Of a stretch of 64,000 bases of DNA, positions 1-64,000 are shown piece by piece. The DNA comes from a virus. The stretch covers positions 69,467 to 133,466 of the IMG/VR virus record IMGVR_UViG_3300047560_000604, one strand, 5' to 3'. The notes under the pieces were generated by a model, which had not been told where the DNA came from, did not search any database, and worked only from the letters and a program-made list of their open reading frames with translations. How positions within the stretch are numbered: the stretch's first letter is position 1; each line of letters begins with the position of its first letter. The position numbers were made by a program, and so were the translations under genes.

Positions 1-665
1 TTATTACCGTACATGACCGTATAGCCAGGAACATACGTTTTACTTTGATCCCAATCTCCTAGATAGTTTTCTTGTTCTAACGGTGCAGAAAGGATGTTAC
101 TGAATTCTTGACTATCTACTAATGGCTCACACTTGATACGCCACAAGTGCGGGTACCATGTTTGACTGAAACCCTCACTCGCAAAGTTAGCGTCAGTGAT
201 TTGATAGTATCTACGAAGTCCTACTGGAATCTTATCATTCAATGGATGATAGTCAGTTAAGTGAGGTAACTCAAATACGTCACCAACCATCAATTTTCTA
301 CCTATCAATTCTATCATTTCATTATAATGAACAGTGACGAAAATAATGTCATTGTTTAAGAATAGACCAAACTGACTTAGGTCAAAGTCTAAATTTTGTA
401 CGTTATAATGCCCACGGATTCTATAGATGGAAGTGTCGTATTTTCTATCTCTGTTTTCCAAGAATAATATGTCTTGGATGTTTGTTGGGTCTAAACTGTC
501 ATAGACGGGTAATGTCTTGTCCTTAGTTCCAGTTGGGTTGTTTACACCGACGTATTTGTGAATGTACAAATCGGTTCCACCGACGGAAAACAATTCCTTG
601 ATGTTTCTATCTAAGAATTTGTAATCGTTTGTCTTTTCGGAACGATATAATGAGAGTCTTGCCAT
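1..665 (-). CDS. Probable neck/head-closure protein (T4 gp14-like), 3' end outside the window
   Basis: Not in the ORF track (no stop in window). Manual translation from ATG at 665: MARLSLYRSEKTNDYKFLDRNIKELFSVGGTDLYIHKYVGV...VPGYTVMYGN, open at both ends checked. TAAATA late motif on - strand at 687-692. Product is recalled family resemblance only. Confidence 0.55.
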   Translation of the reverse strand, partial: MARLSLYRSEKTNDYKFLDRNIKELFSVGGTDLYIHKYVGVNNPTGTKDKTLPVYDSLDPTNIQDILFLENRDRKYDTSIYRIRGHYNVQNLDFDLSQFGLFLNNDIIFVTVHYNEMIELIGRKLMVGDVFELPHLTDYHPLNDKIPVGLRRYYQITDANFASEGFSQTWYPHLWRIKCEPLVDSQEFSNILSAPLEQENYLGDWDQSKTYVPGYTVMYGN

Positions 666-717
666 ATTTAAATCCGTTTTATCTAGTATTTAGTACAAAA
701 GTTTTACCTTTCATCTA

Positions 718-746
718 TTGACAATAAATGGGTTATGTTATATAAT
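718..746 (+). promoter_or_regulatory. Consensus sigma70-type (early) promoter
   Basis: TTGACA (718-723), 17 nt, TATAAT (741-746); AGGAGA RBS at 760-765 before ATG 770. Confidence 0.9.
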
Positions 747-769
747 AATGACTGTTAATAGGAGAAAAC

Positions 770-1957
770 ATGGCCACACGTAAACCGAAGCGCACAGACG
801 ATCACTTTGTAAAAGCACTGAATCCACGTGACGCAGACACTAAGTATTTGGGTGAAGAACCCTTCTTCCCATTGCAACCAGACAGCGACCAGCGCACAGT
901 TGCGTTGACCCGAGGCTTTACTTGGTATAATCGTTTCTATGGCAAGAAGGATGCCCGTGAGCTTTTGTGTCAATATCTTGACCATTACAATCGCACTGAC
1001 GAAGCAAAAGCCTTACGTAAACTCCCTGAATCTGAATTTTTGATGACATTGTGCTGGTTGGCACGTATGAATTTGCGAGGTCTTGAGTTGACTGAGCATG
1101 AGGAACTGACATTAGAAAACGAAATTTCACGACTGCATGTAGCATTGGCAAAGCCCGAAATTACAGTAAGCCAAACTGCGGGCGAACAAAAGACAGAGCC
1201 TGAAGTTACACGTCCTAACATTCAAGAAATCATGCGTGACAAAGCACGTGAAGCCGCCGGTGAACTTGAGGGTATGTTCGATGAATTCATTTTAGAGGGT
1301 GCAAAAGCATCTACTAAGTTGAAGCCAATGGATGAAGTTGCTAAGAAAAACGTTCTGCCCGGACATATCAGTATGCTAACTGATGTGTGGAAGAAAAAGC
1401 AACGTGAGTTTGAGGAAGTGTTAGAAGCCAAAGATAGCCAATTAGTTCAAGCATATCAACACTTGACTAAGACACAAATTAAGAATATACTTAAGTTTAT
1501 TGATGTTGTGATCGGTGACTTGAACGCATACGTTTCAGTCAAGAAAGCCTCAAAAGCACCACGTAAGCATAAGCCTGTACCAGTTGAGAAGATTGTTAAG
1601 AATCTCAAGTACTTGAAGGAATTCAAAGATGCAGTCAACAAAATTGATTTGGTATCAGTACACCCAACAAAACTTCATGGTGCAAGCGAGGCGTGGGTCT
1701 ACGATACTGCCAAACGAAAACTACATCACTACATTGCGGATGAGTACTCAAAATCGTTCACAGTTAAAGGTAACACTATCTTGGGTTTTGATACAAATGC
1801 TTCCGAAATTAAAACTCTACGTAAGCCCGGAGAACAAATTAAAGAGGTTATGGGTAGTAAGCCAGCCGCACGTAAGTATTTCAAAGACATTAAAGCGGTC
1901 GCTACAACACCTAATGGACGATTCAACGAAAATATGCTAATCCTGCGATGCTTTTGA
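770..1957 (+). CDS. Hypothetical protein (395 aa)
   Basis: Long ORF with promoter and strong RBS; no recognisable catalytic motif. Confidence 0.85.
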   Translation: MATRKPKRTDDHFVKALNPRDADTKYLGEEPFFPLQPDSDQRTVALTRGFTWYNRFYGKKDARELLCQYLDHYNRTDEAKALRKLPESEFLMTLCWLARMNLRGLELTEHEELTLENEISRLHVALAKPEITVSQTAGEQKTEPEVTRPNIQEIMRDKAREAAGELEGMFDEFILEGAKASTKLKPMDEVAKKNVLPGHISMLTDVWKKKQREFEEVLEAKDSQLVQAYQHLTKTQIKNILKFIDVVIGDLNAYVSVKKASKAPRKHKPVPVEKIVKNLKYLKEFKDAVNKIDLVSVHPTKLHGASEAWVYDTAKRKLHHYIADEYSKSFTVKGNTILGFDTNASEIKTLRKPGEQIKEVMGSKPAARKYFKDIKAVATTPNGRFNENMLILRCF

Positions 1958-2563
1958 TTTGTGTGGTCCTCTAGGACCCCTCATCTTAGCTAGAGATTCT
2001 TCACTATGCTTGAATTTACCCTTCATCGGTGAGGGTCCTCTTTTAGGGCTAATTCGTTTAACTTTGAGAGGACCTCTTGGTCCTCTCATATTAGCTTTAT
2101 GTTCCTCAGAGAGATTTTTTCCTAGCTTAGATTCACTAATTTTTTTTCGCCATTCCTCATCAAATACCCTTCCGGTTAGTTTTTCACTGAGCAACTTCTT
2201 ACTTTCTTCACTGCGCTTTTTACCTTTATTGAGTTGTTTTCCAAAGTGTCCGTTTTTAGAACCAGTGCAACCTGCATGTCCAACTGGAGCTCCGGCACTA
2301 CCGTTTTCTTCAATCAAGTTAGCCCAGAGAGCCGAGGTTACAATATTGTTATCTTTTGAGAATTTTAATGCAAATGGAGTACATTCTTCTAATGTTTGAA
2401 ATTCCCAAACCTTTAGAGTTTTTACATACTCAGTTCCGTGTTTCTTGATATGCTGTTGCCAGTATTTACCCGAACCGTGATATCGGTTAACATTACGAGT
2501 GGTTTTGCCAAAATATTTTAATTTGGTTTTAGTATGAATCTTGATATACAAGTAAATAGTCAT
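1937..2563 (-). CDS. Free-standing homing endonuclease, GIY-YIG-like N-terminus with NUMOD3-type DNA-binding repeats
   Basis: MTIYLYIKIHTKTKLKYFGKT...YHGSGKYW nuclease-like start; basic repeats (SEESKKLLSE, EEWRKKISESKLGK, SEEHKANM, HSEESLAKM). Start moved from 2641 to ATG 2563 because of an AAGGAG RBS. Confidence 0.75.
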   Translation of the reverse strand: MTIYLYIKIHTKTKLKYFGKTTRNVNRYHGSGKYWQQHIKKHGTEYVKTLKVWEFQTLEECTPFALKFSKDNNIVTSALWANLIEENGSAGAPVGHAGCTGSKNGHFGKQLNKGKKRSEESKKLLSEKLTGRVFDEEWRKKISESKLGKNLSEEHKANMRGPRGPLKVKRISPKRGPSPMKGKFKHSEESLAKMRGPRGPHKSKASQD

Positions 2564-2634
2564 GCTGATGCTCCTTTTCAAAATGACAGCATTAGAGTCC
2601 CTGGGTTTGTGGTGAACCGCGAGGGACATTTTTG

Positions 2635-2663
2635 TTGACACAATAATCTATGTGTGCTATACT
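2635..2663 (+). promoter_or_regulatory. sigma70-type promoter
   Basis: TTGACA (2635-2640), 17 nt, TATACT (2658-2663). Confidence 0.85.
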
Positions 2664-2670
2664 TATTTAT
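2664..2670 (-). promoter_or_regulatory. T4-like late promoter motif for the endonuclease gene
   Basis: ATAAATA on - strand, ~100 nt upstream of ATG 2563, abutting the -10 of the divergent promoter. Confidence 0.55.
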
Positions 2671-2696
2671 CTAAACATGATTATTTTAAAGGCTTT

Positions 2697-2927
2697 ATGA
2701 ACGAACGAATTCAAAAACTTAAACAACAGGCTATAGACTATGCGTGGAATCTTCGTAATGAAGGCAACTCGGCAAGTTTAGACAACCTCTTCCAAGAAAA
2801 GTTCGCCGAGTTGCTTGTGCAGGAATGTGCTAAGATTGTAGAGGACAGCACATGGAACCTTCCGCATGGATATAAGGCAGTGGATCAGGCTAACTTGGTT
2901 AAGAAACATTTCGGAGTTGAAGAATGA
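2697..2927 (+). CDS. Small hypothetical protein (MNERIQ...KHFGVEE)
   Basis: Track ORF 2652-2927; start moved to ATG 2697 (AAAGG RBS; 2652 lies inside the promoter). Confidence 0.75.
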   Translation: MNERIQKLKQQAIDYAWNLRNEGNSASLDNLFQEKFAELLVQECAKIVEDSTWNLPHGYKAVDQANLVKKHFGVEE

Positions 2928-3089
2928 ATGAGGAAGATGAAATCAAACTGTTAGAAGGTCGAGTTAAAAATCTATTGATTCTTAATGAATCTTTAGAAAG
3001 AGGCATTGCTCGGCGTGATGAACGGATTGAAACATTGGAATCATTATTGGCAAAATATAATCCAAAACATTTCGGAGTTGAAGAATGAA
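2904..3089 (+). repeat. Two identical 25-bp direct repeats at gene junctions (2904-2928, 3065-3089)
   Basis: AAACATTTCGGAGTTGAAGAATGAA in both copies; encodes KHFGVEE-stop, a GGAG RBS and the ATGA overlap with the next gene. Confidence 0.95.
2924..3088 (+). CDS. Small coiled-coil-like hypothetical protein (54 aa)
   Basis: Below track cut-off: MNEEDEIKLLEGRVKNLLILNESLERGIARRDERIETLESLLAKYNPKHFGVEE; ATGA overlaps at both ends. Confidence 0.8.
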   Translation: MNEEDEIKLLEGRVKNLLILNESLERGIARRDERIETLESLLAKYNPKHFGVEE

Positions 3090-3327
3090 AATTTTAGGTG
3101 TACGCTGGTTCGCAGGTAGAAACTGCATCGGCATTGTGCAATACATCGAGGATGAGGAAGTGTCACTATATCGTCAAACAGGTGACGCCGATTACAAATA
3201 CTACATTGGTATGGGTAAAGGACATGACGAAAAAGAAGATATGCAAACCATCGCTGATTGGGGCAGTACTTTTGACAAGGCTGCAGGCGATGTGTTATTT
3301 AAAGTTTATAAAGGAGAACCCATATGA
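3085..3327 (+). CDS. Hypothetical protein (80 aa)
   Basis: ATGA-coupled to both neighbours; GGAG RBS. Confidence 0.75.
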   Translation: MKILGVRWFAGRNCIGIVQYIEDEEVSLYRQTGDADYKYYIGMGKGHDEKEDMQTIADWGSTFDKAAGDVLFKVYKGEPI

Positions 3328-3731
3328 GTAAAATTGATTTAAACAAGTATCAGGACTTTGTCCAAGCAGTTACTAGTCAGCCAAGTAATGACCTAGAAAC
3401 ATTGATTACCCGAATGCGTGAAGTAGAAGCACAGGGTGTTAATGTGTCATTATTATTAACCGGGGGAATTGGTCTAGCAAGTGAAGGTGGTGAGTTTAAC
3501 GAAATCGTCAAAAAGATTTTGTTCCAAGGCAAGCCATTCAATGAAGAAAATCGCTTTCACATGAAGCGTGAGTTGGGTGACATTGGTTGGTACTGGATCA
3601 ACAGTTGCCGAGCATTGAACTATGACCCCAATGAAGTCTTGCTAGAGAACGTTTCTAAGCTAGAAGCACGTTATCCTGGTGGCAGTTTTGATGCCCACTA
3701 TTCAGAGAATCGCAAAGAAGGCGATCTATAA
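3324..3731 (+). CDS. mazG: MazG-like NTP pyrophosphohydrolase
   Basis: SEGGEFNEIVKK and ELGDIGWY acidic metal-binding helices typical of MazG/all-alpha NTP-PPases. Confidence 0.85.
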   Translation: MSKIDLNKYQDFVQAVTSQPSNDLETLITRMREVEAQGVNVSLLLTGGIGLASEGGEFNEIVKKILFQGKPFNEENRFHMKRELGDIGWYWINSCRALNYDPNEVLLENVSKLEARYPGGSFDAHYSENRKEGDL

Positions 3732-3739
3732 TATAAATC

Positions 3740-4170
3740 CCCGCATTGTAGCGTAATTTTTAACGCACCAATGCGGGTTAAGTAATAGATTATTGGTTTA
3801 TAGGTGTCCCGCTACCTCAAAATGTGGCGATATCCCGTCCTCATTGTGGTGCGACGGTAGTAGTGAGACCAACACAAATTTATGGGACTACCCTTTGATG
3901 CTTAAACGTCTACCCTCTGCGTAGAAACGTTTCCCATATCTTAATAGTTGAAAGTTTGCCGGGTCATAGTAATTGCGATAGAGGGCCCGGGCTGTGTGTA
4001 GAATCCTGATGAATATACCTACACTTTAACAGCGAATACGGAAAAGTCCCTTCATGGGTTAGTGAGACATAGACAATCCTCCACTGTAATCTTTTAATTC
4101 ATCATCGCCTCAGTTCCTCAAGAATGTTTTTTGGCTTGTAGATTTTATATCTACTCGCCATTGCCTAAGA
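3740..4170. ncRNA. Candidate large structured non-coding RNA (family unknown)
   Basis: ~530-nt gap with no ORF >=60 aa and many helices: CCCGCATTG/CAATGCGGG, TTGGTTT/AGACCAA, CCGTC/GACGG, TCTAC/GTAGA, ATGGGA/TCCCAT, CCGGG/CCCGG, GTGTAG/CTACAC, long-range GGGACT/AGTCCC. Confidence 0.5.
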
Positions 4171-4237
4171 ATATCAATAACAGATACCAGCAAATAACCC
4201 ACAGAAATCCCGAATACAAAACCCATAGACATTTCCG

Positions 4238-4244
4238 ATAAATA
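4238..4244 (+). promoter_or_regulatory. T4-like late promoter motif
   Basis: ATAAATA upstream of GGAG RBS and ATG 4266. Confidence 0.7.
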
Positions 4245-4265
4245 ATATATCCGGAGATATTACAT

Positions 4266-5021
4266 ATGGCTAGTTTAGACGAATTGAAAGAAGATTTATT
4301 TGCGGGTTTAAGACTACGATTAGGCGATGGTATCGTTGATGTAGAATTAGATCCAGCGCATTACGAAGTGGCATACAGATATGCTATCAGAACATACCGC
4401 CAAAGAGCACAAAACGCTACCACTGAATCCTACACATTATTGACAATGCACAAGGATCAAAATTCATATACTTTGCCTAGCGAATTTATCAATGTACGTC
4501 AAATATTTCGTAGAACTATCGGTCTTGACACAGGGCCAAGTTCTAGTTCATTTGACCCGTTCTCTAGTGCTATCCTAAACACATATTTGTTAAATTACAA
4601 CTATGCAGGTGGTCTAGCAACTTATGATTTCTACGCAGGTTACATTGAATTGGCTGCACGTATGTTCGGCGGCTACGTAATCTATACATTCAATCCGGTG
4701 ACTAAAGAGATTAAACTTGTTCGTAACCCTAAAGGTGATGGTGAACAAGTTTTAATATGGGCGGACATCCAACGCCCGGAAATTGAACTATTACAAGATC
4801 CATACGCTGGAGTTTGGATCGGTGACTGGACACTTGCGACTTTAAAGAACACTTTGGGTGAAGCACGTGAAAAGTTTGCTAGTATTGCAGGCCCGGGTGG
4901 CGGCACCACGTTAAATGGAGCAGCATTGAAGGGCGAAGCTAAAGCAATGCAAGAACAATTGATTGATGAATTGAAGCGTTATGTAGATGGTTCACAACCA
5001 TTAACTTGGATCATTGGTTAA
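4266..5021 (+). CDS. gp13: Neck protein / head-tail adaptor (T4 gp13-like)
   Basis: LRLGDGIVDVELDPAHYE start and GPGGGTTLNGAALK..A..E..L end match the recalled gp13 pattern; late promoter. Confidence 0.7.
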   Translation: MASLDELKEDLFAGLRLRLGDGIVDVELDPAHYEVAYRYAIRTYRQRAQNATTESYTLLTMHKDQNSYTLPSEFINVRQIFRRTIGLDTGPSSSSFDPFSSAILNTYLLNYNYAGGLATYDFYAGYIELAARMFGGYVIYTFNPVTKEIKLVRNPKGDGEQVLIWADIQRPEIELLQDPYAGVWIGDWTLATLKNTLGEAREKFASIAGPGGGTTLNGAALKGEAKAMQEQLIDELKRYVDGSQPLTWIIG

Positions 5022-5084
5022 TGAGAGCAACTGTCTGGGAAAATAGAAAATAACGGGTAGACTTTCATGCAACTAAGTAGTTGT

Positions 5085-5747
5085 ATGATTCTAGGCGTAA
5101 CAGGACTGATAGGCTCCGGAAAAGACACTATCGCAGATTATTTGGTTACTGAGCATGGCTTCAAGCGAGTTTCATTCGCAGCCAGCTTAAAAGATGCTGT
5201 AGCAGCCGTATTTGGTTGGGACAGAGAAATGTTAGAAGGCACATCTAAACAAAGTCGTCAATGGCGTGAAGAAGTTGACACTTGGTGGGCTACTAGATTA
5301 AACATGCCTCAGTTGACACCAAGATGGGTATTGCAGAATTGGGGAACGGACGTTCTTAGAAACAATTTTCATACTGATATATGGGTTGCATCATTTGAAA
5401 ACAAACTTAGACAGACTGAGGATAATGTTGTTATCACTGATTGCCGTTTCGGTAACGAAGTAGACGCCATTAAAAACGCAGGTGGTACAACTTGTAGAGT
5501 ATTCAGGGGTCAGCATCCCGACTGGTATCAGGCAGCAATTGACTACAACAGAGGGCCTAACGGAAATGAAGTCTGGGCATTGAGTAAATTGAAACTAGAC
5601 AGAGCAAACGTTCATGCTAGTGAATATAGCTCAGTAGGATTGAAGTATGACCACTTTGTTCAGAATGACGGCACGATAGATGAGTTACATGTACAAGTCA
5701 ATCGACTTCTAAATCTCCCCGGCGCCAAGTTACATTCTTTCGTTTAA
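5085..5747 (+). CDS. Deoxynucleoside monophosphate kinase (T4 gp1-like)
   Basis: MILGVTGLIGSGKDT P-loop, SFAASLKD, TPRWVLQNWGTD, ITDCRFGNE; start set at ATG 5085. Confidence 0.85.
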   Translation: MILGVTGLIGSGKDTIADYLVTEHGFKRVSFAASLKDAVAAVFGWDREMLEGTSKQSRQWREEVDTWWATRLNMPQLTPRWVLQNWGTDVLRNNFHTDIWVASFENKLRQTEDNVVITDCRFGNEVDAIKNAGGTTCRVFRGQHPDWYQAAIDYNRGPNGNEVWALSKLKLDRANVHASEYSSVGLKYDHFVQNDGTIDELHVQVNRLLNLPGAKLHSFV

Positions 5748-6042
5748 CAACCTCAACACAGTTTAAACATATTGTCCTGAGATTCACATACTCATTGTTC
5801 TCTAAGTTCCCGTCTACATTATAGACCATCATTTGAGTAGGGAACAAACTCTTAAACCCACATATATCACATGTGGGTTTTTTCTTGTATCCCGCAGCTT
5901 GCCAACTAGGAACTCTTGGCTTAGACCTTTTTTGCTTTTTACTTCCACAATCATCACATATCCTACGATAGTATGTTTTTCCGTTGCGCTTGTAATTAAC
6001 AGCACAGAAGTTTTTGTTGCATTCTTTGCATATAGGTCTCAT
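5698..6042 (-). CDS. Zn-finger / HNH-like protein
   Basis: CxxC pairs (CKEC, CDDC, CDIC, CLNC) and VDGNLENN...NLRTIC HNH-like segment; ATG 6042, 4 nt after a TAAATA motif. Confidence 0.6.
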   Translation of the reverse strand: MRPICKECNKNFCAVNYKRNGKTYYRRICDDCGSKKQKRSKPRVPSWQAAGYKKKPTCDICGFKSLFPTQMMVYNVDGNLENNEYVNLRTICLNCVEVVKRKNVTWRRGDLEVD

Positions 6043-6105
6043 CAAGTATTTAATCTATAAAAACCTTTAAAGGCATGCTTATTGGTGCTTTTTGTAAATT
6101 TTCGC

Positions 6106-6111
6106 TAAATA
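6106..6111 (+). promoter_or_regulatory. T4-like late promoter motif (sheath)
   Basis: TAAATA ~55 nt upstream of ATG 6165; AAGGA RBS. Confidence 0.55.
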
Positions 6112-6164
6112 TTAATACGAATTAGGGCGTTAACCCTCACAATCATAACATAAAGGAAAACAAA

Positions 6165-9100
6165 ATGGCATTAGTATCACCAGGCGTACAAGTAACGATC
6201 ATCGACCAAAGTCAATATCTACCTGCAGCCTCAAACTCAGTTCCTCTAGTTGTATTAGCAACAGCAACAAATAAAGCTAATGCTGCAGGAACTGGTGTAG
6301 CAGCGGCGACAACCGCAGCAAACGCAAACAAATTATATCAAGTAACAAGTCAACGTGACCTAGTTAACTTGTTTGGTTCACCATTCTTCTACAAGACAAC
6401 TAATGGTACAAGCATTCATGGATATGAATTAAACGAATACGGTCTATTGGCTGCTTATTCATTGTTAGGTGCAACAAATCGTTGCTATATCTTACGTGCT
6501 GATATCGACTTAGGTTCTTTAGTTGGTACATTGAGCCGCCCAGTAGGTGATCCAGAAGACGGTACATACTGGTTGGATACTACCAATACATCTTGGGGTA
6601 TCTATTCATTCAACTTAAGTACAGGTAAGTTCACGCAAGTTGAACCAACTGTAATCACCGACAGTCAGTATATCACTGGTGAATTGTCTGATAACTATCC
6701 AGTAGACAGCTTCGGCATAATTGGCTCATATGCAGTAATTGCTAACCCAATCGGTACTGATGGTGTTTACAATCAAGGTACATTCTTCTACAAGACATAC
6801 GATAACGTATGGGTTAAGGTTGGTTCACCTGATTGGAAGAAAGCTATCCCTGCAGTAACAGGTACAGTTTCATTCCCAAGTTTAAACATCGGTGACAAGT
6901 TTACTATTAACGTCAACGGTGATTTCTCTCGTCAACTTAACATTGATACAGGTTCTATCACTGACGTTAAAGACAGTCTAATGTCATTGGGTATTTCTGA
7001 TTTGAACGTTAGAGTAGTAGACGGTAAGTTGTCTATTGCATACGGTATGCCAGGTTCTGGTAAATATATCGCATTGTCTAATGACGATGGTACTCCATTG
7101 ACTGATATGGGTATTACAGCAGGTACATACTATGCTGCGGAAGTAGTATATGCACCAAGCTCTGGTATGCCATTATGGTCTAGTCAACAACAAAAACCAC
7201 ATCCAACAGGCAGTATCTGGATCAAGACTAGTATTGCAGGTTCAGGTATGGACGTTAAAATGTCTTCATACAGCGCAACAACTGGTACTTGGGTCAGTTC
7301 TACTGTTTCTAAGTATAGCTCAGCCGTTGCTGCCATCGGTGATCTAGATAGTTCAGGTGGTAAGTCAATTCCTACTGGTACATTGTTTGCTCAAGTAGGC
7401 GATGCATCTGGATCTGTAGTTACTCCTGATTTAGGAATTCAACTATACAAGCGTACAGCAACTGGCACAATGGTAAAAACTGGTGCAGTTTCTGATTTTG
7501 TAACATATCCTATCACTGTAGGTAAAGCATTAGTTATCACTGTTACTGTTCCAGGACAAGCAACAACAACTTCTAATTACTACACATTAGTAACTGCAGG
7601 TACAACTGCTGAAAGTTTTGTCACTGAGTGGAACGGTTTAGATATTCCTAACACAGTTGCAACAATCACAACTTCTGGTGCAATTCAACTAGAGCACACA
7701 GCAGGTGGCGACATTTATCTAACAGATATTCCACCAGGAACTTACACACCTGATTCAAATAACACACCTGGTCAAAGTAACGGTTTGTTAGCTGAGATCG
7801 GTTTCTCTGCAACTGACGGCACAATGCAAGTTGGTGCAGTTGTTCCTTTCGTGGCAACTAACGTAACTCAATCAGAGTCTAGCGGTTCAGGCACAGGCGC
7901 AGTATTGACAGTTACTAATCGTGGTACATGGTATGGCTTCTCCGTAACTACTAACGGTTCAGGCTATGTAGTCGATGATACAATTACTATTGACGGTGCT
8001 GATATCGGTGGTGCAAGTGGTGCAAACGACTTAGTATTAACGGTTGAGTCATTATCTCCATTGAAACTTGCTTACTTGTCAGGTACACCTAGAGTAAACT
8101 ACTCAGTTGCGGCAAGTAACTGGGAAATCTTAGACTATGTTGCTAACGAAGGTGCTCCAGCAACTAACCCAGCAAATGGTACAAACTGGTTCTTCTCAAC
8201 AGCAACTCAAGTTGATATCATGGTTAACCAACAAGGTTCATGGAAAGGTTATAAGAACGTAAACTTTGACTCTGATGGTCACCCATCAGCAACAGGTGTT
8301 AACTCTACTGATCCATTAGGACCAATCATCGCAACTACTGCTCCAACAACTCAATCTGATGGAACAGCATTAGTAACTGGTGATTTGTGGTTAGATTCAA
8401 GTGACTTAGAAAACTATCCAAAACTAAGCCGTTGGCAATTAGTTGATGGTGCAGAACAATGGGTTGCAATTGATAACGCTGACCAAACAAGTCAAGCAGG
8501 TATCGTATTTGCTGATGCTCGTTGGGCCAACTCAGGTACAGTTGATCCAGTAAGTGATCCTCTAACAAGTATCACTACATTGTTGACAAGCAACTACTTA
8601 GATTTAGATGCACCTGATCCAGCACTATATCCACAAGGTATGTTGTTGTTTAACACACGCCGTTCAGGTTATAACGTTAAACAGTTCACAACTAATTATT
8701 TCACAGCAGCTAAGTATCCAGATGCTTATCCAGCGAATGATTCAAACCCAGCACACGTGCCAAAACTTCCAGCATACACATATACATGGGTATCTGTAAG
8801 CGGTTTGCAATCTAACGGTGCAGCATACATGGGTCGTAAAGCACAACGTAATTTAGTTGTTCAAGCGATGAAGGCAGCAATTGGTACTAATCAAAGTATC
8901 CGTGAAGAAGATACATTCTTCAACTTGATTTCTGCTCCTAATTACCCAGAGCTACAACCTGATATGGTTACATTGAATAATGACCGTAACAACACAGCTT
9001 ACATCATTGGTGACACCCCATTGCGCTTACCAGATCAAGCAACTGACTTGACTAACTGGGCTACAAACGCAGCAGGTGCAACAAGCACAGGTGAAGCAGG

Positions 9101-9776
9101 TTGGGTCACACGTGACGAATACATGGGCGTATTCTACCCAAGCGGTATTACTACTGATTTGACAGGTGCAGAAGTAGTTGTTCCAGCATCACATATGATG
9201 TTGCGTACATTCTTACGTAATGATACTGTTGCTTATCCTTGGTTAGCACCAGCTGGTACACGCCGTGGTACTATCGACAATGCTACAAACATTGGTTACT
9301 TAAACGGTGCAACTGGTGAATTCCAAACAGTTAAGAATCGTATGAGCATCCGTGATGTATTGTATACAAACCAAATCAACCCACTAGCATACTTCACAGG
9401 TATCGGTTTGTTGAACTATGGTAACAAGAACAGTAAAGATACACAAAGCGCATTGGATCGCATCAACGTTGCAAGACTTGTTTGCTACATCCGTGAACGT
9501 CTACAAGTTTCTTCTCGTCCGTTCGTATTTGAACCAAACGATGCATTAACTCGTGGTGAGATTACTGGTGTAGTTCAATCATTGTTTATCGACTTAGTTG
9601 CTAAACGTGGTTTGTATGACTACTTGGTGGTTTGTGACGAAAGTAACAACACACCAGCTCGTATTGACCGTAATGAATTATGGATTGACGTTGCTATTGA
9701 ACCAGTCAAGGCAGCTGAATTCATCTACATCCCGGTTCGTGTTATGAACACAGGCGAGTTGGCAGCAACGAAGTAA
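6165..9776 (+). CDS. gp18: Contractile tail sheath protein
   Basis: MALVSPGVQVTIIDQSQY start; PWLAPAG..RG, LYTNQINP, SALDRINVARL, FVFEPND..TR, CDESNNTPARIDRNELWIDVAIEPVKAAEFIYIP end. Confidence 0.95.
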   Translation: MALVSPGVQVTIIDQSQYLPAASNSVPLVVLATATNKANAAGTGVAAATTAANANKLYQVTSQRDLVNLFGSPFFYKTTNGTSIHGYELNEYGLLAAYSLLGATNRCYILRADIDLGSLVGTLSRPVGDPEDGTYWLDTTNTSWGIYSFNLSTGKFTQVEPTVITDSQYITGELSDNYPVDSFGIIGSYAVIANPIGTDGVYNQGTFFYKTYDNVWVKVGSPDWKKAIPAVTGTVSFPSLNIGDKFTINVNGDFSRQLNIDTGSITDVKDSLMSLGISDLNVRVVDGKLSIAYGMPGSGKYIALSNDDGTPLTDMGITAGTYYAAEVVYAPSSGMPLWSSQQQKPHPTGSIWIKTSIAGSGMDVKMSSYSATTGTWVSSTVSKYSSAVAAIGDLDSSGGKSIPTGTLFAQVGDASGSVVTPDLGIQLYKRTATGTMVKTGAVSDFVTYPITVGKALVITVTVPGQATTTSNYYTLVTAGTTAESFVTEWNGLDIPNTVATITTSGAIQLEHTAGGDIYLTDIPPGTYTPDSNNTPGQSNGLLAEIGFSATDGTMQVGAVVPFVATNVTQSESSGSGTGAVLTVTNRGTWYGFSVTTNGSGYVVDDTITIDGADIGGASGANDLVLTVESLSPLKLAYLSGTPRVNYSVAASNWEILDYVANEGAPATNPANGTNWFFSTATQVDIMVNQQGSWKGYKNVNFDSDGHPSATGVNSTDPLGPIIATTAPTTQSDGTALVTGDLWLDSSDLENYPKLSRWQLVDGAEQWVAIDNADQTSQAGIVFADARWANSGTVDPVSDPLTSITTLLTSNYLDLDAPDPALYPQGMLLFNTRRSGYNVKQFTTNYFTAAKYPDAYPANDSNPAHVPKLPAYTYTWVSVSGLQSNGAAYMGRKAQRNLVVQAMKAAIGTNQSIREEDTFFNLISAPNYPELQPDMVTLNNDRNNTAYIIGDTPLRLPDQATDLTNWATNAAGATSTGEAGWVTRDEYMGVFYPSGITTDLTGAEVVVPASHMMLRTFLRNDTVAYPWLAPAGTRRGTIDNATNIGYLNGATGEFQTVKNRMSIRDVLYTNQINPLAYFTGIGLLNYGNKNSKDTQSALDRINVARLVCYIRERLQVSSRPFVFEPNDALTRGEITGVVQSLFIDLVAKRGLYDYLVVCDESNNTPARIDRNELWIDVAIEPVKAAEFIYIPVRVMNTGELAATK

Positions 9777-9783
9777 AAATAAC

Positions 9784-9807
9784 TCCCCCGGCAACGGGGG
9801 ATTATTT
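9784..9807 (+). terminator. Hairpin, probable intrinsic terminator
   Basis: TCCCCCG-GCAA-CGGGGGA followed by TTATTT. Confidence 0.65.
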
Positions 9808-9810
9808 AAG

Positions 9811-9817
9811 ATAAATA
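9811..9817 (+). promoter_or_regulatory. T4-like late promoter motif (tail tube)
   Basis: ATAAATA then AGGAGA RBS and ATG 9837. Confidence 0.75.
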
Positions 9818-9836
9818 ATATATAGGAGAATAAAAT

Positions 9837-10466
9837 ATGGCAACAGCCTCACAATCACTGTTTAATATGACCGTAGCAGCGGACAATGGTACCAATGCAC
9901 AAGGTCTATTAATGCCTAAACTACAATATCGTTTCAGAGCTTTGTTCTTGAACTTTGGTGTAGGTGGTTCTACACAAGAACTTACAAAACAAGTTATGGA
10001 CATCACACGTCCTCAAGTTTCATTCGATGAAGTTACATTAGACGTTTATAACTCACGTGTGTATCTAGCAGGTAAGCACTCATGGTCTGAAACAACTATC
10101 AACCTACGTGACGATGCACAAGGTAATGTTACTAAGTTGGTTGGTCAACAAATTCAGAAACAAATGGACTTCGTTGAACAAGCATCAGCAGCTACAGGAC
10201 AAGATTACAAATTCCAAATCAATTACGAAGTACTTGATGGTGGCAATGGTGTATTGACTCCTACTGTATTAGAAACATGGGAACTTTATGGTTGCTTCAT
10301 TAAGACAGTTAACTATAATAACATGGACTATAAGACAAGTGATCCAGCAACTATCCAGTTGCAAGTTCGCTTTGATAACGCAGTTCAGTCCCCATTGACT
10401 TCTGGTATCGGTACTAACGTCGGTCGTGCATTCGGCGGCGCGGCAGTAACTGGCATCGGCGGCTAA
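9837..10466 (+). CDS. gp19: Tail tube protein
   Basis: Follows sheath; tube-type pattern (RVYLAGKHSWSETTINLRDD, WELYGCF, TIQLQVRFD). Confidence 0.85.
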   Translation: MATASQSLFNMTVAADNGTNAQGLLMPKLQYRFRALFLNFGVGGSTQELTKQVMDITRPQVSFDEVTLDVYNSRVYLAGKHSWSETTINLRDDAQGNVTKLVGQQIQKQMDFVEQASAATGQDYKFQINYEVLDGGNGVLTPTVLETWELYGCFIKTVNYNNMDYKTSDPATIQLQVRFDNAVQSPLTSGIGTNVGRAFGGAAVTGIGG

Positions 10467-11647
10467 TGTCAGGATTCTTCCAGAATCTTTTATCAGACGC
10501 TGGAAAAGCATTTTTCGGCAATGAATACTTGCGTGATTACACTCACGCAAGTAAAACCTTTGTTACTAATGCGTATAGTTACGCTCCCAAATATAAGTTC
10601 TTATTTCATGTCTATTTTGACATTAATAAGGACTTAATCGGTGCTACAAAAAATTGGCCAACTGACCAAAACTTCGGTCTGGCTGTAAAGAACATTCAAC
10701 TACCCAAATATTCATTTGATGTGCATACATTGAATCAATACAATCGTAAGCGTGTAGTTCAAACAAAATTAAAATACGATCCTATTAACATTGCATTCCA
10801 TGATGATAATAGTAATTTGATTCGTAAAATGTGGTATACATATTATACCTACTATTACAAAGATGCAACTCAACAAGACAGTAACTCAGGATTACCAGCA
10901 GATACGTTTGGTGACGGTGGTTACGGTAATCGTTATAACTTGAATCATAGAAACATATATGATGCTAGTATCAACGGTAGCGATGATTGGGGTTATATCG
11001 GTGAAACAGGTAAATCCCCTGCAACTAATACAGCGGCATCATTGGGCGTTTCTAAAGCTCCATTCTTTAAAGCGATCAACATTTATGGTTTCAATCAACA
11101 CAATTTTGCATTGTATAGATTGATAAATCCCATGATTGAAAGTTTCTCACACGATACATATGACTATGCTCAGGGTAACGGCGTGATGGAAAATCAAATG
11201 ACACTTCAGTATGAAACAGTAAAGTACTATGAAGGTGCATTGAATGGTAAGAAGCCAGACGACTTAGTTAAGATGTTTGGTACAGAAGACCATTATGATA
11301 GAACTCTAAGTCCTATAGCTCGCCCGGGCTCAAACGCATCAATTCTTGGTCAAGGTGGTCTTGTTGATGCAGCCGGTGGTATCTTCAGCGATTTAGAATC
11401 AGGTAATATCTTGGGTGCGATTCAAAAAGCTGGCGCAGCTAAGAACACATTCAAAAACCCACAGAACATTTTGCAAATTGCTAAAGGTGAAGCACTTGGT
11501 GCTGCAACCAACGCATTAGCCGGCACCCCAAACAGAAACACAATGTTCGGCTTTCCAGTAAATGCGGCAACTGTGATTAAGAACACTTCGGATTCAATCA
11601 ACGGCGCATTTAAGGGTGTCGTGTCTGGTCCTAAGAAGGTCGGATAA
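10466..11647 (+). CDS. Tube-like baseplate protein (gp48/gp54-like)
   Basis: Tube-paralogue pattern (VKNIQLPKYSFD...LNQYNRKRVVQTKLKYDPINIAFHDD; NPMIESFSHDTYDY) and position. Confidence 0.55.
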   Translation: MSGFFQNLLSDAGKAFFGNEYLRDYTHASKTFVTNAYSYAPKYKFLFHVYFDINKDLIGATKNWPTDQNFGLAVKNIQLPKYSFDVHTLNQYNRKRVVQTKLKYDPINIAFHDDNSNLIRKMWYTYYTYYYKDATQQDSNSGLPADTFGDGGYGNRYNLNHRNIYDASINGSDDWGYIGETGKSPATNTAASLGVSKAPFFKAINIYGFNQHNFALYRLINPMIESFSHDTYDYAQGNGVMENQMTLQYETVKYYEGALNGKKPDDLVKMFGTEDHYDRTLSPIARPGSNASILGQGGLVDAAGGIFSDLESGNILGAIQKAGAAKNTFKNPQNILQIAKGEALGAATNALAGTPNRNTMFGFPVNAATVIKNTSDSINGAFKGVVSGPKKVG

Positions 11648-11653
11648 CCAAAC

Positions 11654-11660
11654 ATAAATA
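11654..11660 (+). promoter_or_regulatory. T4-like late promoter motif
   Basis: ATAAATA; GAGG RBS before ATG 11678. Confidence 0.65.
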
Positions 11661-11677
11661 CTTCAAAGAGGTAGCTT

Positions 11678-12040
11678 ATGGCACAATCACTAGACCAACC
11701 AAGATCCAATTTAGATAGTACAGTAAGAGTATTTGATAGATTCTATGACTTTGACTTAGTTGTAGACGCAAATCAATATGAGATTGTATATTCTTATTTT
11801 TATGACATGTCAAAGAGTAAAGTTATTGCTAGAAACTTTACAACAATTATTTTCAGAATCGCCAACATCACCGGTGAAAGTGCAATGCGTGTCATGGAAG
11901 ACGTAAAAGGAACAACAAAGTTTGAAACCAATGCGATTCTTACATACTATTTGAATAGTATCAGAAGTAAGAGTACATTGTTCGGCATAGGCGTTATCCC
12001 ATCGCCTAATCAAAGCATACAACGAAACGTGGTAATCTAA
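11678..12040 (+). CDS. Hypothetical protein in the virion gene block
   Basis: ORF with RBS and late motif. Confidence 0.75.
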   Translation: MAQSLDQPRSNLDSTVRVFDRFYDFDLVVDANQYEIVYSYFYDMSKSKVIARNFTTIIFRIANITGESAMRVMEDVKGTTKFETNAILTYYLNSIRSKSTLFGIGVIPSPNQSIQRNVVI

Positions 12041-12477
12041 TGGCTAATTGGGCTCAGGGGATATTCACACCTAAAAATTCTGAGAAATATATAGGTAATC
12101 ACAAGCCCAAGTATCGCAGTGGTTGGGAACTAACGTTCATGCAATTCTGCGACACTAACAAGAACGTATTGAAATGGGCTAGTGAATCTATTGTAATCCC
12201 CTACAGAAGCCCATTAGACGGCAAGATTCACAATTATATCCCAGACTTCTTTGTAGTGTATCAAAACAAACACGGCAAGCAACTAGCTGAAATCGTAGAA
12301 ATTAAACCCAAAAAACAAAGTCTAATCGAAAGTCGCACTGCTAGTGCCAGGGATAGAATAGTAGTGGCAGTCAACCACGCAAAGTGGGCTAGTGCAAAAG
12401 CATATTGTCAAGCTAATGGATTTACGTTTAGAGTTATCACAGAAGATGACCTTTTCTACAAGGCAAGTCGCAAGTAA
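12040..12477 (+). CDS. gp4: Head completion nuclease (T4 gp4-like, TnsA-N/PD-(D/E)XK fold)
   Basis: YRSGWE..FM.FCD.N.NVLKWASE...IPY, YIPDF, EIKP, N.AKW..A..YC, FRVITE. Confidence 0.85.
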   Translation: MANWAQGIFTPKNSEKYIGNHKPKYRSGWELTFMQFCDTNKNVLKWASESIVIPYRSPLDGKIHNYIPDFFVVYQNKHGKQLAEIVEIKPKKQSLIESRTASARDRIVVAVNHAKWASAKAYCQANGFTFRVITEDDLFYKASRK

Positions 12478-12504
12478 TAAATACTACTATTATAGGATAA
12501 TAGT

Positions 12505-12990
12505 ATGACAAAGAAACTCAACGAATTGTTTGAACTACCTGAAGATGAAGATATTGGTAGTGATAATGTTTCATTAGAGGAAGCACAAGAAGTTACGCAG
12601 GAAGCGTTTGAAACTCTAGATAAAATTGAGAACGCATTACCACAAGTGCGCGGACTTGAAGCCAGCGACAATGAAATGGACGAGTTAGCAAATCTAGCTA
12701 CTGAGAGCTACAAAGACTTGATGGATTTGGGAATGCAAGTAGATAGTCGTTTTGCAAGCGAAATTTTCAATAGTGCTAGTTCATTCCTAGGTCATGCTAT
12801 CACATCAAAGACTGCAAAAATCAACAAAAAATTAAAAATGCTAGACTTACAATTGAAGAAAGCTGCAATGGATCATAAGATTGCTACTAGCAAAGGACCA
12901 GAAGAAATCGAAAATACGCCATTAGGTGAAGGAAGTTTAGTAGATAGAAACGAACTTCTGAAACAGATTCTTGGAAGTAAAAAAGAGTAA
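12505..12990 (+). CDS. Possible terminase small subunit (gp16-like)
   Basis: Helical 161-aa protein with late motif at 12477-12483; product recalled from similar phage proteins, not motif-proven. Confidence 0.4.
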   Translation: MTKKLNELFELPEDEDIGSDNVSLEEAQEVTQEAFETLDKIENALPQVRGLEASDNEMDELANLATESYKDLMDLGMQVDSRFASEIFNSASSFLGHAITSKTAKINKKLKMLDLQLKKAAMDHKIATSKGPEEIENTPLGEGSLVDRNELLKQILGSKKE

Positions 12991-13021
12991 AAAGCATAAA
13001 TAATATAATAGGAATAACATA

Positions 13022-13627
13022 ATGAAAAGCCTTCGTCACTACCTAACAGAATCAGTTAGAACATATCGTTACACTATCAAAATCGCAGGCGATGTTGATA
13101 AGAACTTTTTAGATATGTTTAAACACAACCTTTCTAAATTCGATCCAGTAAAGATTGAAGAACCAAAGACTACTCCAATTCAAAAGAACCCATATGGTTT
13201 CCCTGACTTAGAGAATGAGTCGATTACAATTATCAATGCTGAATTCAAATATCCAGCAACAGAGCCAATGATTCAACAAATTGTTCAATTATTGGGCAAG
13301 AACATCAACAATGTACGTGTCGTTACTTCTGATTACAATGATACAATCAACGCAGAGAATGACAAGTATGCAAACGAAGCAGAACATTCACCAATCTTAC
13401 TTAATAATGAGTTATCAGATGACGGTGGCAAAGCAGCTAAAGAATACGCAAATCAATACTTAGATAAAGTTCTTCCTAAGAAACCTAGTATTGATATTCC
13501 TTACGCAAGCAAACAAACTCCAACTGCTCCTAACAAGAGTAAAGAAGGTATTCAAACTAAGAGTCCTATGACTAAAATGACACGCCCTGATTTACCAGCT
13601 ACAGGTGGCAAAGGATTTAGCAAATGA
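13022..13627 (+). CDS. Hypothetical late protein with capsid-targeting-like leader (MKSLRHYLTE)
   Basis: Late motif 12996-13002, AGGA RBS; leader resembles T4 MKTYQEFIAE. Confidence 0.7.
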   Translation: MKSLRHYLTESVRTYRYTIKIAGDVDKNFLDMFKHNLSKFDPVKIEEPKTTPIQKNPYGFPDLENESITIINAEFKYPATEPMIQQIVQLLGKNINNVRVVTSDYNDTINAENDKYANEAEHSPILLNNELSDDGGKAAKEYANQYLDKVLPKKPSIDIPYASKQTPTAPNKSKEGIQTKSPMTKMTRPDLPATGGKGFSK

Positions 13628-13842
13628 TTGATTTTACAGCCAAACAATTAAGCTGGATTGTTATCAGTGCATGTGGAATTGGTGGTGGTGGCTACCTTAC
13701 AATGGACAGTAAGATTAAAGAAGTTGATAACAAGCTAACTATCAACAGTGTAAGACAAGAAGCAATGAACGATAAACTAGCTGAGTTGTCAAAACAACTA
13801 GGTCGAATCGAAGATAAATTAGATAAAAGAGGATCACGATAA
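13624..13842 (+). CDS. Small membrane-anchored coiled-coil protein
   Basis: N-terminal hydrophobic stretch then heptad-like segment; coupled to both neighbours. Confidence 0.65.
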   Translation: MIDFTAKQLSWIVISACGIGGGGYLTMDSKIKEVDNKLTINSVRQEAMNDKLAELSKQLGRIEDKLDKRGSR

Positions 13843-16220
13843 TGGATTTTAGAAGCCTATTACATTCACTCACTTCTCTAAGTGAAGGTGAAACAAAAGA
13901 AACCGGCAAAGGTCGTGTTCATAAAGGTACTTACGGTACTGAATATGACACTGACAAAGAAGGTAACGAAAAGAAAAAAGAAAAGCCAAAGGCTGAGAAA
14001 AAAGGTCGCGGTCGCCCTAAGAAAGAAGAAAACGATGATACTAAAAAGTTTGATAGTTCAGCGTTAAATTCTGTATTCGGTGGCAAGAAGCCTAAGAAAG
14101 AAGTAGGTAAAGTATCTAAGAAGCACTCATTAAAAGAGTACATGGAATCTGTCGAAGATACTAAGAATGCTGAAGCCGTAATGGAAGGCATGTTCGGTGG
14201 CGTTGACCACACAAACGTTGCAGCTAACTTAGGTAAATTAGCAAAAGTTATTAAGTCGGTACAAACTCCAGAACAGTTCAAAGTTGCTCAAAAGTATGCT
14301 CAAAGAATGAGTGGTACTATTATGAAGCATCAACATGACAATTCAGGCTTTGGTTCAGGCTTGAGAGCTAACATCGCTGTTTCGAGAGCAATCCAAGACG
14401 ACTTGAAGCGTAAGGCTGCTGAGTTAGGTATTGATTATCAATCACTAGAAGAAACAGGTGGAGATCAAATCGAAATCAAACCAGCTTCACAGACACAAAC
14501 TCAAGTTATTCAACAAGGTAACAAGACATTAGGCACAGTTGACAATCCACAACTTGCACAACAGATTAAACAATCCATTGGTAAGGGTGAAATGTCATTT
14601 GCATCTGACGAACAAGGTATGTCTGAAGGTAAAGACGAAGGTAAACCAGGTAAGAACTTTGCTAAGATTGCTAAGTCAGCGGGTCAAAAGTATGGTTCAA
14701 AAGCTGCCGGCGAACGTGTAGCAGGTGCTGTACGTAACAAATTAAAAGCACAAGGTAAACTTGAAGAAGCTAAACCAGATTTCTTAGACGTTGACAAAGA
14801 CGGTAACAAGAAAGAAACTTTTAAGAAAGCCGTTAAAGACAAGAAGAAAGTAGCAGAGAGCATTCAGTTAAATGAAGGTTCAATGAAAGAATTAATGTTA
14901 CGTCTATTTGATGATTTGAATGTAGGAGCTCAAGGTTACAATATCAAACCAGCAGTAGAATTACAAGACAGAGCACTAGCTACTCGTGTTATCGATAAGA
15001 CATTAGCACATGATGATAGATATAGACGTTTATCACACACTCTAAAGAGTCAATTACGAGATGCAGCATTAGAAGAATTCGGTTTTACTGATTTCGATTC
15101 TAGCTTAGAAGAAGCCAATGATGCGCCAGGTCCAGTTGATAGCATTAGACAGCATACTCAACATGGTTTAGATGCTAAGCCAAGTAGATTTGTAGCAGTA
15201 GATCCTAATCCACCGAAGACTCCGTGGAAAGTAGATCCAATTGAGCGCACTACGCAAGAAATTGGTGCAGGCGCACGTAGAGCATTTGATTTTATCAGAG
15301 GCACAAAAGAATCAACATTTGAAGGTAAAAATATGAAAGATATCCAAGTAGAAAGCTGGGAAAAGCAATTAAACGGTTTATTGACAGAAGGTATCACCGT
15401 ATCTTCAAGTCAAGGTCAACAGGGTGCACCTGATTCAGTAAGCGTTACCGCTACTGAAAATGATGCACAATCATTGATGTCAGTATTACGTAATGCAGGT
15501 ATTGGTGGATTTGGTGCAGAACCAGCATCTCCTGAAATCGGCTACGGTGTAGCTCAAGGCGGTGAAGATGAACCAACAGGTACAGGTACAGAACCTCAAC
15601 CGAGTCCAGACGTAGTTGGTGATGACGGTGATATGTTAGACATGATTAAGAAAATGGCTGGTTTGGGTGGTGGCGATGCCGAAGTAGTTGCTATTGGCGG
15701 CGAAGAAGGTGGTCAAGACTATGAAGATGAAGAAGGTTCTGATGACCAAGGTGGTGAAGAACAATCTCAAACTCTAGAGCCAGCAGACAGTGATGAAGAA
15801 GGTTCGGATGAAGAATCTGATGATGAAGAATCAGAAGATGACGAAACAGAAACAACTGACGAAGGTAATGCTTTTGGCCAAGAAGTTCGTCAAAAGAAAT
15901 CTGATAATATCCCTGATAGTCAACAAAAAATCAAAACAGGTGGTCAAAATCTACCAGTTAAAGAAGGTGAGCATGAGTGTAATGAGTGCGGTATGATGGA
16001 ATCATCATGTGAATGCGATTCAGAGCAAGTGAATGAGTTCGCAAATGACGCAGGTGGAAACGCTATGGGCGACACTGAATTAATGAAGCTAAAGGCTTTA
16101 TTGTCAATGGGCGGCGATATGCACAAGTTAAAGCGTGACCAGACAGTCGGCAATCCGACTCAAGTATCAATGGCTGAGTCATTGGCACAATGGAAAAAGT
16201 TAAGCGGTATTAAAAAATAA
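13842..16220 (+). CDS. Highly charged, low-complexity internal head/scaffold-like protein
   Basis: Alternating Lys-rich and Asp/Glu-rich blocks; many hydrophobic-x-E sites; DVDKDGNKKE EF-hand-like loop. Confidence 0.55.
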   Translation: MDFRSLLHSLTSLSEGETKETGKGRVHKGTYGTEYDTDKEGNEKKKEKPKAEKKGRGRPKKEENDDTKKFDSSALNSVFGGKKPKKEVGKVSKKHSLKEYMESVEDTKNAEAVMEGMFGGVDHTNVAANLGKLAKVIKSVQTPEQFKVAQKYAQRMSGTIMKHQHDNSGFGSGLRANIAVSRAIQDDLKRKAAELGIDYQSLEETGGDQIEIKPASQTQTQVIQQGNKTLGTVDNPQLAQQIKQSIGKGEMSFASDEQGMSEGKDEGKPGKNFAKIAKSAGQKYGSKAAGERVAGAVRNKLKAQGKLEEAKPDFLDVDKDGNKKETFKKAVKDKKKVAESIQLNEGSMKELMLRLFDDLNVGAQGYNIKPAVELQDRALATRVIDKTLAHDDRYRRLSHTLKSQLRDAALEEFGFTDFDSSLEEANDAPGPVDSIRQHTQHGLDAKPSRFVAVDPNPPKTPWKVDPIERTTQEIGAGARRAFDFIRGTKESTFEGKNMKDIQVESWEKQLNGLLTEGITVSSSQGQQGAPDSVSVTATENDAQSLMSVLRNAGIGGFGAEPASPEIGYGVAQGGEDEPTGTGTEPQPSPDVVGDDGDMLDMIKKMAGLGGGDAEVVAIGGEEGGQDYEDEEGSDDQGGEEQSQTLEPADSDEEGSDEESDDEESEDDETETTDEGNAFGQEVRQKKSDNIPDSQQKIKTGGQNLPVKEGEHECNECGMMESSCECDSEQVNEFANDAGGNAMGDTELMKLKALLSMGGDMHKLKRDQTVGNPTQVSMAESLAQWKKLSGIKK

Positions 16221-16234
16221 TAAAACCGTATTTT

Positions 16235-16265
16235 AAATAGCTCACTTCGGTGGGCTATTTTTTTG
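16235..16265 (+). terminator. Intrinsic terminator
   Basis: AAATAGCTCAC-TTCG-GTGGGCTATTT followed by a T run. Confidence 0.9.
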
Positions 16266-16278
16266 GCTACTCGCTTTG

Positions 16279-16285
16279 ATAAATA
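16279..16285 (+). promoter_or_regulatory. T4-like late promoter motif
   Basis: ATAAATA directly after the terminator; AAGG RBS before ATG 16307. Confidence 0.7.
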
Positions 16286-16306
16286 CTCTATAAGGTAGAT
16301 AGAAAC

Positions 16307-19156
16307 ATGTCCCAGCAATTTATTGATTTTGGTACTTTCCCTAATGATCCATCAGCGGATCCTATTAGAGCAGCGTTCCAGAAAATTCAAGATAACTTTA
16401 ACGAGTTGTATAGCACTACGCTAGTATCCGGTGTAAGTAACGTTTACGTAGGTCCCGGTCTAGCACAGAATGATAACAGCGGTAACATCTTTATTACTGC
16501 GAACATCCCATATATCAAAATGCAAACCGCTAATGGTTTGACAGTGGATCAAGGGTCATATAGTCCAACTAGCAACACTGCAAACGTTAGCGCAGCCGCA
16601 ACACCTTTTGTTGTCGGTTTGTCTAATGCAATTTCGGCTAATAACGCTAACTTTTCCGGAAACGTAAGAATTGGTAGCTTGATTGCAACTAACGTAGGCT
16701 CTGGACTAACACCCAACGCTAACGTATCATACGATCTGGGCACCCCATCTAGTCGTTGGAGAGATTTATACTTAAGCGGAAGTACGTTAGCGTTAGGTCC
16801 TCAAACAATCAGCGCAAACAGTGCTGGTGTTATTATTTCTAACTTAATTGTATCTACAAACATTTCAGTGGGTAATGTTACTTTAACAGGTACATTGACG
16901 ACTGCTAATATTTCTGCATCCGGTGTTGCTGCTGTCACTGGTACTGCAACAGTAGGTAATTTAACTACAGGTGGAAACATTGATGCTACTGGTTTGTTGA
17001 GTGTGGGTAGTAATGCATCTGTTGGCGGTAAACTAACAGTTACTGCCAATGCTAACGTAACAGGTAACGTAAACGTCACTGGTAACATTCGTTCTTCTGC
17101 TACTATATATGGTGAAATATCTGCTGGTAATATCGCAGCATCAGGTGATATAACTGGTACAGGTAACATTACTATTGGCGGAACTGCTACCATCACAGGA
17201 AATATTAGTGGTGCAAACTTACGTGCAGTAGGCGCAGCAAATATTACAGGTAACGCAAATGTAGGAGCTCATTTGACTGTTGTAGCAAATGCTACAGTCG
17301 GTGGATTGAGTGTCACATCGTATGTAAACACTGACTTGTTACCGTATGGTAACGAGACCCAAGATTTAGGATCCCCAACACATAGATGGCGAGATTTGTT
17401 CCTAAGTGGCAATTCGTTGAAATTGGGAACCTCTACTATCACATCTACTGGTGATGGTGGTATCGCAATTGACAGCGCAACAATCACCGGTAACTTAGAC
17501 GTAGGGAATGTCACTGCTACGTATGTTCAAGGAACATTGACTTCTTCTTCACAGCCAAATATCACTTCAGTGGGTATTTTAAGTAATCTTTCAGTTTCAG
17601 GGGATCTAAGTACAGGTAACATCTCGGTTGTAGGTGATTTAACTGCTGCAACTATGAATGTCACTGGCTCATTCAGTGCAACAACTATTACTGGTAACGT
17701 TGTAGTTCCCCCGGGTGGTGTAGTAGCTGCTCCAGGAAACACAACCCAACTATTATTCAATGATGACGGTAACACTGCTGCGGTTGCCGGCATGACATTT
17801 GATAAAGTTTCTAATCTATTAACTATTACAGGTAACGTATCAGGTGGTAATATCGTAACATCAGGCGCAGTAGCGGCTGGTACAGGTGATATCACTACAT
17901 TAAACTCTACAACTATCACTGCATCAGGTAATGTAACTGGTGCTAACTTGATTACTGCTGGTATCTTATCTGCATCAGGTAACGTATCAGGTGGCAACTT
18001 ATCTACTAGTGGATTCTTGCAAGTAACCGGTAATGCAAGTATGGGCAACATTACTGCTGTTAATTCTATTACCGGTAACGTTGTTTCTATCGCAGGCAAT
18101 ATTAGCGGTGCAAACCTAGTAGCAAGTGGAATACTAAAAGTAGATGGTAATGCTAACGTTGGCAATTTGACAACGAACGAAGTAATCTCTGTAAGTGTAA
18201 CATCAAGCGGAAACGTATCGGGTGGTAATTTAACTACTGGTGGATTGATCTCAGCTACAGGTACTGTAACTGGTGGCAATTTAGTAACCAGCGGTGTATT
18301 GACAGCTACTGGAAACATTACAGGTGGTAACATTACAACTGGCGGCGTGTTAAATGTAACTGGTAATGGTACATTTGGTAACGTATCAGGCGGAACATTC
18401 ACTGCTACATTGTTTAGTGGTAATGGTTCTAGCATCACTGGATTGAATATCTTAAATGCTAGTACAGTCGTGGCAGTTACAAGTGTAGCAGGTACTGGTT
18501 CTGTAGCAACATTAGGATTTAGTACACGCACTTTTGCACCATACTCAATTGGACAATCTATCACGATAGCAGGTGTCACACCTACTGGTTATAACGTAAC
18601 TGCAACTGTAATAACATGTTCTGCATCAACTGTGACATTCTCATGTACTGCAACTGGGTCTACTGGATTCGTTTCAGGTGTAGGTACTATTACTGGTGGA
18701 GCAAAGGCATCAGCGGCATTGCAAAGTGATACTGTAATATCAAGTAGTCAACCGAATATCACGAGTGTTGGTACGTTAACTGGACTAACATTGTCAGGTG
18801 GATTCACTGGTACTGATGTTACTTCAACTGGCTTCTTCTTAGCAAGTGTAGGTACTGGTGTCTCGGCAGCGGGTACTAATCAAGCCGGAGCGACACTATT
18901 GACTAAGCAGGTAAACGTGATTTCAACTGTTGCAACAGGTATCAATGATGGTATTAAGTTACCGGCCCCAACAATTGGTATGCAACTTATCATTGTTAAC
19001 ACAACTGCATTCCCAGTGAAGATTTACCCTTCAACTGGTGGAAATATTGATAGCTTGGCTACTAATGGATCATTCTCATTGGGTGCAGGCGCAAGATTGA
19101 TGATTGTTGCTGCTACTGTAACTCAGTGGTACACAATGGTCGGAGTTTATGGATAA
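16307..19156 (+). CDS. Tail fibre / baseplate-attached repeat protein
   Basis: N-terminal IDFG..PND..AD.IR.AF.KI..NFNELY anchor motif (gp9/gp10/fibre-type); many GN(V/I/L)xGGNxxTxG repeats. Confidence 0.75.
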   Translation: MSQQFIDFGTFPNDPSADPIRAAFQKIQDNFNELYSTTLVSGVSNVYVGPGLAQNDNSGNIFITANIPYIKMQTANGLTVDQGSYSPTSNTANVSAAATPFVVGLSNAISANNANFSGNVRIGSLIATNVGSGLTPNANVSYDLGTPSSRWRDLYLSGSTLALGPQTISANSAGVIISNLIVSTNISVGNVTLTGTLTTANISASGVAAVTGTATVGNLTTGGNIDATGLLSVGSNASVGGKLTVTANANVTGNVNVTGNIRSSATIYGEISAGNIAASGDITGTGNITIGGTATITGNISGANLRAVGAANITGNANVGAHLTVVANATVGGLSVTSYVNTDLLPYGNETQDLGSPTHRWRDLFLSGNSLKLGTSTITSTGDGGIAIDSATITGNLDVGNVTATYVQGTLTSSSQPNITSVGILSNLSVSGDLSTGNISVVGDLTAATMNVTGSFSATTITGNVVVPPGGVVAAPGNTTQLLFNDDGNTAAVAGMTFDKVSNLLTITGNVSGGNIVTSGAVAAGTGDITTLNSTTITASGNVTGANLITAGILSASGNVSGGNLSTSGFLQVTGNASMGNITAVNSITGNVVSIAGNISGANLVASGILKVDGNANVGNLTTNEVISVSVTSSGNVSGGNLTTGGLISATGTVTGGNLVTSGVLTATGNITGGNITTGGVLNVTGNGTFGNVSGGTFTATLFSGNGSSITGLNILNASTVVAVTSVAGTGSVATLGFSTRTFAPYSIGQSITIAGVTPTGYNVTATVITCSASTVTFSCTATGSTGFVSGVGTITGGAKASAALQSDTVISSSQPNITSVGTLTGLTLSGGFTGTDVTSTGFFLASVGTGVSAAGTNQAGATLLTKQVNVISTVATGINDGIKLPAPTIGMQLIIVNTTAFPVKIYPSTGGNIDSLATNGSFSLGAGARLMIVAATVTQWYTMVGVYG

Positions 19157-19166
19157 AGGAAATTAA

Positions 19167-19790
19167 ATGATAACAGTAGATATTTTACAACAACTATGCC
19201 CTAAGACAAAACGTAGTGTCTTAGAACTATACGCAGTTCCATTACATGAGGTAGCTGAGTATTATGACATGTACGATAATATGCATCGTGCAGCAGCTTT
19301 CATAGCGCAAACAGCACATGAGTCGGGTGGCTTTCAATTCGTGAAAGAGAACTTAAACTACAGTGCTAAAGGGTTAATGGGGACCTTTAAAAAATATTTC
19401 CCCACAGAGGATCTTGCTAAACAATATGAAAGAAAGCCTGAAAAAATTGCTAATCGTGTTTATGCTAATCGTATGGGGAATGGAAGCGAGGAGTCTGGTG
19501 ATGGATATCGTTTCTGTGGTCGCGGGCTTATCCAATTAACCGGTAAGAACAACTATACTAAATTTGCAGAAGACTTGGGAATATCAGTGGAAGAAACAGT
19601 AGCTTACTTAGAAACACCCGCTGGAGCAGTTAGCTCTGCCGGTTGGTTCTGGGATAATAACAATTTGAATCAATACTGTGACAAAGATGATTTTGTTACA
19701 TTGACAAAAAGAATCAACGGCGGTACGATTGGTTTAGAAGATAGACAACATCATTATCACTTAGCATTAGACTTATTGCAAGGTCATTAA
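19167..19790 (+). CDS. Glycoside hydrolase family 19 lysin (probable endolysin)
   Basis: AFIAQTAHESGGF..VKENLNYS, DGYRFCGRGLIQLTGKNNY, AGWFW, TKRINGG..GL.DR. Confidence 0.9.
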   Translation: MITVDILQQLCPKTKRSVLELYAVPLHEVAEYYDMYDNMHRAAAFIAQTAHESGGFQFVKENLNYSAKGLMGTFKKYFPTEDLAKQYERKPEKIANRVYANRMGNGSEESGDGYRFCGRGLIQLTGKNNYTKFAEDLGISVEETVAYLETPAGAVSSAGWFWDNNNLNQYCDKDDFVTLTKRINGGTIGLEDRQHHYHLALDLLQGH

Positions 19791-19791
19791 T

Positions 19792-21966
19792 ATGTCACAA
19801 CCAAATTGGATCACGCCAGCTGGCTCGTTGGGATTATTCCCATCTGGACTAGCATTTAATGTCTCGTTCTTAGCACAGCCAGTTTCTCCTGCAGCTACGG
19901 TAAACTACTTATTATTGAATGGTACTTTACCTGTGGGTATGGACAGTGATCCTGTTAAGTTTTCTAATTTGGGTGTATTGTCGGGTACTCCCCAAAACGT
20001 AGCAGTAGAAACAATTCATACGTTTACAATCCGTGCTGTGGATAACATGGGTGGAATCAAAGATAGAACATTCTCAATAAAAATATTTGGTTCTGAGTGG
20101 GTTCACATCGAAACACAACCAGGCGAAATCTTAAACATCATAGATAGTCAATATGTTGATTATACAATTAACGTAGCTAACCCTGTTATAGGTACTGATT
20201 ATAGAGTAACACTAAGTTCAGGCATTCTCCCACCGGGATTATTCATGGATACAACTGGTAGAATTACAGGATATCCTGAGCCACCTATATTGTTAAACGG
20301 GTCGCCAACTACAAAGACATATGAGTTTAGTGTGCAACTGACTAGTCACTTAGGTATAGATAATAAAATATACTCTATCACAGTGAGAAACTTTAGTTTA
20401 AATCACCCACCAAACACAAGAGTACCTGCAATTATTAACAACACACCGGTAGTACAGCCATTGGATCCTGAGGATCCATACTACGGATACTATTTACCAG
20501 AAGACAATATTATCCCTACAGTTCGTTCAGGTGAATACTTCTCGTTCAAAGTCATTGGGTATGATTTTGATAGAAATAGAATAACGTATCAGTACAGTAA
20601 ACTACCAACCGGCTTGACTGGAGATCCAAACACGGGATGGATTACGGGAACCCCTATTCTTCCTCCTGATAGTATTGCTAAATTTGATATAGCAGTGACA
20701 GTATCAAAGGCTATGAATACTAGTATCGTTAGCAGCCCTGAAGTATTTCAAATGACAATCACAAACGGTATAACCGAAGACATTGTTTGGAATACAGTCG
20801 CTAATTTAGGCACAGTAAATAACGGATCGATAAGTGAATTGTTCGTTAAAGCGACTTCTGCACAGACTATTGAATACAGATTATTAGATGGAGCTTTGCC
20901 ACCTAACTTAGAACTACTATCTAATGGACAGATTGTAGGTAGAATTCCTAACCAACCAGACGTGAATGGTTTGTTGAAAGAAGGAACATCATCAACTTAC
21001 ACTTTTACTATTAGAGCATATAATCCTATATACCCGGTGGTAAGTAATGATAGAACGTTTACATTAACAATCTATCAAAAATACAAAGTACCTACAGAAA
21101 ATCTGTACTTCAAAGCTACACCTAATGTTAAGGGAAGAACTATAATTCAATCTTTGCTCACTGATGATACATTGATACCTACTGAGTATCTATACAGAGC
21201 AGAAGATCCTTACTTCGGTAAAGCAACAGATGTTAGATATGTACATATCTATGGTATGGAACCTTATAACTTGTCAACGTACATCGAAGCGGTTGGTACT
21301 AGTCATTACAACCGAAAAGTTGTATTGGGTGAAATTAAAACTGCTGTAGCAAGAGATAGTAATGGCAACATCTTGTATGAAGTAGTATATGCTGACATAG
21401 TAGACGATTTGATAAATGCAAACGGAGTCTCAATTCCGCAGGAAATTATTTGGCCAAGAAGAATCCCATTAGACTTGGGTCCTTACTTTGTAACCAATAA
21501 TCAACTCTTTGTATCATCGGGTACTATATATGATAGTTTCACTGGTGGATTTGTTAGAAACTTAAATCCAGCTAGTACTACAAACATGCGTACTGAATTA
21601 ACCGATAGACTTGTTCAAAATCAAAGTCAAGACATACTACCATTATGGATGACAAGTCAGCAAATAAACGGTAACACATTGGGTTACGTACAAGCGTGGG
21701 TCATTGCATATACATTGCCAGGATACGCTGAGACTATTAAAGACAACATTAACAATAACTGGGAGTATACTTTAAATCTAATAGATTTTTCTATAGACAG
21801 ATTCAACGTAGACCGTAGCGGTACGTTTGACTATAACACGAATCTCTATTCTGGTGCATGGACTAACTTACCTAGTGCAACCCCCACACCAGACCCGATG
21901 GATCAATACGACATTCCTGTACTGTTCCCTAGAAAAACTATTTTACCTAAGACAGTAGACTACTAA
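19792..21966 (+). CDS. Virion protein with repeated putative Ig (He_PIG-like) domains, baseplate-associated
   Basis: Repeated G.LP.G..L...G.I.G.P units; WxT..G.LG motifs; position in the structural block. Confidence 0.65.
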   Translation: MSQPNWITPAGSLGLFPSGLAFNVSFLAQPVSPAATVNYLLLNGTLPVGMDSDPVKFSNLGVLSGTPQNVAVETIHTFTIRAVDNMGGIKDRTFSIKIFGSEWVHIETQPGEILNIIDSQYVDYTINVANPVIGTDYRVTLSSGILPPGLFMDTTGRITGYPEPPILLNGSPTTKTYEFSVQLTSHLGIDNKIYSITVRNFSLNHPPNTRVPAIINNTPVVQPLDPEDPYYGYYLPEDNIIPTVRSGEYFSFKVIGYDFDRNRITYQYSKLPTGLTGDPNTGWITGTPILPPDSIAKFDIAVTVSKAMNTSIVSSPEVFQMTITNGITEDIVWNTVANLGTVNNGSISELFVKATSAQTIEYRLLDGALPPNLELLSNGQIVGRIPNQPDVNGLLKEGTSSTYTFTIRAYNPIYPVVSNDRTFTLTIYQKYKVPTENLYFKATPNVKGRTIIQSLLTDDTLIPTEYLYRAEDPYFGKATDVRYVHIYGMEPYNLSTYIEAVGTSHYNRKVVLGEIKTAVARDSNGNILYEVVYADIVDDLINANGVSIPQEIIWPRRIPLDLGPYFVTNNQLFVSSGTIYDSFTGGFVRNLNPASTTNMRTELTDRLVQNQSQDILPLWMTSQQINGNTLGYVQAWVIAYTLPGYAETIKDNINNNWEYTLNLIDFSIDRFNVDRSGTFDYNTNLYSGAWTNLPSATPTPDPMDQYDIPVLFPRKTILPKTVDY

Positions 21967-21986
21967 ATATATAACGGAATAACATT

Positions 21987-22790
21987 ATGAGCAACATAAA
22001 CACAAACGCAATCGACACGACTTACCCTACTCCAGGTGTGAACAATAGCACACAGGGATTTAGAGACAATTTTACTAGTATTAAGCAAAATTTAAATGCT
22101 GCTGGTACTGAAATTTCAGATATCCAAAGCAAAGCAATAGTTAAGTCAGCATTGACCGGCACGTCACTTAACAATGATATGGCTAACACTTTGCTTAGTA
22201 ATGCAGCGATACAAGGATTTCGTGCCAAGACGTACAATTTAGGATCAAACTTAGCTGAGACTGTATTAGTAAACGTAAGCAAGGCTGATGTTCAATATGG
22301 TACTATTACTCAGAATACGGCTATTACTTTTGCTGCTTGGCCACCTAGTGGAACTCAAGCTAATGTTCAATTGATTTTGACTGTGGCAAATTCATCTGCT
22401 TATATTACATTCCCTACAACAACTGTTAACTCAAGCGGTAACATTGTAACTGGTATGAACCCTAGTGCTAGATTATTAGAAAACTATTCTAGCAACGGAG
22501 CCATTGTTGCTGATACTACCTACACTAATATGGTTAGTATTCCTAGCGGCGTCACGGAACTTCACTATAATTTCTCTACTATTGATTGCGGTGCAACTCT
22601 AGACGTAGAACCTACAAATAGAAACCAAAAAGCTGACCAAATTACTACTAGAACACCTACACGTACTGGCTTGCGCGGCGACATGCCCGGACATGTGTGT
22701 GCAGATGGTAGCTATATGTATGTTTGTGTGGGCACATATGATGGTACGACTACTATTTGGGGTAAAGTGGCATTAACCGCTGTCAGTTAA
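21987..22790 (+). CDS. Hypothetical virion structural protein
   Basis: TAAATA at 21964-21969; Thr/Asn/Ser-rich; C-terminal DGSYMYVCVG...WGKVAL fibre-like motif. Confidence 0.7.
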   Translation: MSNINTNAIDTTYPTPGVNNSTQGFRDNFTSIKQNLNAAGTEISDIQSKAIVKSALTGTSLNNDMANTLLSNAAIQGFRAKTYNLGSNLAETVLVNVSKADVQYGTITQNTAITFAAWPPSGTQANVQLILTVANSSAYITFPTTTVNSSGNIVTGMNPSARLLENYSSNGAIVADTTYTNMVSIPSGVTELHYNFSTIDCGATLDVEPTNRNQKADQITTRTPTRTGLRGDMPGHVCADGSYMYVCVGTYDGTTTIWGKVALTAVS

Positions 22791-22824
22791 TTTTTCACTA
22801 CGTTCAGATACATTAAATATCTGA

Positions 22825-23058
22825 ATGCAACATCCTTTCATCACAGACCTAAGCGACAAGTCTATGGAAGACTTGGTAACCATAATGGGTGACTTAACCA
22901 AAAAACTTAATTTTGCATATAGAATGCAAAATTCTGCCATGGTTGGTCAACTGCATATGATTATGGAAAGTTACAAGAACGAGTACAACAAACGCATGGA
23001 CGCTCTCTATAAGAAACAAAATCTAAACAACAGTATTAACATACAGGATAACAAATGA
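22825..23058 (+). CDS. Hypothetical protein (77 aa)
   Basis: TAAATA at 22814-22819, 5 nt before ATG; ATGA overlap with next gene. Confidence 0.7.
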   Translation: MQHPFITDLSDKSMEDLVTIMGDLTKKLNFAYRMQNSAMVGQLHMIMESYKNEYNKRMDALYKKQNLNNSINIQDNK

Positions 23059-23660
23059 CAGCAAGAATTAGTAGAAATTTTGAATTTATGGCTGGAGTAA
23101 CATTCGATAACGAGTTCTATATGAACAGTTATGATGTAACAACTACATTTACAGTAGAAACAGATTCAATCGAGGAACAAAACATTGCCCTTGAACGAAT
23201 CAAATACTTATTGAACGAAGCACTAGAGCATTCTGTATTCTTACGTGACACTGATACTGAGGGTTTTGATAGGTTTACTGATGCAGGCATTAAAGTATGT
23301 ACATTACCCGAAGATCCTTATGACCAAATCATCGGTATCATGTTGTTAGTAAAGATGAATGCTATATCTGAAGGTAGATTAGTAGCTAGTGATATCGAGA
23401 TTACTTCACGCATGAGTGATGGTGTATATTGTATGCACTCTATCGAAGAAAATATCGGCCCATTCAACAACAAGGGATGGTGGAACGATACTACTCCTAA
23501 AATCAATTCTATCGCACCAAAGTCTAGGGGTAAAAAGGTTGTTAAGCTAACCAAAACACCAAGTGCTTGGGATGAGTTGTCATTGGGTTGGGTTACTAAA
23601 CCGATCGAACGCATAACAAATGAAGTTGTGTTTGCTAGTTTTGACAAATTGGACAAATAA
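23055..23660 (+). CDS. Hypothetical protein (201 aa)
   Basis: ORF coupled to the upstream gene. Confidence 0.8.
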   Translation: MTARISRNFEFMAGVTFDNEFYMNSYDVTTTFTVETDSIEEQNIALERIKYLLNEALEHSVFLRDTDTEGFDRFTDAGIKVCTLPEDPYDQIIGIMLLVKMNAISEGRLVASDIEITSRMSDGVYCMHSIEENIGPFNNKGWWNDTTPKINSIAPKSRGKKVVKLTKTPSAWDELSLGWVTKPIERITNEVVFASFDKLDK

Positions 23661-23663
23661 GTG

Positions 23664-23692
23664 TTGCATTACATCTGATGTTGTGTTATCAT
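23664..23692 (+). promoter_or_regulatory. sigma70-type promoter, probably leaderless
   Basis: TTGCAT, 17 nt, TATCAT; ATG 23699 is 6 nt after the -10. Confidence 0.65.
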
Positions 23693-23698
23693 TGATAG

Positions 23699-24208
23699 AT
23701 GCAAACTGATATTTACGGCAGACAGATTTTAAATGAAGATGATTTGTGCAACCTTTTCTTACAAGACCCTACACGAATCATCAAACGTGCCTACGTAGAC
23801 AAACAAATCAACTTTAATGATGCAATCGTTAACGTTGACAACGTTCCCAAACTTGAAGTGTACCAAGAACTGGATCTAACACTTGACCAATTCGATAAAC
23901 ATCAGCAGAACAAATGGTTAATGCCCACTGAGTACGCTGAATTGGATATTGCCAAATACTTACTAGACTTGTGTACTACGGATCACGAATTACAGCGTGT
24001 GGGTGAAGAATTGTTATTGTTTCAAGAACGAGACATGTTCCCATTACTCTGTTACTGTAAGTACTTAGTTGATACAATGCGTACTAACAAGGTAATCTGG
24101 GGAGTAGGTAGAGGCTCTAGTGTGTCTAGTTACGTTCTATACCTGATTGGAGTACACCGTATAAATAGTTTGCATTATGACTTGTCAATAGACGAGTTTC
24201 TAAAATAG
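23699..24208 (+). CDS. Stand-alone fragment homologous to DNA polymerase III alpha (DnaE) N-terminal palm region
   Basis: WGVGRGSSVSSYVLYLIGVHRINSLHYDL aligns by eye with DnaE GRGSAAGSLVAY.LGIT..DP; protein ends before the catalytic PDxD. Confidence 0.75.
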   Translation: MQTDIYGRQILNEDDLCNLFLQDPTRIIKRAYVDKQINFNDAIVNVDNVPKLEVYQELDLTLDQFDKHQQNKWLMPTEYAELDIAKYLLDLCTTDHELQRVGEELLLFQERDMFPLLCYCKYLVDTMRTNKVIWGVGRGSSVSSYVLYLIGVHRINSLHYDLSIDEFLK

Positions 24209-24217
24209 GAGAAAAAA

Positions 24218-24532
24218 ATGGCAATACAAAGAACTGCACAGGGAAAAATGGTAGATATGTCACAATTGGCTGCACGTAACGAAAAGGTTAGAGCAGTGGG
24301 TAACATGAACGTTAACGCTAGAGGTGACGTAGTTGATAGTCATAACAAAGTTATCACGGATAACACTAAACGAGTAAAGCCTAGCTATCAAAACGTAGTC
24401 AGTAAACCAGCAACTCAACAAGCCCCGGCGCCAGTGAAGCCAACACAACCAACAATTCAACCAGACGAACCCGTTGAATTGACCAAAGAAGAACAAGAAC
24501 TTTTTGATGATGACGAGGATATTGTCAAGTGA
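24218..24532 (+). CDS. Hypothetical protein (104 aa)
   Basis: AGGAGA RBS. Confidence 0.8.
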   Translation: MAIQRTAQGKMVDMSQLAARNEKVRAVGNMNVNARGDVVDSHNKVITDNTKRVKPSYQNVVSKPATQQAPAPVKPTQPTIQPDEPVELTKEEQELFDDDEDIVK

Positions 24533-24909
24533 TTGAAGAAAAGAAACTATCTTTTGAACCTCACAGGTTCAACAAAGACCAATTCAAAGCAATTGGAGAC
24601 CATGTTATCGTGTGTGATATGGATTTCGAAGAACGTATTACTCACAGTGGTATCGTATTGCCAAATGACGATATGAAGTCGGCAGGTATTCGCCCACGAT
24701 GGGCAAGAATCTATGCTGTTGGGCCTGACCAGAAAGACCCTGAACTAGTTGTAGGCAAGTGGATTTGGATTAGTCATGGTCGTTGGACTCGCGGTGTTAA
24801 TATTGAAGATGAAGAGGGTAAAAAGACCATACGCAGAGTAGATAATAATGATATACTACTTGCATCAGATGAACCTGTACACGATATGACATGGAGTGAT
24901 AAGATATAA
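24529..24909 (+). CDS. groES: GroES-like co-chaperonin
   Basis: AIGDHVIV...ERITHSGIVL...ARIYAVGP..., D.DILL pattern of Cpn10; GTG start. Confidence 0.75.
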   Translation: MIEEKKLSFEPHRFNKDQFKAIGDHVIVCDMDFEERITHSGIVLPNDDMKSAGIRPRWARIYAVGPDQKDPELVVGKWIWISHGRWTRGVNIEDEEGKKTIRRVDNNDILLASDEPVHDMTWSDKI

Positions 24910-25268
24910 TGAAATGGTTTTTCAAGTGGTTGCGTAATGGCATCAATACAGTTGATAAAGAGGATAGAGAAGCTGAACAAAGAGCAGTCGAAACTATCAC
25001 AATGCCCAAGATTAATATTGGATTAAAGACATATAAAAATAGAAACGCTATTGCAGGTGCGACAGCATCAAGCGATGGGCACATCCATTTAAGTCAATCA
25101 CCTATGAACTTTAGAATCTACCCAGCAACGGGTGGACATATCGTTGAGTATAGCTATTACAACGAACGTAAAGATACAAATGACCAAGCACTACATTTAA
25201 TACCCAGTGATCTTGACTTAGGCACAGAACTTGCTAAAATTATGACTTTAGAGGCATTGAAACGATGA
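24909..25268 (+). CDS. Hypothetical protein (119 aa)
   Basis: Translationally coupled ORF. Confidence 0.75.
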   Translation: MKWFFKWLRNGINTVDKEDREAEQRAVETITMPKINIGLKTYKNRNAIAGATASSDGHIHLSQSPMNFRIYPATGGHIVEYSYYNERKDTNDQALHLIPSDLDLGTELAKIMTLEALKR

Positions 25269-26188
25269 GAAATAATTTATGGGTTGAAAAATATCGCCCG
25301 AACTCAACATCTGATTATGTATTTGTTGACGACAGACAAAAGCAACAGGTAGAAGGCTGGATTCAGTCTGGAACTATCCCTCACTTGTTGTTATCAGGTG
25401 ATGCAGGCACAGGTAAGACTACTTTAGCTAAAGTTCTCATCCATGAACTTGGTATTGAAGAATACGATGTTATGGAAATCAACGCAAGTCGTGAGGGGCG
25501 CATTGAAGATGTGCGTGAGAAAATTAATGGCTTTGTATCAACGATGCCATTCGGTAAGTTCAAAGTCTTATTGTTAGACGAAGCCGACTATCTATCACGT
25601 GATGCACAGGCTGCGTTGCGTAATGATATGGAAGCATACGCTGATACAGTTCGTTATATTCTAACATGTAACTATATTCACAAGATTATTCCAGCGTTGA
25701 AGTCTCGTTGTCACGAATTTCACATTGCTAAGCCAGACGTGAATGATTTCTTGATTCGAGTAGCCACTGTATTATCAACAGAAGGGATCGAAGCAGACCC
25801 AGATACATTAGATAGCTATGTTCGTGCTACGTATCCTGACTTGCGTAAGTGTTTGAATCAAGTTCAAGTAAATAGTAGTACAGGTAAATTGTTACCACCT
25901 GTCAGTCAGGGCAACGGTGAAGAAGAATTATTAATCGAAGCCGCAACTTTGTTCAAACAAGGTAAGATTACTGAAGGTCGTCAGCAGTTACTACAATTCT
26001 TGGGACTATATCCAACACGCATTGAAGAAGTGTATCGTTGGATGTATAACAACTTAGATTTGTGGGGCAAAGACAATGAACGCAAGGATGCAGCAATCAT
26101 TATTATTCGTAATGGTCTAGCAAACTTGAGTCTTGTTGGAATCCCAGAGATTTGCCTAGCGGCAACTATCATTGAATTAACAGGATAA
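25265..26188 (+). CDS. gp44: Clamp loader AAA+ subunit (T4 gp44 / RFC-like)
   Basis: LWVEKYRP, Walker A GDAGTGKT, NAS, Walker B LLDEAD, SRC motif, PDLRK. Confidence 0.92.
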   Translation: MRNNLWVEKYRPNSTSDYVFVDDRQKQQVEGWIQSGTIPHLLLSGDAGTGKTTLAKVLIHELGIEEYDVMEINASREGRIEDVREKINGFVSTMPFGKFKVLLLDEADYLSRDAQAALRNDMEAYADTVRYILTCNYIHKIIPALKSRCHEFHIAKPDVNDFLIRVATVLSTEGIEADPDTLDSYVRATYPDLRKCLNQVQVNSSTGKLLPPVSQGNGEEELLIEAATLFKQGKITEGRQQLLQFLGLYPTRIEEVYRWMYNNLDLWGKDNERKDAAIIIIRNGLANLSLVGIPEICLAATIIELTG

Positions 26189-26191
26189 AAT

Positions 26192-26446
26192 ATGAGATAC
26201 TTACTAATTACGTACTTACGTAAACCAAACGGACAAATTGATGAACAAGTGGAACTTTCACGCAATGTAAAGCCTAAAGACCATCAAGTTTGCAACGCCA
26301 TCTTAGACTTTAAGGATAAAAAGGTTCTTAAGTGTGTGATTGAAGGTAAAGCAATGGAGACAGACTGGGATCAGTTGTCTGGTTATTACAAACAAGTCTA
26401 TCCATCAGTGATAGAAAGACTAGAAAAAGAAGCTAGTGAAGAATGA
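26192..26446 (+). CDS. Hypothetical protein (84 aa)
   Basis: AGGA RBS; ends at a terminator. Confidence 0.75.
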   Translation: MRYLLITYLRKPNGQIDEQVELSRNVKPKDHQVCNAILDFKDKKVLKCVIEGKAMETDWDQLSGYYKQVYPSVIERLEKEASEE

Positions 26447-26470
26447 AAAAGGGGCGTTAAGCCCCTTTTC
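26446..26470. terminator. Bidirectional intrinsic terminator
   Basis: AAAAAGGGGC-GTTAA-GCCCCTTTT between convergent genes. Confidence 0.85.
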
Positions 26471-27253
26471 TTATGAGTACAGTTTAAGTACATGCTCAAT
26501 GATTCTATGTCTTTGAACATCTTTTAGTTCAAAATGGCATAGTTGCAACCCTGGAATCACCCCCTTTCTCAATCGATTTTGTAAGTCTAGTAGCCCATTG
26601 TCGGCTGTTTTTCTATCGGCTTGTTCAATGTCACCAGTAATTACAATCTTACTGTTAACGCCGATTCTAGTCATAATCATTTTGAGTTGACCAGGTGTTG
26701 CATTTTGAGCTTCATCTAATATGATCCAGCTGTTCTTAAAGTTTCGACCTCGACAGAATGCTAGGGGTGCAATTTCCACTATCTGTTCTTCTAGCATGTG
26801 GGCGATATCCGCTGCTGTATAATACTCTCTCAATACATCAAGCAAAGGTCTTGTCCATGGTTCCATCTTTTGATTAATATCCCCCGGTAAGAACCCGTGT
26901 TGTTCATCTTCTACTCCGATAGCAGGTCTAGACAAGATGATACGGTCACATTCACCTGACTTTAGAGCCTTAATAGCTGCTAACATAGCCAGATAAGTTT
27001 TACCTGTTCCTGCTGGTCCACCGACGACTACGATATCTGTATTCTCGTCAGTAAGTGCTAGGATGTATTTCTCTTGGTTAACCGATTTTGGAATCAAATT
27101 GATAGGTTTCTTATCAAGTTTGAATCTTGCTTGGTCAAAGTTGATTGTTTTTGATTCTTTCACATAGAATGTCTGTGTATCATGTTTTTTACTGTGTGCG
27201 TAACGTGTATCTTGTTCCTGTTTGCGTAAAGCGCCTGTTTTTCTCTTGCTCAA
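26471..27253 (-). CDS. phoH: PhoH-like ATPase
   Basis: GPAGTGKT, SRP, GFLPG, RGRNF, DEAQN, GDIEQAD. Start moved to TTG 27253 (AAGGAG RBS); TAAATA on - strand at 27298-27303. Confidence 0.92.
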   Translation of the reverse strand: MSKRKTGALRKQEQDTRYAHSKKHDTQTFYVKESKTINFDQARFKLDKKPINLIPKSVNQEKYILALTDENTDIVVVGGPAGTGKTYLAMLAAIKALKSGECDRIILSRPAIGVEDEQHGFLPGDINQKMEPWTRPLLDVLREYYTAADIAHMLEEQIVEIAPLAFCRGRNFKNSWIILDEAQNATPGQLKMIMTRIGVNSKIVITGDIEQADRKTADNGLLDLQNRLRKGVIPGLQLCHFELKDVQRHRIIEHVLKLYS

Positions 27254-27423
27254 AGCATTCTCCTTTTGTCGAGCCGTGTTCTCATAAAACACAAAGATAT
27301 TTAAATCATGTTAAACCACGCAATGTAGTGTACTTTAAACGCAAAAAAATATGATAAATATTAAGCTAACCCCAAAGTTCCTTAATTGCTTCTTATCGTT
27401 GCAACAATGATAAATACTAAACT

Positions 27424-28056
27424 ATGAGCAATCCTTCAGACGAATTTTTCAATGACATTGACTACCCTAGTATCATTGATACTATTAAGGGAATTTACAC
27501 CAGCGACGGAACAATGAACACGTTGCTAGATTTTGAACGTGTATTAGACGAATCAGATTTGTATGCCTACCGCAACTGGGAACTAGGTGAACTTGTCGCA
27601 GGCCCTGACGTTAGACGCTACGATGTATCTTGTACATTCATGTATCCGTTGAAACTTATGCCCGATCCAAGCGGAGCAAAGAGACTACTGAGTGTTGGTT
27701 GCGACATTAAATTCAAAAAGACAAAGATTAAAGTTCCCGTAGAGATTAAAGATCCAGGCGACTATAAACCCGGAACACATTACCCAAAGATGGTAGAGCG
27801 TGAAGTTTGGTTAGTTCGTATCGAAATGCCAAAAGAATTGATGAATGATATTCGTGAGGGATCAATCGACTTAGCTGGTCAGACAATTGACTTATCTGAC
27901 TTAGATACAGCTTACGATGATGATTTAGATAAAGAAAGTAACGAGACTGAGGACAACCAAGAAGGCGGAATGCCAGGTCCTGATATGGGAATGGGCAGCG
28001 GAATGCCACCAGCACCAGGCGGCGGAATGCCACCAGCACCCGGAGGGATGATGTAA
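27424..28056 (+). CDS. Hypothetical late protein with Gly/Met/Pro tail
   Basis: ATAAATA 27410-27416; 24-bp tandem repeat (27998-28040) encoding GMPPAPG(G). Confidence 0.8.
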   Translation: MSNPSDEFFNDIDYPSIIDTIKGIYTSDGTMNTLLDFERVLDESDLYAYRNWELGELVAGPDVRRYDVSCTFMYPLKLMPDPSGAKRLLSVGCDIKFKKTKIKVPVEIKDPGDYKPGTHYPKMVEREVWLVRIEMPKELMNDIREGSIDLAGQTIDLSDLDTAYDDDLDKESNETEDNQEGGMPGPDMGMGSGMPPAPGGGMPPAPGGMM

Positions 28057-28595
28057 TGACTAGACTATTACTTGAAGGGTTTGATTACCATGATCTAGTA
28101 GGTCAATTGGTGCCCGAGATTACAGTTGACGAGTATGCTGCTAAAATGGGCTCGGATGATGAAATTGTCACACTTGCGTTTACTGTAAAAGGTAGACAAG
28201 TAGGTGAAGACTTAGTTGACTGGTTAGAGCGCGGGTATGATTATGTACTTGATGCTCAAGTGTCAGAAGGTGAAATCAGTCCGGGTAAGTTCCTAGTGTT
28301 TGTTGAGTTGAATCGCAGAACTAGTGTACCTGAAAGAATCTGTGAAATGATTGAAGATTTAAAAACATTGACAGACATGCCCCTAAAGGATTGGACTGTA
28401 ACTGTTAATGATGAAGACTATGATGCTGACGTAGACCAACTAAAGTCAGTAATCATTTTAAGTCCACAGAAGTATAGAGAAGAAAAAGAAACAGACTTAA
28501 ACGAAATGCGTGAGTTGTCTGGCGTCGGTGCAAAGAAAATGTATGGTGCACCAGACGCAGCATTGAAAGAGTTTTTAGCAAAGGCAGGATTATAA
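28056..28595 (+). CDS. Hypothetical protein (179 aa)
   Basis: Coupled ORF; MTRLLLE start. Confidence 0.8.
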   Translation: MTRLLLEGFDYHDLVGQLVPEITVDEYAAKMGSDDEIVTLAFTVKGRQVGEDLVDWLERGYDYVLDAQVSEGEISPGKFLVFVELNRRTSVPERICEMIEDLKTLTDMPLKDWTVTVNDEDYDADVDQLKSVIILSPQKYREEKETDLNEMRELSGVGAKKMYGAPDAALKEFLAKAGL

Positions 28596-28596
28596 T

Positions 28597-29214
28597 ATGG
28601 CAACAACATTAATGGCAAGAAAAGCAGGTCAAGAGAATCCAATCGCAACTGATGATGACCATCATGAAGCGTTGGCAGCCGATCCAGCAGTAACAGCCTT
28701 CCCGACAGGGAGTTCATTCGGAGCATCAAATGGTTTCAACACAGCAACAGCCGGCTCTTTCGGCACAACAACGCCAGCAACAGGAGGGGGTTTCGGATCT
28801 ACTCCACCTGCAGGAGGTTTTGGCGGTGGAAGCTCAGGCTTTGGCGCTCAGACAACAGGAGCAACAACAATGTCTCAACAACCAAACCAAGCAGACTTAC
28901 TAAAAAGTGGCGGTGGCGCAATGTCAGAGGGCGGTGAATCTACTGTAGCATTGGACAAAGACGCAACTGATTGGATCAACAAGAAATGGCGCCCAGTTAT
29001 GGGTTGGGTGTACATGATGACATGTACATGTGATTTTGTATTGTTCCCAGTATTATGGTCATTGTTACAAGCAATGACACACGGTAACGTTACAAGTCAA
29101 TGGCAACCATTAACACTTCAAGGTGCTGGTCTATACCACATTGCAATGGGTGCTGTTCTTGGTATCGCTGCTTATGGCAGAACAAAAGAAAAAATCGAAG
29201 GCGCGGCAAAATAA
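28597..29214 (+). CDS. Holin, 3TM (GTA-type) family, with Gly/Thr-rich N-terminal extension
   Basis: KWRPVMGWVYM...FPVLW...WQPLTL...GAVLGIAAYGRTKEK pattern with hydrophobic segments. Confidence 0.7.
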   Translation: MATTLMARKAGQENPIATDDDHHEALAADPAVTAFPTGSSFGASNGFNTATAGSFGTTTPATGGGFGSTPPAGGFGGGSSGFGAQTTGATTMSQQPNQADLLKSGGGAMSEGGESTVALDKDATDWINKKWRPVMGWVYMMTCTCDFVLFPVLWSLLQAMTHGNVTSQWQPLTLQGAGLYHIAMGAVLGIAAYGRTKEKIEGAAK

Positions 29215-29217
29215 ATA

Positions 29218-29246
29218 TTGACTTAGCAGACTAACTCTGCTATACT
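29218..29246 (+). promoter_or_regulatory. sigma70-type promoter, probably leaderless, with palindromic spacer
   Basis: TTGACT, 17 nt (AGCAGA-CTAAC-TCTGCT inverted repeat), TATACT; ATG 29254 is 7 nt after the -10. Confidence 0.8.
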
Positions 29247-29253
29247 CAATATT

Positions 29254-30048
29254 ATGACTGACCACTATTCAACATTGGGGGTAGCCAAAAACGCTACCCC
29301 CGACGACATTAAGAAAGCCTATCGCAGGCTCGCAGCAATTCATCACCCAGATAAAGGTGGTGATACTGCTGAATTTCAAAAGGTACAAGCTGCCTACGAA
29401 ACACTAAGCGACCCCCAAAAGAAACAAGAATACGATAACCCAAATCCATTCAGTGGACAAGGTGGGATGCCCGGAGGGTTCCACTTCAACATGAATGGGT
29501 TCGACATGAACGACATTTTTGGGCAAATGTTTGGAGGACGCCCAGGTGGGTTTAGACCACAACCACCTAGCTATCGCACGACTGTTTGGGTAACGTTAGA
29601 ACAAGCATTTAACGGAGATGAACAGGTATTGCAGTTTAATGACCATACTGGACCTAAGGTAGTTAAGATCCAAATCCCCCGGGGGGTTGAGAACGGTCAA
29701 ACAATGCGCTATGACAACTTGATTCCGAATAGCATCTTATTAGTAGAGTTTAGAATTCATCCACATGCAAAGTTTGAACGTGAGGGTCCTCATCTATACT
29801 CAGTACACGAGATAGACATTTTCGATTTGATTGTGGGTTCGAAGTTTGAGTTCACTACAATTTCGGGTAAAACGTTAGAAGTAACAGTACCGCCTAGAAC
29901 ACAACCTGGAAGCAAATTACGTTTACCGAAAAACGGATTGCCAGTAAATGGTGATTTTGGTGACCAATATATCTTGCTAAAACCCTTCATTCCAGATATA
30001 ATTGATTCTCGTATAACTGATAGCATTTTGCAATCCAAATCAAAGTAA
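29254..30048 (+). CDS. dnaJ: DnaJ/CbpA-type co-chaperone (no zinc finger)
   Basis: J-domain with HPDKGG, G/F-rich linker, C-terminal domain (VTVPPRTQPG, GDQY). Confidence 0.9.
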   Translation: MTDHYSTLGVAKNATPDDIKKAYRRLAAIHHPDKGGDTAEFQKVQAAYETLSDPQKKQEYDNPNPFSGQGGMPGGFHFNMNGFDMNDIFGQMFGGRPGGFRPQPPSYRTTVWVTLEQAFNGDEQVLQFNDHTGPKVVKIQIPRGVENGQTMRYDNLIPNSILLVEFRIHPHAKFEREGPHLYSVHEIDIFDLIVGSKFEFTTISGKTLEVTVPPRTQPGSKLRLPKNGLPVNGDFGDQYILLKPFIPDIIDSRITDSILQSKSK

Positions 30049-30072
30049 ACACCATTTTTAACAAGGAAATAC

Positions 30073-32349
30073 ATGAACACTCCTGAAATTGAAGCTATTA
30101 TCGAACAAGCGGTAAATTTGGCTAAAGAACGCAGCCACGAATACTGCACGATAGAGCATTTGTTGCTATCACTAATGACACATGCACCGTTTAAGAAGTG
30201 TGTTGATACGTTTGGGGCAGACTCAGACACCTTGGTGAAAGAGCTTTCATTGTATGTGGACAACCTACATTCTATTGAAGCAAAAGACTTGCAAGGTCAA
30301 GAGATTCAACCTAAGAAGACGACAGGTCTTGAGCGTGTGATTAACCGATCAATTACGCAAGTATTGTTTACTGGTCGTAAGCAAGTAACTACTATTGACT
30401 TGTACCTGTCAATTGCCGCAGAAGGTAATAGTCATGCACATTATTTCTTGTTGAAGTACGGTATCAGTAAAAATGAGTTCATCCCATTCTGGCAGAAACA
30501 CTATAAAACTGATGAAACACACAGTAAGTTGTCAGAATCACAAGCAGACGACATTCTGGAAGAATACACAACTAACTTGTCAGAGTTGGCACGTACTTCT
30601 AAACTAGAACCAATGATCGGGCGTCACACAGAAGTTGACGAAATCGTTAACGTGTTGGCTAAACGATTCAAGAGTAACGTATTGATGGTGGGTGATCCTG
30701 GTGTAGGTAAGACTGCTATTGCTGAAGGTCTTGCACAAAAGATCACCGCAGGTGAATGCCCAGAGTTCTTGAAAGACCACGATGTATACTCAGTTGAAGT
30801 GGGCGCATTGCTTGCCGGCTCTAAGTATCGTGGTGACTTTGAAGAAAAGATTAAAGCAGTTATCGAAGCACTTTCTACCAAGAAGAAAGCAATCTTATTC
30901 ATTGACGAAGCACACACAATGAAGGGTTCAGGTAATGCAAACAACGGTGGTGTTGACTTTGCTAACATGCTTAAGCCAGCTATCACAAAAGGTTACTTGA
31001 AAGTTATCGCAAGTACAACTTGGGAAGAGTACTACGAATCGTTTGAGAAGGATCGTGCATTGATGCGCCGATTCTACAAAGTATCAATTGATGAACCTAG
31101 CAATGAGAATACGATTAAGATTCTTACCGGTCTAAGTACACGTTTGAATGACTTCCATGACGTTAAAATCACAGATGAAGCAATCAAAGCGGCAGTTGAA
31201 TCTGCTACTCGTTATATTCATGACCGTAAGAATCCAGACAAGAGTATTGACTTGCTAGATGCGGCTTGTGCTAAACAACGTGTCGCTGGTAACAAAGGTG
31301 TTGATATCACTAAGGAACTTATCTACGAACAAGTTGAGCGTATCGCAGGTGTCCCTGCTGATAAACTTGACAATGACAGTTACGAACGTATCGAAAACCT
31401 TGAATCTAACGTTAAAGACAAGTTGTATGGTCAAGAAGAAACAGTCAACAAAGTGCTTGAACGTATCTATGTTAGTTTTGCAGGTATCAGTACGATGACT
31501 AAGCCATTAGCAAGTTTCTTGTTCTTGGGCCCAACTGGTACAGGTAAAACTGAACTAGCACGTTTGTTGAGTGAGAATCTTGACATGCCATTACTCAAAT
31601 ATGACATGTCAGAATACAGTGAAAAGTTCAACGTAAGTTCATTGCTAGGTGCACCTCCCGGATATGTAGGTTACGGTGAAGGTAACTTAGGTGGTGGTAA
31701 ACTCATCAACGACTTGAGTAAGAACCCACACAGTATCTTGTTGTTTGACGAAGTTGAAAAGGCTCACCCAGATATCTTTAACGTGTTCTTGCAATTGCTT
31801 GACGACGGTAAAGTTACTGGAACTAACGGTAAATCAGTTAATGCTAAGAACTGTATCATTATTATGACTAGTAACTTGGGTTCTGCTGATAGCGAAAAAG
31901 CAGTGATTGGTTTTGGTAGCAACGAACGCACAGGTGAAGATGACAAAGCGTTGAAAGAGTTCTTTAAACCTGAATTCCGTAATCGTATTGACTTGGTCTG
32001 TAAGTTTGGTAAACTAGACACATTGGCTATCAAGAAGATTGTGGTTAAGTTCACTGACGACTTGAAGAAGTCTTTGAAAGATGCTCACGAAATCACATTG
32101 AATCTGTCTGAACCAGTTGTTGAGTTCTTAGCAGACAAAGGATATGATCCTAAGATGGGAGCACGTCCTCTGGCACGTAAGATTGATGAACTAGTCCGAG
32201 TACCGTTGAGTAAGAAGATTTTGTTCGAACGTATAAAAAACTCTACAATCAATACACGTATTGAGAATGATGAAATCGTGTTTGACGTAGTACCAAAATT
32301 AGTAACGAAAGTTGGAGAAGATGGCATCATTGAAGTCGCATCCGAATAA
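30073..32349 (+). CDS. clpA: ClpA-type Hsp100 ATPase
   Basis: Clp N-domain, Walker A GDPGVGKT and GPTGTGKT, PDKSIDLLD, GAPPGYVG, IGF loop; 758 aa with no ClpB M-domain. Confidence 0.9.
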   Translation: MNTPEIEAIIEQAVNLAKERSHEYCTIEHLLLSLMTHAPFKKCVDTFGADSDTLVKELSLYVDNLHSIEAKDLQGQEIQPKKTTGLERVINRSITQVLFTGRKQVTTIDLYLSIAAEGNSHAHYFLLKYGISKNEFIPFWQKHYKTDETHSKLSESQADDILEEYTTNLSELARTSKLEPMIGRHTEVDEIVNVLAKRFKSNVLMVGDPGVGKTAIAEGLAQKITAGECPEFLKDHDVYSVEVGALLAGSKYRGDFEEKIKAVIEALSTKKKAILFIDEAHTMKGSGNANNGGVDFANMLKPAITKGYLKVIASTTWEEYYESFEKDRALMRRFYKVSIDEPSNENTIKILTGLSTRLNDFHDVKITDEAIKAAVESATRYIHDRKNPDKSIDLLDAACAKQRVAGNKGVDITKELIYEQVERIAGVPADKLDNDSYERIENLESNVKDKLYGQEETVNKVLERIYVSFAGISTMTKPLASFLFLGPTGTGKTELARLLSENLDMPLLKYDMSEYSEKFNVSSLLGAPPGYVGYGEGNLGGGKLINDLSKNPHSILLFDEVEKAHPDIFNVFLQLLDDGKVTGTNGKSVNAKNCIIIMTSNLGSADSEKAVIGFGSNERTGEDDKALKEFFKPEFRNRIDLVCKFGKLDTLAIKKIVVKFTDDLKKSLKDAHEITLNLSEPVVEFLADKGYDPKMGARPLARKIDELVRVPLSKKILFERIKNSTINTRIENDEIVFDVVPKLVTKVGEDGIIEVASE

Positions 32350-33058
32350 AAATGTCACTGGGGTTGACTACGTAGACGAGCGTAGCACCCTCTACTATGG
32401 TAAGTATAACTATCGAGCCAGACTGACTCTTGAGGGATTGAATCGCACATACTCAGTGAAGACATTCCCTGAGTTCAAGAAGTTGATTGCAAAACAGTCA
32501 ATGTATTCAGGAAATCGTGGTAAACGAATCAAAGAAGAAATTGACAAGATTGACTTACCTAGTATTGAGCGTTATCTAGTATACAAACAAGCTAACGCTA
32601 AGAATAATGTTAGTTTTCGAGTCGAAGATGGAACTGCTGCGGTATTCAGTAACGACTTGAATCTGCTTAAGGAACTTGAAAATATTGCACCGGGAATTGG
32701 TAAAGTAGATTATACTGAGATTGACCAGTCAATCCCTCAGGGTACGAAATACTATGTCAAAAAACCACCGCATAACTATCGTGTTTACCTCAAAAGCAAA
32801 CGAATTGACGAAAACACAAAAGATGGGTTGCGTAGGTTCATTGACAGATACAAAGATACAGGCACAGTTGTTGTCCCTAGCAACTCATTCAGTATTTGGT
32901 TAAACCCCGGTCAAAAGTCAACTTGGTACTGGAATGCTTTGTATATGTCTAGTCATTATTACATTGATTTTGACGAAGAAAGCACAGATACATTGTTTTC
33001 TATTATGTTTGGGGACTTGATTCATCGCAGATATAAACTTGAGAAACGTCCAGAATGA
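32321..33058 (+). CDS. Hypothetical protein
   Basis: Track ORF from TTG 32312; ATG 32321 has a GGAG RBS. Confidence 0.75.
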   Translation: MASLKSHPNKNVTGVDYVDERSTLYYGKYNYRARLTLEGLNRTYSVKTFPEFKKLIAKQSMYSGNRGKRIKEEIDKIDLPSIERYLVYKQANAKNNVSFRVEDGTAAVFSNDLNLLKELENIAPGIGKVDYTEIDQSIPQGTKYYVKKPPHNYRVYLKSKRIDENTKDGLRRFIDRYKDTGTVVVPSNSFSIWLNPGQKSTWYWNALYMSSHYYIDFDEESTDTLFSIMFGDLIHRRYKLEKRPE

Positions 33059-33064
33059 TAAATA
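33058..33064 (+). promoter_or_regulatory. T4-like late promoter motif heading the cargo island
   Basis: ATAAATA; GGAG RBS before ATG 33086. Confidence 0.7.
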
Positions 33065-33085
33065 CTCTATTAATGGAGTATTTTC

Positions 33086-33253
33086 ATGGCAAAGATTGTA
33101 GAAGAAGTTGTAGTAATCAAACTAAGCAAATTAGTTAAAGAAAACACCGAACATACTGGTTTAATCGCCAGTAATGAAGTGTGTGAATCATTAGAGCAAG
33201 TTGCCCAAGAACTTGCCGGTGATGGTGTAGTTGTAGAAGTGGTACGAGCATAA
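33086..33253 (+). CDS. Small hypothetical protein (55 aa)
   Basis: Below track cut-off: MAKIVEEVVVIKLSKLVKENTEHTGLIASNEVCESLEQVAQELAGDGVVVEVVRA; TAATG overlap with next gene. Confidence 0.8.
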   Translation: MAKIVEEVVVIKLSKLVKENTEHTGLIASNEVCESLEQVAQELAGDGVVVEVVRA

Positions 33254-33633
33254 TGTCACAATCAACTGTACAAATCCTATTACCACAGACTACAGTTACG
33301 TCATTAACTCGTGGCGATAAAAAGCCAGCTGCCGCTTATTATCTAGCTAATGCGGATTTGCAAACAGTTTCTTGGAGTGTTACTGGTATGACTGGTACTG
33401 TCACCATTCAAGCTAGTCTAGCAACAGACCCAGTATTAACGAATGACAACGACTGGTTTAATGTATTCACATTCAATGCCAGCGCTGTAGTATCTTTGCC
33501 CAATCAACCATTACCTGCAACACAAGCAGGTACCCATTCTGGATTTCATAACTTGCCAGGTAACTTTATCTGGCTGAGAGCAGTAGTTACTGGTAGCTTG
33601 GGTGTAGTTCAATATATCAAGGTTAGCTACTAA
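33253..33633 (+). CDS. Hypothetical beta-rich late protein
   Basis: Coupled ORF; alternating hydrophobic pattern. Confidence 0.7.
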   Translation: MSQSTVQILLPQTTVTSLTRGDKKPAAAYYLANADLQTVSWSVTGMTGTVTIQASLATDPVLTNDNDWFNVFTFNASAVVSLPNQPLPATQAGTHSGFHNLPGNFIWLRAVVTGSLGVVQYIKVSY

Positions 33634-36600
33634 TGAGTTTAATTGTCATCATGCCAGGGGGTTTTCACCCGTTTCACGCAGGACATATGTCATTGTACAA
33701 CAGTGCAAAAGAAGCATTTCCTGGTGCTGAATTATATGTAGCTGCTACAAATGATATGAGTGAAAGACCATTTCCTTTTAGCATCAAAGAAAAATTAGCT
33801 AAGTTAGCTGGAGTACAACCCGGGCATTTTATACAAGTTAAGAGCCCGTTCCAAGCCAAAGAAATTACTCAGAATTTTAATCCTGAACAAGACGTATTAG
33901 TATTTGTTCGTAGTGAAAAAGATAAGAACGAAAGTCCTAAACCTGGTGGCATGAAGAAGGATGGAAGTCCCGCATATTTTCAGCCGTTAGAAGGTAACAA
34001 AGATAAGTTACAGCCATTCGGTAAACATGCTTACTTTGCATATTTACCTACAGTGAAGTTTGGTCCTGGTATTACTAGTGCTACTGAAATTCGCAACGCA
34101 TGGCCAACCTTAAATGAAAAACGCAAACTAGCAATGGTTATGAGTTTGTATCCTGTTACTCAACAGAAGCCGCAACTTGCAAAGAATGTAGTTAAGTTAT
34201 TAGATGCTGGTATGAGTGGTCAGCCACTGAGTGAATCACTAGATGGAAAAAACATAGATAAAGCAAATCAAGTAGCATCTATGCTTTATGCAGTCAAACC
34301 AGAACTATTCAAACGATTCGGTGATGAATATGTCATGGATAAAATTGAACAATGCGTAGCTCAATGCGGTCCAGATAGTGCATCTGCTCAAATTGCTACA
34401 GAAGTTGTGCGTAGTCTAATAGATGAATTAAAAGAAGCAATTCAGCAACCACAAAAACAGGACGACAGTGGTGGTTACATGAAGTATTTTGCTAAACCCA
34501 AAGAACCTAAACCAACCCCAGAAAAAAGATTTAACAGTTGGGATGAATACGAACAATCAAAGGACGTTAAACAACCACAGCCTGAATTAGAAGAGGCACG
34601 TATCATGGATCGTGATGCGTTGATTAATGCTTTCTATGTCTCACCGGAAGGCAGGAAGCATAGAGTTGCAGAAAAGATTCCATACTATTTGCTAGACAAG
34701 TTAGTTGGTCTACTGACTAAGAAATACAATATCACTATGAACGATATTGAAGTTCGTCCTGCCGATCAATCACAATATCGTAGAAGCACACAATTAGACG
34801 AATTCGCTCCAGACGAAGGTGGTGGATCACGTAAGTTTATTCCTTGGACAGAGTTTATTGAACAACTAAAACAAATCTTACACAAAGACTTTAACTGTGT
34901 AGAAAACATTGTTAAGTCTACAATCAAAGCACGATTCGTTCCACACGATCCAATGGAGTTTGGTCCAACAATGCTTTACTCATACTATGAGACTAGAGCA
35001 GGTGGCCGCAACAAGGGTGCTATTAGCACACGCGGTAGTATTCAAGTCGGTAAGTATTTTACAGGTGGATTGTTTGGGCAAGAAGAAAAACGACTACTTA
35101 CAAGTTTCAATTTGTTAAAAGGTCATCCTTTTGAGCGTCACTTTGATTTGACATTTGACAACATCTATAAGATTGCTAATATCATTCAAGGCAATACTGA
35201 AGGTGCTTTAGAGTTTCAGCCACAACAAAAAGTAAACGAATTCGCCCCGAGTCCAGAGTTTAATGGCGGTGACGATGAAGGTGATAAGGCTCCTAACTAT
35301 GCCTATGATGATGGTATGGCAAAAGGTTTTGGATTGAGCGATAACATGACTCTTGATAGAGCAATGAAAATCAATAGTTGGTCTGGTGAGCATGTTCCAC
35401 ATTTCATTGCTGGTTTTATCGAAGGTCGTCGTGCTAAGATTCGCATGGATAAGAAACAACATGGAATTGTTGGCAAGTTAATGAAAGATGGCAGCATCAA
35501 GCAAAAGCAACTAGACGAATTTGCTCCAAATGGATTTGATGGCTTTGAAGATGACAACAGAGTTCCAATGCACTTTGTCGTTGAAAAAGAATTGTATAAC
35601 CGTCGTAGTAAGTGGAAGAAGTCTAGAGATGCTGATGGCGTTATCTTATTTGCTACTAAACAGGAAGCAATTCAAGCCGCAGAAAAGTTCAACAAGCTAG
35701 ATCCAAATCGTGAATTTGCTTACGGTGGAACACAGATGGTTCATGTAGATGATGACTTAGATGAAAACACATCCGGTGTTAGCGTTAAGAAATGGGCTAA
35801 TCAAGTTCGCAAAGAGCATGGCGCGGATGTTAAGTTTAGAAATCGCAAAGAAGGCGGCGGAGCAGTTGACAGTGTAATTGCTAAGAATAGTCAAGGTGAA
35901 ACAGTGGGTGTGTATAATCGCAAGACTGGTTACCCCACTGTTTACGAACCAAAGCAAGGTTTAGAAGAAAATTTTGACGCACAAGAGTTTCACCGTCATA
36001 TGGAAAAACTCAGAGCAAGAGAAGAATTGCGTAAGACTGATCCAATGAAAGCATTGGTGGGAGACTTGATTGATAAAGAGAACGAAAAGCGTACTCCTGC
36101 TAAAAAGCCGGAAGACGATTCAATCAACATCAACGATCCTCGTCATCCTAGCTATGGTGCTTTACATAACCCATTAAGTGATTTGAATGAAGGTTCTGAA
36201 ATTGCACAGCCAGGCCAACTTGTTTCAATTATTCAAGCTCCAAGAATCTTAGACTTGTTACCAGGTGAGACATTTGAAGTTCGTTCTAGTAATGAACAGG
36301 GTGTAACATTAAAGCATGGTATGGGAACAAAGTTTGACAACGTTATATTCCCACACGGGACATACAAGATTGTAAAAGCGCAAGGTATGAAAGAAAACAT
36401 CGGACGTAGAGGTATTCTTAAAGGCTTAGGAGCAGCAATGGCCGCAGGTGCAGCAGGTAAAGCAAGTGCAATCGCGGGAGCTTTTCCAACACCAAGTCAT
36501 CAAGCTGCAATGTACAAAGCAGCCGCTGATAGTAACAGAGCACAAGCTCGTGCTGATGCTGCCGAGAAAGCAAAAGCTGATGCTGAACGTTTACAAAAGA

Positions 36601-36941
36601 ACACTGACCAAGTTGACAAAGAGCAACGAATCAACCATCACAAGTTAGACGAATTCGCTCCTGGCAACGGAGATGATGGTTTACCATACGCTGAGTATCA
36701 AGTATATCAATGTAACCCTGAAGACCAATTTGATTGGATAGGTGGTCCATTATATCAAACAGATAGTATGGGTATGGCACACAAGTATGCTTATGAAAAG
36801 TATGTAAAGCATCGTCCAAAAGCGTTTATGGTTTGGCAAGAACGTAGTCAAGGCAGTCGTGGTAATTACGGTGTCAAAGGTCAATCAGACCATAACGAAG
36901 ATGATATGACCGAAAACAGTGATTATCTAGACGAAAAATAA
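33633..36941 (+). CDS. HIGH-motif nucleotidyltransferase domain fused to a modular polyprotein
   Basis: IMPGGFHPFHAGH and TSATEIR in the first ~160 aa; four (L/V)(D/N)EFAP junctions and other LxE sites downstream. Confidence 0.8.
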   Translation: MSLIVIMPGGFHPFHAGHMSLYNSAKEAFPGAELYVAATNDMSERPFPFSIKEKLAKLAGVQPGHFIQVKSPFQAKEITQNFNPEQDVLVFVRSEKDKNESPKPGGMKKDGSPAYFQPLEGNKDKLQPFGKHAYFAYLPTVKFGPGITSATEIRNAWPTLNEKRKLAMVMSLYPVTQQKPQLAKNVVKLLDAGMSGQPLSESLDGKNIDKANQVASMLYAVKPELFKRFGDEYVMDKIEQCVAQCGPDSASAQIATEVVRSLIDELKEAIQQPQKQDDSGGYMKYFAKPKEPKPTPEKRFNSWDEYEQSKDVKQPQPELEEARIMDRDALINAFYVSPEGRKHRVAEKIPYYLLDKLVGLLTKKYNITMNDIEVRPADQSQYRRSTQLDEFAPDEGGGSRKFIPWTEFIEQLKQILHKDFNCVENIVKSTIKARFVPHDPMEFGPTMLYSYYETRAGGRNKGAISTRGSIQVGKYFTGGLFGQEEKRLLTSFNLLKGHPFERHFDLTFDNIYKIANIIQGNTEGALEFQPQQKVNEFAPSPEFNGGDDEGDKAPNYAYDDGMAKGFGLSDNMTLDRAMKINSWSGEHVPHFIAGFIEGRRAKIRMDKKQHGIVGKLMKDGSIKQKQLDEFAPNGFDGFEDDNRVPMHFVVEKELYNRRSKWKKSRDADGVILFATKQEAIQAAEKFNKLDPNREFAYGGTQMVHVDDDLDENTSGVSVKKWANQVRKEHGADVKFRNRKEGGGAVDSVIAKNSQGETVGVYNRKTGYPTVYEPKQGLEENFDAQEFHRHMEKLRAREELRKTDPMKALVGDLIDKENEKRTPAKKPEDDSININDPRHPSYGALHNPLSDLNEGSEIAQPGQLVSIIQAPRILDLLPGETFEVRSSNEQGVTLKHGMGTKFDNVIFPHGTYKIVKAQGMKENIGRRGILKGLGAAMAAGAAGKASAIAGAFPTPSHQAAMYKAAADSNRAQARADAAEKAKADAERLQKNTDQVDKEQRINHHKLDEFAPGNGDDGLPYAEYQVYQCNPEDQFDWIGGPLYQTDSMGMAHKYAYEKYVKHRPKAFMVWQERSQGSRGNYGVKGQSDHNEDDMTENSDYLDEK

Positions 36942-36991
36942 TTTGACCCCCTCTTTACTGTGTAAATATCTTTATCTTTAAAGAGGACCAA

Positions 36992-37978
36992 ATGGCAACA
37001 AAGAAAACAACACCAAGAGAAACTGCAAAAGTTACCGGTAAACCAACTGGTAAGAAAACAGTTCCAGTAGAAAAAGTTCAGGAAATCGCTGAACAAGCAC
37101 AACAAGACAAACAGGCTGTACCGGGCCCCGGACAAGTTCAAGTTGACGTAGATTATTTACGTACTACACGTGTGCATATCGCTATGCCATGCTACGGTGG
37201 CATGTTGACAGAATCTACATTCATGTCATTTATCAAATGGGCTAACACTGCTCGTCAATTGGGGATCGATTGGACATTAGAAACAATGGTCAATGAATCA
37301 CTCATCTCACGTGCTCGTAACACACTAACAGCTAAGTTCTTAGAGCAACCTGAATCAACTCACCTGTTCTTTGTTGACGCTGACATTGGTTGGGAACCAT
37401 GGCACTTGTTAGTTCTATTGAATCGTAACGTTGACGTTATCGGTGGACTATACCCAATGAAGACTATGCCAATCAAGTGGGTAGTTAACGGCTTTGAAGG
37501 CGCAGAAGAAGGCGCTGACGGATTCCAAGAAGTATCTAAAGCAGGTACTGGTTTCTTGTTGATGAAGCGTCATGTGTTTGAGAAGATGAACAGTCACCCA
37601 GCAGTTAAACCATACAAAAACGATATCGGTTTAGATCCAAAATACGACAAACACTTGAAGACTTACTTCGACACCGCAGTGCGTCAAGGTCGTTACTACT
37701 CAGAAGACTGGACATTCTGTGAAAACTGGCGTGATTTAGGTGGTAAGATTTACGTTGATAAACGTGTCTTATTGCGTCACTCAGGTGCTTATGTATTCTG
37801 TATGGAAAATCAAGACCATCTATTGAATACAATCGGACCTATGTACTTAGAAGAAGTTAAAAAGCGTCAAAATGCAGCATCAGCAAATATGCAACCTGTA
37901 CCAGACTTAGCTACTCCCGCTAATCCACAAGCAAAAGCACCCGCAAAGAAAGCGGCTGCTAAGAAGAAAACAGCGTAA
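36992..37978 (+). CDS. GT-A (family 2-like) glycosyltransferase with basic termini
   Basis: HIAMPCYGG, NESLISRARN, THLFFVDADIGW (DxD), GTGFLLMKR, YYSEDWTFC. Confidence 0.7.
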   Translation: MATKKTTPRETAKVTGKPTGKKTVPVEKVQEIAEQAQQDKQAVPGPGQVQVDVDYLRTTRVHIAMPCYGGMLTESTFMSFIKWANTARQLGIDWTLETMVNESLISRARNTLTAKFLEQPESTHLFFVDADIGWEPWHLLVLLNRNVDVIGGLYPMKTMPIKWVVNGFEGAEEGADGFQEVSKAGTGFLLMKRHVFEKMNSHPAVKPYKNDIGLDPKYDKHLKTYFDTAVRQGRYYSEDWTFCENWRDLGGKIYVDKRVLLRHSGAYVFCMENQDHLLNTIGPMYLEEVKKRQNAASANMQPVPDLATPANPQAKAPAKKAAAKKKTA

Positions 37979-37999
37979 TATACAAAACGCTTAAAAATG

Positions 38000-38023
38000 A
38001 GGCTGTCAATGACAGCCTTTTTT
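38000..38023 (+). terminator. Intrinsic terminator
   Basis: AGGCTGTC-AAT-GACAGCCT followed by TTTTT. Confidence 0.85.
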
Positions 38024-38035
38024 CATAAATACTCT

Positions 38036-39115
38036 ATGAACCTTACAGAATTACACAATTTCAATCTAGGTGACGCAATTTACTTTCATTCGGATCTAAA
38101 CCAAGCAATATTTGACGGTGACCGCATGAACTCCGACGTCCGTCAACAACTATTATTGATAGCAGAAGATTTTATTGAACATCTAGGAATCAACCAGTTA
38201 GATGTTGCTGACATTACTATATCCGGATCTAACGCCGCATATACTTATACAAGACATTCCGATATAGACTTACATATCTTAGTTGATATGAGTAAGTTTG
38301 AAAATGACGATGTATACCGTGAGTTGTTTGACGCTAAAAAAGTCGTATATAATGACCAACATGACATTTACATCAACGATTATGAAGTAGAGTTGTATGT
38401 ACAAGACACAAACACCCCGGTGGTTAGCTTGGGTGAATACTCAGTAATGAACGATCATTGGCTTAGACTTCCCAGAAAACGTAGAGCACACTTTGACCAA
38501 GCAGCTACAAAACTAAAATACGATAAGATTTACAAATTAGCTGAATTTGCATATAGAAGCAATGATATGGGTAAGATTCAAAACGTACTCAAAACTTTGA
38601 AGAAATATCGTCAAGCTGGTTTAGATTTGAACGGTGAATTCGGCCCAGAAAACTTAGCATACAAGGCAATCAAGCACAAAAATATCATAAGCAAGTTGTA
38701 TGATAAGTTGAACAGTTTACACAGTGATAGATTAAGCCTACCTGAATCTAAATTATTAGATAAGCCAGAAATGTCTATCAGTCAACTAGCACATAAACAT
38801 AAAGTAGACAAGAAACATATTCAAGACCAGTTGAGTAAAGGCATCAAAATTGAAATGGAACATACATCTAAGTATGATGTTGCGAAAGAAATTGCTTTGG
38901 ATCATTTAGCTGAGGATCCTAATTATTACACGAAGTTAGACAAAGTTGGTTTAGAAGAATGCTCCGGGTACATTCCAAGCGAAAAAGAAAAGAATGATCC
39001 TCGTTGGGAACGTGCATTAAGTGTTGATGTAGGACCTAACGCAATCAAAAAGAACGCAAAAGCATTTGGGTTTAAAGTAACTCGTGCAGGTATTCCCCCA
39101 TTACTGAGAAAGTAA
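38036..39115 (+). CDS. Pol-beta-superfamily nucleotidyltransferase with C-terminal DUF5661-like module
   Basis: ISGSNAAYTYTRHSDIDLH (GS..DxD) and VELYVQD; C-terminal KGIKIEMEHT...AKEIALDHL.E.P.YYTKL. Start moved to ATG 38036, 4 nt after ATAAATA 38025-38031. Confidence 0.75.
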   Translation: MNLTELHNFNLGDAIYFHSDLNQAIFDGDRMNSDVRQQLLLIAEDFIEHLGINQLDVADITISGSNAAYTYTRHSDIDLHILVDMSKFENDDVYRELFDAKKVVYNDQHDIYINDYEVELYVQDTNTPVVSLGEYSVMNDHWLRLPRKRRAHFDQAATKLKYDKIYKLAEFAYRSNDMGKIQNVLKTLKKYRQAGLDLNGEFGPENLAYKAIKHKNIISKLYDKLNSLHSDRLSLPESKLLDKPEMSISQLAHKHKVDKKHIQDQLSKGIKIEMEHTSKYDVAKEIALDHLAEDPNYYTKLDKVGLEECSGYIPSEKEKNDPRWERALSVDVGPNAIKKNAKAFGFKVTRAGIPPLLRK

Positions 39116-39187
39116 GAAGATGGCAAAGACGGATTTACCTTGACAATATTCTAAAAGCGATAAATACATAATACACGGAAATTATGT

Positions 39188-42100
39188 ATGAAAATCAACA
39201 ATCTTTTAGAAAATATCACCCCAACTTCAAATCCTGACCAAGGTCAAGGTGGACAAGCTCCTAAATTCAGACGCTCAGATAAAGTCCTAGAAGACGATAA
39301 AATTGAGGAAACTACTGCAGGTGCGATTGCTAGTGTTGCTAGTCCTGTAGGAAAAGTTCAACGTAGAGGTAAAGGCTCTATGCTGCAGGGTATTAAAACT
39401 AGTAGTAAGTTTCCTAACTCAAAAACAGTCAAAGAAGCAGGTATCGGTAGTGTGACAGTTGACATGCCAATCAGACCAGATGGTCATCAACAAGCATTAG
39501 ATTTTCACAACAACGAAATAGATGACTTGGCTATGCAAGCTGAGCCTGAATTCAAAGCATGGATTGAATCAGCAGAAGAACAATTAGTAGCAGCAGAATA
39601 TGCTCGTAAAGACACTCATCATTTAGCCAAAGTATTGAGTGCTCAACAAGTTAAAAAGTTTGGCAGTAGGACTCTAGGTCAACAACTAGGTAGCGTGGTA
39701 ACGGGTTATAGTTATGCTTCTTACACACGAGAAATTAAAGCCATCATGGATGGCCCAGTGAGAACTGCAGGTAATATCATTGCTCGTAGAACAGAATTAG
39801 AAAACAATATTGAGTTTGTAAAACAAACATGGGGCAGAATGTCCCGAGACGAGCGCCAACAATGGGCAGCTAGTGTTGGTATGACGTATCAACAATTAGA
39901 GCATGTTGTTAGAACTGGTAAAATGCCAGAGCCACAAGCTGCTCAAGACACACAAGAAATTGAAGAAGGTTGGAAAGAAGATAGTCAGGCACATGAGGAA
40001 TTCCTACAACATGCACGTGAACAACTTAGTGCGGCGAATCCAAGAGAAAGAATGGCTCTAGCGGTTCGTTTATCTAACTTAGAAAAGAAGCACTTCGGTG
40101 ACGAAGTAGGGCAAGGATTTGATGCTAATACTGGAGTTAGTGCTACTAGTAATGGAATGAGTGCGGGAATTCAAGCTATACTATCATCAGTTGTAGCAGG
40201 TGATCAACCTAATAAACTAAACGCGGCACCATTTGGTAGTGCACCTGGATACAACAAACCAGGACCAGCAGTAGAATTACGTCCACAAGCATCATTACAG
40301 CCTAATAAGCCACTAAAGAGCATCTACCATCTAGATGGAACTGATTTTATGGACGATGAAGTTGAACCAGGTGAACAACAAAAAGCACAAGATATTCTTA
40401 ACTTGTATTACAATGCTGACGAAAAAACAAAAGCAGAATTAGAAGCTAGTCTTGTGAAGAACACAGGCTTGCCTTTAGAAGAAATCCTAGAGCGCATTAA
40501 AGAAATCGCTAGCGGTGACTTTTCTCGCATGAACGACATAGCAGAAGGTAATCAGTTCCCAGAGCCAAGAAAGCCTCTTTCAGGTCAAATCCCTAGCAAG
40601 AGCGAAGTTCTAGGTAAAGATGGTTTAATCTATCACTGGCGAGACCCACGTGCTAAACAAGTAGTTCAAGGTACAAACCTAAAGACTACAGGAAAAGCAG
40701 ACTTGGGTAATAACCCAATGAATCTACCTGCAGGTTACGGTGATGTTGTTCAACCTCAAGGCATGAAAGAAGCTAAGAAAGCTAACACTAAAACTGCTAG
40801 AAAAGAGTTTGGTAAGCGTCCACCTGCTAAACTAAGCGATAAAGAACAAGAAAAGAAAAAATCTGAATCAGATAGATTGTGGGATATGTTACAAGCACAT
40901 ATTGCACAAGCCGAGAAAGAGAAAGTCAATGAAGTAGATCCTCACAACTATGATAGTGATGAAGATTATTATGATGCAGTTGAAGCAGATGATTTAAATC
41001 TTGACCAGTTCACCGGTGATTGGACAATTCCTGATGAAATCGCAGTTTTGACAAATAGATTAAGATATGCAAAAAGTCAATATGAACGTGACTATATTAA
41101 AAATAGAATCAAGCGTTATGAGGACATCTACTACGGTGATGACGACTTAGAAGAAGCCAGAGTTGGTAATCGCATGAGCGACATTAGTGTTGGCTCACCA
41201 AAGATTGTTAACTACAAAGGCAAATCAGTAGGTGAAGTTGGTATTGACCACGAACCAAGTCCAGGTAATGGCCCTTATTATTGGAAACATTATCTAACTG
41301 GTAAGTACATGGTTGGATATGATACTAAACAAGAAGCATTAGCAGATTTGAAATATCTTGTGATGCAAAATGAAGGTAGTGAATTAGAAGAAGGCGTCTG
41401 GGGAGATACAGCTAAACTAGTTGGCATTCCAGCAGTAGCAGGCGCATTAGCAGTTGGTGCTGGCCATTTAGATAAACAACAACCACATGTTGAAGTTGGT
41501 GGACAAAGTGCTAAGATTGTTCGTGCTGATACAACAAAGATGCCACGTGATGCTATGTTACTAAAAGGTAAAGATGGTAAGATGTATCATGTGTGGATGA
41601 CTAGAGGTACAGGTTCAGGACACACATTACTTGCTAGTCCGGCAGAAGAAGTTAAAGAAAATATCGGCGGTCGTCATCGTAGTGATGGTACTGCTGGTGA
41701 AAGAAGTGGTGGATTCAAATACCCTGGTTACAAGCCTGGCATGAGCGATAGAGAACTAGCAAAGTTGCTAGACAAAGGCGCGGAAAAGCGTAGACAAGCT
41801 GAAAAACAAAAACAGCAAGGTGTGGCGGAAGGCTCGGACGACAACGAACCGTTTGATTACGAAGAATGGAAGGCTTCTACTGTGAAACCTCGCAAGCCTC
41901 GTGGACACAAAGAGGCAGAATTTATGATTCAACAACAGAAAGAAATAAATCGTAAACGCAAAGAGCAAGAGCAAGGTGTTGCGAAAGACGAATCTCAACC
42001 AACAAAGTATCGTGCTACAGTTGAGTATGGTCCTACTGCGGCAGACGCACATTTCGTCACTGTAACAGCAAACTCAACAGAAGAAGCAGAAGCTAAAGTT

Positions 42101-43087
42101 GCTTCATGGTGTAAGAAGAAGGGTGTTCGCAACCCAATGATTACTATTAACGGCGCCGACCGCGGAACAATGGGCCTTAACGCTAGTTTAGAACAACATG
42201 CTGATGACAAGATGAAAGAATTAGGTCATAAATTCAAGGGTGTAAAAGAATCTAGCGAATCAGACCGCATCCAAGCATTGTATGACAAGTTAGAAAGAAT
42301 GGAAGAGCGTTTAGGATATGATGATCCTAGAGTAAAAGCTATTCGTGATGAAATTCGTGGTATGAAAGATGAGTATCATGTAGTAGACGGCAACAAGTTA
42401 GATGAAAAGTCTAAGAGCCAAGCACAGTTCAGAACAATGGCAGCAGTAGCACACAATCCAAAGTTTGCTAAGAAAGTTGGCATCAGTCAGAAAGTTGGCA
42501 AAGAGTTTCATAGTGCTGACAGAGGTGCAAACTACAAGTCATTGCCAAAGAAGGTGGATGAAGCTGAAGTATCAGAAGATAAATTAGCTAGTGATTTGTA
42601 TAAAGATTTTCAAATCTTTAAGAAGGGCGCTGATAAAGATATCAGCAATAAAGCCAAAGATAAAGATATCGGTAGTAAGCCGAAAGATAAAGACATTATC
42701 AGTAAATCTGCTAAAATGACAAAAGAAGATAAAGACCCATGCTGGAAAGACTACAAACAAATTGGCATGAAGAATAAAGGTGGAAAGAAAGTTCCTAACT
42801 GCGTTCCAAAAGAAAGTGTCGAAGAAGATTGGCAGAAAACTAACAAACAAGACAAGACTGACGGTATGAGTCCAAAAGCAGTTAAAGCATATCGTAGAGA
42901 GAATCCGGGTTCTAAACTACAAACTGCTGTGACTAAAAAGCCATCAGAATTAAAAGCAGGATCTAAAGATGCAAAACGCCGTAAGAGCTTTTGCGCTAGA
43001 ATGAGTGGCAACAAAGGTCCAATGAAGGACGAAAAAGGTCGCCCAACTCCTAAGGCAAAAGCATTGAGCAGATGGAATTGTGAATAA
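39188..43087 (+). CDS. Large modular polyprotein with capsid-targeting-like leader
   Basis: MKINNLLE start; ~17 hydrophobic-x-E junctions; basic C-terminal modules (KDPCWKDYKQIG, RRKSFCARMSG); late motif 39160-39166. Confidence 0.75.
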   Translation: MKINNLLENITPTSNPDQGQGGQAPKFRRSDKVLEDDKIEETTAGAIASVASPVGKVQRRGKGSMLQGIKTSSKFPNSKTVKEAGIGSVTVDMPIRPDGHQQALDFHNNEIDDLAMQAEPEFKAWIESAEEQLVAAEYARKDTHHLAKVLSAQQVKKFGSRTLGQQLGSVVTGYSYASYTREIKAIMDGPVRTAGNIIARRTELENNIEFVKQTWGRMSRDERQQWAASVGMTYQQLEHVVRTGKMPEPQAAQDTQEIEEGWKEDSQAHEEFLQHAREQLSAANPRERMALAVRLSNLEKKHFGDEVGQGFDANTGVSATSNGMSAGIQAILSSVVAGDQPNKLNAAPFGSAPGYNKPGPAVELRPQASLQPNKPLKSIYHLDGTDFMDDEVEPGEQQKAQDILNLYYNADEKTKAELEASLVKNTGLPLEEILERIKEIASGDFSRMNDIAEGNQFPEPRKPLSGQIPSKSEVLGKDGLIYHWRDPRAKQVVQGTNLKTTGKADLGNNPMNLPAGYGDVVQPQGMKEAKKANTKTARKEFGKRPPAKLSDKEQEKKKSESDRLWDMLQAHIAQAEKEKVNEVDPHNYDSDEDYYDAVEADDLNLDQFTGDWTIPDEIAVLTNRLRYAKSQYERDYIKNRIKRYEDIYYGDDDLEEARVGNRMSDISVGSPKIVNYKGKSVGEVGIDHEPSPGNGPYYWKHYLTGKYMVGYDTKQEALADLKYLVMQNEGSELEEGVWGDTAKLVGIPAVAGALAVGAGHLDKQQPHVEVGGQSAKIVRADTTKMPRDAMLLKGKDGKMYHVWMTRGTGSGHTLLASPAEEVKENIGGRHRSDGTAGERSGGFKYPGYKPGMSDRELAKLLDKGAEKRRQAEKQKQQGVAEGSDDNEPFDYEEWKASTVKPRKPRGHKEAEFMIQQQKEINRKRKEQEQGVAKDESQPTKYRATVEYGPTAADAHFVTVTANSTEEAEAKVASWCKKKGVRNPMITINGADRGTMGLNASLEQHADDKMKELGHKFKGVKESSESDRIQALYDKLERMEERLGYDDPRVKAIRDEIRGMKDEYHVVDGNKLDEKSKSQAQFRTMAAVAHNPKFAKKVGISQKVGKEFHSADRGANYKSLPKKVDEAEVSEDKLASDLYKDFQIFKKGADKDISNKAKDKDIGSKPKDKDIISKSAKMTKEDKDPCWKDYKQIGMKNKGGKKVPNCVPKESVEEDWQKTNKQDKTDGMSPKAVKAYRRENPGSKLQTAVTKKPSELKAGSKDAKRRKSFCARMSGNKGPMKDEKGRPTPKAKALSRWNCE

Positions 43088-44556
43088 TGAAAATCAATAA
43101 CTTACTAGAATCTAAAAAACTTCCAGGACAATTCGGGGCACAAATTATGTCTCCTGAAGAGTTCGTTGCTGCTGACGAAGCAGGCATTGATGTCGATCCT
43201 AACAAGATCGACCAAGAACATGAAGAAGTAGCAGAAGATAAACCACAACGTGATACAAATCGTTTGTGGCAAATGATTACTGACTATGAGCGTAGAGCTA
43301 AAAATTCAAGTAGTGATATTCGTAAGCAACACTACATGAAGATGGCTGACGAATTACGTGCTAAGTTACCTACAAATGAAGCAACTGAACTGCCGGCTCC
43401 ACAGAAAGAATTCGGAGATCAAGAGTTCCAAGACTACATGAAACGTATAGTTGGCACACCTGATATCGATAAGAAAACAGGCTTGCCAAAGAAAGCTAAA
43501 GATAAGATTAGTAAGAAGACCGGTGAAGTTAAGCCGGGTGCTGAAAAGTATATCAGTGGTAAGACTAAATCTGACAAGTTCAAGATGCCTTACGTTCATC
43601 GTTCGAGCGTAGTAACTTACTACGATGCTGATGGTAAAAGATTCAGAGAAGAAGACGTTATTAACGCATTAAAAGTTCGTCCCAAATCGTTGTTAAAGCA
43701 AAACGAAAAGATGAAGCATTCAAACGGAGAGCTAGAACAGTTCTTCAACATTGGCTTCGCTGCATTGACAGGTATCGCTGTTGATGAATCTACAGGGAAA
43801 CTAATCATTGTTAACACATGTCCTGGTGCTGGTTCATGTAAAGTTGATTGCTTTGCTATGAAAGGTGGTAAGGTTCAGTTTAAGAATGCTTGGCTAAGTG
43901 ACGGTAAGATTCTTACATATCTATTGAATGATCCAAACGGATTCTTCAACCAATTATCAAAAGAGATTAGCAAAGAAGAAAAACTAGGCGACAAAGGTGG
44001 TTACACTGTGACTATACGTTGGCATGACGCTGGCGATTTCTTTAGCCCAGAATATTTAGACATGGCATTGAAGATTGCTGAAACACATCCGGGTGTTAAG
44101 TTCTATGCTTATACTAAGATGGCTAATGCAGCCTTAGCTAATAAGCCAGGTAACTTTATTATCAACTGGTCAGAAGGTGCTCACACTTCTCAAGAGAAAC
44201 AAGTTAAGCAAGATGACCCTGAACTAGAGAAGACAAAGAACAGTCGTATCGTTCCAGAGAAGTTATTCTATGACTTGTTGAAGAAAGATGCTAAGGGTAA
44301 CTTAGATAAAGAAGGTGCTGATGCTGAAGGGGCTGGAGGACGTTGGGTAATGCGTGATCCTACTGCAACTAAAGAGTTGAAGCAACGTTTAGCTGATTAC
44401 TACGGTATCAGTGCTAATAGTATTCTAAACTATGACGAGTATACAAGTAAGCCAAAAGTTGCTGGCATGAAGTACAACGTAATTGTTGCGCCAGGTGAGG
44501 GTGACATTAGTGCTAACGATCCTAACGTATTAGCTACACTATTATTGAAGCACTAA
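43087..44556 (+). CDS. GP88-like Cys-cluster protein with capsid-targeting-like leader
   Basis: MKINNLLE start (same as upstream gene); TCPGAGSCKVDCFAMKG, IRWHDAGDF, FYAYTK. Confidence 0.65.
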   Translation: MKINNLLESKKLPGQFGAQIMSPEEFVAADEAGIDVDPNKIDQEHEEVAEDKPQRDTNRLWQMITDYERRAKNSSSDIRKQHYMKMADELRAKLPTNEATELPAPQKEFGDQEFQDYMKRIVGTPDIDKKTGLPKKAKDKISKKTGEVKPGAEKYISGKTKSDKFKMPYVHRSSVVTYYDADGKRFREEDVINALKVRPKSLLKQNEKMKHSNGELEQFFNIGFAALTGIAVDESTGKLIIVNTCPGAGSCKVDCFAMKGGKVQFKNAWLSDGKILTYLLNDPNGFFNQLSKEISKEEKLGDKGGYTVTIRWHDAGDFFSPEYLDMALKIAETHPGVKFYAYTKMANAALANKPGNFIINWSEGAHTSQEKQVKQDDPELEKTKNSRIVPEKLFYDLLKKDAKGNLDKEGADAEGAGGRWVMRDPTATKELKQRLADYYGISANSILNYDEYTSKPKVAGMKYNVIVAPGEGDISANDPNVLATLLLKH

Positions 44557-44613
44557 ATATATGGATAGAACAGTTTTTGAATTCTATTTGAAGTATAAGG
44601 GAAACCCACCAAA

Positions 44614-45054
44614 ATGTTGTCAGACAATTTAAAAGTATTATTAGCAAGCACCCAAAGTTTTGCTATCAAGTCACAAAACTTTCACTGGAACGTTGAAGGT
44701 AGTGATTTCCCTCAGTATCACGAATTCTTTGATACATTATACGGAGATGTAGCTGGAACAATTGACAAGATTGCTGAGTACATTAGAATCTTAGGTCACT
44801 ATACACCTGGCAGCTTAACTCGCTATGCTGAACTATCAGTTATTCAAGACCAAACAAAGATCCCACGTGCTGAATTGATGTTCACTGAATCACTGCAAGA
44901 TTGTGAAACAATGATTCAATTAGTAACACAAATGTTCGATGAGGCAGCAAATGAAAAACAACATGGTATAGAAAACTACATGGCTGAGTTACAAGATTTG
45001 TATGCTAAGAAAGCGTGGTTCATTCGTTCGATATTAAAGAAAGCACGTGAGTAA
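44614..45054 (+). CDS. dps: Dps / ferritin-like DNA protection protein
   Basis: QNFHWNVEGSDFPQYHEFFD..Y...DKIAEYIRILG ferroxidase motif; TAAATA at 44554-44559. Confidence 0.9.
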   Translation: MLSDNLKVLLASTQSFAIKSQNFHWNVEGSDFPQYHEFFDTLYGDVAGTIDKIAEYIRILGHYTPGSLTRYAELSVIQDQTKIPRAELMFTESLQDCETMIQLVTQMFDEAANEKQHGIENYMAELQDLYAKKAWFIRSILKKARE

Positions 45055-47048
45055 TGAGAGCATCTCAGTTTACAGTCGAAAATACATTAGATGAAGCCCC
45101 AATGAATCCTACCGCTTTTGCTCAATCAATTGAGCAAGGTGAAAAGAAGGGTGTCTTAGTTGGGTACGAGTTTGAAGTATGTATTCCTCGTGCTACTATC
45201 AGTAACACGGGTGATAACTCAAAGGGGATCCTTGATAAAATTGAAATCTACATGGAAGAATTCTTAGAATCAACAAACACTCAGGATATTTCAGTAGAAG
45301 AAATGTCTAAGTTGTTCCCTTTCAAGAAGCCAATCAAAGGTTATGATAGTCTCAGTGATTATTATACAAAGGATCAAACTAATAGATTGCAAAAAGGCAT
45401 TGAACTATTCAAAGAATTCCCAGAAGATATAAGAGCAAAGTTCATTCCTATCACTAAGCAGAGATTGAAAAGTTATTCTAATAAAAAAGCAGATCCCAAA
45501 TCAATGTCATATCAAATTGCGTTTCTAGGTAGATTTGGTAGAGACGTATATTCGAGCACTAGAGGTGAAATTGAATCCAAGGCGCATGATTTAATGGAGC
45601 TTTTGGATGGGAACGATTATTACTATGAAATGTTTGGCACACTAATCCCCCATACTGCATATGCAAACATGTTGAAATATTTCAATATCGATCCGGCGAG
45701 GGTGTGGAGTGCGATGCAAGACTATGTGTATGATGAAGAAGATGATGATGGATATTATGCTGCTGCTTCTGGCGTATTGAAGCCTGCTCTTTCTAAGACA
45801 ATGGGATCAGAAGTAATAATATTCAGCGACTACCACGAAGATACAAAAGATTTAGACAAGTGGTACATAGAACCAGATGGTAGCTTATCAGCCGATGATG
45901 AAGATGATACTACTGCTGAGATAGTTAGTCCCCCATTGCCAGCAATGAAAGCTATAGATGCATTGAAGAAATTCTATTCAATGGCATCAAGTTTAAATCT
46001 ATATACTAACAACACTACAGGCTTACACATAAATGTAAGTATTCCTGACACACTAGATGTAACAAAGTTAGCAGTGTTCTTGGGTGATGATTATGTGTTA
46101 CAACAATATAACCGCGAAAATAACGGTTACGCAAAAGGAACAATGCAACGACTAAACTATGCAATGGTTAATAAATTAGATTCATACGCTCGTTCACCTA
46201 TGCAAACTACTAACAGTAGAAGTAAAAAGCCAGGGGTATTTGGTCAACGTAAAACATCAAATCTACCTAACTACAAGATGCTGAATGATATTATTAAAAA
46301 TCACACTGAAGGTCATACAGCTAGTATTAGTTACAATGGTAAGTACATTTCATTTAGACATGCAGGCGGTGACTATTTAAGTGACTACAATAAGGTGTAC
46401 AACACAGTTGGTCGCTTTGTTCGTGCGATGATTATTGCTAGTGATCCAAACTTATATAAACGTGAGTACCAAGAAAAATTAGCCAAGATTGCTACTATGG
46501 GAGATCAACTACGCAACGTGCGTTTTGGTGACACTAATAAAATGTTAACTATTATTCAGAAACATGGACTTCCTGTTATATCTGCACCAGTTGCGATTGT
46601 TAATCCTAAGTTTCCTATCGAATCTGTAATCAAGAGTTTTGGTAGAAATGAACAATGGTTCCCTGGTCCTAAAGCTGGTGCTGTAAAAACAAGACCTTCA
46701 ACTGAAGCTGAGAAGCAATTATTAATTAGCAGGATTCTTAACGCAGACACCAAACAGTTAGTTAATCAGGCTACTAGTTTTGTAACTGTAGATATTATTC
46801 CAAAGACTCCACAAATGGTAGGCATGATATTAGCTAATCCCGGTAACATGCTCAGAACAGTAGTGCAGCCAGTGTTCGGTAGAGGTAACAACGCACAAGC
46901 GTTCTTCACGACTTCAACCTCTACTTACCCATTGAATAGTCCAATCGCACAAGCTGCGATGAAAGCTATACTACAAGATAAGTGGGGTGCGATTAAGCCC
47001 GGTGCTAAAACGAAACCAAATGCCTCAAGGTTCTTAGACAAGCCATGA
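45054..47048 (+). CDS. Putative amidoligase (COOH-NH2 ligase type 2) 1
   Basis: GYEFE, IEPDGSL, EIVSPP, TTGLHINVS, ISFRHAGG; leader MRASQFTVE. Confidence 0.8.
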   Translation: MRASQFTVENTLDEAPMNPTAFAQSIEQGEKKGVLVGYEFEVCIPRATISNTGDNSKGILDKIEIYMEEFLESTNTQDISVEEMSKLFPFKKPIKGYDSLSDYYTKDQTNRLQKGIELFKEFPEDIRAKFIPITKQRLKSYSNKKADPKSMSYQIAFLGRFGRDVYSSTRGEIESKAHDLMELLDGNDYYYEMFGTLIPHTAYANMLKYFNIDPARVWSAMQDYVYDEEDDDGYYAAASGVLKPALSKTMGSEVIIFSDYHEDTKDLDKWYIEPDGSLSADDEDDTTAEIVSPPLPAMKAIDALKKFYSMASSLNLYTNNTTGLHINVSIPDTLDVTKLAVFLGDDYVLQQYNRENNGYAKGTMQRLNYAMVNKLDSYARSPMQTTNSRSKKPGVFGQRKTSNLPNYKMLNDIIKNHTEGHTASISYNGKYISFRHAGGDYLSDYNKVYNTVGRFVRAMIIASDPNLYKREYQEKLAKIATMGDQLRNVRFGDTNKMLTIIQKHGLPVISAPVAIVNPKFPIESVIKSFGRNEQWFPGPKAGAVKTRPSTEAEKQLLISRILNADTKQLVNQATSFVTVDIIPKTPQMVGMILANPGNMLRTVVQPVFGRGNNAQAFFTTSTSTYPLNSPIAQAAMKAILQDKWGAIKPGAKTKPNASRFLDKP

Positions 47049-47485
47049 AGATAACTGACATCCTAACAGAAGCTGGTGAACAACCTATATACTATTTTGC
47101 ATACGGTATGCTGACTGATCCTGAGATTATGGATGGTATTCCATTAGTTGGTAAAGCAGAACTACCTAACTTTGAATTTGAAATGTTCATGTATGCAAAT
47201 GTACTCCCCACACCAAGAAGTAAAGTTTATGGAACTCTCTGGGAAGTTAACAGAGAAGTTATTAGTAGATTGGATCAAATTGAAGGCTACCCTCAGTTGT
47301 ATGACAGAAAGATGGTTCCGGTCATATCTAATGGTAAACGATATGAAGCGTTCGTGTACACACTAACACCAGAATCAAGAGAAGAACTTGAAGGTTCTGA
47401 ACCCAGCAAAAGTTACATAAATAAACTAATAAGGGGATATAAAAACGCAGGTGTTCCCCTAGAACAATTACAAAGAACACTATGA
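47045..47485 (+). CDS. Gamma-glutamylcyclotransferase (GGCT/AIG2-like)
   Basis: YYFAYGML, VYGTLWEV, LDQIEGYP.LY; leader MKITDILTE. Confidence 0.85.
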   Translation: MKITDILTEAGEQPIYYFAYGMLTDPEIMDGIPLVGKAELPNFEFEMFMYANVLPTPRSKVYGTLWEVNREVISRLDQIEGYPQLYDRKMVPVISNGKRYEAFVYTLTPESREELEGSEPSKSYINKLIRGYKNAGVPLEQLQRTL

Positions 47486-49398
47486 GAGCAATAGATTTTT
47501 TAGTAGAACAGCAGAGACTTGATGAAGTTAACATGAGCCCACGCTCATTGAAGATGCTTGTTAAGAGCATCAATGCCACTGCTGGTATGGAATTTGAAAT
47601 GGGTGTTCCTAATATTGAAGATCCAGACGAATACGAATACGAAAACGACTACGATTCAGATGAACGTGCTAGTAGTTGGGGTAACATTGAAGATTTCTTT
47701 ATGGGCGGCGACGGCAATAATAGTCGTAGTGACGTTCGTTCAATGATTGAATCCATGCAAGAACATTACAATGAGTGGTATTTTGAGCAAGAAGAAGAAG
47801 CATGGCGAGATGAAGGTCAAGAATTCTTAAAAGACTATATTTTAGAAAATGATGAGTTTGACGAAGATGATGCAGAAGAACAAGCTAAACAAGAAATTCG
47901 TGAAGCAAACCCTGAACTACCAGAAGAATCACATGACTTTGAAGAATTAGTAAGAGTTAGAAAAGACGAGATATTTGAAGAATTCGTACAAGACGAATGG
48001 GACAATGACGGTCGTATATATGATAGAGCCAAGGATGAGTTTAGAGATAATTATAGCGTCCCGGATGAAGGTGATTGGCTGAGTGACAATTACGAATGGA
48101 TGACTGACGTATACCATTCGTTTGGTAATAGACATGATGTATTCTGGCCCTATCAAACTCGTTCAGGTGGTGAAGGTGATTTAGGTGATCTAGCTGACGA
48201 ATTTAGTAGAGCAATCGGCAGAGGTGTGAACACATATGCAGGTCACGGTGGTCCTAGAGAAGCAGGTGAATACACGATTGAAACTGACCCTAGTATTGAT
48301 ACTGATGATAGCGGCGATGCCGGATTAGAATTTGTTAGTCCACCGTTACCATTAACTGAATTAGTAGCCGACCTAGCTACAGTAGTTAAGTGGGCTAATG
48401 AGTATGGTTGTTATACAAACGATTCAACTGGGTTGCATATGAGTGTTAGTGTCCCTAATTATTCTATTGATAAGTTAGACTATGTTAAGTTAGCATTGTT
48501 ATTAGGTGACGAGTATGTGTTACAACAGTTCGGTCGTCAATCAAATAACTATTGCCGTAGTGCTGTAAGCAAAGTTAAAGGGAAGCAACTATCACAAGAA
48601 GAATCTAAAAACATTCTAGACCAAATGAAGAACGGTTTATCGTTGGCAGCAAGTAAATTGATTCACACTGGCTTTACGGACAAGTATACAAGTATCAACA
48701 CTAAAAATGGTTATGTAGAGTTTAGAAGTCCCGGTGGTGACTGGTTGAATGAAGATTTAGATAAGCTAACAAATACATTGTATCGTTTTGTTGTTGCATT
48801 GGATGCAGCATGTGACCCACAAAAGTACAAAGAAGACTACTATAAGAAGTTATACAAGATGTTGAATCCTGATGATTCAACTGATGATTATGGTAAGATG
48901 ATTAATGATTTTAGTCAATATGCTACAGCAGTTGGTGGAGCCCCACAAAAAGTTGTTGCTAATTTCCGTAGATTAGCATTAGCAACATTGAAACAATCAC
49001 AGGGCAAAGAATCTGGTCAATGGTGGTTTAACGTTGCTATCAATGGTCAACGAATTGAACTTGTTGCTGACAGCCCTGAACATGCATGGGAAGAAGCAGT
49101 AAAAGATAACCCACACTGGGGCAGAATGAACAAGAATGATGCTAAGATTACTAGATTGCGCCCATTTGTAGATACTAGACCAGCAAATGGTACAACAGCA
49201 CAAGCAACAGCAGGGGAACCTCAACCGTTAAGTCAACCTCAACAGCAACAATATCAAATCTATCGCAAAGATTCAGGAACCACTATTACATCATTCATGG
49301 CTGCAGACGATGAGGATGCAATGCAAAGACTAGGGCACCATTTAGCATACGTGCCCTCACAAGCACACAACTTGTATGGTGTACGTAGGGCACAATAA
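47482..49398 (+). CDS. Putative amidoligase (COOH-NH2 ligase type 2) 2
   Basis: GMEFE, IETDPSI, GLEFVSPP, STGLHMSVS, VEFRSPGG; leader MRAIDFLVE. Confidence 0.8.
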   Translation: MRAIDFLVEQQRLDEVNMSPRSLKMLVKSINATAGMEFEMGVPNIEDPDEYEYENDYDSDERASSWGNIEDFFMGGDGNNSRSDVRSMIESMQEHYNEWYFEQEEEAWRDEGQEFLKDYILENDEFDEDDAEEQAKQEIREANPELPEESHDFEELVRVRKDEIFEEFVQDEWDNDGRIYDRAKDEFRDNYSVPDEGDWLSDNYEWMTDVYHSFGNRHDVFWPYQTRSGGEGDLGDLADEFSRAIGRGVNTYAGHGGPREAGEYTIETDPSIDTDDSGDAGLEFVSPPLPLTELVADLATVVKWANEYGCYTNDSTGLHMSVSVPNYSIDKLDYVKLALLLGDEYVLQQFGRQSNNYCRSAVSKVKGKQLSQEESKNILDQMKNGLSLAASKLIHTGFTDKYTSINTKNGYVEFRSPGGDWLNEDLDKLTNTLYRFVVALDAACDPQKYKEDYYKKLYKMLNPDDSTDDYGKMINDFSQYATAVGGAPQKVVANFRRLALATLKQSQGKESGQWWFNVAINGQRIELVADSPEHAWEEAVKDNPHWGRMNKNDAKITRLRPFVDTRPANGTTAQATAGEPQPLSQPQQQQYQIYRKDSGTTITSFMAADDEDAMQRLGHHLAYVPSQAHNLYGVRRAQ

Positions 49399-49883
49399 TG
49401 AGAGCAACTGAATTTATCTCTGAAGTATTTGAACCCAATAAACAAAACTGGGAATGGGCTCGCCTTGGAAATAGCGAAGTAACCGCATATTTCAAAGTCG
49501 GTAAAAGAGATTATATTTGGCAAGCATTTACACGAAGTAGTAATCCCAAGAAGTGGGAAATACAATTTCGTTTAATGAGAGATTATGAAAACGATCCCGA
49601 AGAATTAGACTTGTTTGGTAAGACTGGTACAGGTAATTCAGCGGAAGTAATGTCAACTGCTGTGGATATTACAAGAGCATTCTTAAAAGAATACGGACTT
49701 GATAGAGTAGAAGAAATTACATTCAACGCAAAAGAAGATAGTCGCATTGGATTATATGCTAAGATGATTAAAAGACTATTACCCGATTGGGACTTGTATA
49801 GTAAAAAAGACCCAGTTGATGGAATGGTATTCTCTCTTACTGACCGTAGAGCGTATGACAAGCCTGAGAACAAGATTACATAA
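49398..49883 (+). CDS. Hypothetical protein with capsid-targeting-like leader
   Basis: Leader MRATEFISE; no family recognised. Confidence 0.75.
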   Translation: MRATEFISEVFEPNKQNWEWARLGNSEVTAYFKVGKRDYIWQAFTRSSNPKKWEIQFRLMRDYENDPEELDLFGKTGTGNSAEVMSTAVDITRAFLKEYGLDRVEEITFNAKEDSRIGLYAKMIKRLLPDWDLYSKKDPVDGMVFSLTDRRAYDKPENKIT

Positions 49884-49887
49884 GAAC

Positions 49888-49981
49888 ATGCCTTAGGACC
49901 GTGGTAGTTACTACCATGAAGGCGTCGGGCGGCTGCTGCCCTAGAACAAGCGATTCGCTACCGCAAGTTCTTTAAGTGAGC
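49888..49981. ncRNA. Candidate compact structured RNA with possible pseudoknot
   Basis: GC-rich intergenic stretch with stems ATGCCTT/AAGGCGT, TGGTAG/CTACCA, GGGCGG/CTGCCC, AGAAC/GTTCT, GCG/CGC; loop TTCGC can pair with GTGAG. Confidence 0.5.
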
Positions 49982-50009
49982 TTTTTCCTTTTATAGATAA
50001 ATATATATT

Positions 50010-50600
50010 ATGCGAGCCGAATCATTTATCCAAGAATCCGCTGTTAGAGAACTAGCAGACAAACTTCCAACCCTCAAAAGAACTGACTATGATGCAATCG
50101 ACCGTTTAATGAAACGAGTTGGTATTAAACATAATGTATCTTCTAAAAAGTTGCATAATCTATTTGTCAGTAAATACGGACATAGTCCAGATCACTGGGT
50201 AAAGCGCATCAAAAGTCGTTTGGGTGAGACCGACGTAGATCCTACAGACGATAAATCTGCACAGATTGACAAATTTATTAAGTGGTCTTACAACGCATTG
50301 AACATACAAGAGCCCCTACCAAAATTCCATTTTAGTAGAGATACAGAAGAAGCACAGGATCAGCATCGTACTGGTTCACATGACAGCCAGGGCAATATTA
50401 CAGTTTACATTGAGAATCGTAACTTAGTTGATATCTTCCGCACAATATTCCATGAGCTTGTGCATCACAGACAAGACCAATTAAACATGATTAAAGATGG
50501 TGACAGTTATCCAGGTAGTCCTATCGAAGCAATGGCAGATATGATGGCTGGAAAGTACATAAAGATTTATGGCAAACAACATCCCGAAATCTTCCAATAA
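50010..50600 (+). CDS. Zincin-like metallopeptidase with capsid-targeting-like leader
   Basis: RTIFHELVHHRQ (HExxH), downstream IEAMA; leader MRAESFIQE; ATAAATA 49997-50003. Confidence 0.7.
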   Translation: MRAESFIQESAVRELADKLPTLKRTDYDAIDRLMKRVGIKHNVSSKKLHNLFVSKYGHSPDHWVKRIKSRLGETDVDPTDDKSAQIDKFIKWSYNALNIQEPLPKFHFSRDTEEAQDQHRTGSHDSQGNITVYIENRNLVDIFRTIFHELVHHRQDQLNMIKDGDSYPGSPIEAMADMMAGKYIKIYGKQHPEIFQ

Positions 50601-50740
50601 AGTACAACAAAAGTTAAAAGAAGTCCCTGACGATTTGTTCGAGAAGGGTAAAGACGACATTGATTTTAAAAGAGAAGTGATTAAAAGGCAGTATAATAAG
50701 GATCCTTTAAGTATCTTTACACTAATAAAGAGAATGATTA

Positions 50741-51415
50741 ATGAGAGCAAATGAATTCGTTACCGAAGACATGTCACGTAGAGGATTTCTAGGTGCGCTA
50801 GGTGCAGGTGCAATGGCTGCATCAGGGGTTGCTCAAGCTAAAGTTAATCCAGTTGCTAACAATCCTAAAGTAGAATTGTTAATGAAGTGGGCTAAGAAGT
50901 TTATTACTAACCCATCGGAGTTAGCGGCATTCATGGCACAATGCGCCCACGAAAGCGACAACTTTGCAACAATGGAAGAATATGGTTCACCTGAACGTTT
51001 TGCTAAGAAGTACGACATTCAACACAATCCAGACAAAGCAAAACAACTAGGCAATACTAATCCAGGCGATGGCATCAAGTATCGTGGTCGTGGATATATT
51101 CAATTGACTGGTAAGTACAACTATCAAAAAGCAGGTGAGTGGGTATCCAAGTATATCAATCATCCAGTTGACTTTGTTAAGCAGCCTGATTTAGTTGCAA
51201 CACCCACTGCGGCTGCGTTGAGTAGCATTTGGTATTGGATGACATTCGTTCACCCTAAGGCAAAGAATTTCAGTAACACCAAACAAGTTACTAAGCACAT
51301 CAACCCTGGGTTGAAGGGTCAAAAGAATCGTGAACAGAAAGCTAAAGATTGGCAAGCTGCATTGAATGTTAAACCTATTAAGCCGGGTAAGTCATTTAAG
51401 GTAGCTTCAAGATGA
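50741..51415 (+). CDS. Second GH19 lysin, with capsid-targeting-like leader plus Tat-like signal
   Basis: AAFMAQCAHES, DGIKYRGRGYIQLTGKYNY, WYW, TKHINPG; N-terminus MRANEFVTE-DMSRRGFLGALGAGAMAASGVAQA. Confidence 0.85.
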   Translation: MRANEFVTEDMSRRGFLGALGAGAMAASGVAQAKVNPVANNPKVELLMKWAKKFITNPSELAAFMAQCAHESDNFATMEEYGSPERFAKKYDIQHNPDKAKQLGNTNPGDGIKYRGRGYIQLTGKYNYQKAGEWVSKYINHPVDFVKQPDLVATPTAAALSSIWYWMTFVHPKAKNFSNTKQVTKHINPGLKGQKNREQKAKDWQAALNVKPIKPGKSFKVASR

Positions 51416-51948
51416 GAGCATTTGAACTAACTAAGAATAAATGGGAACTGCTTATATCTAATGCAGATAAGCATGAAGCTGGTTCTGAATTAGTTAACTT
51501 AGTTAAACATGCCTATTCCGTAACACCAAAAGGTTCGATGATCCAAAGTTTGCGTGATGTTATTCCTAGTGATTGGAATGTTATTGATTGGGACCAAGAT
51601 CCTGACATTGACGCATGTGTGTTCTATCGTAAGAATAGACCGAGTGAAGATTGGGTGGGAATTAAAATACAAGGTGTCGGGCATGATGGCACTAGACAAA
51701 GCAAAGACAAAGCAATCGGTAAAGTTTTGGAACTGTTACAGAAGCAAGGTGTTTGGATTGAATCCTCAGATGCCATGCGTCATGTCTTACATAAGTTAAA
51801 TGCACCAAATGTTAAGAATGAACAGTTCTTACAAAATCTGTTCGGTGATCCAAACCTGCACATGGTTCAAGATGACACATATCGTAGAACTTTACAAAAC
51901 GGTCAAGAGATTCAAGAAACCGTATTCGGTCATCCTAAGCTAAAATAA
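51412..51948 (+). CDS. Hypothetical protein (MRAFEL... start)
   Basis: ATGA-coupled; shares ATGAGAGCA start with other island genes. Confidence 0.75.
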   Translation: MRAFELTKNKWELLISNADKHEAGSELVNLVKHAYSVTPKGSMIQSLRDVIPSDWNVIDWDQDPDIDACVFYRKNRPSEDWVGIKIQGVGHDGTRQSKDKAIGKVLELLQKQGVWIESSDAMRHVLHKLNAPNVKNEQFLQNLFGDPNLHMVQDDTYRRTLQNGQEIQETVFGHPKLK

Positions 51949-51961
51949 TTACGTAAAAAGT

Positions 51962-51990
51962 TTGACTTCTCTACGCAGTTCATATATACT
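51962..51990 (+). promoter_or_regulatory. sigma70-type promoter for the replication genes
   Basis: TTGACT, 17 nt, TATACT; AGGAGA RBS before ATG 52015. Confidence 0.8.
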
Positions 51991-52014
51991 AACTACTTCT
52001 TTAGGAGATTATAT

Positions 52015-52275
52015 ATGACAGCAAAAATGTTTAGTGGCGACCAGAAAATCAAACTTACCCAACTTATCAATGAAGGCATGGCAGTTATGCACGAGATTGA
52101 TACGTTGCAAGGTGGTTTAACTGACACTATCAAAGCAATCGCAGAAGAATTGGAAGTAAAACCTTCTGTACTCAAAAAGGCTATTCGTGTAGCGCACAAG
52201 GCTGCGTTGACACAAACTAACGCCGACAACGAAGAACTCAACACTATTTTGGAAACTGTAGGTAAGACTCTCTAA
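52015..52275 (+). CDS. dsDNA-binding protein (T4 DsbA / DUF2312-like)
   Basis: 86-aa helical protein, EID.LQ..L.D.IK.IAEELEVKP.VLKKAIR pattern; directly upstream of the polymerase. Confidence 0.6.
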   Translation: MTAKMFSGDQKIKLTQLINEGMAVMHEIDTLQGGLTDTIKAIAEELEVKPSVLKKAIRVAHKAALTQTNADNEELNTILETVGKTL

Positions 52276-54983
52276 TGTCATACGTTGATGCTATTCATTC
52301 CCGTGATGAAGACCGTATCTATGTAGTAGAGAGAACCCCTGAGGGTAAAAGAGCATACAAAGAGTTTCCGGCAAACTATGTTCTTTACTACGAAGACCCA
52401 AAGGGTAAGCAACGAAGTATTTACGGTAAACCAGTAAGTAGATTCAGCACAAGAAAACGACAAGAGTTTGAAAAAGAACGTAGAATTCATTCTGGTAAAC
52501 AACTTTACGAGAGTGACGTTAACGTTGTATTCCGTGCGTTGAGTGAAAACTACTTAGGTGTTGAGCCACCTAAACTTCACACATGCTTTTTCGACATTGA
52601 AGTAGACTTTGACCCAGTTAAGGGTTTCAGTCCTACGAGTGATCCATTCAACCCAGTAACTGCTATCTCGTTGTATTTGGATTGGCAAGACACATTGGTA
52701 ACATTGTGTATTCCACCTAAACACATGAGTAAAGAAACAGCAGAAGAAATTGCAGGCAAGTTTGAAAACACAATCATCTTTGATAATGAAAAGGATATGT
52801 TCGACACATTCTTTCAGTTGATTGAAGATGCTGACGTTATGACTGGATGGAACTCAGAAGGCTATGATATTCCATACATGGTCAATAGAGTTACACGTGT
52901 AATGTCAAAAGACGACACTAGAAAGTTCTGTCTAATGGGACAGCTTCCTAAGCCTCGTGAGTATGAACGATTTGGTAAAGTTGAAATGACTTATGACTTG
53001 ATCGGTCGCATTCACATGGACTATTTACAGTTGTATAAGAAGTACAACTATGAATCACGCCACAGTTACAAACTAGACTTCATCGGTGAGATGGAAGTCG
53101 GTGAGAACAAAACACAATACGAAGGTACGCTTGACCAATTGTATAACAAGGACTGGTTTAAGTTCTTAGAATACAACAGACAAGATACCATGTTGTTGGT
53201 TAAGATTCACAACAAACTAAAATTCTTAGAGTTAGCTAATGCTTTGGCTCATGAGAACACGGTTTTATTGCCCACTGTTATGGGTTCAGTAGCTATGATT
53301 GAAATGGCTATTATGAACGAAGCACATGCACGTGGAATGGTAGTCCCAGACAAGAAAAGGAAGAAAGAAAATGAAGAAGATGTACAGCCAGCGGCAGGTG
53401 CCTATGTTGCTAATCCCCAAAAGGGAATGCATGACTGGGTCGGAGCCGTCGACATTAACTCGCTCTACCCGTCAGTTATCCGCGCACTTAACATGGCGCC
53501 AGAAACCATCATTGCTCAGGTCAGACAGGACCTCACAGACCAATACATGAAAGAAAAAGGTCAGCGCCTTGCTAAAGCTAAGAAGTTTTACAAAGAAGGC
53601 GATGACGATGTAACTGGTGCTATCTTGTGGGAAAACTTGTTCGGTGCTTTAGAGTACACAGCAATTATGGAACAACAGAGAGGCACATTGCTTTGGGTTG
53701 ACTATGAAGATGGTCGCTCTGTTCAAATGTCAGCAGCCGAGATTTGGAAGATGGTCTTTGACAGTCACAAGCCTTGGATGATTTCAGCGAACGGTACAAT
53801 TTACACTTATGAAAAAGAAGGTGTGATTCCCGGATTGTTATCTCGTTGGTACTCAGAACGTAAAGAGACACAAGCAAAAGCAAAAGAAGCATATGGCACT
53901 GACATGTACGACTATTACGATAAGCGTCAGTTGGTTCGTAAGATTCTATTGAACTCAGCTTACGGTGCGTTGTTGAACGAACACTGTCGTTTCTATGACA
54001 AACGTATTGGTCAATCAGTTACACTAAGTGGTCGTCAGATTACTAAGCACATGATGAGCCATATCAACGAGTGTATCGAAGGTGAATACAAACTTGATGG
54101 TCGTTCAATCGTATACGGTGACACTGACTCTTGTTACTTCACTGCTTGGCCCGCATTAAAGGATCAAGTTGCAAATGGTGAAATGAATTGGGACAAAGAA
54201 ACTTGTATTGGATTGTATGATTCAATCGGTGAGAACGTTAACGATAGTTTCCCTGCATTCATGGAGAAAGCATTTCATGCTCCTCGCAAGAATGGTGCAA
54301 TCATTAAAGCTGGTCGTGAATTGATTGGTGATCGTGCAATCTTTATCGTTAAGAAGCGTTATGCTATCAACATCTTTGATAAAGAAGGTAAGCGTAAAGA
54401 TAAAGACGGTGCTCTCGGTGACATTAAGGCTATGGGTCTAGATTTGAAACGTGCTGATACGCCTAAATACGTACAAGAATTCTTAATGGAAGTTCTTAGT
54501 ATGGTTATTCAAAAGGGTAAGACACGTGAAGAAGTGATTGAAGTTATCAAAGACTTTAAGCGTATGCTATCTGAACAAGAATCTTGGACTAAAGGCTCAC
54601 CTAAGTCAGTTAACAAACTAACTACTCATACTAACAATTGGAAGAAGACAGGTAAGTGCGGCGTCGGTCATGCGATGGCAGCTATTAACTGGAACTATCT
54701 GCGTGAAATGAATAGCGACAACTATTCTCAAAAGATTGTTGACGGTATGAAGATTGTAGTTTGTAAGCTAAAGCCTAACCCATTAAAGATGACCAGTGTT
54801 GCTTATCCAACTGATGAACTACGACTACCAGATTGGTTCAAAGAGTTACCATTCGATGATGACTTAATGGAATCAACATTGGTAGATGAAAAAGTTGACA
54901 ACTTACTGGGCGTACTAGATTGGAAGATACGTGAGAACACAGACGTTAAATCTACGTTTAACGATTTGTTCTCATTCGGGTAA
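52275..54983 (+). CDS. gp43: Family B DNA polymerase
   Basis: Exo I FFDIEV, TGWNSEGYDIPY, YN.QD; pol DINSLYPS, KILLNSAYG, YGDTDS, KKRY. 902 aa, uninterrupted. Confidence 0.97.
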   Translation: MSYVDAIHSRDEDRIYVVERTPEGKRAYKEFPANYVLYYEDPKGKQRSIYGKPVSRFSTRKRQEFEKERRIHSGKQLYESDVNVVFRALSENYLGVEPPKLHTCFFDIEVDFDPVKGFSPTSDPFNPVTAISLYLDWQDTLVTLCIPPKHMSKETAEEIAGKFENTIIFDNEKDMFDTFFQLIEDADVMTGWNSEGYDIPYMVNRVTRVMSKDDTRKFCLMGQLPKPREYERFGKVEMTYDLIGRIHMDYLQLYKKYNYESRHSYKLDFIGEMEVGENKTQYEGTLDQLYNKDWFKFLEYNRQDTMLLVKIHNKLKFLELANALAHENTVLLPTVMGSVAMIEMAIMNEAHARGMVVPDKKRKKENEEDVQPAAGAYVANPQKGMHDWVGAVDINSLYPSVIRALNMAPETIIAQVRQDLTDQYMKEKGQRLAKAKKFYKEGDDDVTGAILWENLFGALEYTAIMEQQRGTLLWVDYEDGRSVQMSAAEIWKMVFDSHKPWMISANGTIYTYEKEGVIPGLLSRWYSERKETQAKAKEAYGTDMYDYYDKRQLVRKILLNSAYGALLNEHCRFYDKRIGQSVTLSGRQITKHMMSHINECIEGEYKLDGRSIVYGDTDSCYFTAWPALKDQVANGEMNWDKETCIGLYDSIGENVNDSFPAFMEKAFHAPRKNGAIIKAGRELIGDRAIFIVKKRYAINIFDKEGKRKDKDGALGDIKAMGLDLKRADTPKYVQEFLMEVLSMVIQKGKTREEVIEVIKDFKRMLSEQESWTKGSPKSVNKLTTHTNNWKKTGKCGVGHAMAAINWNYLREMNSDNYSQKIVDGMKIVVCKLKPNPLKMTSVAYPTDELRLPDWFKELPFDDDLMESTLVDEKVDNLLGVLDWKIRENTDVKSTFNDLFSFG

Positions 54984-54991
54984 ACTAATTG

Positions 54992-55020
54992 TTTACAAAC
55001 GTAAAGACTTCCACTATAAT
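54992..55020 (+). promoter_or_regulatory. sigma70-type promoter
   Basis: TTTACA, 17 nt, TATAAT; a TAAATA also at 55037-55042. Confidence 0.75.
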
Positions 55021-55060
55021 ACGTACTAAGTATTCCTAAATACATTAACAAGGACATAAA

Positions 55061-55792
55061 ATGAAAGATACATTAAAAGATATTATTGAGCATACCTCAG
55101 CATTAGGCTTTATCGACCTAATCAAAGTTGCAGGTACCGACAAAGAAACAGTTATCACAGCGGTTGCAGAAGACCGTTCTGTTATCGTAACTGGTACATT
55201 GAAAGCACCTAACGCAGAATTCATCGGTACATTCGGTATGCCAAACTTGTCTAAATTGAAAACTATTCTTAGTTTCGATGACTATGATGACGAATCAATT
55301 ATCACAGTTAACAAGACAAACGCAACTGACCCAGATCAACCCACTATCATTCGATTTGAAACTAAAGACAAGTCATTCATTAACGATTATCGCTTGATGG
55401 GTAAAACTATCGTTGAAGAAAAAGTTAAATCTGTTATCTTCAAGGGTGCAGCATGGAACGTTGAAGTCGAGCCAACTGTAGCAGGTATTCAACGCTTGAA
55501 AAAGCAAAGCCAAGCTAACTCAGAAGAAAAGCACTTTACTACAAAAGTAGATAACGGTGACTTGAAAATCTTCTTTGGTGATCCATCTACTCACAACGGT
55601 AACTTTGTGTTTCACTCAGGTGTTACTGGTCAACTAAACAAGCCATGGCAATGGCCAGTTAGTCAAGTTATCAGCATCTTGAGTTTGCCCGGTGACAAGA
55701 CATTTAAGATTAGCGACCAAGGCGCAACTGAAATCACAGTTGATTCTGGTTTGTCAGTCTATCAATATCTAATTCCAGCACAAGCAAAGTAA
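55061..55792 (+). CDS. gp45: Probable sliding clamp (gp45/PCNA-like)
   Basis: 243 aa, directly after the polymerase, alpha/beta two-domain pattern; assignment from size, context and recalled resemblance. Confidence 0.55.
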   Translation: MKDTLKDIIEHTSALGFIDLIKVAGTDKETVITAVAEDRSVIVTGTLKAPNAEFIGTFGMPNLSKLKTILSFDDYDDESIITVNKTNATDPDQPTIIRFETKDKSFINDYRLMGKTIVEEKVKSVIFKGAAWNVEVEPTVAGIQRLKKQSQANSEEKHFTTKVDNGDLKIFFGDPSTHNGNFVFHSGVTGQLNKPWQWPVSQVISILSLPGDKTFKISDQGATEITVDSGLSVYQYLIPAQAK

Positions 55793-55793
55793 T

Positions 55794-56192
55794 ATGTTGA
55801 ATGGAATCAACACAAGTGGAAGATACCTTCAGGTGACTGGAGGCACATCTTCTACGTATATCAGTAAAAGTTACAACTCTAATGCCAAGATGGTTGGAGA
55901 TATGATGTACGACACTGATTCACAATGTATTAAAGTCTTTGATGGTAGTGCATGGCAACCGTTGTATGGTAGTCATGCTACGGTCGAACTAACTTACGAA
56001 GCTCAATCGTTATTAGATTGGGCACGTAAGAAAAAAGACGAGGAAATGCTGTTGGATAAACAAGCACAAGAAAACCCTGCTATCAAAGACTTAGTAGAAC
56101 AAATCAAACAAAAACAGGAACAAGTCAAAATGATTCAAACTCTTTTGAACAGTCCTGGTGACAACGGCATCAAGCCTTCAATGGTACCTTAA
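55794..56192 (+). CDS. Hypothetical protein (132 aa)
   Basis: Coupled ORF. Confidence 0.75.
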   Translation: MLNGINTSGRYLQVTGGTSSTYISKSYNSNAKMVGDMMYDTDSQCIKVFDGSAWQPLYGSHATVELTYEAQSLLDWARKKKDEEMLLDKQAQENPAIKDLVEQIKQKQEQVKMIQTLLNSPGDNGIKPSMVP

Positions 56193-57751
56193 TGAATCAA
56201 GATAACTTATCGGCAAAACAACAAGACGATTGGGCATTGTTCTTACCAGCAGTTAGCAGTTTCTATATTGCTGGCTTAGGTAAACAACAAAATGGTGAAA
56301 ACTATTTTGAACAATCTCGCATTCCTCAGCAATTCAACGGTGATGTTGAATGTTTAAACTTTCTTAACAGTAAAGAAGGTTTATATACATACAAGTGGGG
56401 TTTGTACTCTGCTGGTCATGCTAACTTAGATCCAACGGATAACGATCCTAAAGAATGGGTAGTTCGTAATCGTGAAGAAGGAACATTTATGTTGGGTGAC
56501 TCCGGTGGTTTCCAAATTCTAAAATGTCAGTGGCCTGCTGATTGGAAAGATCCTAATTGTCCACGTGCTATGAAGAAACGTCAACAAGTGTTGAAATGGA
56601 TGGACACATATATGGACTATGGCATGTGTTTGGATATCCCATCACAATCCTTAACTACCTTCCATATCAAGGATCCTAAGACAGGTAAGAGTGCTCATGG
56701 TATCAGCACAATCGAAGAAGCTATCACTGCTACCCATATTAACAACGAATACTTTGTTGCGAATAGAAATGGCAAGTGTAAGTTCTTAAACGTTCTTCAA
56801 GGTCGTAATCATACACAATCAGAAGTATGGTATAACGAAATGAAGAAATATTGCGACCCAAATATCTATCCAGAGAATCACTTCAATGGTTGGGCGTTCG
56901 GTGGTCAGAACAAGATTGACGTTCACTTGATGCTAACTAGAATGGTTGATATCATTTTTGATGGCTTGATGGTTGAGGGTAAGCATGATTTGATTCACTG
57001 TTTAGGTACAAGTATCTTAGAATACGCTGTATTGTTTAGCGACATTCAACGTGCCATTCGCAAGTATCATAACCCAAAACTTCAAATTACATTTGACTGT
57101 GCAAGTCCATTCTATAGTGCGGCTAAAGGTCTAGCATATTTCAACACAAGTATTGAACACAACAAGAAGTGGGCATACAGTATGGAAAAGACTGCTGAGA
57201 AAAAGTCATACGCAACCGATACTCGTAAATTCAAAGATGCTGTTTTGGCTGAAGGCATCCATAAACTCTTTACTGATAGTCCAGTAACTGATAGAATGTT
57301 ACTTAAGGATCTGTGCTATCGAGGTCAAGGCTTCATAGGACAACATGGTAAAGAAACTAAAACAAGTTGGGACACATTGAGTTACACATTGGTTCAATCG
57401 CATAACGTTTGGATGCACATGAATGCAGTTCAAGAGGCTAATCGTCAATATGACAAGGGAGTTATCCCTAAGATGTTGATGAACGAAACCTTCGAACGTG
57501 TGTTGTTCAAAGATGTTATTGACGAAATCTTCTCCAAGAAAACTAAACAAGAGGCTATTGATTTGATTGATGCTAATAGCAGACTATGGATGCAATTCTC
57601 ATCTGGTAGTCAAGGCTTTAGCGGCAAGAAAACAATCAATGCGTCTACTATGTTTGACCAACTATTCGAAGTTGTTCAAACTGAACCAGAAGTAACTGAC
57701 GAAGAAGAATTAGATAGCGATGATGCTATGAACGAAGCATTAGGAGAATAA
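56192..57751 (+). CDS. tRNA-guanine transglycosylase-like (DpdA-type) base-exchange enzyme
   Basis: MLGDSGGFQI, LDIP, VLQG, GWAFGG, HCLGTS, TFDCASP correspond to TGT core motifs; FolE nearby. Confidence 0.8.
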   Translation: MNQDNLSAKQQDDWALFLPAVSSFYIAGLGKQQNGENYFEQSRIPQQFNGDVECLNFLNSKEGLYTYKWGLYSAGHANLDPTDNDPKEWVVRNREEGTFMLGDSGGFQILKCQWPADWKDPNCPRAMKKRQQVLKWMDTYMDYGMCLDIPSQSLTTFHIKDPKTGKSAHGISTIEEAITATHINNEYFVANRNGKCKFLNVLQGRNHTQSEVWYNEMKKYCDPNIYPENHFNGWAFGGQNKIDVHLMLTRMVDIIFDGLMVEGKHDLIHCLGTSILEYAVLFSDIQRAIRKYHNPKLQITFDCASPFYSAAKGLAYFNTSIEHNKKWAYSMEKTAEKKSYATDTRKFKDAVLAEGIHKLFTDSPVTDRMLLKDLCYRGQGFIGQHGKETKTSWDTLSYTLVQSHNVWMHMNAVQEANRQYDKGVIPKMLMNETFERVLFKDVIDEIFSKKTKQEAIDLIDANSRLWMQFSSGSQGFSGKKTINASTMFDQLFEVVQTEPEVTDEEELDSDDAMNEALGE

Positions 57752-57752
57752 C

Positions 57753-58208
57753 ATGGAACAACAAAGAGAACAAGCATTATTCGAACAACGTCAACGTATC
57801 GCACAGGCTGCGAAGCGCACGATTTTCGTAACATTTCAAAAGGAAGGCATTCATTGCTATCCGGCTGCGGCAACAGACCCTGCATTAAAAACAGGTGACA
57901 TGTATGACGTTAGCTTTCTAGGAACTCCGCATCGTCACATCTTTCACTTTGATGTGTCGATTGAAGTCTTTCACAACGATAGGGATATCGAGTTTATTCA
58001 ATTTAAGCGCTGGCTTGAGCATTTATATGCACAAGGTACGTTACAGTTGGATTACAAAAGTTGTGAAATGTTAAGTGACGATTTGTACAACCAAATTGCT
58101 ACACGATATCCCGACCGTGATATCACTATTACTGTCTCAGAAGACGGTGAGAATGGTGCCACAATCTTTTACAATAAAACTCAACCTCTCAACAACCTAA
58201 AAATTTAA
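57753..58208 (+). CDS. QueD/6-pyruvoyl-tetrahydropterin synthase-like T-fold protein
   Basis: EGIHCYP, PHRHIFHF, DRDIEF, C-terminal VSEDGENGA; His spacing and terminal E resemble QueD; context. Confidence 0.55.
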   Translation: MEQQREQALFEQRQRIAQAAKRTIFVTFQKEGIHCYPAAATDPALKTGDMYDVSFLGTPHRHIFHFDVSIEVFHNDRDIEFIQFKRWLEHLYAQGTLQLDYKSCEMLSDDLYNQIATRYPDRDITITVSEDGENGATIFYNKTQPLNNLKI

Positions 58209-58220
58209 TAGGAAAACAAA

Positions 58221-58427
58221 ATGGCAAAACCAAACATCCAACCTAACCTACGTGTCCGTCAAATCTTTGATGACTTGGACAAGTACCGAGATTTCTGCGT
58301 AGACTTCGGTTACAAGTTTGATGAATCTACACTATATGATATGCGCTCCTACGTATATCGTCAACATAATAAACAGTTGACAGGAAAATATCCTAAGGAT
58401 CAATGGCCTGAAGCAATCACACGATGA
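58221..58427 (+). CDS. Hypothetical protein (68 aa)
   Basis: AGGA RBS. Confidence 0.75.
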   Translation: MAKPNIQPNLRVRQIFDDLDKYRDFCVDFGYKFDESTLYDMRSYVYRQHNKQLTGKYPKDQWPEAITR

Positions 58428-59194
58428 AAAAGGTAGTATTAGTCACTGGTGGATTCGATCCACTACATTCTGGGCACATTGAATATTTCAAAGCCGCAAA
58501 ACAACTAGGCGATGTTTTAGTCGTTGGGTTGAACAGTGACGAATGGTTGGCTCGTAAAAAGGGTCAACCTTTTATGCCTTGGGATGAACGTGCTACTATC
58601 GTATCTGAACTTAAAGATGTATCCAGAGTCATCAATTTTGATGATTCGGATAACTCAGCATGTGATGCAATTAGAAAAGTAAGACAGATTTATCCAGATA
58701 GTGAAATGGTTTTTGCTAACGGTGGGGATAGAACTACTGATAATATTCCTGAAATGAAAATGAGCAACCAAATGCTTCACTTATCGTTTGTGTTTGGTGT
58801 TGGCGGCAATGACAAGATGAATTCGAGTTCTTGGATACTACAAGAATGGAAAGCACCGAAAACTTTGCGTACATGGGGATATTATCGTATACTACATGAA
58901 GTACCAGGCTGCAAAGTAAAAGAACTAACAGTAGAGCCAGGTCAAAGTTTAAGTATGCAAAAGCATTTTAAACGAAATGAATATTGGTTAGTTACTAGTG
59001 GTATGTGTAGTGTAATGTCGGCTATGCCAAACGGTTATATGTTGCCAGTTGTGTTACTCAATGAACATCATTCATATTCTGTACCAAAGGGTGAATGGCA
59101 CCAGCTAGTAAATCCACATAGCATACCATGTCGTATTGTTGAAATTCAGTACGGTGAAGAATGTGTAGAAGAAGATATTGAAAGAAAAGAATGA
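58424..59194 (+). CDS. Cytidylyltransferase-like (RfaE II/HIGH) domain fused to a mannose-6-phosphate isomerase-type cupin
   Basis: TGGFDPLHSGH, GLNSD.WL.RKKG, FANGGDR, NSSSWIL; then RTWGYY, VKELTVEPGQSLSMQKH..R.EYW, EIQYG...EEDIER. Confidence 0.85.
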   Translation: MKKVVLVTGGFDPLHSGHIEYFKAAKQLGDVLVVGLNSDEWLARKKGQPFMPWDERATIVSELKDVSRVINFDDSDNSACDAIRKVRQIYPDSEMVFANGGDRTTDNIPEMKMSNQMLHLSFVFGVGGNDKMNSSSWILQEWKAPKTLRTWGYYRILHEVPGCKVKELTVEPGQSLSMQKHFKRNEYWLVTSGMCSVMSAMPNGYMLPVVLLNEHHSYSVPKGEWHQLVNPHSIPCRIVEIQYGEECVEEDIERKE

Positions 59195-60378
59195 GAACAC
59201 TATATTACATGGGTCTTGAACCCTACAAAGCAAGATACACTCTGCAACTCACAGAGTGGAATGAGCGTGTCTTTAAACGTAGGGGCATCAACTATGTAGT
59301 AGTGCCCGGTGAAACATTGTCTAGTGACCAAGCCATTGTAACCGGTCAAGTGCTTGACGCACATGGTCGTAGTTATTTTGGTATGTCTCAACTAATGAAC
59401 TTAGTTAAGATGATGAAAGAAGGTAAAGTTACAAATGAAGATGTTGTTTACTTTGAAGACATGTTTCAACCGGGCTTTGAAAGCCTACCTTATATCCTTA
59501 ATCAGGTTAGTGATAAACATCGTCCAAGAATTTTTGTTAGGTGTCTCGCACAGTCAATTGACCCTGATGACTTTGTTCACGTATGGGGGATGTCCAAGTG
59601 GATGGGCCTATACGAACAAATGGTGTGTGCGGCTGTACACCAAACTGGAGGTGCTATTCTTGCGTCTAATGAAGAAATGGTCATGAACATGAAGATTGCA
59701 GGCTGGGAAGCCCCGATCTATAATATTTCCGGTCTTGCGTTTGGTAAACAAGAAGTCATTGAACGAGTTGGTACTATCAAACCATTTAATGAACGCAAAC
59801 TCCGTGTTGTATTCTCAGCACGTTGGGATCAAGAAAAGCAACCAGACTTCTACATGGATTTGATTGAAGCGTGGATTGAGCGTCATCCTGGTAGTGGTGT
59901 AGAGTTCTGTATCTGTAGTGGTGCTAAATTAAAAAGCAACAACGACAGTTATATGGAACGTACACGAGACTTACAAAAAGTGGGTCTATTAAAAGTGTAC
60001 GAGGATTTGAACAAGAATGATTACTATGCTGTGGTTAACGATAGCCGTGTCGTTTTTAATTGTGCTTTACAGGATTGGGTCAGCAACACCGTCAGTGAAG
60101 CCGACGCTCTGGGATGTAATGTACTTTATCCTGCTTATCGTTCTTTCCCTGAAACTTTTAGTAACGACCATGAACGTTTATACGTCCCTTGGTCAATAGA
60201 AGATGCTTTGGACAAACTAGAGAAGCTATTGAAGAAGCCACATGAGAACATGGGCAAACTCAGTGACTATACTGACTTGACTATTGACCGCATTGTTGAT
60301 ATAATTGAGGGGAAGGGTGAACAATACCTTCGTATGTCAACCGATTATAGAAAGCATTCACGTGTATCGAAATACTGA
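59191..60378 (+). CDS. GT-B (group 1) glycosyltransferase
   Basis: VVFSARWDQEKQPDF and ALQDWVSNTVSEADALGC (Ex7E-like) motifs. Confidence 0.75.
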   Translation: MRTLYYMGLEPYKARYTLQLTEWNERVFKRRGINYVVVPGETLSSDQAIVTGQVLDAHGRSYFGMSQLMNLVKMMKEGKVTNEDVVYFEDMFQPGFESLPYILNQVSDKHRPRIFVRCLAQSIDPDDFVHVWGMSKWMGLYEQMVCAAVHQTGGAILASNEEMVMNMKIAGWEAPIYNISGLAFGKQEVIERVGTIKPFNERKLRVVFSARWDQEKQPDFYMDLIEAWIERHPGSGVEFCICSGAKLKSNNDSYMERTRDLQKVGLLKVYEDLNKNDYYAVVNDSRVVFNCALQDWVSNTVSEADALGCNVLYPAYRSFPETFSNDHERLYVPWSIEDALDKLEKLLKKPHENMGKLSDYTDLTIDRIVDIIEGKGEQYLRMSTDYRKHSRVSKY

Positions 60379-60562
60379 TGAACTTTGGGAATCATTACTA
60401 TTGAGTAAGTTCCCAAACACACATAAAGAACATATAGCAGAGGCTAAAGTTACTGCTAGTATCGCATGGTTGTTTGGTGATAAAACACAAATGGCTGAGG
60501 TATATGACCAATATGTAATGATGAAACGTTTAACTGACGTACAACCTAAAGAGGAAGATTGA
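60362..60562 (+). CDS. Hypothetical protein
   Basis: Frame of track ORF 60305-60562; GTG 60362 minimises overlap with the upstream gene. Start uncertain. Confidence 0.55.
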   Translation: MYRNTDELWESLLLSKFPNTHKEHIAEAKVTASIAWLFGDKTQMAEVYDQYVMMKRLTDVQPKEED

Positions 60563-60563
60563 A

Positions 60564-61352
60564 ATGGCAACATGGGAATTATCAACCGAATATAAAAAGA
60601 GTTCTATCGAACGTCAAATTTGGACTAAAGATGGTAAGGTAATCATTCGTGAAGAAGGATATCGCTGGGGAACATTCACTGTTGAATCAGATGAAATGCC
60701 AATCTCTCACCAAGATTTGATTGAAAATGAAGAATACGAACTTAGTTGCATCGATAATGATGAATGCTGGGAATTAGTTGATTTATCTGACGGCTGCTGG
60801 GCAGATACAGAAGCAGGACGCAACTGCACAGATGAAGACCTTGCTGCATTTGAAGAAGCATGGGAAGAAAATTGGTATGAAGGTGTTGAAGAACTAGGTT
60901 GGTCTAACGATGACACTGAGTATTACATGACAGGTCCATTGAAGCTAGTTAACAAAGATACTGGCCAAGAATTTAGTGGTTTGATTGATCCTACTACAAT
61001 CATTCATACAATTGAATTGCCAACAGAAGAAGTTCTACCTGAACTTGCACCAATTGTTGATGTCAAAGAAGGAGCTCAATGGCCGTTCACTAACCCAGTA
61101 GCTAACACAAAAGAAACCGCTAAGTGGCCCTTTGAAACTGAACCAGTGATTGAAGAAGAAGGACCTGAATTAACTGATTGGTTTCCTGTTAAAATCAATC
61201 CAGTTCGCAAAGGCATCTATGAAATTCTAACAGTAGAATCAATCAACTGGCCCTACCCTAACAAAGGTGAATGGACTGGTAAGAAGTGGAAGTTCTTAGA
61301 CCACACTGTAACACATTGGCGTGGTCTTGCTAAAGATCCAGGAGCAAAATAA
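60564..61352 (+). CDS. Hypothetical acidic protein with Trp-rich C-terminal module
   Basis: GAGG RBS; C-terminal WFP..INP.RKG.YE...W.GKKW...VTHWRGL. Confidence 0.8.
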   Translation: MATWELSTEYKKSSIERQIWTKDGKVIIREEGYRWGTFTVESDEMPISHQDLIENEEYELSCIDNDECWELVDLSDGCWADTEAGRNCTDEDLAAFEEAWEENWYEGVEELGWSNDDTEYYMTGPLKLVNKDTGQEFSGLIDPTTIIHTIELPTEEVLPELAPIVDVKEGAQWPFTNPVANTKETAKWPFETEPVIEEEGPELTDWFPVKINPVRKGIYEILTVESINWPYPNKGEWTGKKWKFLDHTVTHWRGLAKDPGAK

Positions 61353-61576
61353 TGGCAACAAAAAAGAAATTAGCCAATCAACCATCAGGTGGTTGGCCCA
61401 AGATTAGTCAAGGTACACACTTGACTGTAAAGACTTTTGAAGATGGCTCAGTCGAACTAGTTTGGGATGACGAGCAACTTCTAAAAGAAGTACAGGAAGC
61501 AATTGCTTCCGTAGAACAGATTGATTCTGTTACACCAAAGAAAACAAAAGGAAAGAAAAATGTCAGCACACAATGA
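61352..61576 (+). CDS. Hypothetical protein (74 aa)
   Basis: GGAG RBS; coupled. Confidence 0.75.
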   Translation: MATKKKLANQPSGGWPKISQGTHLTVKTFEDGSVELVWDDEQLLKEVQEAIASVEQIDSVTPKKTKGKKNVSTQ

Positions 61577-61757
61577 TATCAACACACATCTAGAAGCATA
61601 CTTATCAGAGCATGAGAAGTTTGAAAAAGGCAATGCAGCAGCAGGTACTCGTGCCCGTAAAGCATTAGCAGAAATGGCTAAAGCAATCAAAGCACGCCGT
61701 AACGAAATCACTGCTGAAAAGGCAGCACGAGCAGAAGCAAAAGCTGCAAGCAAGTAA
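61560..61757 (+). CDS. Histone H1-like (Hc1-type) DNA-binding protein
   Basis: KFEKGNAAAGTRARKAL...K..R.EI motif, Lys/Ala-rich; start at ATG 61560 (AAGGA RBS). Confidence 0.65.
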   Translation: MSAHNDINTHLEAYLSEHEKFEKGNAAAGTRARKALAEMAKAIKARRNEITAEKAARAEAKAASK

Positions 61758-61764
61758 ACAAGTG

Positions 61765-61831
61765 ATAAATACATGTGCTACACAACGGTAGCACATTCCA
61801 ATTTTCATATCCGCGTTAGGAAGGATTCTAT
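61765..61831 (+). promoter_or_regulatory. Late promoter motif plus structured folE leader
   Basis: ATAAATA 61765-61771; perfect 8-bp hairpin ATGTGCTA/TAGCACAT; ATCC/GGAT hairpin over the RBS. Confidence 0.5.
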
Positions 61832-62512
61832 ATGTCATACAACAAAACAAAATGTGACCCCGAGTTGGGTCGTAAAGTGCATTTGCACTTAAAGAACGTG
61901 GGTGTCGAAACACCTACTGTAGTAGATACTACAGACAGAAAAGAAAAGATTGAAATCATTGAAGGTCACTTCAAGTCAATCATGGAAACTCTAGGATTAG
62001 ACTTAGAAGATGATAGTCTTATCGAAACGCCTAAGCGTGTTGCTAAGATGTATGTCAATGAGATTTTCTGGGGACTAGACTATGAAGCATTTCCAAAGTG
62101 TACTACAGTCGATAACAAAATGTCTTACAACGAAATGGTTGTGGAACGCAATGTATCGGTACAGAGTAATTGCGAACATCATTTTGTTGTTATCGACGGC
62201 TTGGCAACTGTTGCTTACGTTCCCAAGCAAAAGGTCTTGGGACTGTCAAAGATTAATAGAATCGTTGAGTACTTCTCAAAGCGTCCGCAGATTCAAGAGC
62301 GTCTCACCGAGCAAATCTTTCATAGCCTTCAGTTTATTCTTGAAACCGAAGATGTGGCAGTACTCATCGATGCCCAACATTATTGCGTCAAGTCAAGGGG
62401 AGTTGAAGACACAGGATCAAGTACGGTTACGGTTCGTCTTGGGGGTGGCTTCAAAACAGACCCAGCCGCTAGAGCAGAATTTTTGAGCATTGCTCGTCAA
62501 GGTTCAAAATGA
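61832..62512 (+). CDS. folE: GTP cyclohydrolase I
   Basis: TPKRVAKMY, CEHHF, GLSKINR, RPQIQERLT, HYCVKSRG. Confidence 0.95.
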   Translation: MSYNKTKCDPELGRKVHLHLKNVGVETPTVVDTTDRKEKIEIIEGHFKSIMETLGLDLEDDSLIETPKRVAKMYVNEIFWGLDYEAFPKCTTVDNKMSYNEMVVERNVSVQSNCEHHFVVIDGLATVAYVPKQKVLGLSKINRIVEYFSKRPQIQERLTEQIFHSLQFILETEDVAVLIDAQHYCVKSRGVEDTGSSTVTVRLGGGFKTDPAARAEFLSIARQGSK

Positions 62513-62646
62513 GTTTACTAATCCTTATCATATTGGTGGGGATTGTAATCTCTATTCAACGTAGACTACCAAAGTCTAATTGTCACGGGGATTGCAATCA
62601 AGGTCGCAACTGTAACTGCAAAGGTAAACAAAATGGGACATCGTAA
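62509..62646 (+). CDS. Small membrane-anchored Cys-rich protein (45 aa)
   Basis: Below track cut-off: MSLLILIILVGIVISIQRRLPKSNCHGDCNQGRNCNCKGKQNGTS; overlaps both neighbours. Confidence 0.65.
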   Translation: MSLLILIILVGIVISIQRRLPKSNCHGDCNQGRNCNCKGKQNGTS

Positions 62647-62869
62647 GCCAATGGATTACAATCAAGTAAGTCATCAAATCTACATGGCAGGTGTAGAATT
62701 ACATCATCCAGGAAATGATGGCTTCGTTCAATGGGGAATCAAACAAGACTTGTATAAACTCAAGTGGATGCTTGATGACATTATGAAAGAAGCCCCTACA
62801 TTTGCTGATGAAGAACAATTCTTAAAAGAGAATGAGCAGAGGGTAATGTGGCGGACACTAAAGAACTAA
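62633..62869 (+). CDS. Hypothetical protein (78 aa)
   Basis: AAGG RBS. Confidence 0.7.
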   Translation: MGHRKPMDYNQVSHQIYMAGVELHHPGNDGFVQWGIKQDLYKLKWMLDDIMKEAPTFADEEQFLKENEQRVMWRTLKN

Positions 62870-63150
62870 AAGCAATCAAAGAAGCCAGCGAAAGATTTCT
62901 TGAGAAGCTAAGAAACGATCCGATTGCACTTAAAAAGTGGCTACGTGAAATTCAGGGCCCTGAGCAACGCATCATTGAAGGTCGAGAGAAAGAACATTTG
63001 TTTACAGTGTTCAATCTGATTGAACCTACAAGTGAGAGCAACAATCAAAGAACTTGGACTACTGTGTATCATCATGCTGGTAAAGAGTATCACTATACAG
63101 TAGGCGAAGGCTTTGATGAATTAGCAGAGATACTACCAGATGATATTTAA
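62848..63150 (+). CDS. Hypothetical protein (100 aa)
   Basis: GTG start, GAGGG RBS. Confidence 0.65.
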   Translation: MADTKELKAIKEASERFLEKLRNDPIALKKWLREIQGPEQRIIEGREKEHLFTVFNLIEPTSESNNQRTWTTVYHHAGKEYHYTVGEGFDELAEILPDDI

Positions 63151-63601
63151 CAAAATTAAACAACTAAAAGAACAAGGTAAAAAGATTGGCATTACTTTCT
63201 CGACTTTTGACTTACTTCACGCAGGGCATATTGCGATGCTGGCTGAGGCTAAGAATCATTGTGACTATCTTATTGCAGGGCTCCAAACTGACCCCACAAT
63301 CGACCGTCCTGAGACTAAGAATAAACCAGTTCAGTCAATCGTTGAAAGACAAATACAGTTGGCGTCATGCCGTTTTGTTGATGAGGTTGTTGTGTACTCT
63401 ACCGAGCAGGATCTCGTTGATCTCCTTCTCATCCTTCCCATTGACGTACGGATTCTCGGCGTGGAGTATCAGAGCCATGATTTTACGGGTCGTGCCGAGG
63501 GCGCTCAAAAAGGAATAGAGCATGTGTTTAATTCACGTGACCATTCATTCTCAAGTTCAAGTCTACGCAAACGTGTAGCAGAAGCACAGAAAGGTTCCTA
63601 G
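63140..63601 (+). CDS. TagD-like (glycerol-3-phosphate) cytidylyltransferase
   Basis: FSTFDLLHAGH, GLQTDP..DR..KNKP, ER..QL, VDEV..Y, RDHSFSSSSLR. Confidence 0.85.
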   Translation: MIFNKIKQLKEQGKKIGITFSTFDLLHAGHIAMLAEAKNHCDYLIAGLQTDPTIDRPETKNKPVQSIVERQIQLASCRFVDEVVVYSTEQDLVDLLLILPIDVRILGVEYQSHDFTGRAEGAQKGIEHVFNSRDHSFSSSSLRKRVAEAQKGS

Positions 63602-63898
63602 ATGGATTTAGAAAAATTTGCACATCATTTTGGTTTCAGAGTAATTAACGTTAGACACCACAGTCCATACCAATATTTTGACAGTTATAATAGAACCGCA
63701 AGTTATTATACTGATAGAGAACAAACTACTATTGAAATGGAAATTGACCGTAGACGTTTAGAACATATGGCTAACTATTTTGAACAGTGTGAACAGCTGG
63801 ATAAACAAGACCGTGAAGAAGCATACCTTCGTAGACAGTATCCTGCTCTTAAGGACGCACATGACAAATACCAAATGTTGTTGGCACTTTACAAATAA
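63602..63898 (+). CDS. Hypothetical protein (98 aa)
   Basis: AAGG RBS. Confidence 0.7.
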   Translation: MDLEKFAHHFGFRVINVRHHSPYQYFDSYNRTASYYTDREQTTIEMEIDRRRLEHMANYFEQCEQLDKQDREEAYLRRQYPALKDAHDKYQMLLALYK

Positions 63899-63900
63899 GG

Positions 63901-63982
63901 TAAATAAACAAAGCGGTCTTTTGGGCTCATCCCCGCTATACAAACTCTGCGCCCTATGCTATAATTAACATAGGAGAAATAT
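63901..63982 (+). promoter_or_regulatory. Candidate riboswitch-like leader (preQ1-I-like pseudoknot) or extended -10 promoter
   Basis: TAAATA 63901-63906; stem AGCGG/CCGCT, loop GGGC pairing with GCCC 63951-63954, A-rich linker ATACAAAC; CCTATG/CATAGG hairpin covers the RBS; TG-C-TATAAT also present. Confidence 0.5.
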
Positions 63983-64000
63983 ATGCAACCCGTATCATAC
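63983..64000 (+). CDS. 5' end of next gene (MQPVSY...), product unknown, possibly QueD
   Basis: AGGAGA RBS and ATG; only six codons visible. Confidence 0.5.

What the first reader, a model, noticed from the sequence alone, without database searches (positions are those of the whole stretch)
33633..51948. Island of enzymes carrying a shared capsid-targeting-like leader: a probable virion-packaged, injected payload
Seen: unrelated consecutive proteins begin with near-identical leaders ending in E: MKINNLLE (39188, 43087), MRASQFTVE (45054), MKITDILTE (47045), MRAIDFLVE (47482), MRATEFISE (49398), MRAESFIQE (50010), MRANEFVTE (50741), with a partial MRAFEL at 51412. Five genes start with the identical ATGAGAGCA. 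The island is fed by late-type (A)TAAATA motifs, and I saw no consensus sigma70 promoter inside it. Known: T4 internal proteins use the leader MKTYQEFIAE to enter the prohead, the gp21 protease cleaves after E, and the proteins are injected with the DNA. Inference: this phage has put that address label on a toolkit (two amidoligases, GGCT, metallopeptidase, GH19 hydrolase, GP88-like protein) delivered before any phage gene is expressed. Dps in the same operon lacks the leader, which acts as an internal control.
Basis: partly seen in the sequence, partly recalled or inferred. Interest (0 to 1): 0.9.

Follow-up and report, generated by a model that had tools for sequence, protein, structure and literature searches.

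The report
Capsid-loading tag on phage enzymes
An uncultured giant T4-type phage puts the same 8-9-residue N-terminal tag on a run of unrelated late enzymes. The tag ends in the cutting site of T4-type head proteases, so it most likely loads them into the capsid, as T4 does with its internal proteins, though neither packaging nor cutting has been measured.

Summary
The window is the last 64 kb of a 133-kb fragment (about 38% complete) of a T4-core jumbo myovirus related to Agrobacterium phage Atu_ph07.

- **Frequency:** the pattern M-[KR]-x3-[LFIMV]-x(1,2)-E heads 13 of 188 ORFs, against 0.9 in shuffled N-termini. It heads 8 of the 10 genes at 39188-51948. Only the two amidoligases are paralogs.
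- **Selection:** identical leader peptides differ by synonymous codons, so selection acts on the peptide.
- **Spread:** the tag is lineage-wide. It heads 96 of 1092 ORFs in the 40 closest IMG/VR loci (4.6 expected) and about 65 of 71 GGCT orthologs.
- **Architecture:** in 100 of 106 diverged amidoligase clusters there is a bipartite extension. An N-terminal M-R/K-x-x-E/D-F/L/I is followed by a joint [LVI]-x-E|[VA], with Glu in 98%, placed just before the ancestral start Met.
- **Protease and virion evidence:** a complete relative (G002) has an S77 prohead protease beside its scaffold, capsid gene and two tagged genes. In Atu_ph07 the amidoligase homolog and 12 of 13 tagged proteins are in the published virion proteome.
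- **Timing:** late-type ATAAATA boxes feed the island.

The best reading is a T4-style capsid-targeting propeptide (about 0.65). Injection and early action are inferred only. This scan has reported the same theme on other phage DNA. It is a new variant of a known kind.

The parts
33633..36941 (+). 1102-aa protein with an N-terminal NMNAT-like nucleotidyltransferase, followed by modules separated by four [LV]-[DN]-E-F-A-P joints (nt 34794, 35232, 35511, 36645). An internal RRG-I-L plus Gly/Ala-rich hydrophobic stretch follows M-K-E near aa 920. There is no N-terminal leader.
   Evidence: Pfam CTP_transf_like. Joints listed. The same I-D-E-F-A-P joint occurs in an unrelated metagenomic amidoligase polyprotein, P0177.
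36992..37978 (+). 328-aa protein of unknown function with no leader. It is unusually conserved: 86% identity to G002, against a median of 54%.
37997..39115 (+). Pol-beta-type nucleotidyltransferase plus DUF5661. The true start is probably 38036 (MNLTEL...), the same N-terminal half-motif as its orthologs (MKLTEL, MNIHEL, MNINEL). Those orthologs are fused into giant polyproteins that also hold the zincin and amidoligase domains.
   Evidence: ATAAATA at 38025 lies 4 nt before that ATG.
39160..39166 (+). Late-type promoter box ATAAATA, 21 nt upstream of 39188. It is the start of the first tagged operon (39188-49883).
   Evidence: The motif occurs 37 times on the + strand and 6 on the - strand of the contig. 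27 copies are intergenic, mostly 17-25 nt before structural genes.
39188..43087 (+). 1299-aa protein with leader MKINNLLE. The C-terminal region has a DUF3008-like segment and DUF6321, and matches N-terminal pieces of PHROG 'virion structural protein' families.
43087..44556 (+). 489-aa GP88-family protein with leader MKINNLLE. It is the same peptide as at 39188, but 4 of 8 codons differ synonymously.
44614..45054 (+). Dps/ferritin-like protein in the same operon, without a leader.
   Evidence: The 7 full-length orthologs recovered also lack a leader.
45054..47048 (+). Amidoligase 1. Leader MRASQFTVE, then the joint L-D-E|A-P, then the ancestral start M-N-P.
   Evidence: Pfam Amidoligase_2. 1797 homologs found and junction logo built. 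The Atu_ph07 homolog gp196 is in the virion MS list.
47045..47485 (+). Gamma-glutamyl(amine) cyclotransferase (GGACT/AIG2). Leader MKITDILTE lies directly before the conserved core.
   Evidence: GGCT-amidoligase and GGCT-GH19 fusions occur in relatives.
47482..49398 (+). Amidoligase 2, a paralog of 45054. Leader MRAIDFLVE, then the joint L-D-E|V-N, then M-S-P.
   Evidence: One G002 paralog starts directly at M-S-P, and the other carries a 20-aa extension.
49398..49883 (+). 161-aa protein (weak DUF6934 match) with leader MRATEFISE. The peptide is identical to the leader of an unrelated gene at contig position 24755, with three synonymous codon differences.
49997..50003 (+). Late-type ATAAATA box only 6 nt before the ATG of 50010. 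It is the start of the second tagged unit and follows a hairpin-rich 126-nt spacer.
50010..50600 (+). 196-aa protein with leader MRAESFIQE. It has an N-terminal HTH-like bundle and a C-terminal zincin-like domain with an invariant HExxH...E.
   Evidence: Its orthologs occur with or without the leader, or fused into polyproteins.
50741..51415 (+). GH19 muramidase/chitinase-family protein. Leader MRANEFVTE is followed at once (nt 50771-50839) by a twin-arginine-type signal: S-R-R-G-F-L, a Gly/Ala h-region and an A-x-A site.
   Evidence: The leader plus Tat-like pairing is conserved in L019. In L022, L014, L049 and L050 the hydrophobic stretch sits internally, just after an x-E joint. The leaderless paralog is at 19167.
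51412..51948 (+). 178-aa protein that carries only the N-terminal half of the tag (MRAFEL). Its orthologs start with MRITEV, MKINEV or MKIHELLYE.
51962..51990 (+). Intergenic sigma70-like promoter (TTGACT, 17 nt, TATACT). It marks the end of the late block and the start of the DsbA-like/DNA polymerase unit.
13022..13627 (+). Tagged gene outside the finding (MKSLRHYLTE, 10 residues, as in the T4 CTS), lying in the tail/structural region behind an ATAAATA box. Its Atu_ph07 homolog gp113 is a virion protein (11 peptides, 62% coverage).

Best explanation
The shared N-terminus is a capsid-targeting propeptide of the T4 type.

Its first half, M-[RK]-x-x-[ED]-[FLI], docks the newly made late protein to the scaffolding core of the prohead. 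Its end, [LVI]-x-E, is cut by the S77 (gp21-type) prohead protease. The cut frees the mature enzyme inside the head.

The cargo is then carried in the virion and probably leaves with the DNA. The tagged proteins are two amidoligases, a GGACT cyclotransferase, a zincin-like protein, a GH19 muramidase, a GP88-family protein and, elsewhere in the contig, an HD_4 hydrolase.

The same [LV]-[DN]-E joint stitches modules into polyproteins (33633 and fused relatives), so one tag can load several modules.

Shown: the tag, its statistics, its modularity, its conservation, the late-type promoter boxes, the protease in relatives, and virion detection of homologs in Atu_ph07.

Inferred: docking, cleavage, packaging in this phage, ejection, and what the enzymes do in the host.
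For: 1. Enrichment: 13 of 188 N-termini against 0.88 in shuffles, and 96 of 1092 against 4.6 in the 40 closest related loci.

2. The tagged proteins are unrelated apart from one paralog pair.

3. Selection acts on the peptide. Identical leaders differ only by synonymous codons, including TCT against AGC.

4. The tag is modular.
- About 65 of 71 GGCT orthologs carry a leader just before the conserved core, and the 5 most distant lack it.
- Orthologs 90% identical carry different leader types.
- One G002 amidoligase paralog starts exactly at the Met that follows the extension in the other.

5. In 100 of 106 amidoligase representatives (clusters at 50% identity) the extension is 8-54 aa long. Position -5 is L/V/I in 96%, position -3 is E in 98%, and position -2 is V/A in 94%.

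6. It matches T4. The CTS MKTYQEFIAE is 10 residues long. Residues 4 and 7 serve targeting, and residues 8 and 10 serve processing. All known gp21-type proteases cut after Glu.

7. The complete relative G002 (median 54% aa identity, syntenic island) has an S77 protease (E 1.8e-28). It lies between the portal, a scaffold with 5-fold excess of [LIV]-x-E, and a capsid protein with L-A-E before the conserved mature N-terminus. Two tagged genes follow directly.

8. Atu_ph07 virion MS (PMC6102473, Table S5) detects:
- the amidoligase homolog gp196, with 14 peptides;
- gp113, the homolog of window 13022, with 11 peptides;
- 12 of 13 proteins starting with the Atu version of the tag (M-R/K-W-x-Q-L-x-E), Fisher p 2.6e-6.

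9. ATAAATA boxes precede structural genes and both tagged units.
Against: - There is no proteomics, N-terminal data or expression data for this phage.
- The contig holds no S77 protease and no full capsid gene, because it is only about 38% of the genome.
- The Atu_ph07 virions were only PEG-purified, and the list includes RNR, RecA-like protein and terminase. Eleven of the 12 tagged virion proteins are tandem paralogs. Collapsing them to one leaves p = 0.18.
- G002 orthologs of the zincin, the GGCT and one amidoligase lack the tag, so tagging is optional.
- A Tat-type signal behind the GH19 leader would compete with prohead loading if it works in the producing cell.
- The hydrophobic P1' residue (V/A/F) also fits cleavage by the island's own zincin.
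- Every relative checked also has an amidoligase, so a tag read by that enzyme cannot be separated by co-occurrence.
Confidence: 0.65

Rival explanations
1. The tag and the joints are processing sites for the island's own zincin-like peptidase (50010, fused into polyproteins in relatives), as proposed for the metallopeptidase domains of polyvalent proteins. They are not sites for the prohead protease. Under this reading packaging may still occur, but by another route.
For: A zincin-like domain with invariant HExxH...E travels with these genes and is fused into NTase-zincin-amidoligase giants in relatives. The joint has a hydrophobic P1' residue (V/A/F), which is usual for zincins. Iyer et al. 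2017 predict autoprocessing of polyvalent proteins by such domains.
Against: The strictly conserved residue is the P1 Glu (98%) with L/V/I at P3. That is the rule of T4-type head proteases. The same motif closes the capsid-protein propeptide and is 5-fold enriched in the scaffold of G002. T4 uses the same kind of tag without any zincin.
Confidence: 0.12
2. The leader is a recognition or modification tag for a co-encoded enzyme, for example the amidoligase acting on the conserved Glu, or a tag for the phage's Clp-type chaperone. On this reading it is analogous to RiPP leaders and is not a capsid address.
For: Amidoligases occur in all relatives examined: the Pfam family in four of five records, and by BLAST in G002. 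The phage encodes a Clp ATPase and a DnaJ. An earlier case in this scan (e1-127136) turned a presumed capsid tag into an enzyme recognition tag.
Against: The amidoligases themselves carry the tag. The tag sits on scaffold-like and virion-detected proteins. The joint also occurs inside polyproteins, exactly where modules are swapped. T4 has the near-identical tag and no amidoligase.
Confidence: 0.08
3. The conserved start is an RNA-level or translation-initiation cassette, for example for the leaderless late mRNAs implied by ATAAATA boxes 4-7 nt before some ATGs. It would have spread by recombination and have no role as a peptide.
For: Five island genes begin with the same 9 nt. Several tagged genes lack a Shine-Dalgarno sequence and sit 4-6 nt behind an ATAAATA box.
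Against: Identical peptides are encoded by different codons. The amino-acid pattern holds across clusters below 50% identity. Most island genes are translationally coupled inside an operon, not promoter-proximal. The joint motif also recurs deep inside ORFs.
Confidence: 0.04

Closest known systems
Phage T4 capsid targeting sequence (CTS) on internal proteins IPI, IPII, IPIII and the propeptide of Alt, removed by the gp21 prohead protease
   Same: Both are short N-terminal tags (8-10 residues) on otherwise unrelated proteins. Both share the core E-F-I-x-E and end in [LI]-x-E. Both have a targeting half and a processing half, are expressed late, and can carry an enzyme as cargo (Alt).
   Different: This is a distant jumbo lineage (DNA polymerase 46-49% identical to Atu_ph07-type phages). 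The tag is one residue shorter. In many proteins it is split into an N-terminal motif and a separate joint by a variable linker of up to about 45 residues. The cargo is mostly large enzymes (amidoligase, GGACT, GH19, zincin, HD) rather than small basic proteins. The same joint also builds polyproteins. Nothing has been shown experimentally.
Propeptide-processed head and ejection proteins of phiKZ-like giant phages (phiKZ, 201phi2-1, SPN3US)
   Same: Many head-internal proteins, enzymes included, are processed after Glu by a gp21-related protease, and propeptides hold several sites.
   Different: Their motif is S/A/G-x-E or A-x-E, and their propeptides are often longer than 100 residues. Here P3 is L/V/I, as in T4, and the tag is 8-20 residues long.
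Polyvalent proteins of phages and conjugative elements (Iyer, Burroughs, Anand, de Souza, Aravind 2017)
   Same: Both are multi-domain effector chains with zincin peptidase, muramidase and nucleotidyltransferase modules, predicted to be packaged and delivered with the DNA.
   Different: That survey does not mention amidoligase. Its prohead and capsid passages, as far as read here, describe no N-terminal capsid tag and no [LVI]-x-E joints. Here most cargo genes are separate, each with its own tag.
T7 gp16-type internal core proteins with a muralytic domain (from my own knowledge)
   Same: A peptidoglycan-cutting enzyme is stored inside the head and released into the envelope at infection. This is a precedent for the tagged GH19.
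   Different: The fold differs (GH19, not a lytic transglycosylase). There is no evidence for a core stack. Here a Tat-like or Gly/Ala-rich hydrophobic segment lies right behind the presumed cut.

Membership tests
T4-type CTS / internal-protein system | The same short N-terminal leader on otherwise unrelated proteins | tested here: met
   13 of 188 against 0.88 expected. Only one paralog pair.
T4-type CTS / internal-protein system | The leader ends in the head-protease rule: hydrophobic (L/I/V), any residue, Glu | tested here: met
   All eight full island leaders end with L, I, V or T two residues before the final Glu. The amidoligase joint has L/V/I in 96% and Glu in 98%.
T4-type CTS / internal-protein system | The phage encodes a gp21/S77 prohead protease | tested here: inconclusive
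   None in this 38%-complete contig. Present in the relatives G002, G003 and G004, and in Atu_ph07 as gp204.
T4-type CTS / internal-protein system | The tagged proteins are present in virions | tested here: inconclusive
   The only evidence comes from homologs and analogs in Atu_ph07: gp196, gp113, gp43 and gp53-63 in Table S5. The virions were PEG-purified and the set includes tandem paralogs.
T4-type CTS / internal-protein system | The leader is removed during head maturation | not testable with these tools
   This needs semi-specific MS or N-terminal sequencing.
T4-type CTS / internal-protein system | Late expression | tested here: inconclusive
   The ATAAATA box is strand-biased (37 to 6) and sits before structural genes and both tagged units. 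No transcript data.
T4-type CTS / internal-protein system | Ejection into the host with the DNA | not testable with these tools
   No data.
phiKZ-type processed head proteins | Cleavage motif S/A/G-x-E | tested here: not met
   P3 is L/V/I in 96% of joints.
Polyvalent proteins (Iyer et al. 2017) | Two to 15 effector domains in one polypeptide, in a virion-gene context | tested here: inconclusive
   The 1102-aa and 1299-aa proteins and the fused relatives (GGCT-GH19, NTase-zincin-amidoligase) fit the definition. Most island genes hold a single domain.
Twin-arginine (Tat) signal peptide (GH19, 50741) | S/T-R-R-x-F-L motif, a moderately hydrophobic h-region and an A-x-A site near the N-terminus | tested here: met
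   Seen by inspection of aa 11-33 and conserved in the L019 ortholog. Export itself is untested.
Zincin metallopeptidase (50010) | HExxH plus a downstream ligand on a zincin fold | tested here: inconclusive
   HExxH...E is invariant in 5 orthologs. VIA-align Z is 8.5 to ERAP1, 7.5 to SPRTN and 6.8 to Wss1 over 101-110 aligned residues. Foldseek E-values are all above 0.2. No Pfam hit.

The most novel reading that the evidence does not exclude
The head-protease cut does more than release the cargo. It unmasks new N-termini that re-address the protein in the next host. The clearest case is the GH19 muramidase. Its Tat-type or Gly/Ala-rich hydrophobic segment always lies directly behind an x-E joint, both in single genes and inside polyproteins of relatives. 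After ejection it would be routed to the membrane or periplasm. In parallel, the tagged amidoligase-GGACT pair, which is fused in many relatives, would be an injected gamma-glutamyl ligation and removal toolkit acting on host proteins or small amines before phage transcription starts.
Probability: 0.15. Interest if true: 0.8.

Novelty: new variant of a known kind. Interest (0 to 1): 0.6.

Why it matters
If the tag works as in T4, a large clade of uncultured freshwater jumbo phages, and their cultured relative Atu_ph07, load a changeable set of enzymes into the capsid. Those enzymes include families never linked to virions: amidoligase, GGACT and an HD_4 alarmone-type hydrolase.

The tag gives a simple sequence rule for predicting the packaged proteome of such phages from metagenomes. 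The bipartite form is an address plus a separate [LVI]-x-E|[VA] joint in front of an old start codon. It shows how ordinary genes are recruited as cargo and chained into polyproteins.

The tag could also serve as a ready-made handle for loading foreign proteins into jumbo-phage heads.

The idea that a CTS is a general T4-family device is already in print (PMC9026906). This scan has also met the theme on other DNA. So this is an extension of a known idea, not a new principle.

Tried and rejected
- Megablast of 43000-52000 against cultured phages found no match.
- The search for related loci with the single amidoligase found no relatives. The GGCT alignment worked instead.
- PF03420 has no match in the contig.
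- PF07068 matched only a 112-aa mini-ORF that mimics a capsid-protein segment, not a capsid gene.
- tblastn of the GP88-like protein gave only four weak, uninformative hits.
- The Fisher test on Atu_ph07 loses significance when the tandem family gp53-63 is counted once (p = 0.18). The virion link therefore rests on few independent families.
- Co-occurrence could not separate the tag from the amidoligase. The Pfam family matched four of the five genomes searched, and G002 has two amidoligase paralogs by BLAST.
- Foldseek against the PDB gave no significant match for the 50010 model. Sequence search of the PDB gave nothing either.
- The L-D-E-F-A-P joint was sought in the first 250 kb of Atu_ph07 and the rest of the contig. 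It occurs only in the 1102-aa protein, with one chance-like hit in Atu_ph07.
- I considered a beta-clamp-binding reading of Q-L-D-E-F and dropped it, because the consensus needs Leu where Glu stands.
- I did not fetch the second half of Atu_ph07.
- I ran no T4 positive control of the regex.
- I looked at no sequencing runs.

Full report
**What the DNA is.** The window is the last 64 kb of a 133,466-bp IMG/VR virus record, which CheckV rates about 38% complete. The genes are nearly all on the + strand. They include a long tail sheath, terminase, UvsX, gp32-type SSB, a clamp loader, a DsbA-like protein and a family-B DNA polymerase. The polymerase is 46-49% identical to those of Sinorhizobium phage Phosso, Vibrio phage 2.275.O and Agrobacterium phage Atu_ph07. 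About 47 proteins have homologs in the first 250 kb of Atu_ph07, partly in synteny. It is therefore a fragment of an uncultured T4-core jumbo myovirus of the Atu_ph07/Rak2-like assemblage.

**The observation.**
- With the pattern M-[KR]-x3-[LFIMV]-x(1,2)-E, 13 of 188 ORFs in the contig match. Shuffling residues 2-31 of the same ORFs gives 0.88 on average and never more than 5 in 2000 runs.
- Eight of the ten real genes between 39188 and 51948 match. Dps does not, and 51412 has only the first half of the tag.
- All-against-all BLAST shows that only the two amidoligases (45054 and 47482) are related beyond the leader.
- Pfam confirms Amidoligase_2, GGACT/AIG2, GH19, GP88 and Dps.
- The 'metallopeptidase' at 50010 has an invariant HExxH...E in five orthologs. 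An AlphaFold model (pLDDT 81) has a C-terminal half that resembles zincin domains at middling scores: ERAP1 Z 8.5, SPRTN 7.5, Wss1 6.8. Foldseek and Pfam found nothing significant.

**The tag acts as a peptide.**
- MRATEFISE heads two unrelated genes (window 49398 and contig 24755). Three codons differ synonymously, including TCT against AGC.
- MKINNLLE at 39188 and 43087 differs at four of eight codons.
- This argues against an RNA-level cassette.

**The tag is not confined to the island.** Elsewhere in the contig it heads several genes:
- an HD_4 (RelA/SpoT-type) hydrolase;
- a 517-aa coiled-coil protein next to the terminase;
- two small proteins behind ATAAATA boxes;
- a 264-aa protein;
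- a 243-aa protein that matches a PHROG 'virion structural protein';
- window 13022 in the tail region.

**The tag is lineage-wide and modular.**
- *GGCT orthologs.* The GGCT gene has 71 metagenomic orthologs. About 65 carry a leader of this type directly before the conserved enzyme core. The five most distant start at the core. Orthologs 90% identical carry different leader types.
- *Related loci.* An alignment of the GGCT orthologs retrieved 80 IMG/VR loci. In the 40 closest, 96 of 1092 ORFs carry the tag, against 4.6 in shuffles. In the 40 more distant, 12 of 1107 do, against 4.1.
- *Amidoligase search.* An exhaustive HMMER search with amidoligase 45054 found 1797 homologs. Of the best 150 representatives (clusters at 50% identity), 106 have the catalytic core within 90 residues of the start.
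- *Amidoligase extensions.* Six of those 106 begin at the core Met. The other 100 carry an extension of 8-54 residues, most often 12-17.
- *Amidoligase logo.* The extension starts M, R/K (70%), x, x, E/D/Q/N (94%), F/L/I (88%). It ends L/V/I (96%), D/N/T/S, E (98%), V/A (94%), A/P/R/S, and then M-N/S-P.
- *G002 paralogs.* In the complete relative G002, one amidoligase paralog starts exactly at that M-S-P, while its neighbour has a 20-residue extension in front of it.

The tag is thus a bipartite module grafted upstream of an older start codon. It has an address-like half and a joint that obeys the [L/I]-x-E rule.

**The same joint builds polyproteins.**
- The 1102-aa protein at 33633 has four [LV]-[DN]-E-F-A-P joints between unrelated segments. 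An unrelated metagenomic amidoligase giant, P0177, has I-D-E-F-A-P.
- Relatives fuse GGCT to amidoligase, GGCT to GH19, and nucleotidyltransferase to zincin and amidoligase.

**Comparison with T4.**
- The T4 CTS is MKTYQEFIAE.
- Ten residues suffice for packaging. Residues 4 and 7 matter for targeting, and residues 8 and 10 for processing. Alt and the capsid proteins lose propeptides of 7 to 65 residues. T4 relatives carry other proteins with CTS-like starts.
- All gp21-related proteases cut after Glu. The phiKZ group prefers S/A/G-x-E or A-x-E.
- The tag here shares E-F-I-x-E with T4 and follows the T4 form of the rule, not the phiKZ form.

**The protease and head genes.**
- The contig has no S77 protease and no full capsid gene, as expected for a fragment.
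- G002 is 360,683 bp, has terminal repeats and is rated 100% complete. Its median identity to this contig is 54% over 106 proteins, and its island is syntenic.
- In G002 the S77 protease (E 1.8e-28) lies between the portal and a scaffold with 24 [LIV]-x-E sites in 368 residues (6.5%, against 1.3% genome-wide).
- The G002 capsid protein has L-A-E just before its conserved mature N-terminus. Two tagged genes follow directly after it.

**Virion evidence from a cultured relative.** Atu_ph07 has a published virion proteome (PMC6102473, Table S5).
- Its amidoligase homolog gp196 lies two genes from the portal and was found with 14 peptides.
- gp113, the homolog of window 13022, was found with 11 peptides.
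- Atu_ph07 has its own version of the tag, M-R/K-W-x-Q-L-x-E. In the first 250 kb, 13 annotated starts fit the pattern, and 12 of them (gp43, gp53-63) are in the virion list. The background is 96 of 325 proteins, giving p = 2.6e-6.
- Two caveats apply. The particles were only PEG-purified, and the list includes obvious non-structural proteins. Also, gp53-63 are tandem paralogs, and counted once the test is not significant (p = 0.18).

**Timing.**
- ATAAATA occurs 37 times on the coding strand and 6 times on the other. 27 copies are intergenic, mostly 17-25 nt upstream of structural genes.
- Boxes lie at 39160 (before 39188), at 49997 (before 50010) and at 38025 (4 nt before the probable true start of the nucleotidyltransferase gene at 38036).
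- Sigma70-like sites are not enriched in 33000-52300 (41 found, 51 expected).
- The best intergenic sigma70-like site lies just after the island, before the DsbA-like/DNA polymerase unit.
- The late assignment rests on analogy with the T4 box TATAAATA.

**Verdict.** The most likely mechanism is a T4-style capsid-targeting propeptide removed by the prohead protease (about 0.65). The rivals are:
- processing by the co-travelling zincin (0.12);
- a recognition tag for a modifying enzyme or chaperone (0.08);
- an RNA-level cassette (0.04).

Ejection and early action of the cargo are inferred only.

**The GH19 case.**
- A Tat-type signal follows the leader at once. The pairing recurs in L019.
- In fused relatives the same hydrophobic segment sits just after an x-E joint.
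- This fits unmasking by cleavage, but it also raises the question of competition with export in the producing cell.

**Earlier notes of this scan.** Notes on this genome raised the Tat signal and the L-D-E-F-A-P polyprotein, and I checked both in the sequence. Notes on other genomes report the same theme repeatedly in uncultured T4-like phages. One counter-example, RB43, gave me the enzyme-tag rival.

Noticed in passing
whole contig; for example window 38025, 49997 and 27410, and contig positions 24743, 25886, 29046 and 60840: The distance from the ATAAATA box to the next ATG is bimodal. It is either 17-25 nt with a Shine-Dalgarno sequence, or only 4-7 nt with none. The short class would give leaderless or nearly leaderless late mRNAs. 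It includes the terminase gene and several tagged genes.
   Followed up: partly
window 36992-37978: A 328-aa protein with no family match is 86% identical to its G002 ortholog. The median for shared proteins is 54%. It is also 64-79% identical in four other related loci. This is the most conserved unknown protein in the block.
   Followed up: no
contig 7528-8073 (locus L005): A small HD_4 (RelA/SpoT-type hydrolase) protein carries the tag MRIQEITE. It would be a packaged alarmone-hydrolase candidate.
   Followed up: partly
contig 47883-48221 (locus L001): The only Pfam Gp23 hit in the contig is a 112-aa mini-ORF. Its start copies the conserved N-terminal segment of the mature capsid protein (56% identity to Atu_ph07 MCP residues 76-114). 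It lies in an array of small genes with a shared C-terminal tail. Earlier notes of this scan cover it.
   Followed up: no
window 33633-36941, about aa 918-945 (about nt 36384-36470): A second Tat-like or hydrophobic segment (R-R-G-I-L, then a Gly/Ala-rich stretch) lies inside the 1102-aa polyprotein, right after M-K-E. It parallels the arrangement in the GH19 protein.
   Followed up: partly
window 19167-19790: A second GH19 paralog (31% identical to 50741) lies in the tail/baseplate region. It has neither a leader nor a hydrophobic segment, so it is probably the tail-associated or lysis enzyme.
   Followed up: no
Atu_ph07 record 84393-85148 (locus L010): The annotated start of gp113 (85061) looks too far downstream. 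The ORF from 85148 begins with MKTLQDYLTE, which matches the start of its homolog at window 13022.
   Followed up: partly

Follow-up and report, generated by a model that had tools for sequence, protein, structure and literature searches.

Injected phage proteins described so far act in the cytoplasm, as do IPI* and Alt of T4, or in the entry channel, as do the core proteins of T7. Wall-cutting enzymes are also carried in virions, among them the T4 tail lysozyme gp5 and the T7 internal core protein gp16, which has a wall-cutting domain; these reach the wall from outside or through the entry channel, and none has been described with a signal for export from cytoplasm to periplasm. Bacteria themselves export peptidoglycan hydrolases through the twin-arginine (Tat) pathway, and the wall amidases AmiA and AmiC of Escherichia coli carry Tat signal peptides. 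Serial addresses on a single protein are known from the thylakoid lumen, whose proteins have a bipartite transit peptide: the stromal address is removed and a Tat-type lumen signal is exposed. The T4 internal proteins IPI, IPII, IPIII, and Alt are unrelated, fast-changing cargoes with a common short leader that ends in aliphatic-x-Glu, and late-promoter-like motifs lie ahead of their genes. ipII and ipIII begin MKTYQEFIAE, and ipI has a longer form that ends in I-T-E (NC_000866). The first 10 residues of IPIII are enough for packaging, residues 4 and 7 of the leader serving in targeting and residues 8 and 10 in processing by gp21; heads take up 20 to 200 copies of fusions to this capsid-targeting sequence (CTS) and deliver them to the cell under infection (PMC9026906). 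Ejection proteins of SPN3US and phiKZ-like phages are likewise head cargo cut by the prohead protease (PMC5694885). SAR and secreted endolysins (P1 Lyz, phage 21 R, and Mu gp22) are wall hydrolases with a weakly hydrophobic Gly/Ala N terminus after basic residues, and SAR domains are exported by Sec, are not cleaved, and remain N-terminal (PMC9239132).

The gene described here, at 50741 of the window (the whole 64-kb stretch of DNA that was analyzed), encodes a leader of the T4 internal-protein pattern, followed by a Tat-type signal and a GH19 wall hydrolase, and it differs from each of these systems in a particular way. T4 internal proteins are cytoplasmic cargo without an export signal, whereas cleavage of this leader would expose a Tat signal, and relatives of this phage join the cargo into polyproteins. 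The signal resembles bacterial Tat signals in its S-R-R-x-F-L motif, its weakly hydrophobic h-region, its A-x-A site, and its peptidoglycan hydrolase passenger; unlike them it comes from a phage gene, is preceded by a capsid leader or placed deep in polyproteins, and would, as we propose, be read only after proteolysis and delivery to another cell. The likeness to thylakoid bipartite peptides, a second address that proteolysis exposes once the first destination is reached, is an analogy and not a homology: the protease is a different one, and the first compartment here would be a virus capsid. SAR endolysins, finally, lack the Tat consensus, the conserved cleavage-type site, the capsid leader, the internal polyprotein copies, and the placement of the segment outside the fold that are found here. 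No paper joining a capsid-targeting sequence with twin-arginine was found in a literature search, and pairing twin-arginine with endolysin or prohead returned nothing comparable.

The window is the right-hand part of a 133,466-bp IMG/VR record, which has a G+C content of 40% and which CheckV estimates to be 38% complete. Its DNA polymerase (52275-54983) is at most 48% identical to those of cultured jumbo phages of the T4 superfamily, a comparison that includes Sinorhizobium phage Phosso, Agrobacterium phage Atu_ph07, Vibrio phage 2.275.O, and the Rak2/121Q group. A sequencing-run search placed the window, nearly complete, within freshwater metagenome runs, possibly those of the sample it came from, with no RNA run among the listed holders. 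The source is an uncultured freshwater giant T4-like phage. Two relatives were informative: G006 (258,859 bp, 73% complete), the closest of the large ones, whose DNA polymerase is 75 to 77% identical to that of the window, and G005, with 58% identity. The polymerase is a single ORF in the window and two ORFs in G006 (G006:C1:72956-76791) and in a further relative (G004:C1:2138-5990), the halves covering residues 1 to 536 and 537 to 902 with about 1.1 kb between them. Searches for near relatives and for proteins across 50,697 records of cultured phages gave no near relative of the GH19 gene, of its first 40 residues, or of the M48 cargo described below, and no member of the leader-signal family; the best GH19 matches, at 42% identity or less, are domains within large tail proteins, without leader or signal. 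A homologue of a neighboring leader gene in Ralstonia phage RsoM2USA begins MKLIQKLSE and gave no usable proteome link.

The features of the gene are listed in Table 1. The original prediction had placed a leader, an S-R-R-x-F-L motif, a weakly hydrophobic stretch, and an AxA site at 50741-50839, ahead of an intact GH19 domain, and every element stands exactly there. Pfam assigns residues 56 to 175 to GH19 (PF00182) with 55.2 bits against a cut-off of 25.5, and solved phage GH19 endolysins match the protein at E values of 1e-15 to 1e-20. An AF2 model built with 58 homologues has pLDDT values above 90 for residues 41 to 210 and below 50 for residues 1 to 36, which are unstructured and, in the model, stand outside the GH19 domain. 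Within the domain, all 58 sequences keep E71, in an H-E-S motif, and E80; we take them to be the GH19 catalytic acid and base. A second GH19 protein, encoded at 19167 with tail genes around it (sheath at 6165, tube at 10466), is 31% identical to the first. The original prediction saw neither address in it, and its start, MITVDILQQL, bears this out: leader, RR motif, and hydrophobic stretch are all missing. Opposite-strand ORFs across the region of the 50741 gene are short and without a family match.

Table 1. Features of the GH19 gene and its surroundings (window coordinates)
Feature	Coordinates	Strand	Length	Details
ATAAATA motif, T4-late-promoter-like	49997-50003	+		precedes leader gene 50010-50600
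GH19 gene, whole	50741-51415	+	224 aa	leader, Tat-type signal, linker, and GH19 muramidase/chitinase-fold domain
Capsid-targeting-like leader	50741-50767	+	9 residues	MRANEFVTE; ends in aliphatic-x-Glu; predicted head-protease cut after E9
Tat-type signal	50768-50839	+		residues 10-33: n-region D-M-S, R13 and R14 (50777-50782), G-F-L, Gly/Ala stretch, A-Q-A before K34
Linker, short	50840-50860	+		length varies among homologues; low model confidence
GH19 catalytic domain	50861-51370	+		residues 41-210
Other GH19 gene, for comparison	19167-19790	+	207 aa	in tail gene block

The leader is not peculiar to this gene. The pattern M-[R/K]-x3-[F/I/L/V]-x2-E stands at the start of 9 of the genome's 200 ORFs, compared with 3 of 1,053 internal Met positions, and six of the nine ORFs form one island, 45054-51415. 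The 83 leader ORFs collected from here and from related loci give the consensus M-R-A-x-E-F-I-T-E. Its positions vary as protein positions do, with F6, the aliphatic residue 7, and E9 kept, and one relative's leader begins with GTG; in most leader genes the leader is also conserved as DNA (ATGAGAGCA...). Set against the T4 leader, F6, V7, and E9 of MRANEFVTE fall on residues 7, 8, and 10. The wider island (45054-51948) is a run of leader genes, one after another, that encodes two amidoligase-like proteins (45054 and 47482), a GGACT protein (47045, leader MKITDILTE), a DUF6934-like protein (49398), and an HExxH protein (50010) besides GH19, with a weaker leader at 51412; several of these modules are fused as polyproteins in relatives. 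A 61-codon ORF (50569-50754) without a family match spans the 140-nucleotide gap between the 50010 and 50741 genes and overlaps both; in relative L022 these two genes abut, and the GTG start of the leader overlaps the preceding stop.

Motifs of the sequence ATAAATA directly precede several leader genes and tail genes. The motif is no more frequent in the window than chance predicts (17 copies versus 17.8 expected); 16 of the 17 copies are on the + strand, which is the gene strand, and most stand just before gene starts. It is this strand bias and position that suggest a role as late promoters. The copy at 49997 is the probable start of a transcript that includes the GH19 gene. Sites of the motif include 4238, 9811, 11654, 16279, 39160, and 49997, and some copies lie only 6 to 7 nucleotides from ATG (49997; genome positions 24755 and 25898), so that late mRNAs made from them would have almost no untranslated leader. 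Scans for sigma-70 promoters and terminators stayed at chance level, and Rfam had no match in 44000-53000.

Behind the leader, the motif reads S12-R13-R14-G15-F16-L17 and is followed by a weakly hydrophobic h-region of 19 uncharged, Gly/Ala/Ser-rich residues, longer than the minimum of 13 taken for Tat signals; it ends at A-Q-A and has a mean Kyte-Doolittle hydropathy of 1.2. The Tat model TIGR01409 scores the protein at 16.0 bits, slightly below its cut-off of 16.7. Conservation among homologues, a check named in the original prediction, speaks more clearly. RR-x-[F/L]-[L/I/M] is found in 58 of the best 120 of 1,345 homologues, and in these 58 both arginines are invariant, G-F-L is at least 90% conserved, and TIGR01409 matches every sequence at an E value of 1 or less (best, 3e-6), while the RR codons differ synonymously among relatives. 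The uncharged stretch past RR-x has a median length of 18 residues, is 66% G/A/S/T, and has a mean hydropathy of 1.24; it ends in [A/V/T]-Q-A↓K, where the arrow marks a predicted cut, in 42 of 65 RR proteins. A 40-position profile of leader plus signal, made from 11 loci, retrieved 108 clusters (E ≤ 1e-3) among 1.84 billion representative proteins; nearly all keep the same leader, cut site, and RR-G-F-L, and 32 of 66 clusters match PF10518 (TAT_signal) at an E value of 1e-3 or less. These features, with the variable length of the linker behind the conserved A-Q-A↓K, are those of a predicted cleavable Tat signal and do not fit a SAR anchor.

About half of the family, G006 included, carries at the same position, after L-[D/E]-E↓[G/D]-W-[K/R], a Gly/Ala-rich segment without RR. 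The twin arginine is thus not essential to the general design of the family, given the segment in G006. Many of the non-RR variants end in small-x-small sites, like cleaved signals. Many non-RR relatives (P0056-P0120; L018, L024, and L025) have a Lys/Arg run right behind the leader, then a Pro/Gly/Tyr-rich low-complexity segment (core GPGPYGGYGY) and a hydrophobic segment.

The predicted cut site and the signal are closely coupled. Counting back from the first R, the fourth residue is E in 62 of 65 RR proteins and the sixth is I, V, or L in 58. In 13 of the 65 the RR motif lies 37 to 158 residues from the N terminus, and up to about 280 residues in the wider representative set; aliphatic-x-Glu of the T4 gp21 type abuts these internal motifs too, whatever their distance from the N terminus. 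The 643-residue polyprotein of L004 is a clear case: a GGACT domain, a second module, and a DUF6934-like module precede cut site, signal, and GH19. The window encodes the GGACT, DUF6934-like, and GH19 modules in separate genes (47045, 49398, and 50741), every one of which has a leader. Where the modules of L004 join, the M-R-A portion is lost and L-E-E or V-G-E is kept, so that a leader end and a module border represent one type of site; a mature C-terminal module would, on this reading of the sequences, begin one or two residues before S/D-R-R. Residues 392 to 449 of P0211, the last module of a polyprotein with TonB-type cargo, match the N terminus of L097 2492-3283, which corresponds to gene 51 of phage 121Q; that protein is annotated as virion structural in Rak2/121Q-like coliphages, a weak link of the modules to the virions of cultured relatives.

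The best case for reading the signal as one for export comes from the domains that lie behind it. Pfam was applied to those clusters from the profile search that reach 150 residues, 66 in all. The domains behind the signal were GH19 (21 clusters), TonB_2/TonB_C (5 to 7), Peptidase_M48 (4), Phage_lysozyme2 (2), LysM (2), TolA_C (1), and SLT (1). In ten proteins with an internal signal, GGACT, GNAT, and DUF6934 occurred solely before RR, and wherever a domain was found after RR it was GH19 or TonB/TolA. By family assignment, then, the domains before the signal are of cytoplasmic types, and every recognized domain behind it is envelope-acting. A nearly identical leader and signal precede an M48-like zinc peptidase of about 220 residues in relative L003, in a gene that adjoins the GH19 gene.

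The leader would call for a head protease of the gp21 type. Scans with PF03420 and PHROG found no head protease, scaffold, portal, or capsid gene on the 38%-complete fragment, and no head protease, portal, or capsid gene on three near relatives, themselves fragments. In G006 and G005, both of which have leader-bearing GH19 polyproteins, Peptidase_S77 scored above the cut-off. Their proteases keep the His and Ser motifs of T4 gp21, and the gene order in both is an acidic protein, the protease, and then a coiled-coil scaffold and a gp23-like capsid gene. The capsid propeptide ends in L-A-E↓S or L-S-E↓S at the position that L-T-E↓A occupies in T4 gp23. The genes that directly follow the GH19 polyprotein of G006 (L021 8013-12407) were considered as a lysis cassette and rejected; they are CsgF- and CsgG-like (curli secretion), FecR-like, and CHASE2-domain genes, and ahead of these lie genes for two small membrane proteins that match no family.

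We propose that the protein is a head-packaged, injected peptidoglycan hydrolase with two serial addresses, one for the head and one for Tat export, and give this reading a probability of about one half. By likeness to T4, the 9-residue leader would bring the late-made protein into the prohead core. Comparison with the relatives suggests that a gp21-type protease would then cut after V-T-E, so that the virion form would start at D10, two residues before S-R-R-G-F-L. If T4 biology is a guide, the protein would leave the head with the DNA and enter the cytoplasm of the next host, where, as the motif and the nature of the cargo suggest, the Tat machinery of the host could recognize the now N-terminal RR signal and export the refolded enzyme. 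Signal peptidase would cut at A-Q-A↓K, and the free GH19 enzyme would attack the wall. What the sequences contribute to this proposal are the elements themselves, strictly conserved also in their order, the pairing of cut site with RR in polyproteins, the envelope cargo, and the T4-type head module of a close relative. Against it stand the TIGR01409 score slightly short of the cut-off, the non-RR segment of G006, the failure to find the family in cultured phages, and the consideration that export of a wall hydrolase early in infection brings no obvious benefit.

The two-stage addressing put forward in the original prediction therefore survives in part: the likeness of the leader, the cut-site/RR coupling, the envelope cargo, and the relative's protease favor it, and the fragment itself carries no head genes. 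That the leader masks the signal is a separate matter. It does so convincingly in the polyprotein relatives, where RR lies deep inside the chain, and only there, because a 9-residue leader is no longer than an ordinary Tat n-region; for the 50741 gene it is too short to prove masking, and the producer cell might export the precursor without any cut.

This last point leads to an alternative that we consider unlikely, if worth serious attention, in which the precursor is itself Tat-competent with the leader as its n-region, and the protein is a late-exported secreted or SAR-like endolysin of the producer cell, packaging being a side fate or a second use. The position of RR, at residues 13 and 14, is within the range of natural Tat n-regions, and the GH19 protein of the tail block could be the tail lysin, which would leave 50741 as the lysis enzyme. 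The two basic residues and the weakly hydrophobic Gly/Ala stretch also fit SAR domains (PMC9239132). Yet the same signal is found 100 to 280 residues inside polyproteins, where an N-terminal signal would be unworkable without cleavage, and it precedes cargo that is not endolysin at all (TonB/TolA C-terminal domains and M48 peptidase); the conserved A-Q-A↓K and variable linker favor a cleaved signal over a SAR anchor, and no holin or spanin gene was identified adjoining the 50741 gene. The possibility that Tat plays no part seems to us improbable. The protein would then be released in the envelope at ejection, its hydrophobic segment would insert in the inner membrane, and GH19 would be held at the entry site, a scheme for which the wall-cutting domain of T7 gp16 and the abundance of non-RR Gly/Ala-rich segments in the family, G006 among them, can be cited. 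It leaves the near-invariance of S-R-R-G-F-L in 65 proteins and 108 clusters unexplained unless a cytoplasm-facing TatC reads the motif, and the small-x-small endings of many non-RR variants again resemble cleaved signals.

The remaining alternatives concern the start of the protein. The leader might have nothing to do with the capsid and be a translation-start cassette, or the tag of some other protease, on an ordinary Tat-secreted hydrolase. A fragment without head genes and the conservation of the leader at the DNA level are compatible with this, but we find it more improbable still, for the leader varies in the manner of a protein with F6, aliphatic 7, and E9 kept, it starts with GTG in one relative, and polyproteins drop M-R-A while they keep aliphatic-x-E at module borders; moreover, the leader agrees with the tested T4 CTS at the functional positions too, and relatives encode gp21-type proteases. 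The suggestion in the original prediction that Met11 is a second translation start, giving a separate Tat-exported isoform, fared worst, and we consider it very improbable. Codon 11 is ATG in this phage and its nearest relatives, whereas among 65 proteins the position is M in 37 and L, I, or F in 28 (15, 12, and 1, respectively), the codon is TTA in L026, ATA in L031, and ATT in L004, and no Shine-Dalgarno-like sequence lies ahead of codon 11.

Taken more broadly, the proposal of two serial addresses points, tentatively and at somewhat less than even odds, to a practice of giant T4-related phages of fresh and seawater: they may load their heads with effectors bound for the periplasm, namely wall hydrolases of the GH19, SLT, and lysozyme types, M48-like peptidases, and TonB/TolA C-terminal domains. 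A cut site and a Tat signal would precede every one of these effectors, and the host Tat system would export them after injection. For hundreds of uncultured phage polyproteins the findings offer a rule of annotation, to cut after aliphatic-x-Glu and read the new N terminus. If the reading is true, it would add a choice of compartment to T4-based protein delivery, and it is testable with the T4 capsid-targeting tool kit. It would amount to a two-step address code, capsid and then periplasm, a form of protein delivery not described for bacterial viruses, and would raise questions of early envelope remodeling, of the exclusion of rival phages or colicins by TonB/TolA-like cargo, and of resistance to abortive defenses. 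Such phages would place pre-made enzymes in the periplasm of a new host before any phage gene is expressed.
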